A stretch of DNA of 64,000 nucleotides from the NCBI GenBank assembly GCA_049512075.1, contig JBEKXL010000004.1, positions 94,166 through 158,165 on the forward strand, given 5' to 3'. Within the stretch, counting starts at the first letter, position 1, and each line of letters begins with the position of its first letter. The notes beneath the pieces are model-generated. The model saw nothing but the letters and a program-made list of their open reading frames with translations, was not told the origin of the DNA and ran no database searches. Source of the stretch: Candidatus Bathyarchaeia archaeon. GTDB taxonomy: Archaea; Thermoproteota; Bathyarchaeia; Bathyarchaeales; Bathycorpusculaceae. Made by a program: the position numbers and the translations under genes. Shown piece after piece: positions 1 through 64,000 of the stretch.

Positions 1-265
1 GGCTCTCTCGGATGCAACAATGTCCAAGAGCGTAATAATCTTCGGTACAGCGGAAATCATCGAGGACGAACAGAGAATGATACCATACCTACAGAAGCTC
101 ATCGACAAATACAGGGTTCCACTCAACTTCGACGAGTACATGCGCAAACCGGGAAGAAACCGAGAAAGTGAGCTCAAGGCCGCAAGGATTTGCCTCATCA
201 CACCCACGAAGATCACAGGCAGAAAACTACTTCCCACAGAAGGACTTCATCCCACTTCGACATGA
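1..265 (+). CDS. Pyridoxamine 5'-phosphate oxidase-like/NimA family flavin-binding protein, 5'-partial
   Basis: C-terminal pattern SVIIFGTAEII...ITPTKITGRK; frame is open to the window edge. Confidence 0.6.
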   Translation, partial: ALSDATMSKSVIIFGTAEIIEDEQRMIPYLQKLIDKYRVPLNFDEYMRKPGRNRESELKAARICLITPTKITGRKLLPTEGLHPTST

Positions 266-436
266 CCCAACCTTTCGTATTGGTCCAACAATATGCAAGC
301 AATTTCTAGGCGATTCACAGGGGTCTCGATCCCACTTAACTCGGAAAACAAGGTCACCTGCGTACGTGTTCTCGACTAAGGATTCAGAATTCACAAACAA
401 TTTATCCGTAGCAAGACAAAGCCACACGCAAGGTGC

Positions 437-793
437 ATGTACATGCGCAGGTCAAAGCTTGAAACATATGAGGCAATACTGGGAGCCCTGGCAAAGAAAC
501 CAATGAAAATCGACAGGCTCGCATACAAGGTTGGCCTGGACTGCACTGGTCTAAGGAGAAACCTGGATTTTCTGATTGAAAACGGACTGGTTGAAGAAAT
601 ATTCCTCCCAAAAGGAACATCCTACGCCGCAACAGAGAGAGGAATATCCGTTTTCAAGACTCTTGACTTCCAGAAATACTTCAAGAAGATACAAGACACT
701 CTCATAGCTATAGACAAAGCCATGAGAATAGTGCCGGAAGTGTCAAAGCGTACGGAAAAGTCAGAAAAAGAACTGTCTGACGAAAAGTATTAA
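437..793 (+). CDS. Winged-HTH transcriptional regulator (ArnR1/HTH_45-like)
   Basis: RRSKLE..ILGAL, helix-turn-helix, and YAATERG wing. Confidence 0.75.
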   Translation: MYMRRSKLETYEAILGALAKKPMKIDRLAYKVGLDCTGLRRNLDFLIENGLVEEIFLPKGTSYAATERGISVFKTLDFQKYFKKIQDTLIAIDKAMRIVPEVSKRTEKSEKELSDEKY

Positions 794-824
794 ACAGTTG
801 ACCGTGCCTTCCTGACGGAGAACG

Positions 825-1814
825 ATGAAGCAGATTTCCCCCGAAGCCATCTGGAACATGAATGAGAAGGAACTTTCAGCCTTTCTTGAGAAGAACCTAC
901 TGCGTTCCAGAACAAAGGAAATCCGCTTCTACGCCCCGAGTTTCATGTACTACAAGACGAGTTATTATCGCTCTTCACCGACAATTTTTCCAACAATCTC
1001 AGTAACTGGTAAGAGCTGTGCGCTCAACTGTAAACACTGCGGCGGCCTGGTTCTGGAAACGATGCACCCAGTTAAGTCATCTGAAGAATTGTTTGAACTG
1101 TGCGTCCAGCTGAAGAAAAAAGGCGCCCTAGGATGCTTGATAAGCGGTGGATGCCTGCCCAACGGGTCAGTGCCAGTTGGAAAATTCATCGACAGCATAG
1201 CCAGAGTCAAACGGGAGCTAGGCTTGACAATTCTGGTGCACACAGGCATAATCGACGAGACTACTGCCAAGGCGCTGGCGGAGGCCAAGGTGGATTCAGC
1301 CCTGGTAGACATTATCGGTTCCAACGACACCATCAAGGAAATATGCAAGCTGAACGTCACAGTCGACGATTATTCTCGTTCATTGAAAGCCCTGCAGGAA
1401 TCGGGCCTCTCATTTGTTCCGCACGTCATCGTCGGGCTTCATTATGGAAGACTCGAAGGCGAATTGCAGGCTCTGCAGATGATACGAAATTACAGGCCTT
1501 CAGCCTTAGTCGTGATCGCGTTCATGCCCATACGTAAAACAGAAATGGAAAAAATCGACCCACCAAAACCTGCGGAGATAGCCAAGGTGATAGCAGCTAC
1601 GAGACTGATATTTCCTGAGACTCCGTTGGTTCTAGGTTGTATGCGTCCTAAGGGCAGGCATAGGGTCGAAACGGACACCATGGCTATTAAGGCAGGCGTC
1701 GATGCCATAGCCTTTCCATCAGAGGAGGCAGTCAGGTTCGCTGAACAACATGGGAGGACAGTGGCCTTCTCATCTCTTTGCTGCTCACAGATATACGTGG
1801 ACTTAACAAGCTGA
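825..1814 (+). CDS. Radical SAM protein, biotin-synthase-like (possibly archaeal LipS2 lipoyl synthase subunit)
   Basis: CxxxCxxC (CALNCKHC), ISGGC, LGCMRP, C-terminal CCS. Confidence 0.7.
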   Translation: MKQISPEAIWNMNEKELSAFLEKNLLRSRTKEIRFYAPSFMYYKTSYYRSSPTIFPTISVTGKSCALNCKHCGGLVLETMHPVKSSEELFELCVQLKKKGALGCLISGGCLPNGSVPVGKFIDSIARVKRELGLTILVHTGIIDETTAKALAEAKVDSALVDIIGSNDTIKEICKLNVTVDDYSRSLKALQESGLSFVPHVIVGLHYGRLEGELQALQMIRNYRPSALVVIAFMPIRKTEMEKIDPPKPAEIAKVIAATRLIFPETPLVLGCMRPKGRHRVETDTMAIKAGVDAIAFPSEEAVRFAEQHGRTVAFSSLCCSQIYVDLTS

Positions 1815-1815
1815 T

Positions 1816-3471
1816 CTACTTCTGAATGGCCACGATCGCCGTCATCACCGCAAACTCTGAGGCAGCCATCGTAAAGAAGATGGGCAGAACAAGGTTTTCA
1901 GCATAGAGAAACGCAACGAACGCAGTAACGATTGGCAGCGCAACCATCACGAACCCGGGTATCAGGGTCAGGATGTAAGTGGTGAGTTTTGAGTAGATGT
2001 TGCCAACAGCGAAGCCTTCCTTCCAGAACTTTCTTGCGAGAAGCGTGAGTTCAAGCATAATGCCAGCAGACACTGCGAGCGCATGTACTAACCCGTAAGT
2101 CAATATCAAGGTAAAGTCTCTTTTCAGGTATACTGCAACAAAGAAGAGCACGACCAGAGAAATCAGGTACGTGACGATTGACAACAATGTTTTCGCCGAT
2201 ATCAGCGTTCTCTTTTTCATCGGAAGGCTTCTTGTGAACGCAGAGGCTAACCCTTCCATTGACAGCAAAGTCGGTGGAAGCAAGAGCGTGATCATCGATA
2301 TTCCGATCAAAGCGCTCAGGGTGACTATTAGGGTCAGACTGCTTAGGGAAGAGAACGATATTGAAAGGATGATTGTTTGCATGGCTGGAAGTAGAAAGAG
2401 GCTTGCAAACGAGGGCACTCTAGAAGCGACTCTCAAGTCCTTGCGAATTATGCCGAGCCAAGGGATTTGGGGCTTGATCTGCGTGTCTTTGACAATTCCT
2501 TTTGCCCTCGGAATGGCTCCGCCTCCGCCGATTGTTCTCACCGTTTGCGTGACCCACCTGTAGCAGAAGAGCGCGACAAATACGTACGCAATGGATGCTG
2601 CTATGGAAGAACCGAGCACAGTGTAATCTGGGGCTCTGGGAAAAGTCAGGTAGGAAGCGAGGAAGCTGTATGAAAATGGATAAATCAGGACTATGAACTG
2701 TAGAATTGAAGAAAAAGACTGAGTCAGAGACGTGAGGTATTGAACGATGTTCCCCGCGAAGCTTACGACTAGGTATGCGCCGAAAGTTGGAAGTATCCAG
2801 ACTATCATGAAGAGAAGTCTGACAAGGGTTTGCCATCTTGATCTTCCGCCGCCTCCTGCAACTCTAGAATAGAAGAACTTGGCTGAACCGATAGTGAGTG
2901 CAACGGCAAAAATCTCTGTTATCACCGTGGCCATAAGCAATATCAGGCCGCCGAGGAGTGAACCGCCGACAAGAAAATAGGCTGAAAGAAACACTACCGC
3001 TGCGGCTATAAGGGGGATGTCGAACATCCTCAGGAAAGACACGAACAGGATGCTTGAGATATCTTGTTTTGTGAGTGGAAAGGCACCTAACACATCGCTC
3101 ATCTTCGATGAGACGAAGCCTGTTGAAACCTGCAGTCCCATGAAGACTATCAGGAAGAGCACGACTGCAAGAAAGGCTGTAACGCTCCCCATAAGTGTGG
3201 GCCAGCTGGCCACATCTCTAGTGGCGGAAGGTGTCGACGAAGTCATGAAGCCGGTCATGGGGAGAAACACTGTGAACCCGAAGATTGCTATGAAGAAGGT
3301 TGTTACGAGTTTGCTGATGAGCGTGCTCGTTCGAGCATTAGCTACAAGTCTCTTGATGTCTGTTCTGCCCCTCTGAGGCAGGGATGAGCCGACGCGGAGG
3401 GAAAAGATAGATTGAAACGATATTTCCTTGTACACGATGCTTGAGAGCTTCCAAATCTCGCGAAGTTTCAA
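1816..3471 (-). CDS. ABC-2-type exporter permease
   Basis: Many hydrophobic TM segments; 2 nt downstream of an ABC ATPase gene. Confidence 0.75.
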   Translation of the reverse strand: MKLREIWKLSSIVYKEISFQSIFSLRVGSSLPQRGRTDIKRLVANARTSTLISKLVTTFFIAIFGFTVFLPMTGFMTSSTPSATRDVASWPTLMGSVTAFLAVVLFLIVFMGLQVSTGFVSSKMSDVLGAFPLTKQDISSILFVSFLRMFDIPLIAAAVVFLSAYFLVGGSLLGGLILLMATVITEIFAVALTIGSAKFFYSRVAGGGGRSRWQTLVRLLFMIVWILPTFGAYLVVSFAGNIVQYLTSLTQSFSSILQFIVLIYPFSYSFLASYLTFPRAPDYTVLGSSIAASIAYVFVALFCYRWVTQTVRTIGGGGAIPRAKGIVKDTQIKPQIPWLGIIRKDLRVASRVPSFASLFLLPAMQTIILSISFSSLSSLTLIVTLSALIGISMITLLLPPTLLSMEGLASAFTRSLPMKKRTLISAKTLLSIVTYLISLVVLFFVAVYLKRDFTLILTYGLVHALAVSAGIMLELTLLARKFWKEGFAVGNIYSKLTTYILTLIPGFVMVALPIVTAFVAFLYAENLVLPIFFTMAASEFAVMTAIVAIQK

Positions 3472-3473
3472 GC

Positions 3474-4247
3474 CTACTCCTCTTCCAGAGCCTTGATTAC
3501 GTCCTGCATCCCTGCTTCCTGCTCTGTCACCTTCAAGAAAATGTCTTCTAATGAACCCTCAGCGTCTTTCACAAGCCTGCGAAGATCGTCAACCGTCCCT
3601 TCCCCCACGATTTTTCCCTTGTTTATTATCGCCACCTTTGTGCAGAGCTTTTCAGCAACTTCCATTATGTGTGTTGAGAATATCACGGCGCCGCCCTTTT
3701 TCGCGTGGAAGGTTATTAGTTCTTTGAGGATTTTGGAGGAGCGTGCATCCAAGCCCACCAAAGGCTCGTCCAAGATTAGCAGTTTAGGGTCGTGCAACAA
3801 GGCTGCAACAATGGCTACCTTCTGTTTGTTTCCCATGGACAAAGCCGCGATTGGAGTGTCAAAGTACTGTTTGAGTTCGAAGGCAGACACGAATCTTTCA
3901 AGCCTAGGGTTCGTTACGCTAGCTTCTAACCGTCTTATCGAGGATATGAACTCGAAAAACTCCCGGGGGGTAAGAGAATCTATTAGAATAACCTCTTCTG
4001 GAACGTAGCCAACCTGACTCTTTGCAGCCACTTCGTTTGAAATGGGTGTGTCGTAAATTTTAACGCTGCCCGCGTGGGGTGTAAGAACGCCCACCAAAAC
4101 CTTAATGGTGCTTGTTTTGCCTGCGCCGTTAGGGCCAAGCAGCCCGTAAATCTCGCCATTATTAACCGTGAACGATAGGTTCTCAACAGCTACAAAAGTG
4201 CCGTAAGTAATAGCAAGTCCTTCTACTTTCACAGCAACCTCTTCCAT
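3474..4247 (-). CDS. ABC transporter ATP-binding protein
   Basis: Walker A GPNGAGKT, signature LSMGN, Walker B LILDEP, H-loop STH; start trimmed to ATG 4247. Confidence 0.92.
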   Translation of the reverse strand: MEEVAVKVEGLAITYGTFVAVENLSFTVNNGEIYGLLGPNGAGKTSTIKVLVGVLTPHAGSVKIYDTPISNEVAAKSQVGYVPEEVILIDSLTPREFFEFISSIRRLEASVTNPRLERFVSAFELKQYFDTPIAALSMGNKQKVAIVAALLHDPKLLILDEPLVGLDARSSKILKELITFHAKKGGAVIFSTHIMEVAEKLCTKVAIINKGKIVGEGTVDDLRRLVKDAEGSLEDIFLKVTEQEAGMQDVIKALEEE

Positions 4248-4544
4248 ACCCAACCTTCCCTGATTGAACCATACGTGCGTTGTCAGTTGCCTTAATACGT
4301 TTCTGTCAGCACCAACCAACAACAACGTCTCGATTTTCGAACTGTTTCGAAGTGACCATAAAACCGAGTTTTTCACATAATGAACGAACTAACTGCCGAG
4401 CCCTCAGAGTGTGAAGCCTCTCCGAGCATCAATAAACCCTGCTCGCCCCAATATCCAGCACGCCTCGTTGACCTGAGTATGCACCGACACCCGTCTGCTC
4501 CATATTGCTTCTTTACAAAAAAAAATTACCATAGACACAAGATC

Positions 4545-4800
4545 AAAAGCCGGGGGTCCTCACCTCCCCCGTAGCCCCGGCTGCTCCGATCATTCAAGAA
4601 CTGTTACCAGACAATGTTACATCTGACGTTACCGACAGGGGAGGGCGGTCAACGACAAAACATCACGAAACAACATTGCGGTCTTGTAGTCCAACATAAT
4701 GTTAGACCTAAACAAAAAAAGCCGGGGGTGGGGGTCAACAACTCAACGCTGCAGCAGATTGCAGTTACAGATTACATCTGACCTTACAACGCAGAGGGGG
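4545..4800. repeat. Degenerate two-copy intergenic repeat
   Basis: AAAAGCCGGGGGT at 4545-4557 and 4717-4729; TTACATCTGAC at 4617-4627 and 4772-4782. Confidence 0.5.
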
Positions 4801-4827
4801 CAATTCTGAAGCTCTGCTGGTCACTGA

Positions 4828-5546
4828 TTACGTCTCTGTGGTGGGCATGCTGTCAGGAACGAATCGCATGAGCTTTTGTAACGAACGCATTTTCTCCCTC
4901 TCTCCAACTCTTGCATTCTGTACCGCTTGCCTGAGAATTTGAATGGACTCGTCCATGGCTCTTCTGTCAACTGGACGGGGAACGCCGTCCTTTCCGCCGT
5001 ACGCGAAAGAGTATTTCACTGGGTCTTTCCAGCTCGGCTTTTCGCCGTAAATCACTTCTGCAACCAAGGCTAGGCCCCTAACCGTCGCGGGTCCGACACC
5101 TCTGAATCCGAGCAGTTCTTCATAGTTAGAGGGCTGGAACTCGTAGACGTCGCGCAGAGTCTTCCAGTTTGTGTTTCTAGGCATCGACAAATTGTCAAAT
5201 GGATATTCTTTCCAATCGTCTTCCGCGCTTCTGGGCAGCCATTCGCCCAGCGACTTCTGGAATTCGGGCCTCAGAGATTGTAGCATTCGGATCAACCTTT
5301 TCGGCTCTTCCTTCGTAAGATCGACTGAGGCCTTTCGACAGCCCTCACTCTCTTCTGCGGTCATGTCCAAGACCGTGTCATGTTTCACGTCGCCCACTAT
5401 CGCACTGTGCGGTTCAACGACAAAGCTTCTAACATTGTCTGAGAGCCAATGATAGCGCCTCGCCGTCCGGTCTTCGGTGCACATGCCCTGTTGCACGACC
5501 GCCCACTTCCTATTATCGGCAATGAAGAATGCGTGGTGATAAAGCT
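4828..5546 (-). pseudogene. DUF763 family protein, C-terminal part (interrupted by integrated element)
   Basis: Frame reads L-YHHAFFIADNRKWAVVQQGM...GVGPATVRGLAL...DPVKYSFAYGGKDGVP; in-frame TGA TAG lies just upstream inside the element. Confidence 0.9.
5541..5546. repeat. Left attachment core AAAGCT
   Basis: TGAT-AAAGCT-ATCA; identical hexamer at 23027-23032; joining the two restores the DUF763 frame. Confidence 0.88.
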
Positions 5547-5643
5547 ATCATTCGGCAAGTGGTGACATCTCCCGCACAATCCCCATTTTTTCTAACGTAA
5601 AGACTGCATCGTTAGCGGGTCTCACTTCTGGAAGGCGTGAACC

Positions 5644-5868
5644 ATGAGTGAAACACAAGAGAAACAGAAGAAAGAGCAAACAGAATGCGGATGGTTTGGC
5701 CACGCGGGTTGGTCAGCTAATCCCAATGACAAAGGCCTGCCTTTCGAATACTGCAAAGATTGTTCGAAACAGGAAAAATGCCGGAACAAGGACTTAGGCA
5801 ACCAGGAAGAGAATGCAATAGAGTCAGCCTATGATCAGATGTATGGACAAGAGGCTGAACAAGAATGA
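5644..5868 (+). CDS. Small Cys-containing hypothetical protein (element)
   Basis: C..G(H)...CKDC....C pattern; ATGA overlap with next ORF. Confidence 0.55.
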   Translation: MSETQEKQKKEQTECGWFGHAGWSANPNDKGLPFEYCKDCSKQEKCRNKDLGNQEENAIESAYDQMYGQEAEQE

Positions 5869-6071
5869 GTGAAAAGGACCAAATCATTAAGCCTCTAGGG
5901 TTTTTGAACAGAAAAGGCAGTAGACTCGGCAACTCAAAAGAGGCCACTCATTTCCATGCAACCGAAAAATATGATGATGGTTTGGAAATTAGAGCCAGGT
6001 GTGTTAAGCTGGCGTGTGAAATGTTGGCAGAAGACATCCTGGTAAAAGAGTACATGAAGGTGAAGAAATGA
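5865..6071 (+). CDS. Hypothetical protein (element)
   Basis: ATGA overlaps at both ends. Confidence 0.55.
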   Translation: MSEKDQIIKPLGFLNRKGSRLGNSKEATHFHATEKYDDGLEIRARCVKLACEMLAEDILVKEYMKVKK

Positions 6072-6190
6072 ACAAGCTAAAAGAAGCAATGTTGACCCTA
6101 GCAGCGATTTTGGGTTTAATTTGGATTTTAGCCACAGACCTTAACGAATTTTCCGAGTGGTTGGAACAACGCGCCGGGAGCTGGCTCTAA
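6068..6190 (+). CDS. 40-aa single-TM protein (not in ORF track)
   Basis: MNKLKEAMLTLAAILGLIWILATDLNEFSEWLEQRAGSWL*; overlaps upstream stop and abuts next ATG. Confidence 0.55.
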   Translation: MNKLKEAMLTLAAILGLIWILATDLNEFSEWLEQRAGSWL

Positions 6191-6502
6191 ATGAAGACAC
6201 GACTCGAAGTGACTGAGAAATTCGTTATCATCCACTCCCGAAATCATGACGACTTCAGCAGCCAATGCGGAAAGATTGAACATGAAGTCTCAGCGCGCTT
6301 TGAAATTGAAATTCCAGCAGAAGTCATAGCCTTGCTTCAGAACCTCAGACAATCTGGAAAGCTGGACCTGATAATTTCCTTGGAAGGCCAGCGCATGATC
6401 GACCTGAGAGATAAGGAACAAAAGAGTCCTTTCATTTCGGACGGCAGCAACGTTGTCAAGGGCAAAAACATTCTGCAAAGAATAGTCGCTTGGGTTCTAT
6501 GA
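6191..6502 (+). CDS. Hypothetical protein (element)
   Basis: 103-aa ORF, last of a tightly coupled run. Confidence 0.55.
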   Translation: MKTRLEVTEKFVIIHSRNHDDFSSQCGKIEHEVSARFEIEIPAEVIALLQNLRQSGKLDLIISLEGQRMIDLRDKEQKSPFISDGSNVVKGKNILQRIVAWVL

Positions 6503-6801
6503 CAGTAAATAGGGTAAATAAACAGGTGAACAGCTTTCAATTCTTAATATCAGCTATCTTGCTTCATAGCGTGGAATGTTTGATGAAATTTGTACCCCAA
6601 GACCTTTAGCTTTGTTAACATTTATTTCTTTACTTACAGCAGCAACGACTACACAGAGACACCTTGAGACTCAGTAAATAGTTTTGAAACATCAAGGCAC
6701 GGAAGTTTAAGGATAGATAAATAAGAATAAACTTACGAATAAAAGGATTCACGGGTTCATGGCAGCCCACGTTTTGTAGGATTGAGAAACACCAAAGTTT
6801 G

Positions 6802-6829
6802 CAGGGCTATTTACTGGTAAATAGCCGTG
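6802..6829. promoter_or_regulatory. 11-6-11 inverted repeat, candidate dif-like recombination site or operator
   Basis: CAGGGCTATTT-ACTGGT-AAATAGCCGTG; arms complementary at 10 of 11 positions. Confidence 0.45.
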
Positions 6830-6911
6830 TTTTCCATGCAGCCGAATAGGTTTAACATTCATAAGTAGTCGGGACGAGAGCTACAAGTGCGGGGTTAAGA
6901 CTGAATAAAGA

Positions 6912-7091
6912 ATGAAGGTCAACGTGGCAAGTAATTTCGATGTCGAAAATAGTTGCCATGATGAATTTCCAGCAAAGAAGGAAGGGTCCGCGTATGGAGT
7001 CCGAGACCGAAACAAAGAAGGGCGGTTCATTATGGAGATTGACGGTGAACTTAGCACGGTGCTAATTATCTCTCAGCAGCCGAATAGGTAA
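6912..7091 (+). CDS. Possible 59-aa hypothetical protein
   Basis: MKVNVASNFDVENSCHDEFPAKKEG...QQPNR*; just below the ORF-track cutoff. Confidence 0.3.
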   Translation: MKVNVASNFDVENSCHDEFPAKKEGSAYGVRDRNKEGRFIMEIDGELSTVLIISQQPNR

Positions 7092-7297
7092 ATGAATAAG
7101 TAAATAAAAGGTTAGCAGAAAGGCTATTCGGTATCTTTCTCGGTAAGTAAAAATATTAATAGGCATTGGGCTAGCCTAGTTCCTTCATATAATTCCTAGC
7201 CAGATTAGAACGATTCCAAGAGCTAAAACAGAGAAGCCTACAGCCATGCAGACATTTTCTAACATGTATTCGCTCATTGGATCCTCTTCAAGAAAAC

Positions 7298-8173
7298 TTA
7301 GCGATAACTCGGATTAGCCCTATTCATCTTTTCAGTCAATCCACGCCACCCGCGCTTTGCATAGCGGTTCGCAGTTTGCCAATCTTCCCATGAGAAATAG
7401 GCTAACAGATCAATGATTTCAAATTGGTAGTCATCGACTAACTGCGAGCTTCGCTGACTACGAAACCAATGAATCCATAGATGCAGCTCATCCGCGATTT
7501 TAACCTGTTCTTTTTTGCCGAGAACTGAAACCATGAAAGGTTCGTCAAGGCCCAGGCGCTGCTTCAGGTTCTTGGATGCTAGCCTATTTGTTTGCCGAAT
7601 ACACAGATAGGCCCACGTTGAAGTGTATGGCAGCTTCTTGTTAACGTCAAGTCTATCCGTGTCCACTGGTCCGTGAACTTTTTTAAAGTTTCTAGTATGC
7701 CGTTGCGGTGACGGAAACAAAAGGGCCTCAGGCTGTTCAATGCTGTTCAAGTGCTGCACGAGAAGAGCTGCCAGGGGTTCTCTTAACTGAATAGCGAATG
7801 GCTTCCTAGTCTTATAGAGTGTTTGAGTGTGCCAGCGTTTCTTCCCTTCCCCATCCACGTAAGAATCAAGTTTCACGTACCTTTTCAGCAGCCGCATTTT
7901 AGAAACCTTGACTACTCCCTCTTTTTCCATGACCTCAAAATTGTTCCGTTTCAACTGAAGAACTTCAGAAACCCTTCCTCCAGTTAGAAAGAGCGTAGCG
8001 AAAAACGCCTTTTGAATCGGCACTGTTATGAGGCTGAACAGTTCCAGCAGCGCGGTCCAGCCTACAAACTCTTCAATGTTCTCCGTTACTGAAAGCCTAA
8101 AATAGTCATGGCTGGCCCAGTATCCAACTCTGCTGGGTTCAAGAGAAGTTAAAGTTTCTATTTCAGAAATCAC
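7298..8173 (-). CDS. Tyrosine recombinase (second, internal)
   Basis: LFLTGGRVSEVL (R), LLKR (K), HWFRSQR (HxxR), FSW, RYA (Y); start tentatively GTG 8173. Confidence 0.82.
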   Translation of the reverse strand: MISEIETLTSLEPSRVGYWASHDYFRLSVTENIEEFVGWTALLELFSLITVPIQKAFFATLFLTGGRVSEVLQLKRNNFEVMEKEGVVKVSKMRLLKRYVKLDSYVDGEGKKRWHTQTLYKTRKPFAIQLREPLAALLVQHLNSIEQPEALLFPSPQRHTRNFKKVHGPVDTDRLDVNKKLPYTSTWAYLCIRQTNRLASKNLKQRLGLDEPFMVSVLGKKEQVKIADELHLWIHWFRSQRSSQLVDDYQFEIIDLLAYFSWEDWQTANRYAKRGWRGLTEKMNRANPSYR

Positions 8174-8404
8174 AATCACCTTCAGAAATACAAAGCTTCG
8201 AAACACGACTTGTGATAGTGCTTCACTGATTGATGACCTAGAATGTTTGTGCAACGTGCGCAAGATTTTGAAACTATCACGTCGCCAACTTCCAAAGGCT
8301 TGCCACATTTCTGTGAGGCACACAGACGGTGCTTGAAGCGGTTAATGTTGTTAGGTTCAAGCGTGACTGTTCTTTCAGAATGTGCCGTTTCCTTCCATCT
8401 CCTT

Positions 8405-11338
8405 TCAATGCTTCCTTCTATAGTCTATTATTGCGATCAGCAACACGATCAGGATGACAATTATGAGGCCTCCAACAAGGTATTGAGGAGGCACAAGCTG
8501 CCGGGTGTTTTTCACCGTTATGTTGATTTGAGAGTAACTTGTCAAAATGTTTCCCCAGGGGTCGCTAGAGGTAATGGTTATCTGGCCTTGGTAAACTCCG
8601 TCCTTCACATCGGGTACGTTAATCGTTAAGGGTATTGTTCCTGAACTGTTTGTGATTAGTGGAAGTTTCAAGGGCTGAACCCATGCGTTAATGGGCTGTG
8701 GAAAGTCTAAGCCTTCAATGACGAAAATGCTTTGGTTTGTGTAAGCTACGCTAGATGTGAAAGCGAAGGTGAAGTTAGCCATTACCCTGCTTGAAGGGTT
8801 AGAAGTGAAGTTAATATCGTTCACCTTGAGCGTTGAAACTATTGACGTGTAGCCGCCATCCGTTGTTGGTCCGGTCGGAGAACCTATGATTATTGGAATT
8901 GTGAAGCTGTCTTGACCGTTAATAGCGGAAACAGTCAAGGTTACAGGATAGACTCCCGCGGATTGGTAAGCGTGGGTGATTGTTGCCGTGTTGTTGTTTA
9001 CGCCGGGTGTGCCGTCACCGAAATTCCAAAGATAATTAGAGATTGTCGCGGTAGCATTAGACTGTTGAGCGTTGAAGGTTACGGTTTGGCCTGGACTCGG
9101 ATTGAAAGGCGTGTAGGTGAATCGTGCATAGATGTAGTTGTTCCAGAAGTAAGCGGTAATGTTCACGCTGTCTATAAGCTGAGTTTGTTCTGAATTGCTA
9201 TACCCTAATTCTTTTCCGATTTGGGTTAGGCCTGATGTGCTGATGGTTGCTGAGATTAAAAAGCCTTTTTCTTTTCCTATTATGACGGTGCTGGACGGAG
9301 TTATAGTGTTGCTGGAAGTGTAGGCTTTCTCTATTCCGCTGGATTGTGTGCTTGAAATCTTTGGAGTTTCAAACAGAAAGTAAAAGAAGTTTAATCCTGC
9401 CGAATAAATTTGATTGACCGTATTTGTAAAACCTGAAATTATAATAGATTCTGAAGGCGAATAGTTTGTTTCAATTCCAGAAGTCGCGGTGAAGCTTGTG
9501 GTTATGATTCCTGAAGCTGTAAAACCTTTTTCAATACCTGAAGTTGAAGTGCTTGTTATGGTCACGGTGCTACTGGGAGAGTAGCCTATTTCTTTGGAAA
9601 AGCTAGAGCTGGAAGCTAAAGAGAGCGTGTTCGCGGGTGCAAACAGTCTTTCCAGTCCGCTAACAACCATTGAGGATAGGCTTAATGCTTCTGAAGATGT
9701 GAATCCTCTCTCGATGCCAGAACTTGAAAGACTCGAAACGGCTAGAGTGCCAGAAGGTGAAAAGGCTCTTTCTATTCCGCTGGAGATTATGGCTGAAATG
9801 GTTAGCTGATTCGAAAGTGAAAAAGCGTTTTCTGCCGCTTTGCTTGTGCTTCCTTGAACGGTTAAGGCTTCGTTTGGACTATAACTATACTGCGCTCCTC
9901 CTGCGCTTGCTTGCATGATGGCATCGGCAATTATAATCCAATAAGCTGAACCACAAGTGAAATTAACTGCTGCGGCAGACTGAGTAGCTGAAACAACCTC
10001 ATACTCTGTACCAATCTTGGCAGTGCATTGGATGGTTGTAAACCCAGCACCTACTGAAGGCACATTTGCGCTAGGACTTGCCATTCCAATTATGAAGTCA
10101 TTAGCGTTAGAAGTTGTAATTGAAACTGTAGGATCAGCACTTAACCCACCACTTGCAGAAGGGTTGGCTCCCGCATTAGAATCGAAAATAGTTGTGGTAT
10201 CAGCCCCGCTGATTCCGAATGCTACTCCCCTTTGATATTCATTTGGTGTGCTAGTCATTGTGACGGTTACATTGATTCCACCATGACTTGCCCAAGTTGC
10301 ATACCATTCCTCTATGACGTAGCGATAAGAATGGTACATGACTATGGTTTTTCTTTGCGCCCAAGTAGAAGTCGAAACATTGGCGGATATGCTACTGACA
10401 TTTACATAGAGATTATCATCAATCGCGACGGAAGAAACAATTAGCACATCATTATCTGTTGAAGTCGAGAAAACCAATGAGTATATAGTTGCGGTGAAAT
10501 TGGTTTTTAATACGCTTCCGTCAAGAGCTGTAGGGTCTAGGTACACTGGAAAAACAGCACCGTCAATGAAGGCTTTAGGAATCCTTATGTTCACAATTAA
10601 AATGCCGTTGTTAGCCGTGACCGCGTAAACTCCGAGCGTCTTGTTTCCAGCACTATCCTCAATGTATGGTTGCGGAAGCCAATAGACCGTGTTGTTCTGA
10701 GCATCATTAAAGTCTACCGTGCCATTAGTCATGAATTTCTGGTTAGTCGGATGAAGATAGCCAACACCGTTAGCATAAATCGTTAAGGAATTATTGAAGT
10801 AACAGTTAGCAACGTACTGGAGATAATCAGGTTTTATGGAGCTTGAAGGCGCACTAACATTGTGAATTATCAAAGTTTCCTTTAGCTGGTCTTGAAAGGC
10901 TTGATACTGCAAGTCCGTGTTTATCCATGCTCCAGAATAGGTTAAGACGCTACTTCCTTCTGTAGTGTTGGCTTGAGTATTTTGAGGGTTCATTTCCTGA
11001 ACCATGCCAATTATCGCGTCATAGCTGGAATTGTACCAGTGCAGTTGGCTTGTGCTAATGTCCATGTCAAACGTGTAGCCTTGATATTGAAATCTCACGG
11101 CTTTCGAGCTTTTAGAATCATTCTTGAAGTACGCTTGATACGTTCCGTTTGCCATAAACGCATAACTCACATTGTCACTGTTAATTATGGGAATAAACGG
11201 TATGCTAGAACTTGCTTGACCGTCAATAGTTGCAGAAGCATGAACAGAAGGCACAAACTCGGAAACACTTAGGAAGCTAACAAGTAACAAAACCGTTATG
11301 AAGACTGTGAATGTTCGTTTTCTTTTCATTTTCTGCAC
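8405..11338 (-). CDS. 977-aa type I membrane surface protein (signal peptide, 20-aa repeats, PKD and Ig-like domains, C-terminal TM); spike/adhesin-like
   Basis: N-terminal signal ...VHA-S; SGIER/K repeats; PKD motif YLWNFGDG...HAY...G.Y.VTLTV; TM followed by YRRKH. Confidence 0.8.
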   Translation of the reverse strand: MQKMKRKRTFTVFITVLLLVSFLSVSEFVPSVHASATIDGQASSSIPFIPIINSDNVSYAFMANGTYQAYFKNDSKSSKAVRFQYQGYTFDMDISTSQLHWYNSSYDAIIGMVQEMNPQNTQANTTEGSSVLTYSGAWINTDLQYQAFQDQLKETLIIHNVSAPSSSIKPDYLQYVANCYFNNSLTIYANGVGYLHPTNQKFMTNGTVDFNDAQNNTVYWLPQPYIEDSAGNKTLGVYAVTANNGILIVNIRIPKAFIDGAVFPVYLDPTALDGSVLKTNFTATIYSLVFSTSTDNDVLIVSSVAIDDNLYVNVSSISANVSTSTWAQRKTIVMYHSYRYVIEEWYATWASHGGINVTVTMTSTPNEYQRGVAFGISGADTTTIFDSNAGANPSASGGLSADPTVSITTSNANDFIIGMASPSANVPSVGAGFTTIQCTAKIGTEYEVVSATQSAAAVNFTCGSAYWIIIADAIMQASAGGAQYSYSPNEALTVQGSTSKAAENAFSLSNQLTISAIISSGIERAFSPSGTLAVSSLSSSGIERGFTSSEALSLSSMVVSGLERLFAPANTLSLASSSSFSKEIGYSPSSTVTITSTSTSGIEKGFTASGIITTSFTATSGIETNYSPSESIIISGFTNTVNQIYSAGLNFFYFLFETPKISSTQSSGIEKAYTSSNTITPSSTVIIGKEKGFLISATISTSGLTQIGKELGYSNSEQTQLIDSVNITAYFWNNYIYARFTYTPFNPSPGQTVTFNAQQSNATATISNYLWNFGDGTPGVNNNTATITHAYQSAGVYPVTLTVSAINGQDSFTIPIIIGSPTGPTTDGGYTSIVSTLKVNDINFTSNPSSRVMANFTFAFTSSVAYTNQSIFVIEGLDFPQPINAWVQPLKLPLITNSSGTIPLTINVPDVKDGVYQGQITITSSDPWGNILTSYSQINITVKNTRQLVPPQYLVGGLIIVILIVLLIAIIDYRRKH

Positions 11339-11577
11339 TTCTCCATCATTTCTCGGTACTTGTGTTTTGCGAAATATCCAATGTAAACGATTGTTGGAAA
11401 AACCAGGGCAAATTCAACGGAGATTATGACCATGTTAGGTTCAACACCGTAGAAATAGCCTAAGAAGAATATGCTTGTGATCACAACTATTCCGAGAGCT
11501 GAAAAGACGATTATCAGCGACATGCCTATTGCATGGACTAAAACTTTCTTCCAGTCTAACGGACGAAGATTTTTCAT
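11326..11577 (-). CDS. Two-TM small membrane protein (element)
   Basis: Two hydrophobic helices; overlaps the start of the 977-aa gene. Confidence 0.65.
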   Translation of the reverse strand: MKNLRPLDWKKVLVHAIGMSLIIVFSALGIVVITSIFFLGYFYGVEPNMVIISVEFALVFPTIVYIGYFAKHKYREMMEKCRK

Positions 11578-11579
11578 TT

Positions 11580-11777
11580 CTATATTTCTCCCAAAGCATC
11601 AAAATTGCCCTTGATAAGCGTCAGGTTGCCGTTTGAAAAAAGAACCATAATGCAAGATTCACCCATTGGACTATCTAGGAAGCCACAGAGAACACCGCTG
11701 ACCCTGTAGTCTTCGATAACGACTTGAACCTGACGATTTTTGAAAAGACAAACCAAATCGCTGTTCATGTTTTTCAT
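11580..11777 (-). CDS. Small protein with Sm/Lsm-like pattern
   Basis: VQVVIEDYRVSGVLCGF...LTLIKG resembles Sm1/Sm2 motifs. Confidence 0.45.
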   Translation of the reverse strand: MKNMNSDLVCLFKNRQVQVVIEDYRVSGVLCGFLDSPMGESCIMVLFSNGNLTLIKGNFDALGEI

Positions 11778-11896
11778 TCCTCAGAAGGTAGTTTAGAGTG
11801 TTTCTTATTCCCGATTCTGGAAAGCTCTCCACGAGTTAGAAGGCCGACTACGAAGCTGAGGAAGGCTATCACGAGAACGTATGTATCTTCAATCAT
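11774..11896 (-). CDS. 40-aa single-TM protein (not in ORF track)
   Basis: MIEDTYVLVIAFLSFVVGLLTRGELSRIGNKKHSKLPSEE*; ATGA overlaps at both ends. Confidence 0.6.
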   Translation of the reverse strand: MIEDTYVLVIAFLSFVVGLLTRGELSRIGNKKHSKLPSEE

Positions 11897-12105
11897 CTGT
11901 GTGGACCTCTCTTTTTGGAAAGCATCATCATTGAAACGATTAAGCCGAAGCTTATGCAGACTAAACCAAATGCAAAGCTTTCATGGTGAAGAAACTGGCT
12001 CCAATCCCACCAGTTGTTCCAAACCAAGTATTGTTGAAACATGACAAAGAAGGCTACTGTAACAAGAAGAACAGCAAGAAACTTCACGTTGCTTTGCTTG
12101 GTCAT
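11893..12105 (-). CDS. Two-TM small membrane protein (element)
   Basis: Two hydrophobic helices with a WNNWWDWSQFLHHE loop; ATGA-coupled. Confidence 0.65.
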   Translation of the reverse strand: MTKQSNVKFLAVLLVTVAFFVMFQQYLVWNNWWDWSQFLHHESFAFGLVCISFGLIVSMMMLSKKRGPHR

Positions 12106-12371
12106 TGGTTGAGACTTCTCCCACTTTTGTTTCGAGTCTGAAGGATCCTAAGGAAGACGAATGCACCTATCGTGAAGCAGAACATGAAGGCTAGTAGCTG
12201 AAAGTTACCAACTAGAAAAGACATGAAATCTTTCAAACTTTGAGGAATTATATGTAAGCTGTCTCCAATTATGTAGAACAGTCCATAAACAAGGCCTGCT
12301 AAGGCTATTTTTGATATTACGCTTGCCCAGATTTTCGATTGAACACTTTTCTTAGGCATTCTATATACCAA
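12102..12371 (-). CDS. Two-TM small membrane protein (element)
   Basis: Hydrophobic helices and basic termini; ATGA-coupled to next gene. Confidence 0.65.
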   Translation of the reverse strand: MVYRMPKKSVQSKIWASVISKIALAGLVYGLFYIIGDSLHIIPQSLKDFMSFLVGNFQLLAFMFCFTIGAFVFLRILQTRNKSGRSLNQ

Positions 12372-12434
12372 GCCTACTTTTGTTGTTCATTCTCGGACAA
12401 GCATTGCATTTGAAAAGCCTTTCATTCAATCGCC

Positions 12435-13151
12435 TCAAGTCGGTACTGTCACGTAGGAGACAGCTAGACTCGTGAAACTGTATGGACTCGCATAATAGAA
12501 TATCCAAGCCGGGCTACCAGTTGTTGCTGTCCGGACGGCAGACGTGCCGTCTGGAAAGACGATGGTCATCGTTATCGCGCTGAAGGCCACAGCCCAGTAA
12601 TATTTAGTATTAGGCGTCCATCCTGCATAGAGGGTCTGAAGTGCCGCTGAAGTCATTGGAAACGATGCTAGGCAAAATTGCAACCCGCTCGTTAAAGATG
12701 ATGGTCCAGAAAGCGTAAGTGGTGTTGTAGAGTTTTTGTATAGAAAAACGGACGTGTTTGGAATGCTTGAACCCGCAACAATTGTGCCGACAATAGAATA
12801 GTATGACGTTGAAATTGAGTATGAGGATATTGGACCAGTGAAGGTTGCGGTAAGGTAAAAGTTGAATTGAACGTTTGAGACGGTTTTGTTAGCGTCTGCA
12901 GGATCCACGATCAAGAGAGGGTTGAACATAGTGATTGTTGAAAGGTCAAACGTGCGCTTTGTTCCGTCTGAGTAGGACACCACGCCTTGCACGTCTGAGT
13001 TAAGACCCAGTCTTGATGTACTCGGTTTAGAAGCGAACATTCCCCGGTTCACCGCATACGCAAAGAATAGCATTCCTGCAAAGGCAAAAAAGACAATGAT
13101 GTTTCGCGTGGTGTGTGACACGTTTGTTTTTGTTCCTCTATTTGGATTCAT
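12435..13151 (-). CDS. N-terminally anchored, Ser/Thr- and beta-rich exported protein (element)
   Basis: N-terminal TM (IIVFFAFAGMLFFAYAV) followed by a S/T-rich domain. Confidence 0.7.
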   Translation of the reverse strand: MNPNRGTKTNVSHTTRNIIVFFAFAGMLFFAYAVNRGMFASKPSTSRLGLNSDVQGVVSYSDGTKRTFDLSTITMFNPLLIVDPADANKTVSNVQFNFYLTATFTGPISSYSISTSYYSIVGTIVAGSSIPNTSVFLYKNSTTPLTLSGPSSLTSGLQFCLASFPMTSAALQTLYAGWTPNTKYYWAVAFSAITMTIVFPDGTSAVRTATTGSPAWIFYYASPYSFTSLAVSYVTVPT

Positions 13152-13722
13152 GGCTACACCTTTTGTTCATTCAGAGAAAGTTCCTGTTTCTTTTTGGCCT
13201 TCTGATCTCTCCAATATTGTCGCACTGCAGGATGTGAGCGACCCCACAGTTTAGCCATTATTTCTCACATGATTGCTCGTGATATGTTGGTGACGGTAAT
13301 AGTGAGCAGTAATACCGTTCATCACCAACATCACTATAGCCAGGTCCACTTATAAGACTTTCCAAGACTCTAGGAAAAAAGAGTCACCATCACGAGTGGC
13401 ATAGTTTGAACGAAAAAGCCTAGGTATTCCGTTGAAAAAGTCAAACATAACTGAAGCACATTCGAGCATATTGTCGTAAAGCTTAAGATATACTTTTATA
13501 GGTCGCTGATGTATCGTTGCGGAAAAGGTTTGAATGGCATGAATGGTGAAAAAGAGAACAGTGCGTTCCAAAGCTTCAAGTCTGAATGCACTAGAAAAAG
13601 ACGAAAAAGAAAACTTGCGAGATTGGCTACTCGATATAGACCTGCTCAAATGGGATAATCATTAAGGTTTTTCAGTGAAAAAGTGCTAAGTCTTGAACAT
13701 GGAACAGAAAAAAAGGAAAGGA

Positions 13723-14163
13723 TTAGGATTTCTCTTTTTTATGCTTCACGATTAATTGAACGTTGGTTGTGTATATTGGGATTCCGCGCTCATCATGTTT
13801 ACTAGTGCGTGCTGCTGAAACCAGAATACCTTTTATTGATAACAGGATTTTTTCTGATGGTAACTCATACTCATTCCAGTGATCCGTGAGTTGAGTGAAT
13901 TTCAAATCATCGGCTTCTATGAAGTTCTCTGGTTTTTCATCAGATTTCAATGGTAGCGATGGGATTCCCATATATTTCTCGTTTGGTCTAACGCTGAATA
14001 CAGGCGAATGTGAAAATGTGAATTTTTCATCAGCCTCTTTGATTACCGCAGCTAGGACCACTTTCACTCTCAAAACTGTTCCATCCTCAAGTTTATATTC
14101 ATTCCAAGGCTCTTTTGCAACCTTGAACTCAAGAAAGTTTATCCTCCCAGTCTGTAGCGTCAC
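13723..14163 (-). CDS. Hypothetical protein with duplicated WNEY domain
   Basis: KEPWNEYKLEDGTVLRVK and TDHWNEYELPSEKILLSIK; GTG start at 14163 after GAGGT. Confidence 0.65.
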   Translation of the reverse strand: MTLQTGRINFLEFKVAKEPWNEYKLEDGTVLRVKVVLAAVIKEADEKFTFSHSPVFSVRPNEKYMGIPSLPLKSDEKPENFIEADDLKFTQLTDHWNEYELPSEKILLSIKGILVSAARTSKHDERGIPIYTTNVQLIVKHKKEKS

Positions 14164-14168
14164 TTTGT

Positions 14169-14720
14169 TTACCTCAGTTTTGTATATTTGGTCCCGCTTG
14201 TTGATGAAGCATATTTGTCTTTCAAATTTGAGCGTGCGCGCCCTGTTATAGAGCAGGTTGGAGCGGTCACAGGAATAGACACCTTTACACCACTCTCCAA
14301 GTATAAGGTTTTGCAAGGTTCAACATGGCGTTGAAATGTCTCATAAGTTTTGGCCATTGTTTCTTCTCTTACCGCTTTTTCGAATGGCACTTCAGGAATC
14401 AGCAACATGATTAAGCCATTGAGAAAACGTTCACCAAGCTTCGTGATAGAATAGTATGAGTATTCTTTGTTTCCTAGTTTATGTTCAAAATAGTGGTCAA
14501 TCAGACCAGAAGAATACAGTTTCTTCAAATGATAGTTTAGGGTTAACTTGTCAAGTCCTAGTCGCTCTTTAATCGTTGAAAATGAAAGTTTTTCAGTTTG
14601 TTCCAGTAATACGAGAATAGCCTGCCGTATAGAGTTGTCTAGAGATGAAATTATCAGTCGAGTTTCTTCCGGAAGTTCTTTTGCATATTGCTCATAGAGC
14701 ACTTGCTCACATTTTTTCAC
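14169..14720 (-). CDS. ArsR-like winged-HTH regulator
   Basis: IRQAILVLL...LSFSTIKERLGL..TLNYHLKKL..SGLI...YSITKLG. Confidence 0.8.
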   Translation of the reverse strand: MKKCEQVLYEQYAKELPEETRLIISSLDNSIRQAILVLLEQTEKLSFSTIKERLGLDKLTLNYHLKKLYSSGLIDHYFEHKLGNKEYSYYSITKLGERFLNGLIMLLIPEVPFEKAVREETMAKTYETFQRHVEPCKTLYLESGVKVSIPVTAPTCSITGRARSNLKDKYASSTSGTKYTKLR

Positions 14721-14849
14721 CGTATTTGCCTCCTAATGGTTGTAGTAGTGAGGTATAATTCAATTTATACCTAGTCTTAATAAGACTTGTTGAGTCTATA
14801 TAAAGATTCAGGAATAATCTTCTAGTAGAATGTTCAAGGGAATTCATTA

Positions 14850-15350
14850 ATGTCGTTTGCACAATATCGAGAAATGCAGGGAAGGCTGCAAATTCTCATT
14901 CTAGGTCCCTACGCACCAAAGCGTGCGTTAGAAAGGCTGGAAATCCTTCAAAAATGCCTGATTGGAAAAGGTTTTTCCCAGACAAGTCTGGTCAAAGACT
15001 TCAGCGACAAAGAGACTTACAGCCAAGATCCTGATGAACACTTCACACTTAAGAGCCAAAAACTCATCAAGGAATGGGCACATGTTCCAATCTTCATTTT
15101 CTTAAAAGATGCTGATAACCAAGGGGTTACTATCGAGCTTACTTACACATGTGTGACTTTGACTGACAAGCAATCTTGTTGCGCAACCTTTTTTGAAGGT
15201 GATTGGGAGAATTTCAGTCGGCTGATGAGAGGTCAGGTGAAACTTACAAAGAGGGTGAGTTTTAGCGATTTTGACAACGACGCAGATCTCTGTGACTTGG
15301 CTGGAGGCCACGCTTTGAAAATACTCGATAGATTGTACTACTTCCTCTAG
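14850..15350 (+). CDS. Hypothetical protein, possible TIR/nucleoside-deoxyribosyltransferase-like Rossmann fold
   Basis: ILILGPY...GF...IFIF....NQGVTIEL pattern. Confidence 0.5.
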   Translation: MSFAQYREMQGRLQILILGPYAPKRALERLEILQKCLIGKGFSQTSLVKDFSDKETYSQDPDEHFTLKSQKLIKEWAHVPIFIFLKDADNQGVTIELTYTCVTLTDKQSCCATFFEGDWENFSRLMRGQVKLTKRVSFSDFDNDADLCDLAGGHALKILDRLYYFL

Positions 15351-15445
15351 TTGAATCGAACTACTCTTCTCATTCGAATCTAATCTAGCGACTTTCACAT
15401 TTCTTTGAACATGCGACAGAGAAAAAAAGGGAGATAGAGGTTTTC

Positions 15446-15649
15446 TTAAAACCTTTCGTCCTTGAGTATCTCACGGAAAACAGGCCCTAACTCGTTCCAC
15501 TTTATGACCTCTTCGCCGGTGGTTGCTTCCAAGTCTGACCTTATCGCGTCCACGATGTTGTATTCAAGGAAGGGAATTGGGTCCAGGCCGTAGTGGGTAG
15601 GTGTGTTTCTCAGAAATTCCATAAGGATCCTTGGAACCTTCAACGTCAC
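15446..15649 (-). CDS. Small hypothetical protein (RHH-like N-terminus)
   Basis: VTLKVPRILMEFL; same frame as the upstream gene. Confidence 0.45.
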   Translation of the reverse strand: MTLKVPRILMEFLRNTPTHYGLDPIPFLEYNIVDAIRSDLEATTGEEVIKWNELGPVFREILKDERF

Positions 15650-15700
15650 CGTTTCATACTCGATGGGCTGTCGGACATTTTCTTTTGATGCTTTCGTGTT

Positions 15701-16279
15701 CTATTTCTCCTCTTCGTCTGGATTATAGCCATGTGTCCTTTCATTGAACCGTTCAAGCCAATCGGAAGGGTTCAGGCCATGCGTTCCAGCGAACTTTTCA
15801 AGATCACCGTTCAAGCTTTGCACCCTGGCATAGATGGCTTTCATGCAGAAAGTTTCTACGTCGTCCTTGCAACCGAAGAACCGCAGGTACTCTTTAATGA
15901 AGTCTAGGAAGGGACTGATCACGGTTATTTTGAGCTGCACCATTTCACCCATTAGGTCATGTTTCCAGTTTGGATGATTCTTTCGCCAGAGCTGCTGACT
16001 GTTGAAAACCGTTGCTTTTTCTGTCCCGGACCCAGTGACGATCTCGATGAAGTCTCCTGCATCGAGCCAACTTCTTAGTTTCGCATATTGTTCAGCGTTC
16101 AAGGGGACCTCTAGGAAAGGCTCGTTCTGTTCAGGCTGATCAAACGTGGTCGCAGACTTGAAAAGAAACGCAACGTATTCCTCGACAGTCATGTTCTTGT
16201 TGTCTGCAAGCTCTTTCAGAGCCTTGTAGGTTGCGCCTTCTACACAGATTTTCTTAGTGGCTTCTGTTTCAGTTTCCAT
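15701..16279 (-). CDS. Hypothetical protein with N-terminal RHH-like segment
   Basis: KICVEGATYKALKELADNKNMTVEEYV; start trimmed to ATG 16279. Confidence 0.6.
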   Translation of the reverse strand: METETEATKKICVEGATYKALKELADNKNMTVEEYVAFLFKSATTFDQPEQNEPFLEVPLNAEQYAKLRSWLDAGDFIEIVTGSGTEKATVFNSQQLWRKNHPNWKHDLMGEMVQLKITVISPFLDFIKEYLRFFGCKDDVETFCMKAIYARVQSLNGDLEKFAGTHGLNPSDWLERFNERTHGYNPDEEEK

Positions 16280-16541
16280 GCTTTGAATCCTCCACCTTTG
16301 CCGGTTCTTCTTTTTGCTCTGACCAGAATATGCCAAGCTTCTTTTTGACCTCTTCATCATACCTTTTGGCTGCGATGCAATAGGCGTCTTCTATACGGCT
16401 GTGCAGAATGTCGAACAGTTTGGGAGCTGGAATGGGGTGGGGTATGGCTTGGGCCTCGCCTTCTAATAGACTCGCGCAGTCAAGGAAGCCTCGCAAGTAG
16501 TCAAGCTCTTTCTCTTGAAGTGTGTCTTCAGCGTCTTTCAT
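16269..16541 (-). CDS. Hypothetical protein (element)
   Basis: 90-aa ORF preceded by AGGAG. Confidence 0.5.
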   Translation of the reverse strand: MKDAEDTLQEKELDYLRGFLDCASLLEGEAQAIPHPIPAPKLFDILHSRIEDAYCIAAKRYDEEVKKKLGIFWSEQKEEPAKVEDSKHGN

Positions 16542-16668
16542 TTTCTCTTTTCTCCTTTTGTGTGAAAGCTAGTATATCTGACCAAGTATATAAGTTAAAT
16601 CCACAGTTTAATAATTGGTTTGTAACTGGGTTTAGTATTGTTCGCGGTCCGAACAAGAATAAGCAAAG

Positions 16669-17622
16669 CTACCGTTCCTTCTTTTCTTCTGTTTCTAATT
16701 TTTCCGATTCAGAAGAACCCGGAGGAGTCGAAATAATCGTTTCCTCAGTCATGCCTGAAGTAATGGGTTTTCGAGAGCGTTTTATCCGCTTCCAATAACG
16801 ACTCCAATGCTTCATCACTTCACGGTCATGTTCACACCGTTCTGTCATCTGTTCCAAGGTAGTATCAGCTAAGGCGGTCAGTTCCTTGTCAAGTTTGAAG
16901 ACTGGTAGAAAATCCTCTCGGCTGTCTGGATGGAAAAGAACTATTCTAACAAATGTTTCCTTTCTTATTTCTTCAGCACGTGCAAGTGCTTTTTTGGTTC
17001 CCCATTTAATGAGTGCTCTCTCTTCAGCAGTGTCAATTTGAGCATTAAACAGGGAAATGCCAAAATCTTCTATGAGTGACGATATATTCATAGCTTTTTG
17101 TTCCTCAGTCTTTTCCCGGGGCACAGGAACAAATTCTAAGTCGCCTTGTGATGTTATGTTCTTTTCTTTCTCAATCAGCGTTAGGGGATAATAATAATTT
17201 CTGAAATAGTTTTTCACGTTCTCGATGATCCTGTTCTTCAGGCCATGAACAGTGAAGAATTGCCACTTTCCGAGTACCGGGGGAAGTAATTTCTCGTGTT
17301 GACAGGCGATAGCATCAAAATCCTTTTCCTGTAATTTATCAAGAGTTAGAGCAAAATATTGGAGCAGCCCCTCCAGTGTCATATCATAAGAGTCAACCTT
17401 CAAGCTGGGGTTTTTCGATGATGGCTCAGATTTTGCTTTCACTATTAAGTGATTCTCAAGTAAATCGCTGATCGTGTCATGTATGTTACCGTAACTTCTA
17501 TGCAAAAGGCGTTTGAGTTCCCATCGGTTTTTAGGTTCTCCTGTTGCTAGGAGTTGTAGAATAGCTAGGTTTGTTGGTTCTTTGGTTCGTGGTTTTCTTT
17601 CATGGGATACTATCTTTGTCAT
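16669..17622 (-). CDS. Winged-HTH protein, candidate element repressor
   Basis: N-terminal wHTH (NRWELKRLL..SYGNIH.TI..L...LI...YDMTLEG); divergent from the replication operon. Confidence 0.7.
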   Translation of the reverse strand: MTKIVSHERKPRTKEPTNLAILQLLATGEPKNRWELKRLLHRSYGNIHDTISDLLENHLIVKAKSEPSSKNPSLKVDSYDMTLEGLLQYFALTLDKLQEKDFDAIACQHEKLLPPVLGKWQFFTVHGLKNRIIENVKNYFRNYYYPLTLIEKEKNITSQGDLEFVPVPREKTEEQKAMNISSLIEDFGISLFNAQIDTAEERALIKWGTKKALARAEEIRKETFVRIVLFHPDSREDFLPVFKLDKELTALADTTLEQMTERCEHDREVMKHWSRYWKRIKRSRKPITSGMTEETIISTPPGSSESEKLETEEKKER

Positions 17623-17693
17623 AGTCTACTGATAAGTGACAAAAGATATATATACTTATCGCTGTACGTACTACTATCTTAGAGGAAAGACAG
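17623..17693. promoter_or_regulatory. Divergent promoter with palindromic TATA box and flanking inverted repeat
   Basis: TATATATA 17647-17654; GATAAGT 17631-17637 and ACTTATC 17654-17660. Confidence 0.55.
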
Positions 17694-17963
17694 ATGCCCG
17701 CAAAAATATTCAGAAAGGTTCTCAAATCCGGCGCTTCAAAATGCGCTGCGTTACCACCTGATTGGCTACGCATGTTCAACCTACGGGTAGGCGACGACCT
17801 TGACATTATCTACAATTCCATAGTTATCGTGAAAGCAAAAGACTTCAAAATTGACCCAGAATTTCTGAAAAAAGAATTCAAGTTGATTCTTGATTTGGAA
17901 AAGAATGCTCAGGACCGCGTTGGACTGAGAAAGAAGAGCCAGGAGGCCAAGGCCATTGAGTGA
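17694..17963 (+). CDS. AbrB/MazE/SpoVT-family DNA-binding protein
   Basis: RKVLKSGAS...LPPDWLR..NL.VGD.L motif. Confidence 0.8.
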   Translation: MPAKIFRKVLKSGASKCAALPPDWLRMFNLRVGDDLDIIYNSIVIVKAKDFKIDPEFLKKEFKLILDLEKNAQDRVGLRKKSQEAKAIE

Positions 17964-18246
17964 AGACACGGTTGATGTCCTTCTCAAAATTGGAAACCGA
18001 TTCTACGAAGGCAAACTACACCCTCAAAAAGTAGGATCACCCGCAAAGCTTCCAAGCAACAAACCCGTTTTTCCAGAGCCCTATCAGCAAATGTTGGATA
18101 CAACAGATCAAGGAACATACTGGCAGATAAAACCGAGAACTTTCTTACAAACTTTCGATTTTGCAGAAATCGCTAGAATTGTAAAGCAGTATGGCGGAGC
18201 TTACGTTTCTGCTGGAAAGTCCTCCCATTTTCGTATACCAAAATGA
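17956..18246 (+). CDS. Hypothetical protein (element)
   Basis: Overlaps upstream stop; 96 aa. Confidence 0.6.
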   Translation: MSEDTVDVLLKIGNRFYEGKLHPQKVGSPAKLPSNKPVFPEPYQQMLDTTDQGTYWQIKPRTFLQTFDFAEIARIVKQYGGAYVSAGKSSHFRIPK

Positions 18247-18267
18247 AATACCGCTGGGGGTCACAGC

Positions 18268-19083
18268 ATGACATGGAAGCCTAACGCTGAAACCAAACAG
18301 CTCCTAGATTTTTGCGTTGCCACAATAAAGAGCGTTCCGTACAAACCTAATCTCCGCTGGCTGTTCTATCGTGCGCTACAGAGTGGCCTCCTGAAGGATA
18401 AGGGAGAAGCCAGCGTTCACAAGTTTGACTATGCCCTTTCCCGCGCTCGCAAAGAGTTTTATGATGAATGGAAACCCGACAGCCTAGAAGATAGTGTACG
18501 GCAAGGATTCTGGAAGGGAGAGTTTTTCGCTGGCTACGATGTAAGGCTAGATAACATTGAAGAACAGGAGAACTATGTTCAGGTTTGGTTTGAAGCCTAC
18601 GCCATGTTCCAACAGTTCACCCATTACACGCAACCTTACCGGGTGTCCTTAGTTCCGTTTCGCGGTGACTGTTCTATTCCGTTGAAATGGGAATTGGCTA
18701 AGAAGCTGGAAGAAATCAACGGATCCTATCACAAGCCAACCAAGATTCTATACTTTGGAGATTATGACCTTAAAGGCTTCCAGATTCTTGAGGCTGCATT
18801 GAAGGATATTAAGGCATGGTGCAACGTGCCTTTCACCGTTGAACGTGTTGGCCTCACACTAGAACAGGTCAAGGAGTACGGCATACCTGAAAACCCTGAG
18901 CACCCTGACGCATATCAGTGGGAAGCATTGAACGATAAACAAGCTGGAACATTGATAATCAACAGTATAGCCAGCCTAGTCAAACCAGTTTTACCCGGGT
19001 TGGAAGAGCAGGAGAAGCTGATAAAATCCAAGATTAACACCGCTATGGTCACGATTCTGCAACAGGAAGGCGTTATCGAATGA
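18268..19083 (+). CDS. wHTH-Toprim protein (Topo VI-A/JetD-C-like)
   Basis: LRWLFYR N-terminus; VWFEA, FRG, ILYFGDYDLKG (DxD), ERVGLT..Q, WEAL. Confidence 0.7.
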   Translation: MTWKPNAETKQLLDFCVATIKSVPYKPNLRWLFYRALQSGLLKDKGEASVHKFDYALSRARKEFYDEWKPDSLEDSVRQGFWKGEFFAGYDVRLDNIEEQENYVQVWFEAYAMFQQFTHYTQPYRVSLVPFRGDCSIPLKWELAKKLEEINGSYHKPTKILYFGDYDLKGFQILEAALKDIKAWCNVPFTVERVGLTLEQVKEYGIPENPEHPDAYQWEALNDKQAGTLIINSIASLVKPVLPGLEEQEKLIKSKINTAMVTILQQEGVIE

Positions 19084-19172
19084 ACGACCCCAAAGACGCC
19101 GACATTAAAGCTGCAGCTCAACGCGCGCTACGAGTATCTCAGCGGAGACGGAGACTAACAAACCATGACTGA
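19080..19172 (+). CDS. 30-aa basic coupling ORF (not in ORF track)
   Basis: MNDPKDADIKAAAQRALRVSQRRRRLTNHD*; overlaps both neighbours. Confidence 0.4.
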   Translation: MNDPKDADIKAAAQRALRVSQRRRRLTNHD

Positions 19173-21774
19173 AAACTCCGCCATACCTGAGCAACTTAGA
19201 ACATGGTGTTTCATACTTCTCTCAGGACACACTAAGATTCCAACGGCTGAAATGAAAGGATGGGCTAAAGACCGAGCAAACAAAACATTCACGTATGATG
19301 ATAAGCGGTTCATAGAACATATCACCGCGCATGAAAACTACGGTGCTGTGACTGGCGAGGACCGCTTTGTCGTGGCCGCCGACACTAAGGAAGTTGAAAC
19401 AGCCATTGAAGAGCATCTACCTAAAACCTTCACTGTGCAGAGTCCAAGACATAAGACTAAACATTTTTACTTCTATGGAAAACTCAGTCGAACAATACTC
19501 TGTAAACCGACAACTGAAGGCGATCCTTGCGCTGACATTAAAACTGGAAATGCCTATGTACTCAGTGCTGGAGACATTTTTGAAAATTACGGCAAATACA
19601 CCGTGATAGACAATGTGCCAATAGCAACAATCACGGAAGAGCAATTACTAGCCGCGATAGATGAGTTTATACTACCTAAAAAGGAAACACGTTTTCTAAC
19701 CATAACAAGCGAAAAACACGATAAGAACTTGGACTTTCCAATCACCTCTATTCTTCCAAACCTTGACGCTTTAACACAGAACAACGATGAAATGTTTGGT
19801 CCTCATCCTCTACATGGCAGCACAACAGGAGCCAACTTTCACGTAAACACGGCTAAGAATGTGTGGCACTGTTTCAGATCGGGACATGAAAGCGGCGGCG
19901 GCCCCCTGGAACTATTCGCGGTTCTAAACGGAATCGTCAACTGTGAGGACTGTCATAAAGGCGTACTACATGGAGAGCTATTCAAAAAAACCGTTATGCT
20001 AGCACATGAAAAAGGCTTAGTGGCCTCTATATCTTTTCAAGATTCAGAAGAGCAAGAGGATAAAGAACATGAACTTATGCGAAAAGTCGTAACAGGCCTT
20101 CAGTCTCAATTCACGTTCAAAACGCCTAGCGATATTGAAGAAATCTATGTTTTTAATAAGGGCGTTTATGAAGAGGCTGAAACGATGATTAAAGGCCAGG
20201 TTGAACAGTGGCTAGGGACCGAGGCAACCACACATTTTATTGAGGAAGTTCTCGGACATATACGCCGTAGTAGTTACGTTAAGCGCTCAGAGTTTAACAA
20301 ACCATCAGCTATTATCCCGGTGCAGAATGGCCTTTTAGACTTGAACAGTGGTGAGGTCAGTCCATTCGATAAAGAACAAATCTTCACATTCAAACTAAAT
20401 ATGGTCTATGATAAGACAAAGAAGTCTCTCAAATTTCTGAAAGCTGTACATGAATGGCTAAACTCTCAAGACGTTATTACCCTGCAGGAAGTCTCAGGAT
20501 ATTGCTTACTTCCAGCTATGCCTTTTCATAAGTTGTTTTTCCTTCATGGAACGGGATTCAATGGGAAAGGGAGCTTCATAAGAACATTAATCGCCATTTT
20601 TGGAATTGACAACTGTTCAAACCTGAATCTGGAAGAGTTTGACGGTAACCACCGATTCGCTACGGCTCTACTCTATGGTAAAATGATAAACACGTCTAGC
20701 GAGCCAAAAACAGATAAACAATTACAAACGAATTTATTGAAAAAGGTATGCGGCGAAGACTACATAGACTCTGAAGTGAAAAACAAACAGAGAAGAATAC
20801 ACCATGTGAGCGCCGCTAAACCTTTCATTCTTGGAAACAGATTCCCACGAGTAAACGATAACACAGTGGCCTTTTGGGAACGCGTAACAATACTCAAGTT
20901 TCCATCAAATTTCATAGGAGACAAACAAATACCATGCATCTGGAACACATGGATAAACGATCCTGATGAAATGAGCGGGATCCTAAACTGGATGATTGAA
21001 GGGCTACAGAGACTAATAAAAAACAACAAGTTCACCGAAAGCAAAGATTCTGAAGAGACAAAGCTGGAATTTCAAAGAGCCAGTGACACAACATTAGCGT
21101 TTCTCAATGAATGTTGCACTATTGACCGAGTAACTCAAAACATAAAATCCGACTTCTACGACCAGTACAAAACCTATTGCGAAAAGCTCAACGTAGAAAT
21201 AGACCCTGAGAACATGTTTTCAGCAAAACTCAAGCAACAGTCAGGGGTCAGAAGTACAAGACAGCATGTAGAAAAAAAACTTGAACATTTATGGGTCGGC
21301 ATAAAATTCAACGATTATCCTAAAGAAGAGGGAGAGGAAGAAAAATCTGAAAAGTCAGGGAAACAAAAAAATCATGGAACTCAAAAGAAACTAGACCAAA
21401 GTGTTCCACCTGTTCCAACTGTTCCACCCTTTACAAAGTCAAACGCTGTAGAAGATAGTAAGGGTATAGAAAAGAGAAGTAGTAAAAGGTATGGAACACC
21501 TGGAACAGGTGGAACAGTCATCGAGTCAATAGGGAAGACTGTTCCAGACGTTCCAACAGAAATAAGCAAACAATTAGAAAAGGAAAACTTGACCGTTAAC
21601 CGCTGTAAGAAGCATCGTACAGCAACCTGCCCACATCCTAATCGCGACTGCATAGCGCCGACTAATTCGTGTCCAAAGACTTGTGGAGATTTTGTTTCTG
21701 TGGAGGATGACGCTAAGGCTAAGGGTGCAGCTCTCGAGTTGAATGGTGACAGTGGGAGGCTAGGGCATGACTGA
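19165..21774 (+). CDS. Primase-polymerase / Zn-binding / P4-D5-type SF3 helicase replication protein
   Basis: Prim-Pol-like N-terminus (NYGAVTG, TFTVQS..HFYF); HPLHGS...WHCFR; IPVQNGLLDL; Walker A GTGFNGKGS; AFWERV. Confidence 0.88.
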   Translation: MTENSAIPEQLRTWCFILLSGHTKIPTAEMKGWAKDRANKTFTYDDKRFIEHITAHENYGAVTGEDRFVVAADTKEVETAIEEHLPKTFTVQSPRHKTKHFYFYGKLSRTILCKPTTEGDPCADIKTGNAYVLSAGDIFENYGKYTVIDNVPIATITEEQLLAAIDEFILPKKETRFLTITSEKHDKNLDFPITSILPNLDALTQNNDEMFGPHPLHGSTTGANFHVNTAKNVWHCFRSGHESGGGPLELFAVLNGIVNCEDCHKGVLHGELFKKTVMLAHEKGLVASISFQDSEEQEDKEHELMRKVVTGLQSQFTFKTPSDIEEIYVFNKGVYEEAETMIKGQVEQWLGTEATTHFIEEVLGHIRRSSYVKRSEFNKPSAIIPVQNGLLDLNSGEVSPFDKEQIFTFKLNMVYDKTKKSLKFLKAVHEWLNSQDVITLQEVSGYCLLPAMPFHKLFFLHGTGFNGKGSFIRTLIAIFGIDNCSNLNLEEFDGNHRFATALLYGKMINTSSEPKTDKQLQTNLLKKVCGEDYIDSEVKNKQRRIHHVSAAKPFILGNRFPRVNDNTVAFWERVTILKFPSNFIGDKQIPCIWNTWINDPDEMSGILNWMIEGLQRLIKNNKFTESKDSEETKLEFQRASDTTLAFLNECCTIDRVTQNIKSDFYDQYKTYCEKLNVEIDPENMFSAKLKQQSGVRSTRQHVEKKLEHLWVGIKFNDYPKEEGEEEKSEKSGKQKNHGTQKKLDQSVPPVPTVPPFTKSNAVEDSKGIEKRSSKRYGTPGTGGTVIESIGKTVPDVPTEISKQLEKENLTVNRCKKHRTATCPHPNRDCIAPTNSCPKTCGDFVSVEDDAKAKGAALELNGDSGRLGHD
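21402..21555. repeat. Iteron-like TGTTCCA repeats, candidate replication origin
   Basis: Direct copies at 21402, 21411, 21420; inverted at 21492, 21501, 21510; direct at 21540 and 21549 (CGTTCCA); 9-bp period. Confidence 0.7.
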
Positions 21775-22993
21775 AAACTCCACTAAATCAGTCATTAACG
21801 CAGTGCTCACAAAGGTACTAAGGACATGTGATAAATGCCAAATAAAAACTGTTTTGTGCTGTCCTCAATGCAATTCTGATAAAATCGTGAAGGACGGTAT
21901 GAGGCAATCCGTCTATGGAGAACAGCAACGTTACCTATGCAAGTCGTGTTATCTCCGATTCAGCAACAGCGACCCCGAAACAAAGGTGCAGAATCTGCAC
22001 AATTCTTTTAAGGAAAGTCAGACAGAAAGCGGATGCGTCCAAATATGCGCTGAAAAGAAAGGAGTAGCGAAAAACTTGGACAACGCAACCATTGAGAAGG
22101 TTGCGGGAGAAACTCCAGATATTAAAGGCAAATTGGTACAGTACGCTTGGCAACTGACGAAACGCGGATTAGCTGAAGAAACCGTGAAGCATCGCCTTTA
22201 CCGTTTGAACGTGCTTGTAAAGAAAGGAGCTGACCTAACTAATCCTGAAACCGTAGAAACAATCCTGGCAACGGAACAATGGACACCTGGAAACAAACGG
22301 TTCTTTATCATGGCATACCAAAGTTTCTGTCGAACTATGAACATTGAATGGGTAGCCCCCCGAAACAAGTGGCAACCTCCACAGCCCTTCATACCCTTGG
22401 AATCAGAAATAGACGCATTGATTTCTGGCACTGGAAAAAGAACGGCCACACTACTGCAAATTTTGAAGGATACCGGGGCACGAATAGGAGAAGCCTCACA
22501 CCTACGATGGACAGACGTAAACATGGAAAACAGCACCATAGCCATAAACAACCCTGAAAAAGGATCATCATCTAGGACGCTGAAAGTGTCAAGCAAAACT
22601 ATCGCTATGCTTAACGCCCTGCCAAAGAAAGGCCCTTTCATATTCAACGTCAAACCGCGCACCCTGGAAAGCACGTTTGACCGTCAACGGAATAGGTTAG
22701 CCCTTAAACTTCAGAACCCAAGACTGAAACAAATCCACTTTCACACCTTCCGGCACTGGAACGCAACAATGACATACCACAAAACCCGAAACATACTGCT
22801 AGTCAAATACCGACTGGGACATAAACGCTTAGAAAACACGGAAGTTTACACGCACTTGGTAGATTTTGAGAACGACGAATACGACAGTGCAGCAGCTCAA
22901 ACAAAGAATGAGGCAAGACAACTTATAGACACAGGATTCGACTACGTGACCACAACCCCGGACGGTTTCATGCTGTTCAGAAAACGGAAGTGA
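21767..22993 (+). CDS. int: Tyrosine integrase with N-terminal Zn ribbon
   Basis: CPQC...RYLCKSC; DTGARIGE, PEKG, HFHTFRH, LGH, EVYTH; adjacent to the att core. Confidence 0.92.
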   Translation: MTENSTKSVINAVLTKVLRTCDKCQIKTVLCCPQCNSDKIVKDGMRQSVYGEQQRYLCKSCYLRFSNSDPETKVQNLHNSFKESQTESGCVQICAEKKGVAKNLDNATIEKVAGETPDIKGKLVQYAWQLTKRGLAEETVKHRLYRLNVLVKKGADLTNPETVETILATEQWTPGNKRFFIMAYQSFCRTMNIEWVAPRNKWQPPQPFIPLESEIDALISGTGKRTATLLQILKDTGARIGEASHLRWTDVNMENSTIAINNPEKGSSSRTLKVSSKTIAMLNALPKKGPFIFNVKPRTLESTFDRQRNRLALKLQNPRLKQIHFHTFRHWNATMTYHKTRNILLVKYRLGHKRLENTEVYTHLVDFENDEYDSAAAQTKNEARQLIDTGFDYVTTTPDGFMLFRKRK

Positions 22994-23024
22994 AAAGCAT
23001 GGTATCCAATCAAAAAACAATGTA

Positions 23025-23459
23025 TCAAAGCTGATACCCTGCCTGTACGGCCGTGTTGTCAACTTTGGCGCTCATTCTGCTGGCTCGGCGCAGAGCCTCG
23101 ACGTTGTCGTCTGAAAACCCAAATTCTTCTCCGACTGTGCCTATTTCCATTGGTGCCTTTCGAGAGGCTCTGCCTTTTCCGCCGCACACAGCGATACCGT
23201 GCTGCTGAGATGAGATGGCTTGTTTCAGAATTCCTGTCACAACCGTGGTTACTCCTGAAGAATGCCAGTCGTAACCTAGGACGCAACCCAATGCTTGGAA
23301 CCAAAATGGATCTGAAACTCGTCTCAGAAACTCGTCTGAGCCGTACTCGTCAACGATGATTGTCACTATTTCTTTGGCCATCTTTTGCATGCGTACAATT
23401 AGATATTGAGGCGCCCTACCATAATGAAGTGGGAGTCTGGCAATGCCTGTTCTTTGCAC
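23025..23459 (-). pseudogene. DUF763 family protein, N-terminal part
   Basis: GIARLPLHYG, SDPFWFQALGCVLGYDWHSSG, SRMSAKVDNTAVQAGYQL, then a TGA created at the junction. Confidence 0.9.
23027..23032. repeat. Right attachment core AAAGCT
   Basis: GTATC-AAAGCT-GATAC; matches 5541-5546. Confidence 0.88.
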
Positions 23460-23501
23460 GGCAACACCGCTTGTAATACAAGTGCTGAAGAAGTGGTTTA
23501 A

Positions 23502-23990
23502 TCATTTTGCTTTTTTCTTAAGAACATGTCCTTCGCGGTCAATTTCGCCATTGCGGATCCGAGTCGTTGAGATCGCCTTTTGATTCTCGGAGGGAACCAT
23601 GTCGATGACAATTATTTCAAGCGGATTTATACCGATTTCTTTTCTCTTTTCGTTGATCCTGAGCGCGACGGGCTCAGTATCCCTGCTGACCACCAGTGCT
23701 TCAATGGGATCCTTAGACAGAAGCACCCCTCCATAGGCATCATCTATCGGAATTATTTCAGCCTTCTGCAGCATTCCCTGATCTCTTAAGAAGTCTCTCA
23801 GTTCCCTTGTACGTTGCTCGTAAGTTGCCGTTCTGTGCGGCTTGTTCATCTTCTTGGCAAATTCGTCTGAGGAGACACCAATCATTACGCGTTCGCCTAT
23901 GTCGAAGGCTTTCATGAGCAATGCTCTGTGTCCCTTGTGAAGCTCGTCAAAAGTGCCGCCAAGGCCGACAGTTCTGAACCTTTTCTGCAT
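23502..23990 (-). CDS. coaD: Phosphopantetheine adenylyltransferase (archaeal type)
   Basis: GGTFDELHKGH, LVVS, ISTTRIR; CoA cluster context. Confidence 0.88.
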   Translation of the reverse strand: MQKRFRTVGLGGTFDELHKGHRALLMKAFDIGERVMIGVSSDEFAKKMNKPHRTATYEQRTRELRDFLRDQGMLQKAEIIPIDDAYGGVLLSKDPIEALVVSRDTEPVALRINEKRKEIGINPLEIIVIDMVPSENQKAISTTRIRNGEIDREGHVLKKKAK

Positions 23991-24028
23991 CGGATTCCAC
24001 GTCTAACGCGGCTGAACTGCATATAAGA

Positions 24029-25282
24029 CTATTTTGGTTTGATCTTGTTAATCGTGACATCCAGTATCTTCGCTGCAACTTCTCGCTTCTTGGCCAGTGG
24101 CAAGTGCACTACGTTCTTTTTCTTGTCCACGATGAAGACCTCGTTCGTGACGGTTCCGAAACCAGCTCCTTTCTTTCCCACGTCGTTGACGACGATGAGA
24201 TCAGCTTTGGCTTCCAGCAGCCTCTTGTGTGCACTCTCAATCAACTCCCCCTTAGGCAGCTTGTACTCTGCACGAAAAGCCACCAGAAAAGTTCTTGGAC
24301 TGACTTTCTTCACGCTATCGATTATCTTCACGGTGGGTTTCAGCTTCAACTCAAGCGAATGCAGCTCGTGTGACGAAACCTTGTATGGATATGGCTTTTC
24401 AGGCATCCAGTCAGCAGCTGCAGCGACAGCTATGACCACGTCGTAGTTCCCTGATTTCAGTTCAGAAACGACCGCTTCGTACATCTGCTCCGTCGTTTCA
24501 ACAGTGAGCAGACGGGCTCCTGGGGGAGCAGCTTCGGTTCCTGAGCCGTAGACAAGTGTCACTTCTGCGCCACGGCTTAAGGCTTCTTCTGCAATTGACA
24601 CGCCCATTTTTCCGGAGCTTCTGTTTGTGACAACGCGAACAGGGTCTATGTACTCTGCGGTTGCGCCCGCGGTTATCAACACTCTTAGTCCCGAGAAATC
24701 GTTTTTGACCACAAGTTTGCGAATCACTGTCTCAACGATGTCTCTGGTTTTAGCGATTTTTGCCTTTCCTTCTTCGATTCTTGGGCCCACGAATTCGACC
24801 CCTAATGCTTTGAGTTCCTTAATGTTCTTCGCCAATATCGGGTGGTTGTACATGGATTCATGCATCGCTGGAACGATGATTATGGGACGGTTTGAGCCGA
24901 AGGCTGTTGAGGCGACGGATGTGACGGTGGTATCGTCGATTCCGCAGGCGATTTTGCTTATGGTGTTTGCTGTAGCAGGTGCTACCAGAACAAGATCAGC
25001 CGATAAGGAATGCTCGCCGACCAAGGCCACGTGTTCAATCTTTCCAGTCAGTTCCGTTACGACTTCGTTTCCGGTCGCCCATTCCATCAGATACGGATGG
25101 ACGATTTTCCCTGCCATCATGGACATCACGGGGAACACGTCAGCTCCGTGTCGCATCAAAGCTCTGGCAATTTCTGGGCTTTGCACAGCTGCGACGCTGC
25201 CCGTTACGCACAGAACTATACGTTTTCCCTTCAGCTCGTTACCCTCAGTTCCAACGATGTGTTTGGATGGATGTGTCGACAA
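24029..25282 (-). CDS. coaBC: Phosphopantothenoylcysteine decarboxylase/synthetase
   Basis: TGSVAA, APATANT, PAMHESMY, IDPVRVVTNRSSGKMG. Confidence 0.95.
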   Translation of the reverse strand: MSTHPSKHIVGTEGNELKGKRIVLCVTGSVAAVQSPEIARALMRHGADVFPVMSMMAGKIVHPYLMEWATGNEVVTELTGKIEHVALVGEHSLSADLVLVAPATANTISKIACGIDDTTVTSVASTAFGSNRPIIIVPAMHESMYNHPILAKNIKELKALGVEFVGPRIEEGKAKIAKTRDIVETVIRKLVVKNDFSGLRVLITAGATAEYIDPVRVVTNRSSGKMGVSIAEEALSRGAEVTLVYGSGTEAAPPGARLLTVETTEQMYEAVVSELKSGNYDVVIAVAAAADWMPEKPYPYKVSSHELHSLELKLKPTVKIIDSVKKVSPRTFLVAFRAEYKLPKGELIESAHKRLLEAKADLIVVNDVGKKGAGFGTVTNEVFIVDKKKNVVHLPLAKKREVAAKILDVTINKIKPK

Positions 25283-25298
25283 GGCTTAGTCCTCCTAT

Positions 25299-26477
25299 CT
25301 AACCTCCTAACTCATTGACTATCTTTTTTAGATCTTGCAGGAATTCGTCAATATGCTTTTCTTGAACATGAGGCATGATGACGATGCAAATGTGACGTGG
25401 AAAGAGTGATATCGCCCATTTTCTGAGCCTAAGCTCTTCAGCTATTCTGCGAATGTCAAACGCGTCGGATTTTAGTCCAACAACGTTCATCGTTGGTTCT
25501 GTTGCCACACTTAAACCCCTAATCTTAGGGATTTCTTCTGCGAGTTTGAGCGTTAGGCGCATGCACTTTCTCACGATTTTTCTGTAGCCTTCGCGTCCCA
25601 GATGCTTCATCACGGCCCAGACCGCGATGGCTGAAGCGCCAGAACGTGTTCCCACCAGCGTGGCTTGTTCGGTTTCTCCGCCTGACAGATACGAAATGCC
25701 CCTTGACACCGCCTTTCTGAAGTTTTCGTTGCGGAACACTATCCCGCCGGCTGGGATGGGAGCCAAGCCCATCTTGTGCGGATCAACCGTGATAGAACAG
25801 ACTTTGGGAACTGCAAAGTCAAAGTTGGGAGTCTTGTATCCCAGGTCTTTCAGGAAGGGGAGCACGAATCCTCCGAAGGCGGCATCTACATGAAAATACA
25901 GGTCTTTTTCCAAGGCGAGTTCGGACAGGTCGTCTATAGGGTCGACTACACCCAATGCCGTTGTTCCTGCCATGCCCACGACCGCAATAGTCTTCGGATT
26001 CACCGCTTTCTTAACAGATCCTACATCGACTTGAAACCTGTCATTCAACCTTGCCTTGATGATTTTCAAGCCTAGCAAATCTGCGGCCTTGTCGAAGGAG
26101 CAGTGGGCAGAACGGGGCACTATCACTTCTGGGTTGGTTTTCTTGGCAAGTGCCCTAGCAGCCCACAGGGCAAGAACGTTTGCTTCTGTTCCACCCGTGA
26201 CAATGTGCCCCGAGGCTTCTGTGTTCGAAAGAACGGTGCCGAGCATCTTCAGCGTTTCTCTCTCTATTTCAGCCACAGCCGGGAAGAGCCCTGAGTCGCC
26301 AAGGTTCTTTTCGAGAAAACGGGCGAACACTTTTCTAGCTAGCGGATGTGGGCTGGTGCACATGGATCCCACGATTCTTCCAGAATTGTACGTGAAGTCT
26401 CTTCGAAGCCTCGATTCAAGCTCCTCGCGAAGTGTTTTTTCAGGCACCCCTTTGACCTGCATTTTCACGGCTCCCAT
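25299..26477 (-). CDS. mfnA: PLP-dependent L-tyrosine/L-aspartate decarboxylase
   Basis: GSMCT, TGGTEAN, HVDAAFGG, DPHKMG. Confidence 0.9.
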   Translation of the reverse strand: MGAVKMQVKGVPEKTLREELESRLRRDFTYNSGRIVGSMCTSPHPLARKVFARFLEKNLGDSGLFPAVAEIERETLKMLGTVLSNTEASGHIVTGGTEANVLALWAARALAKKTNPEVIVPRSAHCSFDKAADLLGLKIIKARLNDRFQVDVGSVKKAVNPKTIAVVGMAGTTALGVVDPIDDLSELALEKDLYFHVDAAFGGFVLPFLKDLGYKTPNFDFAVPKVCSITVDPHKMGLAPIPAGGIVFRNENFRKAVSRGISYLSGGETEQATLVGTRSGASAIAVWAVMKHLGREGYRKIVRKCMRLTLKLAEEIPKIRGLSVATEPTMNVVGLKSDAFDIRRIAEELRLRKWAISLFPRHICIVIMPHVQEKHIDEFLQDLKKIVNELGG

Positions 26478-26482
26478 GCGAT

Positions 26483-27253
26483 CTAATGGTAGGTATGCTC
26501 ATCGTCCGGGTACTTGCCCGTGGAGACTTCCTCAATGAACTTGGCCACGGCGTCCTTTATCGTCTTGTTCAAGTTCGCGTACGTCTTTACATATTTTGGT
26601 TTGAAGTTCTCATCAAAACCAAGCATGTCATTTATGACAAGAACCTGCCCATCGCAGTGTTTGCCGGCACCGATGCCTATCGTTGGCACTTTTACGGAGT
26701 TGGTTATTATCTTGGCTAAACTTTCAGGAATGCATTCTAGTACTATGGAAAACACGCCGAGCCCGTCTAGCTCTAGGGCATCTTGCAGAATCTCTTGGGC
26801 TTCCTCAGGCTTTTTCCCCTTCACATGATAAGTTTCAGCCATCTGAGGAAGCATTCCCACGTGACCCATCACGGGGATTCCCGCTTTTATCAAGGCTTTT
26901 ATGGCGTCTGTTTTCTTTCCTTCGATTTTTACCCCGTTTGCTCCTGCTTCAACAAACTTTTTCGCGTTCTCAAGGCAGTCTTCCACTGTGTTGCAACTGT
27001 CTATCGGCATATCTCCGATGATCGGCGCGGATGTGGCTCTGCTTGCCACTGCCTTGATGTGGAATATCATGTCTCCCATCGTTACGCTCTTGGTATCCTT
27101 GTGGCCTTGCACGACCATGCCTGAACTGTCGCCGACGAGTATCATGTCTATGCCAGTCTGATCCAGTATTCTTGCCATTTGAGAGTCGTAGGCTGTCAAC
27201 ATTATGATTTTTTCCTTGCCCTTCTTCTGCTTAATTCTTTCCTGAAAGCTCAT
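26483..27253 (-). CDS. panB: 3-methyl-2-oxobutanoate hydroxymethyltransferase
   Basis: MLTAYD, LVGDS, VKIEG, PTIGIGAG..CDGQVLV. Confidence 0.95.
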   Translation of the reverse strand: MSFQERIKQKKGKEKIIMLTAYDSQMARILDQTGIDMILVGDSSGMVVQGHKDTKSVTMGDMIFHIKAVASRATSAPIIGDMPIDSCNTVEDCLENAKKFVEAGANGVKIEGKKTDAIKALIKAGIPVMGHVGMLPQMAETYHVKGKKPEEAQEILQDALELDGLGVFSIVLECIPESLAKIITNSVKVPTIGIGAGKHCDGQVLVINDMLGFDENFKPKYVKTYANLNKTIKDAVAKFIEEVSTGKYPDDEHTYH

Positions 27254-28136
27254 TGTTTTCCTCCAGAAATTTTATGAAACTAACGATGGTTTCGTTGACC
27301 GGTGTTGGAATATGATGTTTTCCACCTAGCTCAATTATCTTTCCGTTGAGAAAGTCAATTTCCGTCCTATTCCCTTTTATTATATCTTGGCACATGGAAG
27401 AGAAATTCGTGTATCCGACAATCTCTCTATCTATTCCTTTCTCCAAATCCCCCTGAAAAGCTATCCCCTCAGCCTTTCCGACATGGACGCACTCTCTGAC
27501 AATCTGATGTCTGACAGGTGCCAAGGTTTGCGTGCCGATTTCACGATTTCTAACGCGGAAAATCGCCGTCAGCGGGTTCACCACGCTGTTAACCACAACT
27601 TTGCCCCATATCCTATCTCTAATATTCCTGCAAAGACTTGTCTTCAAGCCGCATGCATTCAGGACATCTGCGATCTCCTCTGACGCAACGTCATTCTCTA
27701 TGAATGTGTCCCCTTTCCAATATTTCACTTGTCCCGCCTTGAAGAACTCCACAGCCATGGTTGTTATTCCTCTCAGAACCCTGGCTTTGCCGCTCACGGC
27801 GCGTTTGACGACCTCTTCGTTTCCGAGGCCATTCTGCAAAACCAAAACGACGGTGTCTTCCCTGAGAAGTTTGCTTATTCCTCTCATTGTACTTTCCGAG
27901 TCGTACGCCTTTGTTGTTAGGAAGATCAGCGTTTTTTGAGGTATTTCTCGAATTTGGGTGTCAGCGCGCAACTGGAAAGTTTCATTCACATCGCCCGAAA
28001 CTGAAAGACCGCTTGAGTCTAAAGCTTCCACGTGTGCTCTGTTTCCGATTAGTGTTATATCATTCTTCTTGGATAGCAAAGCGCCGACGACACTTCCTAT
28101 GGCGCCAGCGCCTAGAATGAAAGTCCTGTCAAACAT
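27231..28136 (-). CDS. panE: Ketopantoate reductase
   Basis: GAGAIG, TTKAY, LQNGLG, SSMCQD...TEIDFLNG; start trimmed to 28136. Confidence 0.92.
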   Translation of the reverse strand: MFDRTFILGAGAIGSVVGALLSKKNDITLIGNRAHVEALDSSGLSVSGDVNETFQLRADTQIREIPQKTLIFLTTKAYDSESTMRGISKLLREDTVVLVLQNGLGNEEVVKRAVSGKARVLRGITTMAVEFFKAGQVKYWKGDTFIENDVASEEIADVLNACGLKTSLCRNIRDRIWGKVVVNSVVNPLTAIFRVRNREIGTQTLAPVRHQIVRECVHVGKAEGIAFQGDLEKGIDREIVGYTNFSSMCQDIIKGNRTEIDFLNGKIIELGGKHHIPTPVNETIVSFIKFLEENNELSGKN

Positions 28137-28140
28137 CACA

Positions 28141-28935
28141 TCACTCGCCTTCGCCTGCGGTGTGTGCACTTTGCGTCGCGAGCTTTGAGAGGTTTTCTTT
28201 TATTACAGTGATGGATGCGGCCAGGTTTTTCTTGTTGTCATATTTCCGCAATATCTCTCTACATTTTTTGGGGTCCTGTTTTTTGAGCTTTTCAGCGGTT
28301 TCTACCAGCTTGGGCGCTGATCTCGCGATGTTGTCGACTATTGTGATGGTCGCTTTTTGTGCAGTCCGCGACAGGGGGTTCAGGTCTACTGCTATTACCT
28401 TTTTTCCCATTTTGACGAGAGCTTCCGTTCTGTCACCATCCTCCAACGGCACCATGACAACATCGGCTACTAGTATTCCCCGAGGATCAACGTGCCGCCT
28501 CTCACTGCTCAACTCTGGAATCTTTGCAGATGCCTTCTTGCCTATTCCAAACACTTCATGCGCGCCAGCTTTCTTGAGCAACTTCTCTATTGCAAGGTCC
28601 CTTTCAGGGGATCTGTAGAAAAGATTGACTTCAATCTTCGATTCTGTAACATCAGCGAGTTTCACGACTTCTTCAGCAACCAGAGCCGCCGTGTTGCCAT
28701 TGACCGAGATAACCGGATTTTCTGCCGTCAGAAGGATGGCAGCGGTTGCCGAGATAGCTTCTAGCGCCGGTTTGCTTGTTTTTTCGCCTAGCAAGTAATC
28801 GAAAGCTTCTCCACGACCGTGCGCAATAAGGCCCGAAGCAGCCACGATTCCTTCGAGATAGCGTGCTATCAGCCTCTCTCGTAATTGCAGGGATTCTGCT
28901 CTAGGGTGATCAGGGGGGATCTTGATGTCTGTCAC
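28141..28935 (-). CDS. 4-phosphopantoate--beta-alanine ligase (PPS)
   Basis: GLIAHGRGEAFDYLLGE, SVNGN, VPLEDGDR, DLNPLSRT. Confidence 0.93.
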   Translation of the reverse strand: MTDIKIPPDHPRAESLQLRERLIARYLEGIVAASGLIAHGRGEAFDYLLGEKTSKPALEAISATAAILLTAENPVISVNGNTAALVAEEVVKLADVTESKIEVNLFYRSPERDLAIEKLLKKAGAHEVFGIGKKASAKIPELSSERRHVDPRGILVADVVMVPLEDGDRTEALVKMGKKVIAVDLNPLSRTAQKATITIVDNIARSAPKLVETAEKLKKQDPKKCREILRKYDNKKNLAASITVIKENLSKLATQSAHTAGEGE

Positions 28936-29846
28936 TGAAGAAGTCGCGCTCCTTCATGATTCACTTTGCTTACGATAGTTTGACCGCTTAGGGCACTTTT
29001 GCGGAAGACCTGCAGAATCCGCTCGACCCCATTTTGGTCGGTTACAGTAAAAGCGGATTCTCCGAACATTGGCATGCTGCAGACCACGCCGGCTTTGTCC
29101 GCTGCGTCTAGGATGCCTCTCACCTTTTCAGTTATTAGTCCAACGTGTTCGGCGAATTGCCGAGAGAGCTTCATGAAGTTTATGATGGTCGGTGCGTTGA
29201 CCAGTTCCTTGACTAACTCACCGCCGAATCTGTTTATGCGAGCGCGTGTTTCGGGGTTGGTCAAGGATTCCCTTGTGGAGAGAGGCCCGAAAACATGGCA
29301 CGCCACCAAAGTGTCGTCAGGGACTGACAGACGCTTTATTTCTCCGATTCCTGGGGCTCCTGGCTTGACCCTGACCTCAAACCCGCCGAACGTTTCAGCT
29401 ATGATTGTTCCAAGCCCAGTCTTGCATTCGACTTCTGCAATGTGCGCTATCTGGGCAGCCTCTAATTTTGACATTCCCAACCCGGAAGCCTCGTTCAAGG
29501 CTAGAGCCAAACTCAACGCTGCAGCCCCGCTAGTGCCGAATCCCGCGCCTATTGGAGCTTCTATATGATGTTCTACTGAGATTTCAAAAGGGGGTGTGTC
29601 GCTGAAGCGGGAAAGGAAAGCGTCGACAACACGCCCCGAGACTTGTGCGGAGTTCGCTGTGTGATTGTTGATGCTGACTTTCAAATTGTACTTGGAACCT
29701 TTTTTGACTTTGACGGTTGTCTTGGCTCCTAAATCCAGTGAAACGCCAGCGCCTTTTGACCCTGCGAGTAGGGCATCTGCTGATTGATCAAATATCTGGA
29801 AGACTCCAGTGATGTGGCAGGGTGCGAACGCCGCAGCCTCTTCCAT
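28932..29846 (-). CDS. Pantoate kinase (GHMP family, PoK)
   Basis: APCHITG, GSKGAG, PIGAGFGTSGA, AHIAEV..TGLG. Confidence 0.9.
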   Translation of the reverse strand: MEEAAAFAPCHITGVFQIFDQSADALLAGSKGAGVSLDLGAKTTVKVKKGSKYNLKVSINNHTANSAQVSGRVVDAFLSRFSDTPPFEISVEHHIEAPIGAGFGTSGAAALSLALALNEASGLGMSKLEAAQIAHIAEVECKTGLGTIIAETFGGFEVRVKPGAPGIGEIKRLSVPDDTLVACHVFGPLSTRESLTNPETRARINRFGGELVKELVNAPTIINFMKLSRQFAEHVGLITEKVRGILDAADKAGVVCSMPMFGESAFTVTDQNGVERILQVFRKSALSGQTIVSKVNHEGARLLQ

Positions 29847-30103
29847 TTTCGACGCCCAGACGTCAAGTTTAATGAAAGGGCTTCAAATAAGAATTCTGTA
29901 TGAACAGTTTAAACATGTTTAGATTCTCCATCGTTTTTGTCGTACCACCACATAAAATCATCATTAGCGTGCAGTGAGAAAGTCGAGTTCTGACACGAAA
30001 TATTTGTGTTCCTCTGCTGTTGACGTCGTTGAGCAGCGGATGCTAAACCCTTATTTGTTACACTGGTTTCCTAACATCCCCCTAAGATGTGCGTCCGACG
30101 AGA

Positions 30104-30891
30104 ATGAGGATTCTGAATTATCGAGAGTTCGAGCGAAAGAGCGCGTTGCTCCCTTTAATGGAGCAGGCATTCGGTTGGCCATTTGACCCCATAGACTTTG
30201 ATAGGACCATCAAGTTGGACCCAAGACTGAGGGATGGCCGTATAGGATTCTGTGCCGTGGAAGAAAATAGAGCACTCGGATACGTTGACCTCATGGACTT
30301 GACGATGAGAACTGAAAATGGCAAATTGGAAAAGTTGGGGCATCTACAATGTTGCCACCTTGCCTGGACAGACGAGAAAGGGTATCTGCACCACGCTGCT
30401 AGACAGGACACATGAACATTTCTTGGAAAAGGGCATCGTTTCTCTTTTCTCACAACAAGCCCGACAATCGTGGCTTATGCTCTGTATGAAAAACTAGGCT
30501 ATTTTAGCGTGACATCGTTTCCGGGAGCGTACAAAGTGCAAGAGAAGGTGGGAAAAAAGGCGGCTTTACAACGTGAAAAAGCAAAGCTTGATGTTGACAG
30601 AATGTTGGAAATCTAAAGAAAGAGAAGAAGCAAATCAGAATAAGTGAGCTCATTGCTCACGACCGGAAGAAAATGAATCAGCTTGTCGGGCTAGTCTGGG
30701 ACAAAGCGAAGAACGTGGTCTTCGCCAGAGCAATCCTGGATCCCATGTTGCGCCGAGTCTATAGAGCACGTGGTTTCTCGGTTCTTGAAGCTGGACACGG
30801 CGTGCTCATGGTCAAGGAACTAACTGCTGAGGTCTCATACAACGAAGTGTATGGCGACAGATTCTACATGAGTGCCCTGGACCAGTTCTGA
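30104..30891 (+). pseudogene. GNAT acetyltransferase pseudogene
   Basis: Frameshift near 30335-30340 precedes motif A (VATLPGQTRKGI); ALYEKLGY; stop at 30614-30616; C-terminal fragment 30673-30891. Confidence 0.7.
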
Positions 30892-31116
30892 CCTTTCCAC
30901 TATCCAAGTTTCGCGGTGATTCTCAAACATCTGCAGAAGTGCGGGCTCAGGCTATCCATGCAGGGACTATAGGTTCTGAAGAAGCATGATACAGGACAAG
31001 GTTTCGTCTGTCAAGGTTTTCTCTGACAAATTGTCGAAAATGTTGAAGAAGAGTGGACAAGTGTTCCTTAAGCTTTTTAAAGGTCTGACAGCCCTTAGCT
31101 AAAGGGGGAGAAGAAG

Positions 31117-31479
31117 ATGGGCGATATTCCGGTTCCTCTCATAAATTACATACACCTCATAAAAGAGCGTAGGTCGCCTTACTACGACATCGTTGAGCAC
31201 GTTATGAAAGAGATGGAAATGCGTTACACCACGAAGGGGCAGGGTTCGGAAGCGGTTTACACGATTAACCCAAGAGTGTTGCAGGAACAGATTGAGCAAA
31301 AAATGAGGGACGAGCGGCTGACTACGGTGAATGTTTGCCGCACTATTTTGGCTATGTTGTACGGGGCTAAGCTTGACGAAGAGAAGGATTTCTTCGTGAC
31401 CACAACGAGCAGTGGACGGAGAAACTATCACATTAGGGTGAGTAACCGTACTCTGAATTCAATGTCGAAAATGTTGTGA
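31117..31479 (+). CDS. Hypothetical protein
   Basis: Clean 120-aa ORF with upstream TTTTAA box and GGAG. Confidence 0.7.
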   Translation: MGDIPVPLINYIHLIKERRSPYYDIVEHVMKEMEMRYTTKGQGSEAVYTINPRVLQEQIEQKMRDERLTTVNVCRTILAMLYGAKLDEEKDFFVTTTSSGRRNYHIRVSNRTLNSMSKML

Positions 31480-31713
31480 ACTGTTCCCTATTCGATTTGT
31501 GTCGTGAGCCAATAGGGCGAGGGATTCTCTGCTCTTTGTCCAATACTATGGCGGTCTTCGTTGCATCACTGTAACCCATTATCTTAGACTTGACTTTGTC
31601 GCTTAGGAGCTTTTTGCCTGTGACGTAACTCCCGTCGCCTGCGCTCTGTCGAGTGCTCAGCCATTTAAATACGTGGGTAATTCTCTTACAAGTCAGAATT
31701 GGTTGGGTCTTGC

Positions 31714-32403
31714 ATGTCTGAAACGTATGCATGTCGCCATCTTTTCACGCTGTTGAAGCTGGCTGAAATGGGAGCGCATCGCAGGACGGCAAAGATCTCC
31801 ACGGAATATTTGGCCGGAAAGCTGGGCGCTTCTCAGCAGACGGCATCACGTTACATGATTGAGCTGGAAGGCAAAGGATGGATTGAACGGACGATAACGC
31901 CCGAAGGCTGTCTCGTAGGAATTACAGGTGCGGGAATGAAGGAGCTGAACAAGCTCTATTCAACCCTGCGCGCGTTGATGGAAGCGGCCTATCCACCATC
32001 AATAACCCTGGAGGGCACGGTTTTCACTGGGTTCGGGGAGGGCGCCTACTACATATCGAGGGAAAGCTATAGAAAACAGTTCATCGAGAAACTGGGCTTT
32101 GATCCGTACCCGGGTACGCTTAACCTGAAACTCGTCACCGACTACGACCTCAAAGCCAGAAACGAACTGGAAGCCTACCCCGGCGTGGAAATCGAGGGCT
32201 TCAAAGACGAGGATCGCACTTTTGGCTCAGTGAAATGCTACCCCGTGATAATGGAGAACGAAGTGAAGGGCGCTCTCATCTTGGCTCTGAGAAGCCACTA
32301 CGACGCATCCGTGTTGGAGATCATCGCTCCCGTTCCCTTGAGGAAACGCCTCAAGCTAAAAGACGGACAAAAAGTGAAAGTCGAAGTGTTGACACTCCCC
32401 TGA
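31714..32403 (+). CDS. ribK: HTH-fused CTP-dependent riboflavin kinase (RbkR)
   Basis: N-terminal HTH SQQTASR; G.GEGAYY, PYPGTLN, LEIIAP..LR. Confidence 0.92.
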   Translation: MSETYACRHLFTLLKLAEMGAHRRTAKISTEYLAGKLGASQQTASRYMIELEGKGWIERTITPEGCLVGITGAGMKELNKLYSTLRALMEAAYPPSITLEGTVFTGFGEGAYYISRESYRKQFIEKLGFDPYPGTLNLKLVTDYDLKARNELEAYPGVEIEGFKDEDRTFGSVKCYPVIMENEVKGALILALRSHYDASVLEIIAPVPLRKRLKLKDGQKVKVEVLTLP

Positions 32404-32437
32404 GACTCATGTTCCACATCAGTACACGCGATGTTTT

Positions 32438-33076
32438 TCAGGCATCGGTTTCAACGGCATAGCCAGCCTTGCCCCACGAATTAGGATAGTTATATTCGTT
32501 CGTGACCCGTTTGTATCGGCGGGAAGCCGCCAGTGCATAACCTATCAACAGTCCTGTCGCTAAGCCGCCGAGGTGAGCCAAGTAGTTTACGTTAGTCCCA
32601 AGGTTGATGATGAAAAAGAAGAAAGCGTATATCAACGCGCCCATTATCGACTGTCCTATCGAGTGTCTAGCGTATATTATGGTCGCTCCTAGAACTCCGA
32701 AGATGGCGCCTGAGGCTCCGATGGAAAGGGTTTCGGGCGGCCAGAGGGCCAGTGTAAGCAGGCCTCCGGACAACCCGCTCAGAAAATAAATGAGCAAGTA
32801 TTCTTTGATGTCAAACATGTCTTCTGCTCTCAACCCGAAGATCAAGAGGAAAAACATGTTGCCGAAAATGTGCAGAATGTCCGCATGGACAAAAATGGCT
32901 GTGAAGAGCCTCCAGACCTCACCATTCCACACGTTAGTGTTGATTTGTCCTAAGGCGCCAACGACGTCATCGTTCGTAGCCAAGCTCCCGCTGAGGATCG
33001 AAGTGAATGCGTAAACGGCGACGTTTGCCGCTATGAACACGTAAGTAGGCATGTACTGTCTGGAGCTTTTGGACAT
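32438..33076 (-). CDS. Rhomboid intramembrane serine protease
   Basis: WRLFTAIFVH...HIFGNM, GASGAIFG, AHLGG. Confidence 0.92.
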   Translation of the reverse strand: MSKSSRQYMPTYVFIAANVAVYAFTSILSGSLATNDDVVGALGQINTNVWNGEVWRLFTAIFVHADILHIFGNMFFLLIFGLRAEDMFDIKEYLLIYFLSGLSGGLLTLALWPPETLSIGASGAIFGVLGATIIYARHSIGQSIMGALIYAFFFFIINLGTNVNYLAHLGGLATGLLIGYALAASRRYKRVTNEYNYPNSWGKAGYAVETDA

Positions 33077-33080
33077 CCAC

Positions 33081-33554
33081 TCACCTTCTGTAGTCTTCAA
33101 TGATTCTCTGTTTGATCTTCGAGGAACTGTCCAACTCGTCTGAGCTGAACTTTCCAACCCGAACAATCTTAATCTTCAACCCGTGCTGCTTCACGTAGTC
33201 TCTAACAGTTCTCTCCATTCCCAGCTGGTCGTACCCGAAAGCAACGACGTCAGGACTGATTTTTCCAACAACCTTTGCGACGTCGAACTTCTCGTAGCCC
33301 AGAATCGCCTCGTCAACAACCTTCAACGAGGCGACGAGAGCGCACCGTTGGTTCTCAGGCATAATGGGTTTTTCACCCTTCCTGCTCTCAACCGTGCTGT
33401 CTCGGCCGATTATGACCACTAGCTCGGCGTTCGGGCCGCCGACCTTCTTTGCTTCCTCTAGGAAGCGTACGTGTCCGAGGTGCAGCAGGTCGAACACCCC
33501 TGAAGCAAGAACTATCTTCCGCTTGGTTTTCTTTCCATTTTTGTCGTCGGCCAC
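33081..33554 (-). CDS. ribL: FAD synthase
   Basis: GVFDLLHLGH, GYDQ, SSSKIK. Confidence 0.85.
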   Translation of the reverse strand: MADDKNGKKTKRKIVLASGVFDLLHLGHVRFLEEAKKVGGPNAELVVIIGRDSTVESRKGEKPIMPENQRCALVASLKVVDEAILGYEKFDVAKVVGKISPDVVAFGYDQLGMERTVRDYVKQHGLKIKIVRVGKFSSDELDSSSKIKQRIIEDYRR

Positions 33555-33805
33555 TCAAACCTCACGGCTCCCAACAGTCTCAGGGCGTCAAGTAGCCCCT
33601 CACAGTAGGCGATTGAAGTAAGACTCACCTCGAATTTCTTCTTTTCCCTGTAATGTCTCGCATCCTCTAGGTAGGCTTTGGCGAAATCCATAACGTTACT
33701 GACGTGGGAGAAGTCAAGCGTTATCGGAGTTTCGGCAACCTCCATATGGTTGAACACGTGCTCTGCAGAGCTGATGTACTTTGAGGCCAGCTCGTTCAGG
33801 CTCAT
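33512..33805 (-). CDS. DUF357 family protein
   Basis: AYLEDA.HY...YCEGLLDALR; between dph5 and ribL. Confidence 0.8.
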   Translation of the reverse strand: MSLNELASKYISSAEHVFNHMEVAETPITLDFSHVSNVMDFAKAYLEDARHYREKKKFEVSLTSIAYCEGLLDALRLLGAVRFEWPTTKMERKPSGR

Positions 33806-34605
33806 TTCGAGACTGTCCCCAATCCTTCAGGTGCTCCTGCCAGCACGGTCAAAGCTTCAGCCTCCATGAAGTGGAGCTCTCCTGGAAAAATCAGGCTGTA
33901 GGGTGGACCCCCGAAATCATAGCTCAGCATATCCCTTATGAATCCCGCTCTCACAGTTGGGTCGCTGCTGCCCGCCCGTGCAACGCCGACGACGAGGGTC
34001 TCTTCGGTGACTGCCATCTTTTTCCGTTCCCCCTCTACTCTAAGAAGCCCGCTGAGAGCATCGTGGATGTTAAGGAAGCGCCTATTCTCCACCTTTATGT
34101 CGAGTAAGCAGAGCGTGTGAAGCCCAAGCTCCTTGTTCTGCGAAATCACCGAGTACGGAGTTTCGGAGGAAGCTTCATCCGGGAAAGGTATCGTAACACT
34201 TTTCCCGAACTTGTAATTGTGCAGACCAGACAGTCCGATGGCCGCAGAAAGGACGCTCGCCCCATGAACTATTCGCGTCTTTATTCCGCGTTTTTCTGCC
34301 TCAACTCTCAACGAAACATGCGTTGTGGCGATCAGCGGGTCGCCTGGAACAAGTAGCACAGCCTTGTGATTCTCCGCAGCTTTCATGATAACCTGCGCGT
34401 CTCCCTCTTCGAGATCCGCCCTCGACACCATGTTAACTCTCCTGCCGCAAGTCTTCTCAAACCTTACCAAAGAAAAACCCGGCAACAGACTCGTGTAGAG
34501 CTCCGCGAAGACGGTATCCGCGCTCTTGACCTCATCCAAACCACGCAAGCTGATTCCCATCTCGTCGTGAAGGCCAAGCCCAACGAACACTATTTCGCCC
34601 ACCAC
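33802..34605 (-). CDS. dph5: Diphthine synthase
   Basis: GLGL, ELYTS, GDPLIATTH, YKFGKSVTIP, HTLCLLDI. Confidence 0.95.
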   Translation of the reverse strand: MVGEIVFVGLGLHDEMGISLRGLDEVKSADTVFAELYTSLLPGFSLVRFEKTCGRRVNMVSRADLEEGDAQVIMKAAENHKAVLLVPGDPLIATTHVSLRVEAEKRGIKTRIVHGASVLSAAIGLSGLHNYKFGKSVTIPFPDEASSETPYSVISQNKELGLHTLCLLDIKVENRRFLNIHDALSGLLRVEGERKKMAVTEETLVVGVARAGSSDPTVRAGFIRDMLSYDFGGPPYSLIFPGELHFMEAEALTVLAGAPEGLGTVSK

Positions 34606-34788
34606 ATTCGACCTCTTTACATGCGAGAATAAGGGTTGAAACTTAAAACTCTTGGTATCGATTGCAGGGCGTACGGAAGAGTGAACGGAAGGAACTCTTA
34701 GTTTCTTTTGGACGCCTCGTGAAAAGTACTAAAGCTTTTTAGTCCGGACAATCGAAATAAACTGTCATGCCTGAAAGAAGGAGGCAAC

Positions 34789-35334
34789 GTGTTGAAAGAC
34801 GTTGAGTTAAGGCTCATTTCAGAGCTCATGAAGAACAGTCGCAGGAGCGATAGAGAACTAGCCAAGGCGTTGGGGATTTCACAACCTACGGTTAGTAGGT
34901 TAATCAGTAGACTCCAGAAAGAGGGAGTTATCAAAGAATACACTATGGTACCTGATTTCTGCAAACTGGGTTTCAATCTGATGGCTATCATTATGTTTAA
35001 ACTGAAACCCATTTCTCCCGCGGAAATCAAGGAGTTGCACGGAGCAGCGCATGAATTAGACAATCAACGACGTCACCCATACCTCCTGGTTATGGATGGA
35101 ATAGGGCTGGGGAAGGAGCTTGTAGTCATCTCGTTCCACAGAGACTACGGAGACTATGACAATTATATGAGAGGCGTAAAGGAAGCGGCGAGCCTCAGGA
35201 TGAAAGCCTACGTGAACACGAAGGACATCGAAGGTTTTCTGATAGACCTAAACTACAAAGACCACTATCAACCAATAACCTTCTCAAGACTGGCCACTCA
35301 CCTTCAAACGAAAGAAAACAAGAAGAAACAATAG
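34789..35334 (+). CDS. Lrp/AsnC-family regulator
   Basis: LMKNSRRSDRELAK.LGISQPTVSR..LQKEGVIKEYT. Confidence 0.88.
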   Translation: MLKDVELRLISELMKNSRRSDRELAKALGISQPTVSRLISRLQKEGVIKEYTMVPDFCKLGFNLMAIIMFKLKPISPAEIKELHGAAHELDNQRRHPYLLVMDGIGLGKELVVISFHRDYGDYDNYMRGVKEAASLRMKAYVNTKDIEGFLIDLNYKDHYQPITFSRLATHLQTKENKKKQ

Positions 35335-35550
35335 ACGAAATGGCAAGACGCTCTCAACAAGAAGGACAACCCAAACCGATACAGCTCGCGCGCGCGCCGA
35401 AACAAAAGGGAAAGAACCCGTTTGGCGTGAGGATCAATTGAAGGAGGCTTTCCCTCTGTTTAAGCAAGTCCTGGATGCCTTCATGCAGGTTAAAGGCATT
35501 GAGAGATTCGCTATATTCGTAGGATCCGAAAGGCAAGATGGTGTTAAGCC

Positions 35551-36141
35551 ATGAATGAACGTTATTATAGACAAGAAGACTCGAGTACAAGTGAGATGAG
35601 AAGGATGAAAAAGCCCCTTAAAGATGTCGAATTGAGATTGATTTCCGAGTTGATGGAAAACAGTCGCAGGAGTGACAGAGAACTGGCCAAAGCAATAGGA
35701 GTTTCTCAACCCACTGTTTCGAGAATGATCAAGAAGCTGGAGAAAGAAGGAACAATCAAAGAGTACACGATGATTCCTGATTTTGCGCAGCTTGGATATC
35801 AAATCATGGGTGTCTCCTTCGCCACACTTGAGGAACCTCAGAAGAATGGAACTACTGCAGAATCTAGGAAAGCTGTTGTTGAGACAGAGCAGAAACATCC
35901 CCCTGCATCTCTGATAGCTGTGAGGGGAATCGGCCTGGGGAAAGATACTATGTTCATCACGTTATACAAGGACTACTCGGCCTACGCAGAGGCCATGCAG
36001 CTAGCAAAGCGAATCCCAGATGTCAGTATCGATAGCTTGGCGAGTTTCCTAGTAGATCTCAACGACAAGAACAACTACAGGCTTCTGAGCATGTCGGCAA
36101 TATCTCGCCACATTCTTTCAGAAAAAGGTGACAAGCCATGA
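35551..36141 (+). CDS. Lrp/AsnC-family regulator (paralog)
   Basis: HTH nearly identical to upstream paralog; true start probably downstream, near 35605. Confidence 0.88.
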   Translation: MNERYYRQEDSSTSEMRRMKKPLKDVELRLISELMENSRRSDRELAKAIGVSQPTVSRMIKKLEKEGTIKEYTMIPDFAQLGYQIMGVSFATLEEPQKNGTTAESRKAVVETEQKHPPASLIAVRGIGLGKDTMFITLYKDYSAYAEAMQLAKRIPDVSIDSLASFLVDLNDKNNYRLLSMSAISRHILSEKGDKP

Positions 36142-36506
36142 ATGAAACTCGGATAGGCCCACACGAAAACCACTCGAGTAAATCATTCAATTTCACTCGA
36201 GCCATTTCAAAGAAAAAAGAAGCAAGAAAAACGGTTGGATTAACCATTAGCCCAAGGCTCTTAGACGAAGCACGAAACAGAAACTTGAATCTAAGCCGAA
36301 TCTTTGAACAAGCCCTAGCATCAATCATCGACTACATTCCCCACGAAACACAATCCGAAAGCTCTTTATCTCTTACCGTCGGTTCTCTTCAAAGAGAAAC
36401 GACTTGGGCGGGTAGATCAGCCTGGCATGATCGCCACGTTGGCATCGTGGAGGTCCCGGGTTCAAATCCCGGCCCGTCCACAAAACATCCCTCCCCTCTC
36501 AAGTAG
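36138..36506 (+). CDS. CcdA-like RHH protein whose frame runs through tRNA-Ala
   Basis: TVGLTISPRLLDEARNRNLNLSRIFEQAL; no stop before the tRNA. Confidence 0.55.
   Translation: MNETRIGPHENHSSKSFNFTRAISKKKEARKTVGLTISPRLLDEARNRNLNLSRIFEQALASIIDYIPHETQSESSLSLTVGSLQRETTWAGRSAWHDRHVGIVEVPGSNPGPSTKHPSPLK
36406..36480 (+). tRNA. tRNA-Ala(GGC)
   Basis: Acceptor GGGCGGG/CCCGTCC with G3:U70; anticodon arm CCACG-TTGGCAT-CGTGG; TTCAAAT T-loop. Confidence 0.93.
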
Positions 36507-36930
36507 TTGCTGGGCGTTTCTTTTCCGGTCACACCTTGTGCGCGCGACCGAAAACGACACCGAAAAAACAGAAGAAACAGTACTGTAAAGAGTTACAATT
36601 CAAGTTCTCCCCTATGAGCGCGGGCAGATGAACAACAAAGAACAGAATGGACACAAAACATGAAATTTGCTTCATTTCCCAATTTTGTCCGAATGTTTTT
36701 TCTTCTTTTGAGCATTCTTTTTCTCATTGAGGGCATATACTGATCTCCATGAAGCAATACTTGCTATTAATAATATTGCACTTTTCAAGTCTTAAAAAAA
36801 ACTTTTGACCAATTAGGCCTCCGTGAGTTGGAAAAAGAGAGGGGTTGCGCGGGAGGCTTCTATCACTGGCAACATGAGGTTCTTATAAAGGGTATTTAAG
36901 CATCGGCCACACTATAAGAAGCGGTGTCTA

Positions 36931-37491
36931 ATGCCGAAGACTAAAGCCATAATACACATTCAGAACGTTGTTGCTTCTGCCACATTAAACCAGAAGGTTG
37001 ACTTGAACGCTGTTGTGAAGAGTTTTCCGGGAGTTGAGTATCGTCCGGAACAGTTTCCCGGATTAGTGTTTAGGCTTAAGAGACCGAAAACGGCCACGCT
37101 GATTTTCAATTCTGGGAAAATGGTGTGCACGGGGGCAAAATCTGAGAAGGAAGCACGCAGGGCCGTCATGACAGTTGTTAAAGAGTTGAGAAAAGGCGGA
37201 ATAATCATCATCAGCAAGCCCGAGTTAAAGATTCAGAACATTGTTGCCTCCGCAAGTTTAGGCGGAAAGATAGACTTGGAACTGGCAGTGGGCGCGCTTG
37301 TAAAAACCATGTATGAGCCGGAGCAGTTTCCAGGATTGATATACCGGATGGACGAGCCTAAGGTGGTCATACTGATATTCGCAAGCGGGAACCTTGTTTG
37401 CACCGGAGCGAAGAAGGAACAGGACGTTTATGACGCGGTGCATAAGCTTCACGCAAGCTTGGAGGAAAAGGACCTCATATTCTACGAATGA
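36931..37491 (+). CDS. tbp: TATA-box binding protein
   Basis: Two repeats of IQN(V/I)VASA...Y.PEQFPGL..R...LIF.SG..VCTGAK. Confidence 0.98.
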   Translation: MPKTKAIIHIQNVVASATLNQKVDLNAVVKSFPGVEYRPEQFPGLVFRLKRPKTATLIFNSGKMVCTGAKSEKEARRAVMTVVKELRKGGIIIISKPELKIQNIVASASLGGKIDLELAVGALVKTMYEPEQFPGLIYRMDEPKVVILIFASGNLVCTGAKKEQDVYDAVHKLHASLEEKDLIFYE

Positions 37492-37654
37492 GAACGTCAT
37501 ACGTTAATCGCGCGCGTTTCTGTGTCAAGAGTTTGCTGCGAGTGTTTCAACCCTCACGTTTCGACTGCGCTCTCGTGCTCTTTCCGATTGCTTTGTATAC
37601 TTCCAAAGATCTGTTGAGATATTAGAACGCGCGTCTAACCGAGGACCTGGAGGA

Positions 37655-37960
37655 ATGGAAGGAAACATGATATCGTCCAAGGCGAAGAATCGAATGAAGC
37701 GTGAGCTAAGTTTAGAGAAGCCCACAATATGGGTGGGTAAGGAGGGGGCGTCGCCGCAGACGATGAATGAGATTTCTAGACAGTTGGAGAGAAGGAGAAT
37801 AGTGAAAGTCCAAATATTGGGAAGCGCACTTAGGGCTGAGAGGGCCAGAGACATCGCGTCAAAAACAGCTCAACAAACAGAATCTGCCCTAATCGATGTT
37901 AGAGGCCACACTTTCACACTGCATAAGCCTCGCAAAAAGAGAAGCAAAAAGCCTCTGTAA
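37655..37960 (+). CDS. YhbY/CRS1 RNA-binding protein
   Basis: KPTIWVGKEG, IVKVQIL, DVRGHT. Confidence 0.85.
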   Translation: MEGNMISSKAKNRMKRELSLEKPTIWVGKEGASPQTMNEISRQLERRRIVKVQILGSALRAERARDIASKTAQQTESALIDVRGHTFTLHKPRKKRSKKPL

Positions 37961-38648
37961 AAGGACCGATTAGAGGTTTGAAAGGAATAAAATTGTGGCA
38001 TTCCTGCAAATGAAACGTTCAAAAACACCGCGCGCAGCAACCGAGACAGGATAGCTTCAAGGCCTCTCCTGCAGAGGCAAAGTCTAGCGCGCATGTGTGT
38101 TCCTAGGTTCGGTGTTTGAGTGTGATGAGACTGAGCGGCGTTCTTGTGTTGTGTGATTTTTGTGTGTGTGCGCAACGGGTGTAGGCCCCCTCTATTTGGA
38201 GCCAAATATGACTTGTCGGTTTTGGAGTGCGGTGGCGCGGATGTGTGGTCCCAAAAATGGCATAAAACGGTTTTTGTTCCTTTGGCAGAGCCAAAACACG
38301 CTCATCAAACAATCGATAGTGAACCTGTACGTGCAAGAACGGCCTTAAGACCACTTCTAACAATCTTAGGAGCACGTATGCGCACCATCTCTCACATGAT
38401 GGATGGCACAAGTTCTATGTTTCTGTCTCTGGTTTTTCAAATCTGGCGACTTTCCATTCTTCTTCTTACTTTTTCAACGTTACTCTTTCCATGTTTCCAT
38501 TTTCCTTGACTTTTCAATCTTTTCAAAAATCGCTTTTTCTTGTTCTGTTTTTTCGTAGATCGCTTCAAGCTACATCTTCCTTCCTAGGATTACATAATAA
38601 CAACAAACAGGGATTATAAAGTATCACTTGGCGCGCGTCAAAAAGGTT

Positions 38649-39203
38649 CTAGGTTCGGATTCTGTAGGTTTCGGTTACTTCCAATATCCCTTTTTTGGCA
38701 ATCGCGTAGACCAAGTTTACGTCTTTGTTCCACTCTCGAGCGTACATCAGCGGCTGATTGATCCTCCTTTCGGTGGGATCTACGTGCATCCACCTGCCAT
38801 CGACCCGAACTTCGTTCCAAACGTGATCACCCGCCGCTGCCTTTGACTTGTCATGAAGAGTGGAACAGTCGATGACTATTCGGCACCTGTACGCGTCTGC
38901 CAGCAGCAACCCATTGTAGAGGAGCGCGAACTCTCCACACCTTCCCTTGGCTTGTTTGATGATGTCCATCGGCATCTCGGCTCTACCCTTAGGAAGCTCT
39001 CCTCTTGTGTATTCGAGATGCCGGTGCTCCCAACTCAGAAGGCCCTTCCAATCCAAGCCCTCAATGGGGTCTTTCAGAACAGCCTTGGCGCAATGCTTGA
39101 ACTCCCGCATGTACTCCGGTTTTGCCATTTTGTGGCAGCGTTGTCTGTAGACGTTGATCACCTTCGGATATGCAGGTTCACGGGTCTTGGACATAGACAC
39201 CAA
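38649..39203 (-). CDS. Transglutaminase-fold protein resembling the peptide:N-glycanase core
   Basis: GRCGEFA, DHVWNEV, WMHVDP (C-H-D triad), PLMY..W.K. Confidence 0.8.
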   Translation of the reverse strand: MVSMSKTREPAYPKVINVYRQRCHKMAKPEYMREFKHCAKAVLKDPIEGLDWKGLLSWEHRHLEYTRGELPKGRAEMPMDIIKQAKGRCGEFALLYNGLLLADAYRCRIVIDCSTLHDKSKAAAGDHVWNEVRVDGRWMHVDPTERRINQPLMYAREWNKDVNLVYAIAKKGILEVTETYRIRT

Positions 39204-39314
39204 GCGGATAACATTGTGGAGATTGCTTTTCAGTATTGCTCATCTGAAATATGGACTCGACGTCGTTCAACCATCAAGTCTTTTGAGGTCTAGGACTGCG
39301 CTGAGCCCGTGGAA

Positions 39315-40943
39315 TCATTTGCATTCTGCGCCTAGTGCCCAGCTGAACTTTTTCCTCAATGTCTTTGGGTACAGTTTGTCCAATGGGAAGTCCATTCTGC
39401 AGGCCCACTTCACGTAGACCATAGGGTCGATGTAGGATTTGAGAGAAGTTCCCAAGTTATACTCTTGTGTTTCCTTCGTTAGTCTCACGTCAAGCTTCGT
39501 CTTCTCCAAGCTTCTGACCAAAGCCTCGGTTTTCTTTTCTTCCTTCTCTTTTTCCTTGAGCTTCAGTTCAAGCTCTTTTACTCTGGCTTCTTTCTTTTTC
39601 AGCCTTTCATCGAAGTTGGGTGGAATCTTTCGCTTGTGATTGGCGATTTTGGCGGCTTCCAGGTTTGCCATTTTGGCGCAGAACTGTTTGAGGTAGTCGG
39701 CATCCGCTTTCTTGACTTTGCAGTCTTCTAGGCTTCTGCTAACCGTTTGCGTGCACCTCCAGGTTCTGAACACCTTTGCCGTCAAGCCTTCCATTTTCTG
39801 CGAAAGAAACCTGGACACTTTCCTAGAGTTCGTCCCCGCGAACAGGTACCCGCTGTTCTGCTTCGAGAACTCCTGAATGTTTCTGATGACCACTGGAGGG
39901 GCCTCAATTTTCTTTTTCCATTTTACGCAGTCTTTCCCTAGAAAGTCAAAATTCAGCAGGTTCCCCTCAATCTTGATGTGCTCAGGCCTCAGGGTTATGG
40001 CCCCCACGGTGTCCGCTTCCCCAGGATCCTTTTCGTCTCCCACTCTAATGTTCACCTTGAGAATGAGCCAGCACACGGTTGCGATTTTTCTTCTCTCCAA
40101 GTCTTCGGAGCCCAGGTTTTTCATTATGTGCTCTTCCACTTTCGGAATCTCTTTGTCAAGTTTCTCTGCTTTCTTGAACTTCTCCTTCTCCATCTTCTGT
40201 TTCAGGAAAGCGGAGTCTGAGAACCAAACGTACTTCATCTTCCCTGAGAGCTTGTCCTCCCATTTGGCGATGTACATCTTCTCAGGTTCCCATACGACAG
40301 TCTTCCAACTTCCAGCTGGTCTGAACCTCGGGTCAGAAAGGTTCAGTACGATGTCTTCCTCTTTCGGACCTTGTTTCCACTTTCCTCTTCTCGGATGATC
40401 TCCTCTGCCCGCAAAAATGCACGAAGGCTCTGCCGTCCAGTTTGCGATCTCCAACTTTCTATCATCAACCGTTGCATAGCCGTAATCTTCCCTCAAACCT
40501 TCCCTTCGCGCTTTTCTCTCGGCGGCAATCCTTTTCCTCTCTTCCTTCGTCATATTCAGCTTCTTCTGCTGTTCCCTCAACACATGTTCTGTAACCTCGG
40601 AGAAATCGACTTCCGGATCATCCTTCAGTCTTCCGTTAATCACCCATTTGCCATCGTCTCTTTTCAAGCTCTTGATGTAGCTAACGGTGAAGTCTTTCAG
40701 AAATCCCTGAGAAGGGTTTTCGGAGTTTAGCGCTTTTAGAAAATCTTCGACAAAGTTTCTGTAGAACAGCTTGTCAGGAGGAGAGGTGACAGATAGTTTC
40801 TTCCTTGCCCAAGCGATGGCCATTTGTTCAGTCTCTGGGCTGAGTTTCACAGTTTGTCCGTGCACCTTGACCGACAAGCCTTGGTACTCATAAGGCGGAA
40901 CGTAAATCCCGTTGTGTTTGAGACTTTTCATACAGTATTTCAT
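39315..40943 (-). CDS. top1: DNA topoisomerase IB (eukaryote-like)
   Basis: GRGDHP, IRVGDEK, FDFLGKD, KVFRTW, NHKR, TSLKSYIDP. Confidence 0.93.
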   Translation of the reverse strand: MKYCMKSLKHNGIYVPPYEYQGLSVKVHGQTVKLSPETEQMAIAWARKKLSVTSPPDKLFYRNFVEDFLKALNSENPSQGFLKDFTVSYIKSLKRDDGKWVINGRLKDDPEVDFSEVTEHVLREQQKKLNMTKEERKRIAAERKARREGLREDYGYATVDDRKLEIANWTAEPSCIFAGRGDHPRRGKWKQGPKEEDIVLNLSDPRFRPAGSWKTVVWEPEKMYIAKWEDKLSGKMKYVWFSDSAFLKQKMEKEKFKKAEKLDKEIPKVEEHIMKNLGSEDLERRKIATVCWLILKVNIRVGDEKDPGEADTVGAITLRPEHIKIEGNLLNFDFLGKDCVKWKKKIEAPPVVIRNIQEFSKQNSGYLFAGTNSRKVSRFLSQKMEGLTAKVFRTWRCTQTVSRSLEDCKVKKADADYLKQFCAKMANLEAAKIANHKRKIPPNFDERLKKKEARVKELELKLKEKEKEEKKTEALVRSLEKTKLDVRLTKETQEYNLGTSLKSYIDPMVYVKWACRMDFPLDKLYPKTLRKKFSWALGAECK

Positions 40944-41010
40944 TCGACTTTCTCGCCTCTTGACCCGTCAGGCATCTTCATTTCCCGAAGCAGTGCGATT
41001 GACTGCCTTC

Positions 41011-41427
41011 TCAACGCTCGTTAAAGACTTGCTTTCTGGATGCGCTTTGTTTCTTAAATGTTCTGTGGAGGCTTTCAACGATTTCATGGTCTATGTACCC
41101 TTTGTGGGGACGGAACCCTCCGGTGAAACCTTTGGGAATGTGCAGGAGTTCGTGAATGATGGTTTTTTCCCTGTCCTCTACGGTCAACCTGTCGTACCGC
41201 TCAGATATGACTTCGATCACGTAGGAGGGTGGGAGGTTTAGTGTCTCTTGCCATATTCTGCCAAAACCATGAATTCGAGCAATGGTACGTCTGGACGCTG
41301 ACCCTCTGCTCCTGACGCAGAACACGAACTGGTGGACAACGTGGAAAAGGTCTAGGCTGTCTGCGATTTCGTCCGCAAGTTTCTTGACGTCTGGAGCGTC
41401 GGAATACTCAATTGGCATAGTCGTCAC
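41011..41427 (-). CDS. Putative metallopeptidase
   Basis: HELLHIP (HExxH); overall pattern of small archaeal metallopeptidases. Confidence 0.8.
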   Translation of the reverse strand: MTTMPIEYSDAPDVKKLADEIADSLDLFHVVHQFVFCVRSRGSASRRTIARIHGFGRIWQETLNLPPSYVIEVISERYDRLTVEDREKTIIHELLHIPKGFTGGFRPHKGYIDHEIVESLHRTFKKQSASRKQVFNER

Positions 41428-41462
41428 CGAAGCCTTTTGTCATTCGTTTGCGGCTTTGTCTT

Positions 41463-41978
41463 TCAGATATTTCTTGCTCTGACAGCAGCCAGAAAAATCG
41501 CCCTGGCGATGAGCGAAACGCCGATGAACATTACTACAGCAGCCCAAAACTCAAACCATTTCGTAACGTCGATGACGGATGTTTGGGTAGGTGCGACAAG
41601 AAATGTTTGAATCAGGTACGTGGCGCCCAGCCAGAACACGATGTCCCCGATGTTTTCGGCCTTTCTGCGCAGGGGCGAATCGAATAGGAATCTTGCTCCC
41701 AGAGCGGCGATGAGGAAAACTCCCCAGACTAGGCTGAACTCTCGCGCAGCCAGGTACACGTCTATGTGGTCTCCAAGATGTTCGGGGGCGGGAACGTATA
41801 TGTTTGTGTTTCCAACCTGAACTACGTTGAAGTGACTGAGAAACGTGACCACCTTGTCGAGAAGGTTAGGCGTGGTTACGAACATTGTGCCGATGAGGAT
41901 CAGGAAGAATCCTACGGAAATAGCACTGAGTATTCCTTCATAATGTCTACGCGTATATCCTCTTGAGCCTTGATTCAA
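41463..41978 (-). CDS. Membrane protein
   Basis: Four hydrophobic segments. Confidence 0.7.
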   Translation of the reverse strand: MNQGSRGYTRRHYEGILSAISVGFFLILIGTMFVTTPNLLDKVVTFLSHFNVVQVGNTNIYVPAPEHLGDHIDVYLAAREFSLVWGVFLIAALGARFLFDSPLRRKAENIGDIVFWLGATYLIQTFLVAPTQTSVIDVTKWFEFWAAVVMFIGVSLIARAIFLAAVRARNI

Positions 41979-42091
41979 TTTGCTTACCTCTAGTCACACT
42001 GTGCTCTATGAATGTATATAACATTTTTCGGCCTCTTTCGTGGATATGTTTTAAATACTCAATATTCAAATAGCATTGTGAATGCATCAAG

Positions 42092-42499
42092 GTGAAGGGT
42101 ATGTCATATTGTCCGAAATGCGGCAGCAAAGTTGAGGGAGAAATGAGCTTTTGCCCAAAATGCGGAGCTCCGCTCAACGTCGAGAATGTCGCTACTGTCA
42201 CTCCTGAGACGAGACCAGCGTACCGCCGAGACGAAAAAACGGAAGAGAAATCCGAAAAACATGAGAAACGGGAGAAGAGCGAGAAGCATGAGAAGCATGA
42301 GAAGCATGAGTACGGCTTCATGGGTCCGTTGATAGGCGGTGTGATTCTGCTGTTCATTGGTGCGGCACTTTATCTAAGAGTCACCGGCTATGATGTCGCA
42401 ATACTGTGGGCTCTGTTCTTTGTCTTGATTGGGGTGCTGATTATTGTGGGTGGCATTTACGGTGCAATAATGGCGGGTCGCAGGCATCCAAGAACTTAG
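42092..42499 (+). CDS. Zinc-ribbon membrane protein with EKH repeats
   Basis: CPKCG...FCPKCG; EKHEK repeats; two TM helices. Confidence 0.8.
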   Translation: MKGMSYCPKCGSKVEGEMSFCPKCGAPLNVENVATVTPETRPAYRRDEKTEEKSEKHEKREKSEKHEKHEKHEYGFMGPLIGGVILLFIGAALYLRVTGYDVAILWALFFVLIGVLIIVGGIYGAIMAGRRHPRT

Positions 42500-43641
42500 G
42501 TGAACCGTCCGAAAAACAGCCGATAGAGTCGATGCTCCAGAAGCGTCGATGTCTTGTCTCTGCCAAAGATGCGGAAGTAGTTTTTTCCAGCGGACTCCAC
42601 CATGTCGCCGATTCGGTATCTCGGAAGAATACACGACGACACGACTAAGCGACCCCACTCGCCGCGGTTGAGTTCATGCAGCATTTTTGTGCCTTTGCCA
42701 GTTTCGACTTCGAAGAAGTACGTGTCATAATTTGGCGTCACGTATGGCAACTCGTCTAGCTGCTGCGCAAAAACGCCTTCAGTTGCGCTATAGATCTCAA
42801 CCACGGGGACTTGCCCGAAGTATTTCTTGAGCACGGGCGCGTATTTGAACTGGATCTTCCGCACGCTTGTGCAAAAAAGAGCACGCAAATTCCATAGTTC
42901 CTTGGGTTTCTTTCCGTGTTTTTGGTTAACGTACTTTGCGAAGGACAGAATTACGGGGGTAACTCCTATTGCGGCGGTTACGTCCGCGTTTAGGGCTTGT
43001 TGGTATGCAAGCTCGAACCTCTTTTCCCAGTCTTGCTTCTTGATTCCTGTGCCCAGAGCGTCGATGTCTTCCTGACGAGGTATGAGGCTGACGGAGTCAA
43101 GCGCGGGGTTAAGTCTGGCGTACGTGCCTGAACTGTATCCGTAGCTCATTGTACTTCCGTCGACAACCATCGTGTGAACGTTGGAAGGGAAGTTGAGGTT
43201 GAGGATTCTTCCCGCGAGAAGTTCAAAGTCTTTGGTTCTTAGAACGTGGTTAATCAGTCCTCTGGCTCCGCAGGTGAAGATTTGTTCCAGATGCGTCTTC
43301 GTTGCGGGCAGCACTTTCGCAGGGCCCGTTGAACCTCTCGTCATGACCCAGCATGCTAGCGGCTCAGGAAGAATCGCGTCATAATTGCCTTTCTTAATCT
43401 CATCTAAGAGTGGTTGAAGTCCCAGGTATTCCATGGCCGGGAAATTCTTCCTGTACGCTTCGATTTCCAGGGTTTCAGATGCGCCGTGGCTTTTTCCGTA
43501 GCGAGTCTTCCGGTATTCCTTCAACAGCTTCGACAGGGCTTCTCTCTGGGCCTTCTGAGGGTTTTTCAAAGACTCGTACCATGAACCTATAATTGGCTGG
43601 AGAATGCCAAGACTGCTCTTCTCTTCTGTCGGTAACATCAT
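42496..43641 (-). CDS. GH3-family (acyl-acid amido synthetase-like) protein
   Basis: TRGSTG..K, YSATEG, RYRIGD, FGR. Confidence 0.8.
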   Translation of the reverse strand: MMLPTEEKSSLGILQPIIGSWYESLKNPQKAQREALSKLLKEYRKTRYGKSHGASETLEIEAYRKNFPAMEYLGLQPLLDEIKKGNYDAILPEPLACWVMTRGSTGPAKVLPATKTHLEQIFTCGARGLINHVLRTKDFELLAGRILNLNFPSNVHTMVVDGSTMSYGYSSGTYARLNPALDSVSLIPRQEDIDALGTGIKKQDWEKRFELAYQQALNADVTAAIGVTPVILSFAKYVNQKHGKKPKELWNLRALFCTSVRKIQFKYAPVLKKYFGQVPVVEIYSATEGVFAQQLDELPYVTPNYDTYFFEVETGKGTKMLHELNRGEWGRLVVSSCILPRYRIGDMVESAGKNYFRIFGRDKTSTLLEHRLYRLFFGRFT

Positions 43642-43709
43642 CGTTCAAGCGACATTTTCGGTACTCAGCTTATAAGTTCTTTTGAACGAACAAAAAAAAG
43701 AGGGATTTC

Positions 43710-44096
43710 CTATCTTGTTAGCAATCCGCCTATGAATCCGCCGATAGTCGAGAAAAGCGCTCCGAAGGCGGCGAATATGATTGCTATGAAGCCGACGGCC
43801 ACACCGGCTAGACCACCAAGAAGTCCGCCTAAAACTCCGCCCGTGAATGCGCCTGCCACTATGAGGCCTATGAATGCTAGTATCGCTATTATTATGCCGC
43901 CGAATATTCCTGCGAGAAAGCCAGCGAGCGCTCCTCTCAGCATTCCTCCAGCTATGAGCCCTGCCACGAACCCACCGATCAACCCGCCTACTATGTGTCC
44001 TATTCCTGGAAACATCCATCCGAGAACAAGCGTTAAGAGAAAGCCGACGAAAGCCCCCAGCCACAAGTGTCCCATGCAGTCACCTAACTCCTTCAA
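43710..44096 (-). CDS. Gly-rich membrane protein (DUF5518-like)
   Basis: Repeated GxxxG TM helices. Confidence 0.7.
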   Translation of the reverse strand: MKELGDCMGHLWLGAFVGFLLTLVLGWMFPGIGHIVGGLIGGFVAGLIAGGMLRGALAGFLAGIFGGIIIAILAFIGLIVAGAFTGGVLGGLLGGLAGVAVGFIAIIFAAFGALFSTIGGFIGGLLTR

Positions 44097-44237
44097 TTAG
44101 AAGTAATTCATATAAAAAACTTGCTTGAAATGGGCGCAGCGCCTGATCTCATTCGCGCGCGCTGTCATGTTTGAGCGTGTCTTTCGTTCGAAGCCCTTCT
44201 GACAGTTAGTCGACGATCGACAAGAACGCGATGGTTT

Positions 44238-44313
44238 TGGTAGCCCGGGAGAGATTCGAACTCTCGTCAGCGGCTCCAGAGGCCGCCATGTTTGACCACT
44301 GCACCACCGGGCT
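44238..44313 (-). tRNA. tRNA-Gln(CTG), CCA encoded
   Basis: A1-U72 acceptor AGCCCGG/CCGGGCT; anticodon arm GCGGC-CTCTGGA-GCCGC. Confidence 0.93.
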
Positions 44314-44385
44314 CTGTTGCAATGGGTTAAAGACTGGCCTTTCTTCATAATAACTTTAGCGTTAGATTCTAAGGAAGCGGGATTG

Positions 44386-44592
44386 TTATTTTCTTTTGTC
44401 TGTTGCGTCGGTAATGCAGTTGCACTCTTGAGCACTCGGATAGTATTCCTCGCAGCACGAAAGAGTCTGCACTATTGGATTCTTGTTTTTCAAGAAGCGT
44501 CTTGTGCAGAATACTTGGTCCGGGTAGTTGTAGGCGTTGTGGCTGGTGCAGTTGCCGCAGAACTTGCGCTTGTCTGAAGCTTTCTTGTTCAT
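44386..44592 (-). CDS. Small Cys-rich protein
   Basis: CGNC..H, C, CC, CNC; ATGA overlap with dys. Confidence 0.65.
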   Translation of the reverse strand: MNKKASDKRKFCGNCTSHNAYNYPDQVFCTRRFLKNKNPIVQTLSCCEEYYPSAQECNCITDATDKRK

Positions 44593-45617
44593 TTATATCC
44601 TCCCGACTTGAACATTCCATTCTTTAACCTTGGCGTCCTCTTGAAACCTTCGCCGAGCCGTTCAATAACTGACGCCACCATTATGGGAAAAACCATCATG
44701 GCTTCGCCTATCACCATGGTTTTGTGTGCTTGGCCTTTCAGTTTTCCCCAGCTCACCGTTTCTTCCAAGGTTGACCCTGACAGCCCTCCTGTTTCCGGCC
44801 TGTCCATGGTTATCACCACGGCATAATCGATGCCTGACTTTGTTGCGAGGGCAGCCGATTGTATCGTGTTCCTCGGCACTCCGCCCCCAATGATTATCAT
44901 ACCGTTTCTTGAAGATTTCTTGCAGACGCTGATTATCTCAGGCACGTCCTTGAAAGCGTCGACCACCAGAGTATTCTTGAAGCGTTTTCTAGAAGCGTGA
45001 AGATGGTATATGTAGCCAAATTCTGAGTCGCGCACTGCAGGAATGAAGATTGGTGCCTTCGCTTCATACGCTGCGCGCAAAATCGAGTTCGAATCTGTGA
45101 GCCTTCTGCCCACTTCCCAGGCGAAATCTCTTGAGGACAAACTTTTTCCCCTGTATTCAGCCGCTATTTCGTCGTACATTTCCACGAGTTTCATGTCCAG
45201 CCTTATGAAGTCCTCTTCTGGCACGAAAATATCGTAAATTCGGTAAATGTGGTTCCTGTAGAGCAAGTGGTCGTCAACGTTCCAGTGGCCCTTATAATGG
45301 TGACCACCCAACGCCTCAACTGTATCATGAACCATGTTTGCGCCCGTCGTCACGACCACGTCGATGAGGTTTTCCCGTATCATGTCCGCAATCAACGTCC
45401 GCATCCCAGCAGGGACGACAGCTCCGGCTAAACCCAAGAACACAGTACATTTCTGGTCACGCAACATCCGCTCATAGATGTCACACGCCGTCGCGAGTCT
45501 TCCAGCCTCAAAGGACCCTGAATTCTTGAACTGCTTGATAAGTTGGTCGACAGTAAGTGTTCCGTTAATCTTCACATGCTTCACTGGCTCTCGGAGAATC
45601 TCCTTCCTCTGCATCAA
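44589..45617 (-). CDS. dys: Deoxyhypusine synthase family protein
   Basis: TTGAN..HD, IGGGVPRN, GGLSGST..E.VSWGK. Confidence 0.88.
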   Translation of the reverse strand: MMQRKEILREPVKHVKINGTLTVDQLIKQFKNSGSFEAGRLATACDIYERMLRDQKCTVFLGLAGAVVPAGMRTLIADMIRENLIDVVVTTGANMVHDTVEALGGHHYKGHWNVDDHLLYRNHIYRIYDIFVPEEDFIRLDMKLVEMYDEIAAEYRGKSLSSRDFAWEVGRRLTDSNSILRAAYEAKAPIFIPAVRDSEFGYIYHLHASRKRFKNTLVVDAFKDVPEIISVCKKSSRNGMIIIGGGVPRNTIQSAALATKSGIDYAVVITMDRPETGGLSGSTLEETVSWGKLKGQAHKTMVIGEAMMVFPIMVASVIERLGEGFKRTPRLKNGMFKSGGYK

Positions 45618-45730
45618 AATACACGCTCAGAAATTCACTGTTTAGTCGACTAAACACAAATATCTTTCTGTGTTTCTCTAAAACTAGAAGGCCGAGTGAG
45701 TGAACTTCATGCGCTAACGTTGGCGAGTTT

Positions 45731-45964
45731 TCACAACAACGCGAAATCAGCGGATTTGACTCTTCCTCTCGTGTCCAATGTAACTTCGAATTTCTCAGCC
45801 CACGGGTGCCCCTCCATGTCTATAGGGCACGTTCCGCGAACGATCCAAATTTCGTTATTCTGCTCAACTGTGGAAACCTCAACCCTCTCAGTGCACTTCC
45901 TTTTCCTGAGAAGCTCAACCGTTATCTGCTCCGCTGCTTCCTTGGTAATGATATTTTCCTTCAT
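45731..45964 (-). CDS. Hypothetical protein
   Basis: 77-aa ORF with plausible globular composition. Confidence 0.55.
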   Translation of the reverse strand: MKENIITKEAAEQITVELLRKRKCTERVEVSTVEQNNEIWIVRGTCPIDMEGHPWAEKFEVTLDTRGRVKSADFALL

Positions 45965-46153
45965 TGCGGTTCCTCGGGCAAATTGGTCTTACTGTTTCTC
46001 TTGGAGGCATTAAGGGTTATGAATGCAGAATCTTTAGTTTGGGTACGCGTAACCTCAGGCTCCAGACGCCTATCTCGCCTCGCCAATTAGATAAATTCAA
46101 ATCGACAGGCATCTTTCCTAACACAAGGGCATTTCAACCGGAAAAGGAACCAT

Positions 46154-47230
46154 ATGAACGAAAAAAGAAGGATAATATTCCATTTTGACATGGACCATTT
46201 TTTCACTGCTGTTGAGGAGAGGGAACACCCTGAGCTCAGAGACAAGCCAGTGGTTGTAGGAGCCGACCCGAAGGGAGGAATTGGAAGGGGTGTCGTAAGC
46301 ACATCTAATTATTTGGCTAGGAAGTTCGGCGTCAAGTCAGGCATGCCTATTTCCAGGGCGTGGAAACTGTGTCCAGAAGCGGTCTACCTGCCTGTTAACT
46401 ACAAGCTTTACTTGGAAGCCTCGAGCAGAATCATGGATATGCTGCGAAGACACGCCGACAAGTTTGAACAGTGGGGCATTGATGAAGCTTTTCTGGACGT
46501 TACCTCTAAAGTCAACGACTACGGCTCAGCTGAAGCTCTAGCTAGACAGATAAAAGATGAAATCTACACCGAGGCAAGGCTGACCTCTTCAGTTGGAATA
46601 AGCTCGAACAAGTTAGTCGCCAAAATAGCCAGCGACTTCCAAAAACCCAACGGCCTAACCATTGTCAAAGAAGAAGACGTTGAAAAATTCCTCACACCGT
46701 TACCGGTACGTAAGCTTCTCTGGGTTGGCAGGAAGACCGGGCAAAAACTAGAAGACATGGGCATAAAGACTGTAGGAGACTTGGCCCATTATGACCCCAC
46801 AGTGTTGACTGACGCTTTCGGCGAAATGGGAAAACAGCTTCATTTGATGGCCCTTGGAATAGACAAAAGCGATGTCCAGGAAAGAAACTGGATTAAATCC
46901 ATAAGCCGCGAGTTAACCTTCCAAGAAGACACGGATGATTTCGACTCTATTTTGAGAAACCTTGACAAGCTTTCGGAAGAGGTGTGTACAGATGTTTTGA
47001 AGCAGCGGCTTCATTTCAAAACCGTCACAGTCAAGGTTAGGTATTCAAACTTTGAAACTCACACCCACGGCAAAACATTCCCTTTCATCACAAACCGCTT
47101 ACTGGACGTGGAAAGAGCGGCACGCGAGCTTCTTCAGCCTTATCTTAGACCCGAACGAAAAATCAGACTTATAGGCGTGAGAGTGTCAAGTTTGGTTTCG
47201 ACCGAAAAACAAAGAACGCTTTTTCAATGA
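46154..47230 (+). CDS. dinB: Y-family DNA polymerase IV
   Basis: HFDMDHFF, IDEAFLD, AKIASD..KP.G, IRLIGVR; C-terminal PIP-like QRTLF. Confidence 0.95.
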   Translation: MNEKRRIIFHFDMDHFFTAVEEREHPELRDKPVVVGADPKGGIGRGVVSTSNYLARKFGVKSGMPISRAWKLCPEAVYLPVNYKLYLEASSRIMDMLRRHADKFEQWGIDEAFLDVTSKVNDYGSAEALARQIKDEIYTEARLTSSVGISSNKLVAKIASDFQKPNGLTIVKEEDVEKFLTPLPVRKLLWVGRKTGQKLEDMGIKTVGDLAHYDPTVLTDAFGEMGKQLHLMALGIDKSDVQERNWIKSISRELTFQEDTDDFDSILRNLDKLSEEVCTDVLKQRLHFKTVTVKVRYSNFETHTHGKTFPFITNRLLDVERAARELLQPYLRPERKIRLIGVRVSSLVSTEKQRTLFQ

Positions 47231-47529
47231 CCCTTTTTCGATTGCTTTGCAACAGCCTTCCCCTTGACTCTTCGAATCTCGAAAATAACGGGGTTTTCCC
47301 CATCCGGACAGGCATTGAGGATTATGTCTTTGTCTTGAGCCCACGGAAAACTCGCATCGTACCTCATCGCAAAAACCTTGGGAAGCAAGACTGTTAAAGC
47401 ACTGTAACAAATGTCGCCTTTGACTGATCTTCCGTCGAACACAATTTTGTCACCTACCTTGTGCCCGAAAACGCATTTTCCCTTTTGACTTATTACTGCA
47501 ACTTCAACTATAGACATGCGAATCCTCAA
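47224..47529 (-). CDS. TIGR04076-like protein
   Basis: GKC..GHKVGD, IC..A, CPD..NPVIFEI. Confidence 0.75.
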   Translation of the reverse strand: MRIRMSIVEVAVISQKGKCVFGHKVGDKIVFDGRSVKGDICYSALTVLLPKVFAMRYDASFPWAQDKDIILNACPDGENPVIFEIRRVKGKAVAKQSKKGH

Positions 47530-47533
47530 CTCA

Positions 47534-47821
47534 TCATCTGTTGTTCAAGTATTTTTCTCTTATTCTTTCGTCAGCTATCTTTGCTATCATCGCGTTTGAT
47601 ATGAGCACGCATTTCACTCCGACCAATTCAGCTAGTTCTGCCGGTTTCTGATCTTGGGTTACCAGTAGCACATTGTGAGTCCTGGCGTATTCAACGATGT
47701 CCCTATCACTTGCTCCTCTCAAGCCAGCGTCTTGAGCTGTCTGCACTTCCCACCCCAAGGTCTCAAAGTATTCCTTCAGGCCAGCATACATCTCATCAAG
47801 CAGAAGCTTCATCGCAGTCAC
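47534..47821 (-). CDS. DUF5615/Mut7-C PIN-like protein
   Basis: KLLLDEM, D..I...A, LVTQD. Confidence 0.8.
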   Translation of the reverse strand: MTAMKLLLDEMYAGLKEYFETLGWEVQTAQDAGLRGASDRDIVEYARTHNVLLVTQDQKPAELAELVGVKCVLISNAMIAKIADERIREKYLNNR

Positions 47822-48147
47822 CCTGACCTATTCTAGGTTGGGTTCCCCTGCTATTTAGGTGCTCCCTTGGAGTGCGCGCTCTCTTCTCTGTACAAAGATA
47901 ATATTCAGGCTTTGCAGCTGGCATTTTTTGGGAGACTAATTATAGCGTGACGCGCCAAAGGTCTCAAAGAAATTAGCGCGCGTGCTAAGATTGACGCGTG
48001 CCGGACACGAGTACCACGGTTCCATTTGTTTCGCTAACAAAACGAGTTGACTAAGTGCAAGTACCTCCTTAGGCTGTTTAATACATGTGACCCGTCAGCG
48101 CGCGCCGTCTTTCTCTCAGGCATGCAAACTCGCTTGAGCGTGAGCAC

Positions 48148-48354
48148 TTATGAAGCGAGGGCAAAGGCCACCAAGACAACCCCACAAAGGACAACAAACG
48201 CTATCGCTGGTTTAGTGTATCTTCCTAGCGCATTAACTTTGTCATGGACGCTTGCATAATAGGCAAAGAACCCTATTGCAATGCCAAGGATTCCTATCAG
48301 AAGATAGAGGCTGTTCATGTCAAGTCTGAGAAGTGGATTTATCGCGTGGTTCAT
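48148..48354 (-). CDS. Small two-TM protein
   Basis: Two hydrophobic segments; downstream of tRNA-Arg. Confidence 0.45.
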   Translation of the reverse strand: MNHAINPLLRLDMNSLYLLIGILGIAIGFFAYYASVHDKVNALGRYTKPAIAFVVLCGVVLVAFALAS

Positions 48355-48422
48355 TTAAACTTTCTGTGCCCTTCCCTATCTGGTCGCAAAAAACCCTATG
48401 TTCTGGCATGGTCGTGACTGGA

Positions 48423-48518
48423 TGGCGGGCCCGCAGGGATTCGAACCCCGGGTGTCCGGTCTTTTCAGATCTCCGGCTCCGAAGGCCGGTGCCTTAATCC
48501 AGACTGGGCTACGGGCCC
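48423..48518 (-). tRNA. tRNA-Arg(TCG) with 17-nt non-canonical intron (48454-48470), CCA encoded
   Basis: Anticodon arm CCGGC-CTTCGGA-GCCGG; BHB motif CCGG-AGA-TCT(GAAA)AGA-CCGG-ACA. Confidence 0.9.
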
Positions 48519-48847
48519 ATTCAAGAATAGTTACGAACCAATTAAAAGAGTTCCGAAAGTCCTTTAACGATTTTCGGCAATCCTTTAATTATTTGCGCTT
48601 TCTGAAGTATGCCAAGTTGTCTTTCTGCATGGCGTACTCGAATCCGCGCGCGCGAAATTCGTTCAGTACAGCATCCCCCGAATTTTGAACCGTGTCTGCA
48701 GAAAAAAGTAATACGTGGTTCAAGAGTTGGCGCGCGCGACTCTGCAAAAAAGCAACTCATGGTGGATGCGAAAAAAAGTGCTGCAACCTTGTGTTTAGTG
48801 TTGTTTTGGTTCTTAGATTCGGTTAAGAGGCCGGTCGTTGTCAAACC

Positions 48848-49243
48848 CTAACTCGCGCACGCTGGGTCGCCTATACCATCATAGAAAACGGGGAATAAGC
48901 CTGGCCGGCGAATGCGCCCTGGAGGTACGTCATTAGGTTGATCGGGTTTGGTAGTGAACGGGATTGGTGTGATTAGGGGTTTGTTCCGTTGAAGTTGGGT
49001 TTTGATTTCCCAGCTACTTGCGGGAATATTCGCCTCCGTGACATTGTGAGGCCTTGCTAGTGTTGCGGAGTTTTGGCCAACTACTGCTTGGGGTTCCACG
49101 TTGGCGTTTTGAGGCTTAACGTTGCGGTATGGGACACGATTGGATGCGTCATTTTCGATGTTCATCCTTGTTCCAACTGTGGCATAGAGCAGGCTCATCA
49201 ACAACGGTGCAAGGGCCAAGACAAGCATGATTCGTTCCTTCAT
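48848..49243 (-). CDS. Secreted Pro/Asn-rich hypothetical protein
   Basis: N-terminal signal-like helix. Confidence 0.45.
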   Translation of the reverse strand: MKERIMLVLALAPLLMSLLYATVGTRMNIENDASNRVPYRNVKPQNANVEPQAVVGQNSATLARPHNVTEANIPASSWEIKTQLQRNKPLITPIPFTTKPDQPNDVPPGRIRRPGLFPVFYDGIGDPACAS

Positions 49244-49424
49244 TGTCCGCGTCTCTATTAGCTGTTCTAAGTCTTGTCTATCTGAAGGTCGTATTTCAGG
49301 CTTTCGCGGGCGCCATCACAACGCGCGCTTGGATTACAACGTAGATGTCTTGTGCGAAGTTCACACTTTGCTTGAAGCTGAATACAAAAAAGGGGGAGTA
49401 TGGTTGTTGTCTTGCTGCTTCGTA

Positions 49425-52400
49425 CTAGTGCGTGATGAGCAGAAGTGTTCTTGCGTATGTGCTTCCGCTGGTCATGTCGTAGTAGACTATGACGCCCAGT
49501 CCGCTGGGTGTTGAAGGCGAGTCAGTCACGGTCACTGTTTGTGTTCCCATCGCTGACAGTGTGAAGCTGGACGGCGTTATGGTGACTCCACTTAATGCTT
49601 TGAAGTGCTGTACGCTAAGGGTCAGAGTGAAAGTTTGGCTTCCGACGTCATTGATGGTTACTATGGGTGACCAAACGCCGATGGCTGGGTTGTTGACGGT
49701 TATTGATCCTCCGTTTGTGTTTATCGTTCCGGCGTTGTGGCCGAATGGATCCCAAAGCATCAGGCTCAGCGAGTGGGTTCCGACCCAGCTTAGGGTCACT
49801 TTCATTGTTATCATGTCGGGATATACTGCGATGCCATAGACGTTATAGCCAGTGTATCCACCGACGTTGGAGCTTACCGTGTCGGTTATGGATTGTGAAT
49901 ATGCTTCAGTTGCTAGTGACAAAGCCATGGTTTGGACGTTTACGCCTCCATGTATGTCGTTTGAAACCGTGAACGTCTTGCTTGTTTGCTTTTTCGTGAG
50001 GCTGAGCAGCAACGGCGTGTCTATCGGCGTGCCTTGGCTCAGCTTCAATGTGACTGTCTGGCCGAATGTGTTTCCGAAGTATGTGGCGTGGATTCCAACG
50101 TACCAGTAGCCTGGGAACAGGCTGAATGTTGACAGCATCTCCATCGTCGTGCCCGTTGTAGTGTACCACTTGTATCCTAGTGAGGCAGGTGGTGCCTCAG
50201 ATGCGGCTACAACGTGGCCTGCTGGGTTGATAAGGAAGGCATCAAAGTCCGCGTCTGGGGTGGTCCAGCTGACTGTAAGCATTAGGTTTCCAAAGGTGTA
50301 GGCTTGTACGGGTATGTAGTACCAGTCTCCTGAATCGCCCGTTCTGGGCTCGTTCATAACGTTTGCCTGCAGCGTGAATGCCTGTCCGAGCGTGGCTGGC
50401 ACTGTGATGACGATTGGTATGTCGATTGACGATCCACTGACCGTTGTCTTGACGAAGCCGCTGTAGATACCAGGCGCCGTGCCTCTTGGAACTGCCACCG
50501 TGGTTTTCAGTTTAGTGCTGGATATTGATGTTGACACCCAATTCCAAGCTGCGAACTTGTAGAAGGTAACTTGGGCGTCTACAGTGCTTATAGTTGGGTA
50601 GGCGTTCCAGAATCTGAGGACGTATGTTCCAGGGCCGAAGTCAATTCTTGCGTCGAACCATTGAACGTTAGTGTGGGCGTACGCGTAGTTTATCATTATT
50701 AGATCGGTTGGATCTCCTTCCGTCCTTTCCTTGTAGAGCGCCGTGTTGATGTGAATGTCTGTCCATGTGGCTCCGGTGTACGAGGGGATTGGCGTTCCAT
50801 ACGCAATTACCGGGTCAAACTTTACGCGGACATCCGCATAGTCGACACCTGCTGGAATTGTGAAGGGTATCCATGTGCTGCCGCCATTTGTGTTGCCGCT
50901 TCCCGGTCCTGACACTGATGTAGTGAAACTGGTGGTGCTAACGTATTGGAGCCAGACAGCTTGAGCATTGCTTATGGCACTTGTGAACGTAGACGATGTA
51001 GTGAAGCTCGATCCCGCTGGAAGCAGTTTGCTTATGTAGTCTGTGTTCGAGTATGAAGCACTGTTCAATGCAGCTTCGACGGCTTTGTAGGCGTCGACAC
51101 GGCCAGCTCCTTGGCGATTCGCGGGTAGACCAAGGTCTTTTGCAGTGTTCATAAGGATGTCTTTCACGACTGCTGGTGATGGAAAGACGCCGTGAGCCTG
51201 CTTGTATGCTTGGCAGACCAAGGCGCCTGCTCCTGCTGCGACTGGCGTAGCCATGCTCGTGCCACCGAACTGCAGAGAAGCGCTTGTTGAGCTCCGCGCT
51301 AGGGTCTCGCCCCAAGCGCCCGGTGCGCATACGTCCGGGTCTAGTCTGCCGTCTGCAGTTGCACCACCGCTACTCCAGAAGATCACTTGGTCGTTTTCGT
51401 AGCCAGTGACAGGGCCCCCATACCAATAGGGGCTCGGATTGATTGGCCAGTAGCCGTAGAGGTTCCATTCGCCCGAGTTATCTGTTGAGGCGCCTACTGT
51501 GATGATGTCCTTGGCGTCGCCAGCTGATGAAACGGTTCCTGCGCCTTGAGCATTGCCTGCAGCGACGAAGCATGTGACACCTTGGTGTGTGGCAGCTTCT
51601 AGTGCTAGGCATGTGGGGTCGTATCCGTTGTTCGGAATCTCCAAACCTCCGAGGCTCATGGTGATTATGTTTGCTCCGTCAGCAATGGCCCAGTCGATTC
51701 CGTTGATTATCCATGAGTCCCATCCCCAACCTCCGTTTGTGAGCACTTTGCCTCCGATGACTTTGGCGCCAGGTGCGACTCCCATGACTTTGAGGAAACC
51801 GTAGTAGGTGAGAATGCCTTGGGCCGCGACTAAACCTGTTGTAGCTGTCCCGTGACCATTACCATCATGTATAGCCGTGTCCACTTCGCCTGTAAATATC
51901 TTGTAGTCGGTAACGACGCCTGCCAAATCTTGATGTTGATAATAGATTCCTGTGTCTAGGTCAGCAACCACTACGCCTGTTCCGTTGATTCCGCTGCTCC
52001 ATGCTTGGTCCGCGCCTATCACGAATGGAAACTGTGCATAATAGCAGCTTGCATTCGGTCCGGCAACAGGTTGATTGCCGCTGTCGTCTCCCGACACGTC
52101 TGGTGGAAGATACTTCTTTCCGTCTACGAGTATCTGGTCCACGCTCACCAGTGACGATAGGGCGAGGATCTTGTCTGCTGATAGTGTGGTTGCGATGGCG
52201 TTTATGACGTGGAATTGTGCGGTGACGGTTCCTCCTAAGCTCGTGATTGCATTCACCGCTGCGGATTGGGCGACTCCTGGTTGCAGCACGACTATGATGC
52301 GGTTGCCGCTGGCGGGATCTGCATCCATCTGGGCCTTGAGGTTAGGCGCTATCTTGGCAACATTTGGCTGTGCAGCTGCGTTTGAGGTTACAGCGCTTGA

Positions 52401-52481
52401 CATTGGCAAGAACGCGACTAAGCTTAGTAGCATCGTTGCAATAGCTATTATTGACACTATTTTTCTGTTCAAATATAACAC
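49425..52481 (-). CDS. Secreted S8 subtilisin-like protease with propeptide and C-terminal beta-sandwich (PPC-like) domains
   Basis: Signal peptide; DLDTG, HGTAT, AAGN, GTSMATP. Confidence 0.93.
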   Translation of the reverse strand: MLYLNRKIVSIIAIATMLLSLVAFLPMSSAVTSNAAAQPNVAKIAPNLKAQMDADPASGNRIIVVLQPGVAQSAAVNAITSLGGTVTAQFHVINAIATTLSADKILALSSLVSVDQILVDGKKYLPPDVSGDDSGNQPVAGPNASCYYAQFPFVIGADQAWSSGINGTGVVVADLDTGIYYQHQDLAGVVTDYKIFTGEVDTAIHDGNGHGTATTGLVAAQGILTYYGFLKVMGVAPGAKVIGGKVLTNGGWGWDSWIINGIDWAIADGANIITMSLGGLEIPNNGYDPTCLALEAATHQGVTCFVAAGNAQGAGTVSSAGDAKDIITVGASTDNSGEWNLYGYWPINPSPYWYGGPVTGYENDQVIFWSSGGATADGRLDPDVCAPGAWGETLARSSTSASLQFGGTSMATPVAAGAGALVCQAYKQAHGVFPSPAVVKDILMNTAKDLGLPANRQGAGRVDAYKAVEAALNSASYSNTDYISKLLPAGSSFTTSSTFTSAISNAQAVWLQYVSTTSFTTSVSGPGSGNTNGGSTWIPFTIPAGVDYADVRVKFDPVIAYGTPIPSYTGATWTDIHINTALYKERTEGDPTDLIMINYAYAHTNVQWFDARIDFGPGTYVLRFWNAYPTISTVDAQVTFYKFAAWNWVSTSISSTKLKTTVAVPRGTAPGIYSGFVKTTVSGSSIDIPIVITVPATLGQAFTLQANVMNEPRTGDSGDWYYIPVQAYTFGNLMLTVSWTTPDADFDAFLINPAGHVVAASEAPPASLGYKWYTTTGTTMEMLSTFSLFPGYWYVGIHATYFGNTFGQTVTLKLSQGTPIDTPLLLSLTKKQTSKTFTVSNDIHGGVNVQTMALSLATEAYSQSITDTVSSNVGGYTGYNVYGIAVYPDMITMKVTLSWVGTHSLSLMLWDPFGHNAGTINTNGGSITVNNPAIGVWSPIVTINDVGSQTFTLTLSVQHFKALSGVTITPSSFTLSAMGTQTVTVTDSPSTPSGLGVIVYYDMTSGSTYARTLLLITH

Positions 52482-52634
52482 CTTAGAATTCTTCTTTTTA
52501 CTCCTTTCTCGGCACTAAACCTAGCTCTGTCATTAGTTATAAGTTTTGTGAAACTCTCTTCTATCCCGAACGTAATAGAACTTGTTTCCACAAACAATAT
52601 CTATCGGTTAAGTTCATTTTGGATTAGACCGCAA

Positions 52635-53933
52635 ATGCGAACGAAGATCGCGAGCGGAATTCTCATGGCCTTGCTACTCGCCAGTGTGCAATCACTGGTG
52701 CTTAATGCCCCCAGGGTTAAAGCTTGGAACGGGTCCACGGTTTACATTCAGGCTGACGGAAGCGTCGCTCCAACAGGCGCGCCAATTCAACAGACGGGAA
52801 ATGTCTACACCTTAACGGACGACATCATCAGCGACAGCGACGGAATCGTCGTTCAAATAAACGCTATAACGATTGACGGAAACGGCCACACGGTTCAGGG
52901 AAGTTCCAGCGGAAACGGCGTCGATTTGACAAGCACAAGCGACGTCACGGTCGAAAACTTGACTGTAAGCGGGTTTTCTATAGGTATCTTCGCACCTTCA
53001 GTGAACTTCGACACCATAACAGGTAACAACCTTGAACAGAACAGCTTCGGCATCTGGCTCGACAGCTCTTCAAACAGCAACGTGTACTTCAATAACATAC
53101 GGCAGAACGGCAACTTCGGCATCTGGCTCAGCAGCTCCCACGACAACAACGTTTACCACAACAACTTCGTCAACAACGCACAGCATGTTTACACGACTTA
53201 CGACTCGTTCAACGATACTTGGGATGACGGTTACCCGGCCGCAGGAAACTATTGGAGCGACTACACTGGACAAGATTTGTACCGAGGCCCTTCCCAGAAT
53301 GTGACCGGTAGCGACGGCATAGGCGATACGCCTTACGTATTGGACCAGAACAACCTCGACAATTACCCGCTTATGAAACCTTACCCCTGGAACTCCCATG
53401 ACATAGGAGTAACCTACGTTGGCAAAGTGTGGTATGTATACTTCCGATCGGTGTTCCCCCTGAAAACGGTCATAGGCCTGGGTCTCGCGTTGTCTATTAA
53501 TGTTTTTGTTATGAACTACGGCAGTTACGCTGAGGTGTTTAACGTGACAATCTACGCAAACAGCACGACCATCGATAAGGCTTCAGGCGTCACTCTTGCA
53601 GCCAGAACGTCCATCGTTCTAAACTTCACTTGGCATACCACCGGCTTTGCAGAGAGTAACTACACAATGAGTGTTTATGCGACGCCAGTCCCTGGTGAAA
53701 CAGATACGACCGACAACAATTTCATTGATGGCCAAGCTCTAGTAACGATTCCAGGCGACATCAACGGCGACTTCAAGGTCAGCCTTGCAGATCTGTCCAT
53801 CCTCGCAAAGGCTTACGGCTCTAGACCAGGCGACGCAAAGTGGAACCCCAACGCAGACATAGATGGCAACGGCGTAGTCGGCCTCCCCGACCTCACCGCA
53901 CTAGCAAAACACTACGGACAACACTACCCATAA
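52635..53933 (+). CDS. Surface protein with NosD/CASH beta-helix, CARDB and dockerin-like domains
   Basis: GIWL..S.N repeats, GNYWSDY...DGIGDTPY, GDINGD / NADIDGNG; start trimmed to 52635. Confidence 0.88.
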   Translation: MRTKIASGILMALLLASVQSLVLNAPRVKAWNGSTVYIQADGSVAPTGAPIQQTGNVYTLTDDIISDSDGIVVQINAITIDGNGHTVQGSSSGNGVDLTSTSDVTVENLTVSGFSIGIFAPSVNFDTITGNNLEQNSFGIWLDSSSNSNVYFNNIRQNGNFGIWLSSSHDNNVYHNNFVNNAQHVYTTYDSFNDTWDDGYPAAGNYWSDYTGQDLYRGPSQNVTGSDGIGDTPYVLDQNNLDNYPLMKPYPWNSHDIGVTYVGKVWYVYFRSVFPLKTVIGLGLALSINVFVMNYGSYAEVFNVTIYANSTTIDKASGVTLAARTSIVLNFTWHTTGFAESNYTMSVYATPVPGETDTTDNNFIDGQALVTIPGDINGDFKVSLADLSILAKAYGSRPGDAKWNPNADIDGNGVVGLPDLTALAKHYGQHYP

Positions 53934-54312
53934 CATGTGCTGGACTTATCTGAACGATTTAGTCCAGTTTCACCGTATGCTTTCCAGCGCGCGCTGAGCT
54001 GCGTTGCTGATTAGACACTATTTCTTGAACTGCTCAATTTCCTCTTGTATCGCTTTCTCAACATCACTTTCGACGGCTGGTCCAAATGTCTTGATTTTGC
54101 CGTTAATTAACGGCGCCGTGGTCCGCGCGCTTACTATCATTAGAGGTAGACGTCCCTCCTGCCAAGGCGTAGACGGGAACAATCCGTATTCTTGCTGACG
54201 GAAGCGTTGACCCGCCTTCGGGACCTATAACACAGAACGGCATCTTCACGTCTCAAGGGTTTCCGAAAACACTTAAAAACGGTCAACGATTTATAATAGT
54301 TGACATTATCTG

Positions 54313-54387
54313 GGGCCGGTAGCTCAGCTTGGCTGGAGCGTTCGGCTGATAACCGAAAGGTCGAGAGTTCAAATCTCTCCCGGCCCA
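54313..54387 (+). tRNA. tRNA-Ile(GAT)
   Basis: Acceptor GGGCCGG/CCGGCCC; anticodon arm TTCGG-CTGATAA-CCGAA; upstream TTTATAA box. Confidence 0.95.
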
Positions 54388-54676
54388 CTTTGACTGCCTT
54401 GAAGCTCCTTTCGCTCATTCCTTAGACCGTATGGTCAGCGTGGGGAAACGCTGTTGTCCTAGCGCCTGCGCCAATCATCTCCTTCAAAGAAGGTGGAATG
54501 ACCTTATTCATGTAGTCTCTGCGGGTCGAGTTGATTTCTCTTGACCCACTCGACCCGGTGCTGATTCGGATTCGGGAGTTTCAGCAAACTGATTCATTCG
54601 GGAGCTAAACGAGGTGCTGTTAAGTTACCTAATTGCTTTTTCAAGTTTTCCAAAATTGTTGAAAGCAAAACAATGA

Positions 54677-55465
54677 ATGTATCTGATGTATATGAAAAAT
54701 GGAGTAAATGATAAATACGCACCGTCTGGCATAGGAATAGTGATATTGTTCATGGCGGTAGTTATTGCATTGGTGGGTTTCTCTGAAATTAACTTAGTAA
54801 TTTTGGCGGGTGATATTGCATTGGTTATTGCAGTTTTGCCACTTGAACAGAGAATCCGTACACTTATGAGGAGAAAAGACAGTAAAATACTACTTCAATT
54901 TGAGTCCCCTCTCCAGTGGTTAAAAATCTGTACACGTTTTTCTTTTGTTTCGTTACTTTCAAGCTTAGCGTATGGGATATTTGCGAGCGGTTTAAACATT
55001 GGAGTTAACTATCCACCGATTGAGAGTAGTATGTTAGTTTATGCCATAGCTTTCTTCCTTTTTGGGTTTCTTTACATAATCAGAATTGCTGAATTTTTAA
55101 TTGATCCCTCCTCTAGAACGAACATATTCGCTGGAAAAGCCATTAAGATCATACTGAATGTCGGAATTAGACTTGCTTTGTTGGCTTCTATAGCATGGTT
55201 TCAAATCATTAATGGAATAATCTTATATTATATCATTCACGCAGTGTTTGTACAAAACATAATACTGCAACCAATTACGATTCTGTATGCGTTCATGCTC
55301 ATCTTGAGTTTTGTTGGAATGGTTCCTGTAGCATGGTCTGTTGTGGTTCACCTTAATGAGCCAGTCCGACGGCGGTATTGGGTTGCTCTTGCTAGTTTCG
55401 CATCCCCTTGGGTATTGCAAATAGTTGCTACAATATTAATTAGCGTTGGAATAAAGTTGATTTGA
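54677..55465 (+). CDS. Multi-pass membrane protein (transposon cargo)
   Basis: About 7 hydrophobic segments; AT-rich DNA. Confidence 0.7.
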   Translation: MYLMYMKNGVNDKYAPSGIGIVILFMAVVIALVGFSEINLVILAGDIALVIAVLPLEQRIRTLMRRKDSKILLQFESPLQWLKICTRFSFVSLLSSLAYGIFASGLNIGVNYPPIESSMLVYAIAFFLFGFLYIIRIAEFLIDPSSRTNIFAGKAIKIILNVGIRLALLASIAWFQIINGIILYYIIHAVFVQNIILQPITILYAFMLILSFVGMVPVAWSVVVHLNEPVRRRYWVALASFASPWVLQIVATILISVGIKLI

Positions 55466-55564
55466 AGTGTTCCGAATATGCGGTATCCTTGTTTCTCGTT
55501 CTGCAAGTAATCTCAAGAGAAAAATGGTGATTTTCAGCCTTGTTTCTTGTCAAGCAGGTCGTTT

Positions 55565-55726
55565 ATGATGTCATCGAAGGTTAGCGGTTTCCGCAACTAT
55601 TACAACCTACTGAGATCGCACAGCGCCCTTAGCGGAAAGACCCCCGCGCAACAAGCTAACATAAACCTTAAACTGGGGAAAAACAAGTGGCTCACATTAA
55701 TTCAAAATGCAGGTAGGAAAAGCTAG
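55565..55726 (+). pseudogene. C-terminal remnant of a DDE (IS6-like) transposase
   Basis: GFRNYYNLLRSHSALSGKTPAQQANI...KWLTLIQNA. Confidence 0.75.
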
Positions 55727-55746
55727 TTACGATTTTTCTCCAGAAA

Positions 55747-56280
55747 TCATAAAAATGGAGGGATTATCCCATATCCGACTAGGATTAAATAGACCCAAGG
55801 TATCCAACTCAAGAGACTAAGAAGAGCCAGCTTATTTTGCGATATTGTTTTCTTGCTTACAAAGATTGGCAGAACACCCAAAACGCCTGTTACAAAGAAT
55901 ATCAACCAAAAAATCTCATGGTTAGGCATAATCAAACCTTGAATCAGCACGAGGAAAAAGACAAATAGGTTCAAGATTCCAAACGCTATGCCAACAACCT
56001 CTGCCCAATCACTTTTCTCGAAGCTAGGGTTATGTTTTTGTGGCTTTGTTTCAGCCTTTCCTTTGTCTCTTTGTTCTATTTGTTCCTTGACTAGGTATGG
56101 TGTCAATTCCTTTAGTCCATCAATTTTGGTTTCAATTCTAGTCAGCTTTTCCGAAAGCCCATTGAAAAACCCGTAGAGTTTCCAGAGCAGAGCAAGAGTG
56201 AAAGCTGATGGAATCAGTGCTCCCAAATTTAGGGCTTTAAGAACTTCAATTAAGGCTGATACTTCTTGGGGTGAGGACAT
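55747..56280 (-). CDS. Membrane protein (transposon cargo)
   Basis: TM, coiled segment, then three TM helices; start trimmed to ATG 56280. Confidence 0.65.
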   Translation of the reverse strand: MSSPQEVSALIEVLKALNLGALIPSAFTLALLWKLYGFFNGLSEKLTRIETKIDGLKELTPYLVKEQIEQRDKGKAETKPQKHNPSFEKSDWAEVVGIAFGILNLFVFFLVLIQGLIMPNHEIFWLIFFVTGVLGVLPIFVSKKTISQNKLALLSLLSWIPWVYLILVGYGIIPPFL

Positions 56281-56336
56281 CTTTGCTCTTATCCACTCAG
56301 TTAATGAGAGTTGCCTTAAAACTCTATTCGTGCTTT

Positions 56337-56546
56337 CTATGAATACCAGCGTTTTCTGTTCCATCCTTCTTTGCGGACGACGAATTTTATGTCCTTTCTG
56401 GGCTCGTAAGCTCGATTCAGGGCTCTTGCTTCTTTCTGGGCTCGTTTCTTCAGGCGAAAATGCATTCCAGCTATGACCTTGACAGGTTTGTTGCCTTGTT
56501 TTCTGACGACAAGCCAAGGCTTAGGGGTTTTTCTATGATTCCCCAT
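56337..56546 (-). CDS. Small basic protein (transposon cargo)
   Basis: 69 aa, K/R-rich. Confidence 0.45.
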   Translation of the reverse strand: MGNHRKTPKPWLVVRKQGNKPVKVIAGMHFRLKKRAQKEARALNRAYEPRKDIKFVVRKEGWNRKRWYS

Positions 56547-56591
56547 TAAGGCTCACAAAAGAAAAAACCTTGAAATACGCGATCCTTTCTA

Positions 56592-57155
56592 ATGAAGACG
56601 GTGAGTTTGATGGACTTCGTGGCACGGGAGGTATTCACTCTCTTTTTCGCAATTTTTTATGGAACTACAGTGGCTCAAACAGGTTGGCTTCATCCATTTT
56701 CAACCCATGAAGCATGGAGTTTTGGGGTTAGGTCGCCAGCTTTCAAAAGACTCATCGTAAGCGTGGTTTTGCTCAATTTTCTGCCACTTGCCTATTTTTC
56801 GTTCTTGTATGTTGAGCTTGGCATGGTTTCAGTCACCACGAATGTAGATTTGGCAAATCTCGCCGAGATTTTCTTAATTGCTTTGCTGTCCTTAGCACCA
56901 TTTGGTTTTTCCAGAATATATGCGGGTGTGGTCGTGTATGGTAACGCATGTTTATATGATCCAAAGGAGTACAGGAGAATTAGAAAAAAGAGAATATACG
57001 ATTTTTGTGAGAAAGAAGTTAAAGGCAAAATCATTATTGATGGAGAGCGCGTACAGCGAACGGTTTTTGATAATTGTTGCAGCCATATTATCTCAGGTCT
57101 TTGCTTTGTTCTTATACCATTACTGCTTTTGGGCTTCTTTTTGTTGTTACAGTGA
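56592..57155 (+). CDS. Membrane protein (transposon cargo)
   Basis: Four hydrophobic segments; ends 10 bp before the right TIR. Confidence 0.7.
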   Translation: MKTVSLMDFVAREVFTLFFAIFYGTTVAQTGWLHPFSTHEAWSFGVRSPAFKRLIVSVVLLNFLPLAYFSFLYVELGMVSVTTNVDLANLAEIFLIALLSLAPFGFSRIYAGVVVYGNACLYDPKEYRRIRKKRIYDFCEKEVKGKIIIDGERVQRTVFDNCCSHIISGLCFVLIPLLLLGFFLLLQ

Positions 57156-57262
57156 CAAAATGGGATTAGCTCCCGAATGAATCAGTTTGCTGAAACTCCC
57201 GAATCCGAATCAGCACCCTCGACCCAAATCCTTATTAGATTAATGAAAAGAGGGACTGCCAG

Positions 57263-57703
57263 GTGACAATATTGGCAAAAGAGGACGAAATGCTGGTAGA
57301 ACTCAAAAAGATTCGAACACTGCTAGAACCAAAGCCTGCTGAAGCAGCACCAGCACCAAAGGGCCTATGGGGCGAGTTCATTGACTTCATATCCAAATAC
57401 AAGGTTATGGGGCTTGCTGTTGCTTTCATTATCGGCGTTTACCTAGGGGCTGTAGTGCTGGCACTAGTCAAAGACTTGATAATGCCAATAATAGGTCTTG
57501 CCATACCTGGACTTGGAAATCTAGCGACTTTCAAGATTCCAATCCCCTCGACAACATTGGATCCCCAAGGAAACCCGCCGACTGGTTACGGAGGGCAAAT
57601 ATTCGGAATAGGAGACTTCCTTGTAGCGGTGATAACCTTCATTATCGTAGCCTTCGTAATCTTCTTGTTGGTGAAAGTCACTAAGAGATGGGGCATTGAG
57701 TAG
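57263..57703 (+). CDS. mscL: Large-conductance mechanosensitive channel family protein
   Basis: EFIDFI...VMGLAVAFIIG...LVKDLIMPII...G.FL..VI.FIIVAFVIF. Confidence 0.85.
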   Translation: MTILAKEDEMLVELKKIRTLLEPKPAEAAPAPKGLWGEFIDFISKYKVMGLAVAFIIGVYLGAVVLALVKDLIMPIIGLAIPGLGNLATFKIPIPSTTLDPQGNPPTGYGGQIFGIGDFLVAVITFIIVAFVIFLLVKVTKRWGIE

Positions 57704-58052
57704 ATACTGCAAGAAACCTTAGTGCCAATACCCCTTTTTTTATGATAGCAAAGCAGCATAGTGCACGCCCAACCTTGAAAAGGATTGACCGCGACGGATC
57801 CCCGAGCATGCTTCTCTTTTCTTGAGCCTCATAGAGCGCAAATCACGTAGCTAGACGTAGGGGATGAAAAAAGGAAGCGTATCTACTCGACAACTATCCA
57901 AGAGTTGTGTGCTCCCTAGCTGTGCGACTCTTCCAATAATCTGAAGTAAGCCAACTCACTTGCTTGCGGGACAGGCAAAAACTTCAACAGAGGCATCCTC
58001 AGTTTCTGTCTATGGACATCGAAAAGCTGAAATCCTAATTGGCACATAAGAT

Positions 58053-58358
58053 ATGAGCGTGGTTCGTATGCCCTACTACATTTTGCTTTCCAATTTGACG
58101 GATGAAGGATGGAAGACGATCAAAGAAAAACCCGAGAGGATCAAGGAAGTCAACAGGGAACTCGAAGGTTTCGGAGTTCGAGTGATAAGTCAATACGCTG
58201 TTCTCGGCCCGTATGATTTCGCAAACGTCGTGGAAGCGCCAGACAACAAAACCATAAGTAGAGTTTCCATCGAACTCGGCTCTAGAGGGACAGTTAGGAT
58301 TACCAGCATGGCTGCAGTTCCCATTGATGAATTCATTGCTTCGATGAAGAAACGCTGA
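58053..58358 (+). CDS. GYD domain protein
   Basis: YAVLGPYDF..VVEAPD. Confidence 0.85.
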   Translation: MSVVRMPYYILLSNLTDEGWKTIKEKPERIKEVNRELEGFGVRVISQYAVLGPYDFANVVEAPDNKTISRVSIELGSRGTVRITSMAAVPIDEFIASMKKR

Positions 58359-58604
58359 AATAGCATAAATTCCTTTTTTTCTGTGTTAGGCAGTAGGGAC
58401 GGCAGGAGGGCAAGTTGTAGGTCAATCTCAACTGAGTAACGCATTCGAATCTGTTGAAATGAAATTCATGAGATTGTCATGCTTCTTGACTCGTTTTAAC
58501 CGTGAAAACAAATTGATTCGGAAATTAGATTTTGAAATTCATGGAGAATTTATTTATAGGACTCCCACCATAGCTACCCAATCTGGGTTTCCCTCAGAGG
58601 AATC

Positions 58605-58949
58605 TTGAGTTTGACAGATAAAGCGTTCCATAGGTTGTTGCTTGAGGCTGTGGATTCAACCTTGTCTTCGCTCGGTGACTCGGCGAGACAGTCGGTCTAT
58701 TTCCACCTCGAAAAAAAGTTTGACATAACAAGGGACGAAATTCCGGGTCGAATTGAGGATTTCGACCATGGACTTGAACGGATTTTTGGGGCGGGAACAC
58801 GATTCTTGGAAGTCCTGATAATGAAGAAGCTCTATGAAGAGATGGGCTCGAGAGGAAAGGTTCTGAGACTGGATCAAGGGAAAGAGTTCAAGTTCGTCGA
58901 CTACGTAAGAGCAGCACAACTGGCCTATTTGCAGACGAAGAAAACCTAA
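58605..58949 (+). CDS. DUF3227/NitrOD5-like small protein
   Basis: LLEAVD..LSSLG......YFHLE...F..GLERIFG.G...LE. Confidence 0.7.
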   Translation: MSLTDKAFHRLLLEAVDSTLSSLGDSARQSVYFHLEKKFDITRDEIPGRIEDFDHGLERIFGAGTRFLEVLIMKKLYEEMGSRGKVLRLDQGKEFKFVDYVRAAQLAYLQTKKT

Positions 58950-59091
58950 AATCCCTCCTTGCAACATTTTCAACGCTTTTTTTGCCACGGAGTGCTGTTT
59001 GACAATCTATATTGGAAGTTCACAAACGTTTTATCAATGCTTGCCGAGTTTCATTCAAGACCTAGGCACGCTTGTCAGCGAGGACAACCAC

Positions 59092-59424
59092 TTGACCCAA
59101 AATGACTTTAACAAGATTCTTCTGTCTGCCGTCGACGAAGGCCTATGCTTACTCGGAGACTCATCCAAACAGGCGATACTCTTCCACCTGGAGACATCCT
59201 TTCAGGTGAAGGAAGAAAACATTCCGTCCAACCTGACAGAATTCAAAAAAGCCCTAGACAGCATTTTCGGGCCTGGAGCCGATTATCTTGAGAAAATCAT
59301 CGTGAAGCGCCTTCACGAAAAACTTGGCTTGCGATTCGAAGAGGGCAAGAACACAGATTTTCTCGAATACGTGCAGACAGCGAAGAGCCGAATCATAAAA
59401 AAAGGAGAGATTACCTTAAAATGA
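59092..59424 (+). CDS. DUF3227/NitrOD5-like small protein (paralog)
   Basis: Aligns by eye with upstream ORF; TTG start at 59092. Confidence 0.7.
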   Translation: MTQNDFNKILLSAVDEGLCLLGDSSKQAILFHLETSFQVKEENIPSNLTEFKKALDSIFGPGADYLEKIIVKRLHEKLGLRFEEGKNTDFLEYVQTAKSRIIKKGEITLK

Positions 59425-59579
59425 AAAACGGAATAGAGTTGATGCAAACTGAAATCGAGGAACTTTTCATTGAAGGATCTCGCCCCGTAGAGGCGATGAG
59501 CACGCGCGTCTTAGACGCACTGCTGCCTCAGGGTGACCTCGCGGATCAGACCAACAACGTAGCATGGAGGTGAAGAAAT

Positions 59580-60053
59580 ATGGATAGCAGCGCAAAAATT
59601 CTCATAGTTGACGATGACGAAAACATAAGAAAGGTGCTGATGGCAATACTCGAAGACAAAGGTTACGACATGGAAGCAGTAGGTACAGCTAGAGAGGCGA
59701 TAAAAAAGACCGATAAGAAGTTCTACAATCTGGCTTTAATAGACATCCGACTGCCGGACATGGAAGGAATAGATCTTCTGACGAAGATCAGGGACACAAC
59801 GCCCAGAATACGGAAGATAATAATAACGGGCTACCCCACGCTGCAGAACGCTGTGGACGCGGTCAACAGGGGCGCGGACGCCTACATAACGAAACCGTTC
59901 GACGTTGAAAGAGTCCTGAGCACAATCAGCGAGCAACTGAGAAAGCAGGAACAGGAGAAGAAGTACGGTCAAGACAAAGTCGCAGAGTTCATTGAAACAA
60001 GAGTAAGAGAGCTGGATCTGGAGAAAGAGACGGTTCATAGCAAGAAGCGGTGA
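59580..60053 (+). CDS. Response regulator (receiver domain plus short tail)
   Basis: ILIVDDD, DIRLPD, IITG, YITKPF. Confidence 0.92.
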   Translation: MDSSAKILIVDDDENIRKVLMAILEDKGYDMEAVGTAREAIKKTDKKFYNLALIDIRLPDMEGIDLLTKIRDTTPRIRKIIITGYPTLQNAVDAVNRGADAYITKPFDVERVLSTISEQLRKQEQEKKYGQDKVAEFIETRVRELDLEKETVHSKKR

Positions 60054-60295
60054 ACGTAATGTCCCCAGTTTTCGACACCTTTTCTTCGCGTTTATGTTCC
60101 TGAATCGGTTTCTCTTTTGCGCGAGCTGGTCTGGCAGCGTTGGCTGAGATGGATACGCGCGCGCTGAGTGAAAACAAGTTGGCGCTTATCGCCTACGTTC
60201 ATAGGCTTTCAAACTTGTTTGATTACGTCATTTTCAAAGGCCCTCGGAAAGATTTAACTCCACTTAGAACAAACAATTCGGTAGAGGTGCGAATT

Positions 60296-60796
60296 TTGAA
60301 GTGGGTAACTAGAGAATACGTGCACGTGGACCGAACGGCTTGTCCTTGGCTAATAAAGAGGTTCATAGACTCAAAAGCCGAATTCATGTTTGTGCCCGCT
60401 GAAGAAATATCCGAAGTTGTCAAGAGAGAGAAAGCCATACCCTATGACGCACCCGGTGTCGAGTTGGGCCATAAACGTCAGAAGTGCAGTTTCGACGCGT
60501 TCATTAAGAAATACAATATCAAAGATCCTGCAGTGCTGCGGCTGGCAGAGATCGTGCGCGCCGCAGACACGGACAGGCCTGAAGACCTTGAAGCCCCTGG
60601 ACTTGACGCAGTCATGACGGGGATATCGATCGCCGCAGAAGATGATCAAGAAGCGATTGAAAAGGCTAGACCGGTATACGATGCTTTGTACACATTTTGC
60701 AAGTTGAGGCTCTTGCGGGAGAAGCACCAGACAGAAATTGAGCAGATGAACCTAAAAGAGCGAAGACAGTTCCTGAGAAAGAAACTGCAAGAGTAG
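60296..60796 (+). CDS. Chromate resistance ChrB C-terminal-domain protein
   Basis: KWVTRE..HVDR.ACPWLIKRFID, CSFD, IVRAADT; TTG start at 60296. Confidence 0.85.
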   Translation: MKWVTREYVHVDRTACPWLIKRFIDSKAEFMFVPAEEISEVVKREKAIPYDAPGVELGHKRQKCSFDAFIKKYNIKDPAVLRLAEIVRAADTDRPEDLEAPGLDAVMTGISIAAEDDQEAIEKARPVYDALYTFCKLRLLREKHQTEIEQMNLKERRQFLRKKLQE

Positions 60797-60827
60797 GACC
60801 CAAAGACTACTTCTCTTTTTGACTGGC

Positions 60828-63482
60828 CTAGGGATGTTTTCTAATCAGCTTTGCAGCCTCAATCCAGAACGTGGCAGCGAACGATGTACCTAGCACAAGA
60901 AGCCAATCTTGCCACCCAAGGGAAGTTGTCCTGATCAGCGTTTGTAGGATAGGTGTGACCGTGGCCAGGACGAGCAAGACAATTGCCGCGAGTCCCCACA
61001 CGGCCATAACTTTGTTGGAAAATAATCCGCGTTTAACGAGCGGCTCTGTCTCGGACCTTGTATTAAAGGCGAGGAAGATGTGGGACAATATCCACGTAGC
61101 AAAAGCTGCCGTTTGTGCATACACGAGGTTCTCCCCCGTTCTGTAGTATGTTAGGACGTAGCATAATGAAACAGCCACGGACAAACACCCAGCACCTACG
61201 AAGATGCTTGTCAAGGTCCTTTTGTTTAGCAGCCTCTCCTTGGGGTTCCTGGGCGGTCGTTTCATGATGTCCGGCTCCATCCCTTCGGCTACAAATCCGC
61301 TCGAGGCTGCCAAGTCCATGAACATCTCCAGCACGATTATCTGAATAGGTGCAAAGGGTAGCGGCATGCCCAATAGAATTGGTAGCAGGAATATCAGGAC
61401 GAGTGCCACTTTGACCGAGAGGTAATACGTGACTCCCTTCTTCAGATTGTCGAAAATCTTTCTCCCCTCCCTGACCGCGCTGCCGATAGACACGAAGTTA
61501 TCATCTGTCAATATCATGTCAGCCGCCTCTTTGGCAGCGTCTGTGCCTTTCTGCCCCATTGCGATGCCTATTGCAGCCTCCTTGAGAGCAGGGGCATCGT
61601 TGACTCCGTCACCCGTGACCGCGACTACTTGACCCATATCCTTGAGAAGCCTAACTATCCTCAACTTGTGTTCAGGCGTGATCCTGGCGAAGATAGAAGT
61701 TTTCTTAAGCGCTTCCTTCAGTTGTTCATCGTTCATAAGCGAGATTTGTCCACCAGTGAGTAGATTTCCGTCGTTGGCTATACCGACCTTTGTCGCTATT
61801 GCCTTTGCTGTCTCCGGATGGTCGCCAGTTAACATTATGATTCTTATTCCAGCCTCCATGCACATAGACACGACGCCCTGGACCTCGGGTCTGGGGGGGT
61901 CCAAGAAACTAGCCATGCCGGCGAAAACAAGGTCTTTTACAAATGTCTCACGTTTCTCCTGTGCCCCAAGAGTGCGATATGCCAGTGCGATTGTTCGCTC
62001 GCCGCTTGAAGCAACCTTGCCTGCTACTTCGGATATCTTCTTCCTCTCGGAATCGTTGAACTTGACCTCTTTTCCTCCTATTAGGATCTTGGATGACTTT
62101 TCTATTATGGCCTCTGGCGCTCCGCTGGAGTAGATGATTCTTCTATTACCCTCTTGGTATACGTACGAGGCCATCTTCGTTTTATTGTCAAAGCTAAACT
62201 CGTCTGCAAGCTTGAAGTCACGTAGCTCATTCACATCTAGCCCTGTGGCTTCTGCTGAGCTGAGAATGGCTGCTCCCATCGGGTTGGAACTCTGCAGCTT
62301 CTCGTATTCCATCGTTGCCTGTGCATGAGTTGCTAGTATACCTATTTTCAGAAGACCTTTTGCATCTGGAGATGCTGAAGGTTCTACCAGTTCGCCGTCA
62401 ACGTACAAGTGGCCGAGCTTCATAGAGTTCTCAGTCAGCGTTCCCGTCTTGTCTGTTGCGATCACTGTGACACTTCCAAGCGTCTCGGATGCTCTGAGGC
62501 GTTTGACGAGGGCATTTTGCTTGGAGAGGGCGTGCGTGCCCACGGCTAGGACCATGGTGATTATTATTGGCAGTTCCTCAGGGATAACAGCGAAAGAGAG
62601 GGACAGACCTGTTAGGACCAAGGTCGGAAGCGGCTGCGCTTCTAGGTAGCCGCCCGTAGATGCGCGCAGATAACTCAAGACTGGAATTAGGATACTGAAG
62701 AAGAGTGCGATCCAGACGAGAGTCCTAGAGACCTGTCCCATAGTAACCTGAAGCGGTGTATCAGGCTCTTCCGCCTGCTTAGTCAGCTCCGAAACCCTGC
62801 CGAGCTCGGTGTTCTTCCCCGTGGAAGTGACGACGGAAAGCCCTTCACCCTGAGTTATGAGCGTTCCCGCTAGAACCATGTTGGTCAAATCTGTTGCCTG
62901 AGCGTTCGTGGGCACGACTGCCTCAGCGTCCTTCATAACTGAGAGGGATTCGCCAGTAAGGGAAGACTCATCAACTTGAAGACCGTAGGCCCTAGTCAAC
63001 CGAGCGTCTGCGGATATCCTTTCTCCTCCGCTAAGCATAAGAACATCACCTGGAACAATTTGAGCGGAAGGCACCTCTTTCAGCTTCCCGTCGCGAAGCA
63101 CCATGGAAGTCGGGGAGGTGAACTTCTTCAGCGACTCTACTCCCTGCTCAGCTTTGTATTCGTTGTAAACCTCGACGGAGACTAGTACAATGATTACCGT
63201 AAAGATGGTTACGGCGTCGAGGACGTGATCGATACCCAAAATGCTGTACAATACCCCCACTGATAGAAGGAGGAGAATCATCGGTTCTCTCACCTCCTCC
63301 TTCAGTGCGTCCAGAAAGCTCTCCTGCTCCTCCTCGACGAGAACGTTCTCACCATATCTCTTCAGCCTAGCCTCTGCCTCTTCAGAGGTTAACCCTTTTT
63401 CAGAATCTGTCCCAAGCTCTTTGAGGACGCCCTCGATTTTCTTCGACGCCCAATCAGCTATCTTATCCGTTGCGCTCACCAA
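60828..63482 (-). CDS. Cation-transporting P-type ATPase (P2-like)
   Basis: TGES, IPEELP, DKTGT, TGDH, GDGVNDAP. Confidence 0.95.
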   Translation of the reverse strand: MVSATDKIADWASKKIEGVLKELGTDSEKGLTSEEAEARLKRYGENVLVEEEQESFLDALKEEVREPMILLLLSVGVLYSILGIDHVLDAVTIFTVIIVLVSVEVYNEYKAEQGVESLKKFTSPTSMVLRDGKLKEVPSAQIVPGDVLMLSGGERISADARLTRAYGLQVDESSLTGESLSVMKDAEAVVPTNAQATDLTNMVLAGTLITQGEGLSVVTSTGKNTELGRVSELTKQAEEPDTPLQVTMGQVSRTLVWIALFFSILIPVLSYLRASTGGYLEAQPLPTLVLTGLSLSFAVIPEELPIIITMVLAVGTHALSKQNALVKRLRASETLGSVTVIATDKTGTLTENSMKLGHLYVDGELVEPSASPDAKGLLKIGILATHAQATMEYEKLQSSNPMGAAILSSAEATGLDVNELRDFKLADEFSFDNKTKMASYVYQEGNRRIIYSSGAPEAIIEKSSKILIGGKEVKFNDSERKKISEVAGKVASSGERTIALAYRTLGAQEKRETFVKDLVFAGMASFLDPPRPEVQGVVSMCMEAGIRIIMLTGDHPETAKAIATKVGIANDGNLLTGGQISLMNDEQLKEALKKTSIFARITPEHKLRIVRLLKDMGQVVAVTGDGVNDAPALKEAAIGIAMGQKGTDAAKEAADMILTDDNFVSIGSAVREGRKIFDNLKKGVTYYLSVKVALVLIFLLPILLGMPLPFAPIQIIVLEMFMDLAASSGFVAEGMEPDIMKRPPRNPKERLLNKRTLTSIFVGAGCLSVAVSLCYVLTYYRTGENLVYAQTAAFATWILSHIFLAFNTRSETEPLVKRGLFSNKVMAVWGLAAIVLLVLATVTPILQTLIRTTSLGWQDWLLVLGTSFAATFWIEAAKLIRKHP

Positions 63483-63638
63483 AATCCTCCAAACCTTTTT
63501 TGACTGTGGCGCGCGTCAGCTTACCATTGAATGAAAGCTCTTGGTTCTGGCGGATTTGACCAGTAGAGTTAGACATCATTTGATCGCTCTTTTTGTTTCA
63601 GACATGATTTCCGTGAGCTCCCTCACTGAGGGAGACGC

Positions 63639-64000
63639 CTACTTGGCTTGACTTCTGCCAACGAGTTCTCGGTAATAAAGTTGAGGGGAGATAAGTAGTT
63701 TCCCCCGGAGCAAGCTCCGGGGCTCTATGGTGTTGCTTCCTTGTTCTTCTCGTATGTATTTTCTGACGGCGTCGAGGTTTAGTCCGCCTACTGTGTTGGC
63801 GCAGTATCCTTCTGCCCAGAGGCTTCCTTTCCAGAGGTGCCTTTTTAGGTCTGGAAACTCTTGGAAGAGGGTTCTGGCGGTTATGCTTTTCAGGGTTCTC
63901 ACAACGTCGGGTATGGCCTGTTTGGGTTGTAGTTTGAGTAGGACGTGTATGTGGTCGGGGGAGACTTTCAGCTCATCCAGAGTGTAGCCGTACTCATCAG
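63639..64000 (-). mobile_element. tnpA: IS200/IS605 Y1 transposase, 5'-partial, with subterminal hairpin
   Basis: PDHIHVL (HUH), LW..GY..TVG, YIREEQ; hairpin CCCCGGAGC-AA-GCTCCGGGG at 63703-63722. Confidence 0.9.

What the first reader, a model, noticed from the sequence alone, without database searches (positions are those of the whole stretch)
4828..23459. Excision-restorable DUF763 gene split by a 17.5-kb element: candidate archaeal gene switch
Seen: the N-half ends GGG TAT CAG CTT T|GA at 23027 and the C-half resumes CTT TAT CAC CAC at 5545. Crossing over in the shared AAAGCT yields G-Y-Q-L-Y-H-H and a continuous 1,146-nt ORF (433+713 nt, 381 aa) with no lesions in either half. The junction creates a stop for the N-half, and the element places two in-frame stops ahead of the C-half rather than a replacement 5' end, so full-length protein should require excision. 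Known: Bacillus sigK skin, Listeria comK prophage and the Anabaena nifD element act as excision switches, whereas archaeal elements often target tRNA genes. Inference: this is either regulated active lysogeny or simply a recent insertion.
Basis: partly seen in the sequence, partly recalled or inferred. Interest (0 to 1): 0.9.

Follow-up and report, generated by a model that had tools for sequence, protein, structure and literature searches.

The report
Mobile element splitting archaeal DUF763 gene
A 17.5-kb self-integrating mobile element sits exactly inside one codon stretch of a conserved gene of unknown function in a peat Bathyarchaeia archaeon; unrelated elements hit the same spot in other genomes, so it is a recurrent landing site, but nothing yet shows that the cell uses it as a gene switch.

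Summary
The only DUF763 gene of this genome is cut between L144 and Y145 by 17,486 inserted bases, with the same 6 bases (AAAGCT on the + strand) at both junctions. Empty sites with the predicted sequence exist in a sister species and in two metagenome contigs 99.1-99.5% identical to the flanks.

The insert is an integrative, plasmid-like element. It has an intact tyrosine integrase at its edge, a primase-helicase, and no transposase or terminal inverted repeats.

The insertion is not a one-off. The same codon is occupied by divergent elements in at least 6 more genomes of the order, plus metagenome contigs. One second architecture fuses the integrase in frame to the DUF763 N-half. Near-identical strains are empty, carry this element, or carry a different one.

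The 'switch' reading is unproven:
- No circle junction was found, though only contigs were available.
- DUF763 was not found in 42 of 238 high-quality genomes.
- Some occupied sites show decayed integrases or frameshifted C-halves.
- The cut lies inside a core beta-strand.

Best reading: a recurrent mid-gene attB in a conserved but dispensable gene, with fast turnover. Excision would restore the gene, but regulation is not shown.

The parts
4828..5546 (-). DUF763 C-half (L144/Y145 to residue 381 plus stop), preceded in frame by two element-borne stop codons
   Evidence: (PF05559 positions 139-319, E 1.5e-63).
5541..5546 (.). Core copy 1 (AAAGCT on + strand), the junction next to the C-half
   Evidence: (6 letters fit both sides of the joint).
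5547..23026 (.). Integrated element, 17,480 bp between the two core copies. G+C is lower than in the flanks. No terminal inverted repeats.
7298..8323 (-). Second, very divergent integrase-like ORF (341 aa). The Pfam match is below the family cut-off.
   Evidence: PF00589 E 3.3e-4, 20.9 bits against a cut-off of 27.1.
8405..11338 (-). 977-aa protein with a PKD domain and hydrophobic N- and C-terminal stretches; probably cell-surface cargo
   Evidence: PKD_4 E 3.7e-17. The surface location is inferred from the sequence.
14169..14720 (-). Winged-helix regulator (ArsR/MarR-like)
   Evidence: HTH_20 E 6.1e-8.
16669..17622 (-). Protein with an HVO_A0114-like winged-helix N-terminus
   Evidence: PF25212 E 6.6e-7.
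18268..19083 (+). Toprim/topoisomerase-like protein upstream of the primase
   Evidence: phrog_6247 E 1.1e-18; JetD_C, weak.
19165..21774 (+). Replication protein: PrimPol N-terminus plus D5/P4-type primase-helicase (869 aa)
   Evidence: TIGR01613 E 1.9e-51; phrog_864 E 8.4e-67.
21767..22993 (+). Intact tyrosine integrase (408 aa) with an N-terminal zinc ribbon. Its stop lies 33 nt from the core, and it converges on the DUF763 N-half.
   Evidence: PF00589 E 8.9e-20; invariant R239, R329, H352, Y361 in 7 aligned integrases.
23027..23032 (.). Core copy 2 (AAAGCT on + strand), the junction next to the N-half
23025..23459 (-). DUF763 N-half (144 aa). Its TGA stop is built from the last core base plus the first two element bases.
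   Evidence: (PF05559 positions 1-139, E 8.7e-62).
23502..25282 (-). Host context upstream of DUF763 on the same strand: phosphopantetheine adenylyltransferase (23502-23990) and CoaBC (24029-25282)
   Evidence: linkage elsewhere.

Best explanation
Window 5547-23026 is an integrated, plasmid-like mobile element of a peat Bathyarchaeia archaeon.

How it got there: its own classical (non-split) tyrosine integrase, encoded at the element's edge, recombined a site on the circular element with a 6-bp overlap core inside codons Q143-L144-Y145 of the host's single DUF763 gene.

Why that spot: this stretch (AGYQLYHH) is among the most conserved in the protein. It serves as a recurrent attachment site for several lineages of elements in this archaeal order.

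Effect on the gene: integration truncates DUF763 at L144 with an immediate stop and leaves the C-half without a start. The cut lies inside a beta-strand of the core fold, so the protein is most likely inactive while the element is in place. Precise excision by the same integrase would restore the gene automatically, as at any site-specific attachment site.

Switch or not: the disruption is most likely tolerated rather than used. DUF763 is conserved but dispensable in many relatives, and the site turns over quickly in nature. Near-identical strains are empty, carry this element, or carry another one.

Shown: the insertion, its exact borders, the empty sites, recurrence, and integrase intactness.
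Inferred: the recombination chemistry, loss of DUF763 function, and absence of regulation.
For: Borders and empty sites:
- Searches give exact borders, a 6-bp repeat and matching empty sites.

Recombinase rather than transposase:
- The integrase is intact, has the catalytic residues and sits 33 nt from the core.
- No terminal inverted repeats or longer direct repeats occur at the ends.
- No transposase appeared among the 10 element ORFs scanned.

Recurrence:
- In a sample of 401 genomes of the order (303 with DUF763), I looked closely at 15 with split-like matches.
- G183, G238, G264, G290 and G312 have the same codon cut with a 6-bp core, an integrase converging on the N-half, and an immediate stop (6 of 6 including the window).
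- G155 has an 18-bp repeat at the same motif.
- The core follows host codon usage: AGCTTT in 4 genomes, AACTCT in 2 (gene sense).
- Only the integrase is shared between these elements, at 37-58% identity.

Turnover within near-identical strains:
- An empty site is seen in X7 and L184.
- This element is seen on further contigs (L185; P0157 on 4 contigs).
- A different element's integrase is fused to an N-half 116/118 identical to the window's (P0088; also P0153 and P0155).

Dispensability of DUF763:
- It was found in 196 of 238 high-quality genomes.
- It is also hit at another codon by a transposon-like insert with inverted-repeat ends in G085.

The cut is not at a domain border:
- In the AlphaFold model (pLDDT 84.3), residues 143-152 form one strand with block pLDDT 96-98.

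Not a misassembly:
- Contigs of run X1 bridge both junctions (records 1 and 7).
Against: - A 6-bp identity is shorter than any archaeal att site I found in print. The shortest are 8 bp in PMC6563490 and PMC8371274 (passages read). A core that always matches the host would also fit a target-site duplication.
- No free circular form or attP sequence was found for any of these elements. The recombination partner is therefore inferred.
- 'Tolerated, not used' is an argument from dispensability and from a few decayed copies. In 7 of 7 genome cases, both halves (one half in G183) are free of stops or frameshifts.
- G238 and G290 are both occupied and are each other's best DUF763 match among 120 genomes of their genus. 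Their halves show dN/dS 0.07-0.08 at dS about 1. If the insertion were ancestral to both, this would mean selection on a split gene.
- Convergence of at least two integrase lineages and two architectures on one mid-gene codon may mean the disruption itself is selected.
Confidence: 0.7

Rival explanations
1. Regulated excision switch (active lysogeny, as with sigK skin, the comK prophage or the nifD element). The element stays in DUF763 and excises under a particular condition so that full-length DUF763 is made when needed.
For: - Excision would restore the ORF exactly.
- The integrase is intact.
- The halves are lesion-free in the window and in the 6 other genome cases.
- The N-half always ends at an immediate stop, 6 of 6.
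- Empty and occupied forms both exist among near-identical strains.
- dN/dS is low in the occupied pair G238/G290.
Against: - No excision junction was seen in 4 runs laid or in two collections scanned. This is weak evidence, because contigs drop rare variants.
- Exact restorability is a property of every site-specific integration, not evidence of use.
- The window's insertion is younger than about 0.5-0.9% flank divergence, so its intact halves carry no information.
- Turnover within a species is fast (three states at 98-99% identity). G238 and G290 may therefore have gained their elements independently, and their interiors are unrelated.
- The integrase is frameshifted in G238. C-halves are frameshifted in L183 and P0046.
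- DUF763 was not found in 42 of 238 high-quality genomes.
Confidence: 0.1
2. Targeted knock-out. The elements aim at the middle of DUF763 because switching this host protein off helps them, for example if the helix-hairpin-helix protein hinders foreign DNA. On this reading disruption, not conservation of the site, is what is selected.
For: - At least two integrase groups were not resolved as one clade (the g17 clade has 100/100 support; the window's and G183's integrases lie elsewhere).
- A second architecture (34% identical integrase, 18-20-bp repeat) hits the same motif.
- None of them brings a replacement for the displaced part. By contrast, the 14 thaumarchaeal elements in protein genes sit in 3'-distal regions (PMC6563490, passages).
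- DUF763 carries a GVGPATVRGLAL-type hairpin motif with a weak ComEA match (E 0.76).
Against: - DUF763 function is unknown: no NCBIfam family, no PDB relative by sequence or fold, no Atlas lead.
- Its commonest neighbour is a coenzyme-A gene, not a defence gene.
- The tree does not exclude a single origin of the specificity.
- High sequence conservation of the motif alone explains why it is a good landing site.
Confidence: 0.12
3. Transposon with a 6-bp target-site duplication rather than integrase-mediated site-specific recombination.
For: - The duplicated 6 bases always have the host's own sequence, even where hosts differ at synonymous positions.
- Identity outside the 6 bases is absent.
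Against: - There are no terminal inverted repeats.
- No transposase or Cas1 appeared among the ORFs scanned.
- The only gene common to all elements at this site is a tyrosine integrase placed next to the same junction.
- One single codon is used across genera.
- Element arms next to the core are conserved between elements, as expected for recombinase binding sites.
- Six to eight bases is the usual overlap length of tyrosine recombinases (general knowledge, recalled).
Confidence: 0.05
4. The two halves still work as a two-piece protein, so nothing is switched off.
For: - Both pieces are open.
- In some other elements the arm provides an in-frame start for the C-half (G264, an ORF of 263 aa; L183, an ATG plus 18 codons).
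Against: - In the window the C-half is preceded by two in-frame stops, and its first possible start is GTG at 5496, 16 codons in.
- The cut lies inside a strand of the central sheet, not between domains.
Confidence: 0.03

Closest known systems
Classical (type II) archaeal integrative elements with a tyrosine integrase, such as integrated plasmids and cryptic elements of Thaumarchaeota (PMC6563490) and the classes reviewed in PMC8371274
   Same: - The integrase gene stays whole after integration and lies at the element's edge.
- Short direct repeats flank the element.
- It has a primase-helicase replication module.
- No capsid genes were recognised.
- Relatives of the integrase mostly sit next to tRNA genes (13 of 29).
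   Different: - The target is the middle of a protein-coding gene, which is destroyed. The 14 thaumarchaeal cases in protein genes are in 3'-distal regions (passages).
- The repeat is 6 bp, below the shortest reported length of 8 bp.
- The host class is Bathyarchaeia. The one paper I read on its viruses mentions integrases but no attachment sites ('attachment' occurs 0 times).
Bacterial excision switches: the sigK skin element, the comK prophage of Listeria, the nifD element of Anabaena
   Same: A recombinase-bearing element interrupts an ORF, and precise excision rebuilds it.
   Different: - Regulated excision, and a need for the rebuilt gene, are the defining points. Neither is shown here.
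- Occupancy is polymorphic between near-identical strains rather than fixed in a lineage.
SSV-type 'suicidal' integrases of hyperthermophilic archaea (PMC7253208, abstract in a search listing; PMC8371274, passages)
   Same: This applies to the second kind of element at this site (L183, P0088, P0153/P0155), not to the window's element. In these, the repeat lies inside what reads as the integrase ORF, so integration separates the first codons of the integrase from the rest.
   Different: - The domain is PF00589, not PF16795.
- The hosts are mesophilic.
- The target is a protein gene, and both junctions stay open as chimeric ORFs (DUF763 N-half fused to the integrase; integrase start fused to the DUF763 C-half).
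- The window's own integrase is not of this type.

Membership tests
Integrative element with classical (type II) tyrosine integrase | Integrase gene stays intact after integration (attP lies outside the ORF) | tested here: met
   A 408-aa uninterrupted ORF lies at 21767-22993, with its stop 33 nt from the core.
Integrative element with classical (type II) tyrosine integrase | Tyrosine-recombinase catalytic domain and residues | tested here: met
   PF00589 E 8.9e-20. R239, R329, H352 and Y361 are invariant in 7 aligned integrases.
Integrative element with classical (type II) tyrosine integrase | Direct repeats (attL/attR) at the borders, and an empty site in relatives equal to one repeat copy | tested here: met
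   A 6-bp repeat. Empty sites are seen in G002, an X7 contig and L184.
Integrative element with classical (type II) tyrosine integrase | Free circular form carrying attP | tested here: inconclusive
   The predicted junction was not found in metagenome contigs or viral contigs, nor as a joint in 4 runs of contigs. No raw reads were available.
pNOB8-type integrase subfamily | Signature R...YxxR...Y (as quoted in PMC8371274) | tested here: not met
   The box reads H-T-F-R (IHFHTFRH) in the window's integrase. Its best NCBIfam match is archaeal XerA at 84 bits, below the cut-off of 220.
Excision-dependent gene switch (skin / comK / nifD type) | Element interrupts an ORF, and precise excision restores it | tested here: met
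   The sequence logic is matched by natural empty sites.
Excision-dependent gene switch (skin / comK / nifD type) | Excision happens in the carrier population in a regulated way | not testable with these tools
   Only assembled contigs were available, and no RNA run.
Excision-dependent gene switch (skin / comK / nifD type) | Interrupted state is kept over evolutionary time with both halves under selection | tested here: inconclusive
   - Halves are intact in 7 genome cases.
- dN/dS is 0.07-0.08 in the pair G238/G290.
- However, independent gains are plausible, and lesions exist in L183 and P0046.
DNA transposon with target-site duplication | Terminal inverted repeats and a transposase | tested here: not met
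   No inverted repeats at the ends. No transposase among the scanned ORFs.
Provirus | Capsid or packaging hallmark genes | tested here: not met
   Of 10 element ORFs scanned against PHROGs, only the integrase, primase and a topoisomerase-like protein matched a named function. One further ORF hit a family of unknown function. Small archaeal capsid proteins could be missed.
SSV-type suicidal integrase (considered for the second element type, L183/P0155) | Phage_integr_3 (PF16795) domain, and attP inside the integrase ORF | tested here: not met
   The domain is PF00589 only. The position of the repeat inside the ORF is inferred from L183, without a free form to confirm it.

The most novel reading that the evidence does not exclude
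The middle of DUF763 is a deliberately exploited, fast-turnover docking codon in Bathyarchaeia. Several integrase lineages have converged on it because integration reversibly silences this conserved protein of unknown, possibly DNA-binding, function. One lineage has even shaped the start of its integrase gene to mimic the host codons. Both junctions then stay open as chimeric genes, the host promoter drives a DUF763-N::integrase fusion, and the element's promoter drives the C-half. That would be an archaeal, population-level on/off system for a host gene, built from competing mobile elements.
Probability: 0.15. Interest if true: 0.8.

Novelty: new variant of a known kind. Interest (0 to 1): 0.55.

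Why it matters
Archaeal integrative elements are known mainly from tRNA genes and from the 3' ends of protein genes, where the target survives. This case differs in three ways: the target is a mid-gene site that is destroyed; it is used again and again by unrelated elements; and it works with only 6 bp of identity. It therefore widens what counts as an archaeal attachment site.

It also gives integrase/attB pairs for a class with no genetic tools (Bathyarchaeia).

It points at DUF763, a widespread protein. The predicted fold had no convincing PDB neighbour (best Foldseek E 0.51), and the gene has a frequent coenzyme-A gene neighbour. It is thus worth characterising.

The empty, occupied and otherwise-occupied strains in public peat and freshwater metagenomes make excision and turnover directly testable with raw reads.

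Tried and rejected
Searches for a free or excised form:
- The predicted 22-nt circle junction gave 0 matches in metagenome contigs and 0 in viral contigs.
- No 'goes back' joint 23026->5547 appeared in runs X1, X5, X6 or X7. All four are contigs, so this says little.

Searches for integrase relatives:
- A single-protein query found none in genome contigs or viral contigs.
- An alignment query in viral contigs gave 12 loci, none with DUF763 nearby. One (L207) lies next to a tRNA gene.

Expression:
- No RNA holder was listed among 24 runs.

DUF763 function:
- No NCBIfam family.
- No PDB sequence relative (best E 0.0079, an unrelated protein).
- No Foldseek match at E <= 0.001 among 58 listed.
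- No Atlas lead.
- The first structure model, from 22 close sequences, was poor (pLDDT 55.1) and was replaced by the 81-sequence model.

dN/dS of the window's halves against G002 (0.19 and 0.15):
- This is uninformative, because the insertion is far younger than that divergence.

Misassembly:
- Rejected, because contigs of run X1 bridge both junctions and L185 is identical. Both may stem from the same data as the window's assembly. The independent support is the same architecture in other genomes.

Genomes that looked split but are not cases of this site:
- G324 and G148: the gene reads through the codon and the contig ends 25-45 nt later.
- G359, G387, G184 and G001: adjacent frameshift-type splits.
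- G085: a different codon and inverted-repeat ends.
- G039, G053 and G265: contig ends or partial matches.

Limits of the survey:
- About 30 further genomes with partial DUF763 matches were not examined, so the counts of occupied sites are lower bounds.
- Supplementary tables of PMC6563490, which list target genes, could not be seen and might name a DUF763 homologue. The library search for 'DUF763' found 1 paper, judged unrelated by its title and abstract.


Full report
**1. The observation**

The + strand carries AAAGCT at 5541-5546 and again at 23027-23032. On the minus strand, the ORF 23459..23025 encodes 144 residues ending AGYQL. Its TGA stop is built from the last core base and the first two bases of the insert. 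Below 5546 the same frame reads ...PLAE**LYHHAFF... and runs open to the stop at 4828.

Pfam places the two pieces on DUF763 (PF05559) at profile positions 1-139 and 139-319 of 319, with E 8.7e-62 and 1.5e-63. They are the only DUF763 matches in the 2.73-Mb, 99.8%-complete assembly. G+C is about 0.40-0.46 inside the insert and 0.48-0.51 outside.

**2. Empty sites**

In the same-genus genome G002 (locus L020), the window's left flank aligns up to base 5546 and the right flank from base 23027. The two alignments overlap by the six core bases. The gene there is uninterrupted, 381 aa long, and reads AGYQLYHHAFF across the site.

Two much closer empty sites exist:
- A 29,138-nt contig of run X7, a freshwater metagenome from another study, joins 5540 to 23027. 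It skips 17,486 bases, six letters fit both sides, and there are 3 and 10 differences in about 1.2 kb on each side.
- Metagenome locus L184 is 99.3% identical over 5,546 nt of the left flank and 99.1% over 9,974 nt of the right flank, again with a 6-base overlap.

The insertion is therefore real, precise, and younger than about 0.5-0.9% flank divergence. Contigs of run X1 bridge both junctions and locus L185 is 100% identical. Both may derive from the same data as the window's assembly, so I do not count them as independent.

**3. What the insert is**

It spans 17,480 bp between the core copies. The ORFs with a recognisable function are:
- a 408-aa tyrosine integrase with an N-terminal zinc ribbon at the very edge (21767-22993; PF00589 E 8.9e-20);
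- an 869-aa PrimPol plus D5/P4 primase-helicase (TIGR01613 E 1.9e-51; phrog_864 E 8.4e-67);
- a Toprim/topoisomerase-like protein (phrog_6247 E 1.1e-18);
- two winged-helix proteins;
- a 977-aa PKD-domain protein;
- a second, very weak integrase-like ORF.

Ten ORFs scanned against PHROGs gave no capsid or packaging hit. There are no terminal inverted repeats and no direct repeat longer than the 6-bp core at the ends.

In an alignment of seven integrases from DUF763 sites, R239, R329, H352 and Y361 are invariant. The second box reads HTFR, not the YxxR quoted for pNOB8-type enzymes in PMC8371274 (passages). I therefore file the element as a classical (type II, non-split) integrase element, but not as a pNOB8-family member.

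The host is a Bathyarchaeia archaeon. Of the 80 best DUF763 loci in genome contigs, 65 are titled Bathyarchaeia or Bathyarchaeota (my count from the listing), including the closest. The runs that hold the stretch are peat, wetland, freshwater and sediment metagenomes.

**4. Recurrence**

DUF763 was found in 36 of 41 relatives. It was found in 303 of 401 genomes sampled from the order, and in 196 of 238 high-quality ones.

From the genome table I picked 15 genomes whose matches looked split and examined them. About 30 others with partial matches were not examined, so the counts below are lower bounds.

Five of the 15 have the gene cut at the same codon by an insert:

| Genome | Genus | Insert size | Note |
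|---|---|---|---|
| G238 | g17 | about 14.5 kb | |
| G290 | g17 | about 13.5 kb | |
| G264 | g17 | about 4.3 kb | |
| G312 | g17 | about 4.6 kb | |
| G183 | g48 | not known | N-half only; the contig starts inside the element |

In all five, and in the window:
- the repeat is 6 bp at the same position;
- an integrase gene converges on the N-half;
- the N-half ends in a stop made of the last core base plus the first two element bases (6 of 6).

In gene sense the core is AGCTTT in four genomes and AACTCT in two, following each host's synonymous codons. The element arms next to the core are recognisably similar between elements. Apart from the integrase (37-58% identical), nothing in the window's element matches the others.

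G155, from another family of the order, has an 18-bp repeat over AGYPLY at the same motif and an integrase reading in the same direction as the N-half.

**5. Integrase family**

The family is very common in the order: 356 of 401 genomes, often in several copies. Of the 29 best non-self loci:
- 13 have a tRNA gene within about 140 nt downstream of the integrase stop, and one more has a tRNA gene about 400 nt away;
- three share another short intergenic motif;
- one is the G183 DUF763 site.

I built a maximum-likelihood tree of 30 integrases. Six were dropped: one duplicate, three with stops and two short. In the tree:
- the three g17 DUF763 integrases form a 100/100 clade on a long branch;
- the window's and G183's integrases lie unresolved among tRNA- and other-site enzymes;
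- the DUF763 label needs two changes, though strongly supported branches do not exclude a single origin.

**6. A second architecture, and turnover within one species**

The search of cluster representatives (2,677 hits) returned P0088, a 420-aa protein. Its first 118 residues are 116/118 identical to the window's N-half. After AGYQLY it continues in frame into a tyrosine integrase that is only 34% identical to the window's.

The 90% cluster of the window's N-half holds two more such chimeras: P0153 and P0155, the latter on a 200,558-nt contig.

A metagenome scan with P0155 gave L183, a 5.6-kb element of this kind in a more distant host:
- A 20-bp repeat covers AGYQLY.
- One ORF joins DUF763 positions 1-144 to a PF00589 domain (L183:9926-11275).
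- At the other end, an ATG and 18 element codons run in frame into the C-half (L183:15905-16609).

This resembles the split-on-integration layout of SSV-type integrases, but with PF00589 rather than PF16795 and with a protein gene as target. The layout in the free element is inferred, because no free form was found.

Taken together, strains about 98-99.5% identical at this locus exist in three states: empty (X7, L184), carrying the window's element, or carrying a different element.

**7. Does the cell use it as a switch?**

For:
- Excision would rebuild the ORF exactly.
- The integrase looks functional.
- Both halves are free of lesions in the window and in the other six genome cases.
- In the pair G238/G290, dN/dS is 0.077 for the N-half and 0.069 for the C-half, at dS about 1.0-1.2. 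Both genomes are occupied, and they are each other's best match among 120 genomes of their genus (87 with the gene). Their integrase catalytic parts are 91% identical, with dS 0.85.
- If that insertion predates the two species, a split gene has been kept under selection.

Against:
- The interiors of those two elements are unrelated. Given the turnover seen within one species, independent gains are plausible.
- The window's own halves say nothing, because the insertion is recent. The dN/dS values of 0.19 and 0.15 against G002 reflect earlier history.
- The G238 integrase is frameshifted.
- The C-half in L183 is frameshifted near residue 310. P0046 has a shifted stretch across the most conserved motif.
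- DUF763 was not found in 42 of 238 high-quality genomes. In G085 it is also hit at another codon, by an insert with 17/18-matching inverted ends and no integrase.
- No circle junction or empty site was seen in the possible source run, or in two collections. These were contigs only, which is weak evidence.
- No RNA run was listed.

I put the regulated-switch reading at about 0.1.

**8. What is lost**

With an 81-sequence alignment, AlphaFold gives a confident model (pLDDT 84.3, pTM 0.84). Residues 143-152 form one strand of the central sheet, with block pLDDT 96-98. The cut is therefore not at a domain border, and two independent pieces are unlikely to fold.

L144, Y145, H146 and H147 are invariant in 22 orthologues. 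The elements thus dock at one of the best conserved stretches, which by itself explains the choice of site.

The function of DUF763 remains unknown:
- no NCBIfam family;
- no PDB relative by sequence;
- no PDB relative by fold; the best Foldseek E is 0.51;
- no Atlas lead.

The gene lies directly downstream of phosphopantetheine adenylyltransferase and CoaBC in the window. The adenylyltransferase is within the fetched flanks of 55 of 100 DUF763 loci. This is a lead, not a function.

**9. Comparison with what is in print**

PMC6563490 (passages read) reports 68 thaumarchaeal elements with defined sites:
- 39 in tRNA genes;
- 15 in intergenic regions;

It reports att sites as short as 8 bp. PMC8371274 (passages) gives 40-60 bp as usual and describes type I (suicidal) and type II (classical) integrases.

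PMC10848311, on Bathyarchaeia viruses (passages), mentions integrases but not attachment sites.

'DUF763' occurs in one paper of the library, unrelated by title and abstract. Supplementary tables were closed and could list such a target.

Against this background, the window's element is an ordinary kind of element at an unusual kind of site: mid-gene, destructive, recurrent, with 6 bp of identity. The chimeric second architecture is the most unusual thing seen.

**10. Verdict**

The interruption is restorable and recurrent, but a switch is not shown.
- Novelty: a new variant of a known kind.
- Interest: moderate. It would rise considerably if raw reads showed regulated excision, or if DUF763 proved to act on foreign DNA.

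Noticed in passing
L183:9926-11275 and L183:15905-16609; proteins P0088, P0153, P0155: A second type of element at the same DUF763 motif:
- It has an 18-20-bp repeat over AGYQLY.
- Its integrase is fused in frame to the DUF763 N-half.
- In L183, an element-borne ATG plus 18 codons is fused in frame to the C-half.
- P0088 and P0153/P0155 come from strains whose N-half is about 98% identical to the window's.
   Followed up: partly
L084 (G085:C5:5800-24900), about 2520 and 16580: DUF763 is interrupted at a different codon (after RRYHW, about residue 176) by an insert of about 14 kb. Its ends carry a 17/18-matching inverted repeat, and it has no integrase homologue. This is a transposon-like event, independent of the integrase site.
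   Followed up: partly
window 23502-25282 and 100 DUF763 loci (L003-L022, L091-L170): DUF763 lies directly downstream of phosphopantetheine adenylyltransferase and CoaBC. The adenylyltransferase is within the fetched flanks of 55 of 100 DUF763 loci, and CoaBC within 12 of 100. This suggests a possible functional link to coenzyme A metabolism.
   Followed up: partly
window 4640-4800: The intergenic stretch just downstream of the DUF763 stop is a dispersed repeat with 15 matches in the window's own genome. Contigs of X1 and X7 have loose ends at 4662-4789.
   Followed up: partly
window 5623-16657 (run X7, record 26): A 16.6-kb contig in X7, at the same depth as the empty-site strain, carries a close relative of the cargo part of the element (6673-13261, with 158 differences). 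It lacks the primase/integrase module and has other ends. Shared loose ends occur at about 6000, 13385, 15449-15480 and 20765-20931 in several runs. These point to a mosaic family of elements that exchange modules.
   Followed up: no
window 7298-8323 (-): A second ORF of 341 aa with a sub-threshold match to the integrase family. The nearby stretch 7294-7346 is shared with much deeper contigs in X1 and X6. This could be a remnant or a nested element.
   Followed up: no
L183:14204-15271 (-): The 5.6-kb element in L183 encodes a protein with a RelA/SpoT synthetase domain (PF04607, E 4.3e-17).
   Followed up: no
G324:C137 end and G324:C61 start; G148:C14 end: Contigs end 25-45 nt after the attachment codon while the gene reads through it. 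In G324 the two contig ends overlap by about 18 codons. An assembly fork at this spot would fit mixed occupied and empty strains in those samples.
   Followed up: no
model m2a60e4706bd5 (DUF763 of G002, L020:1489-2631): The confident AlphaFold model (pLDDT 84.3) has no Foldseek match in the PDB at E <= 0.001 (best 0.51). DUF763 may have a fold with no solved representative.
   Followed up: partly
G359:C8, G387:C18, G184:C5, G001:C1: DUF763 is split into two adjacent pieces without an insert (frameshift type) in four genomes. These are either pseudogenes or assembly errors.
   Followed up: no
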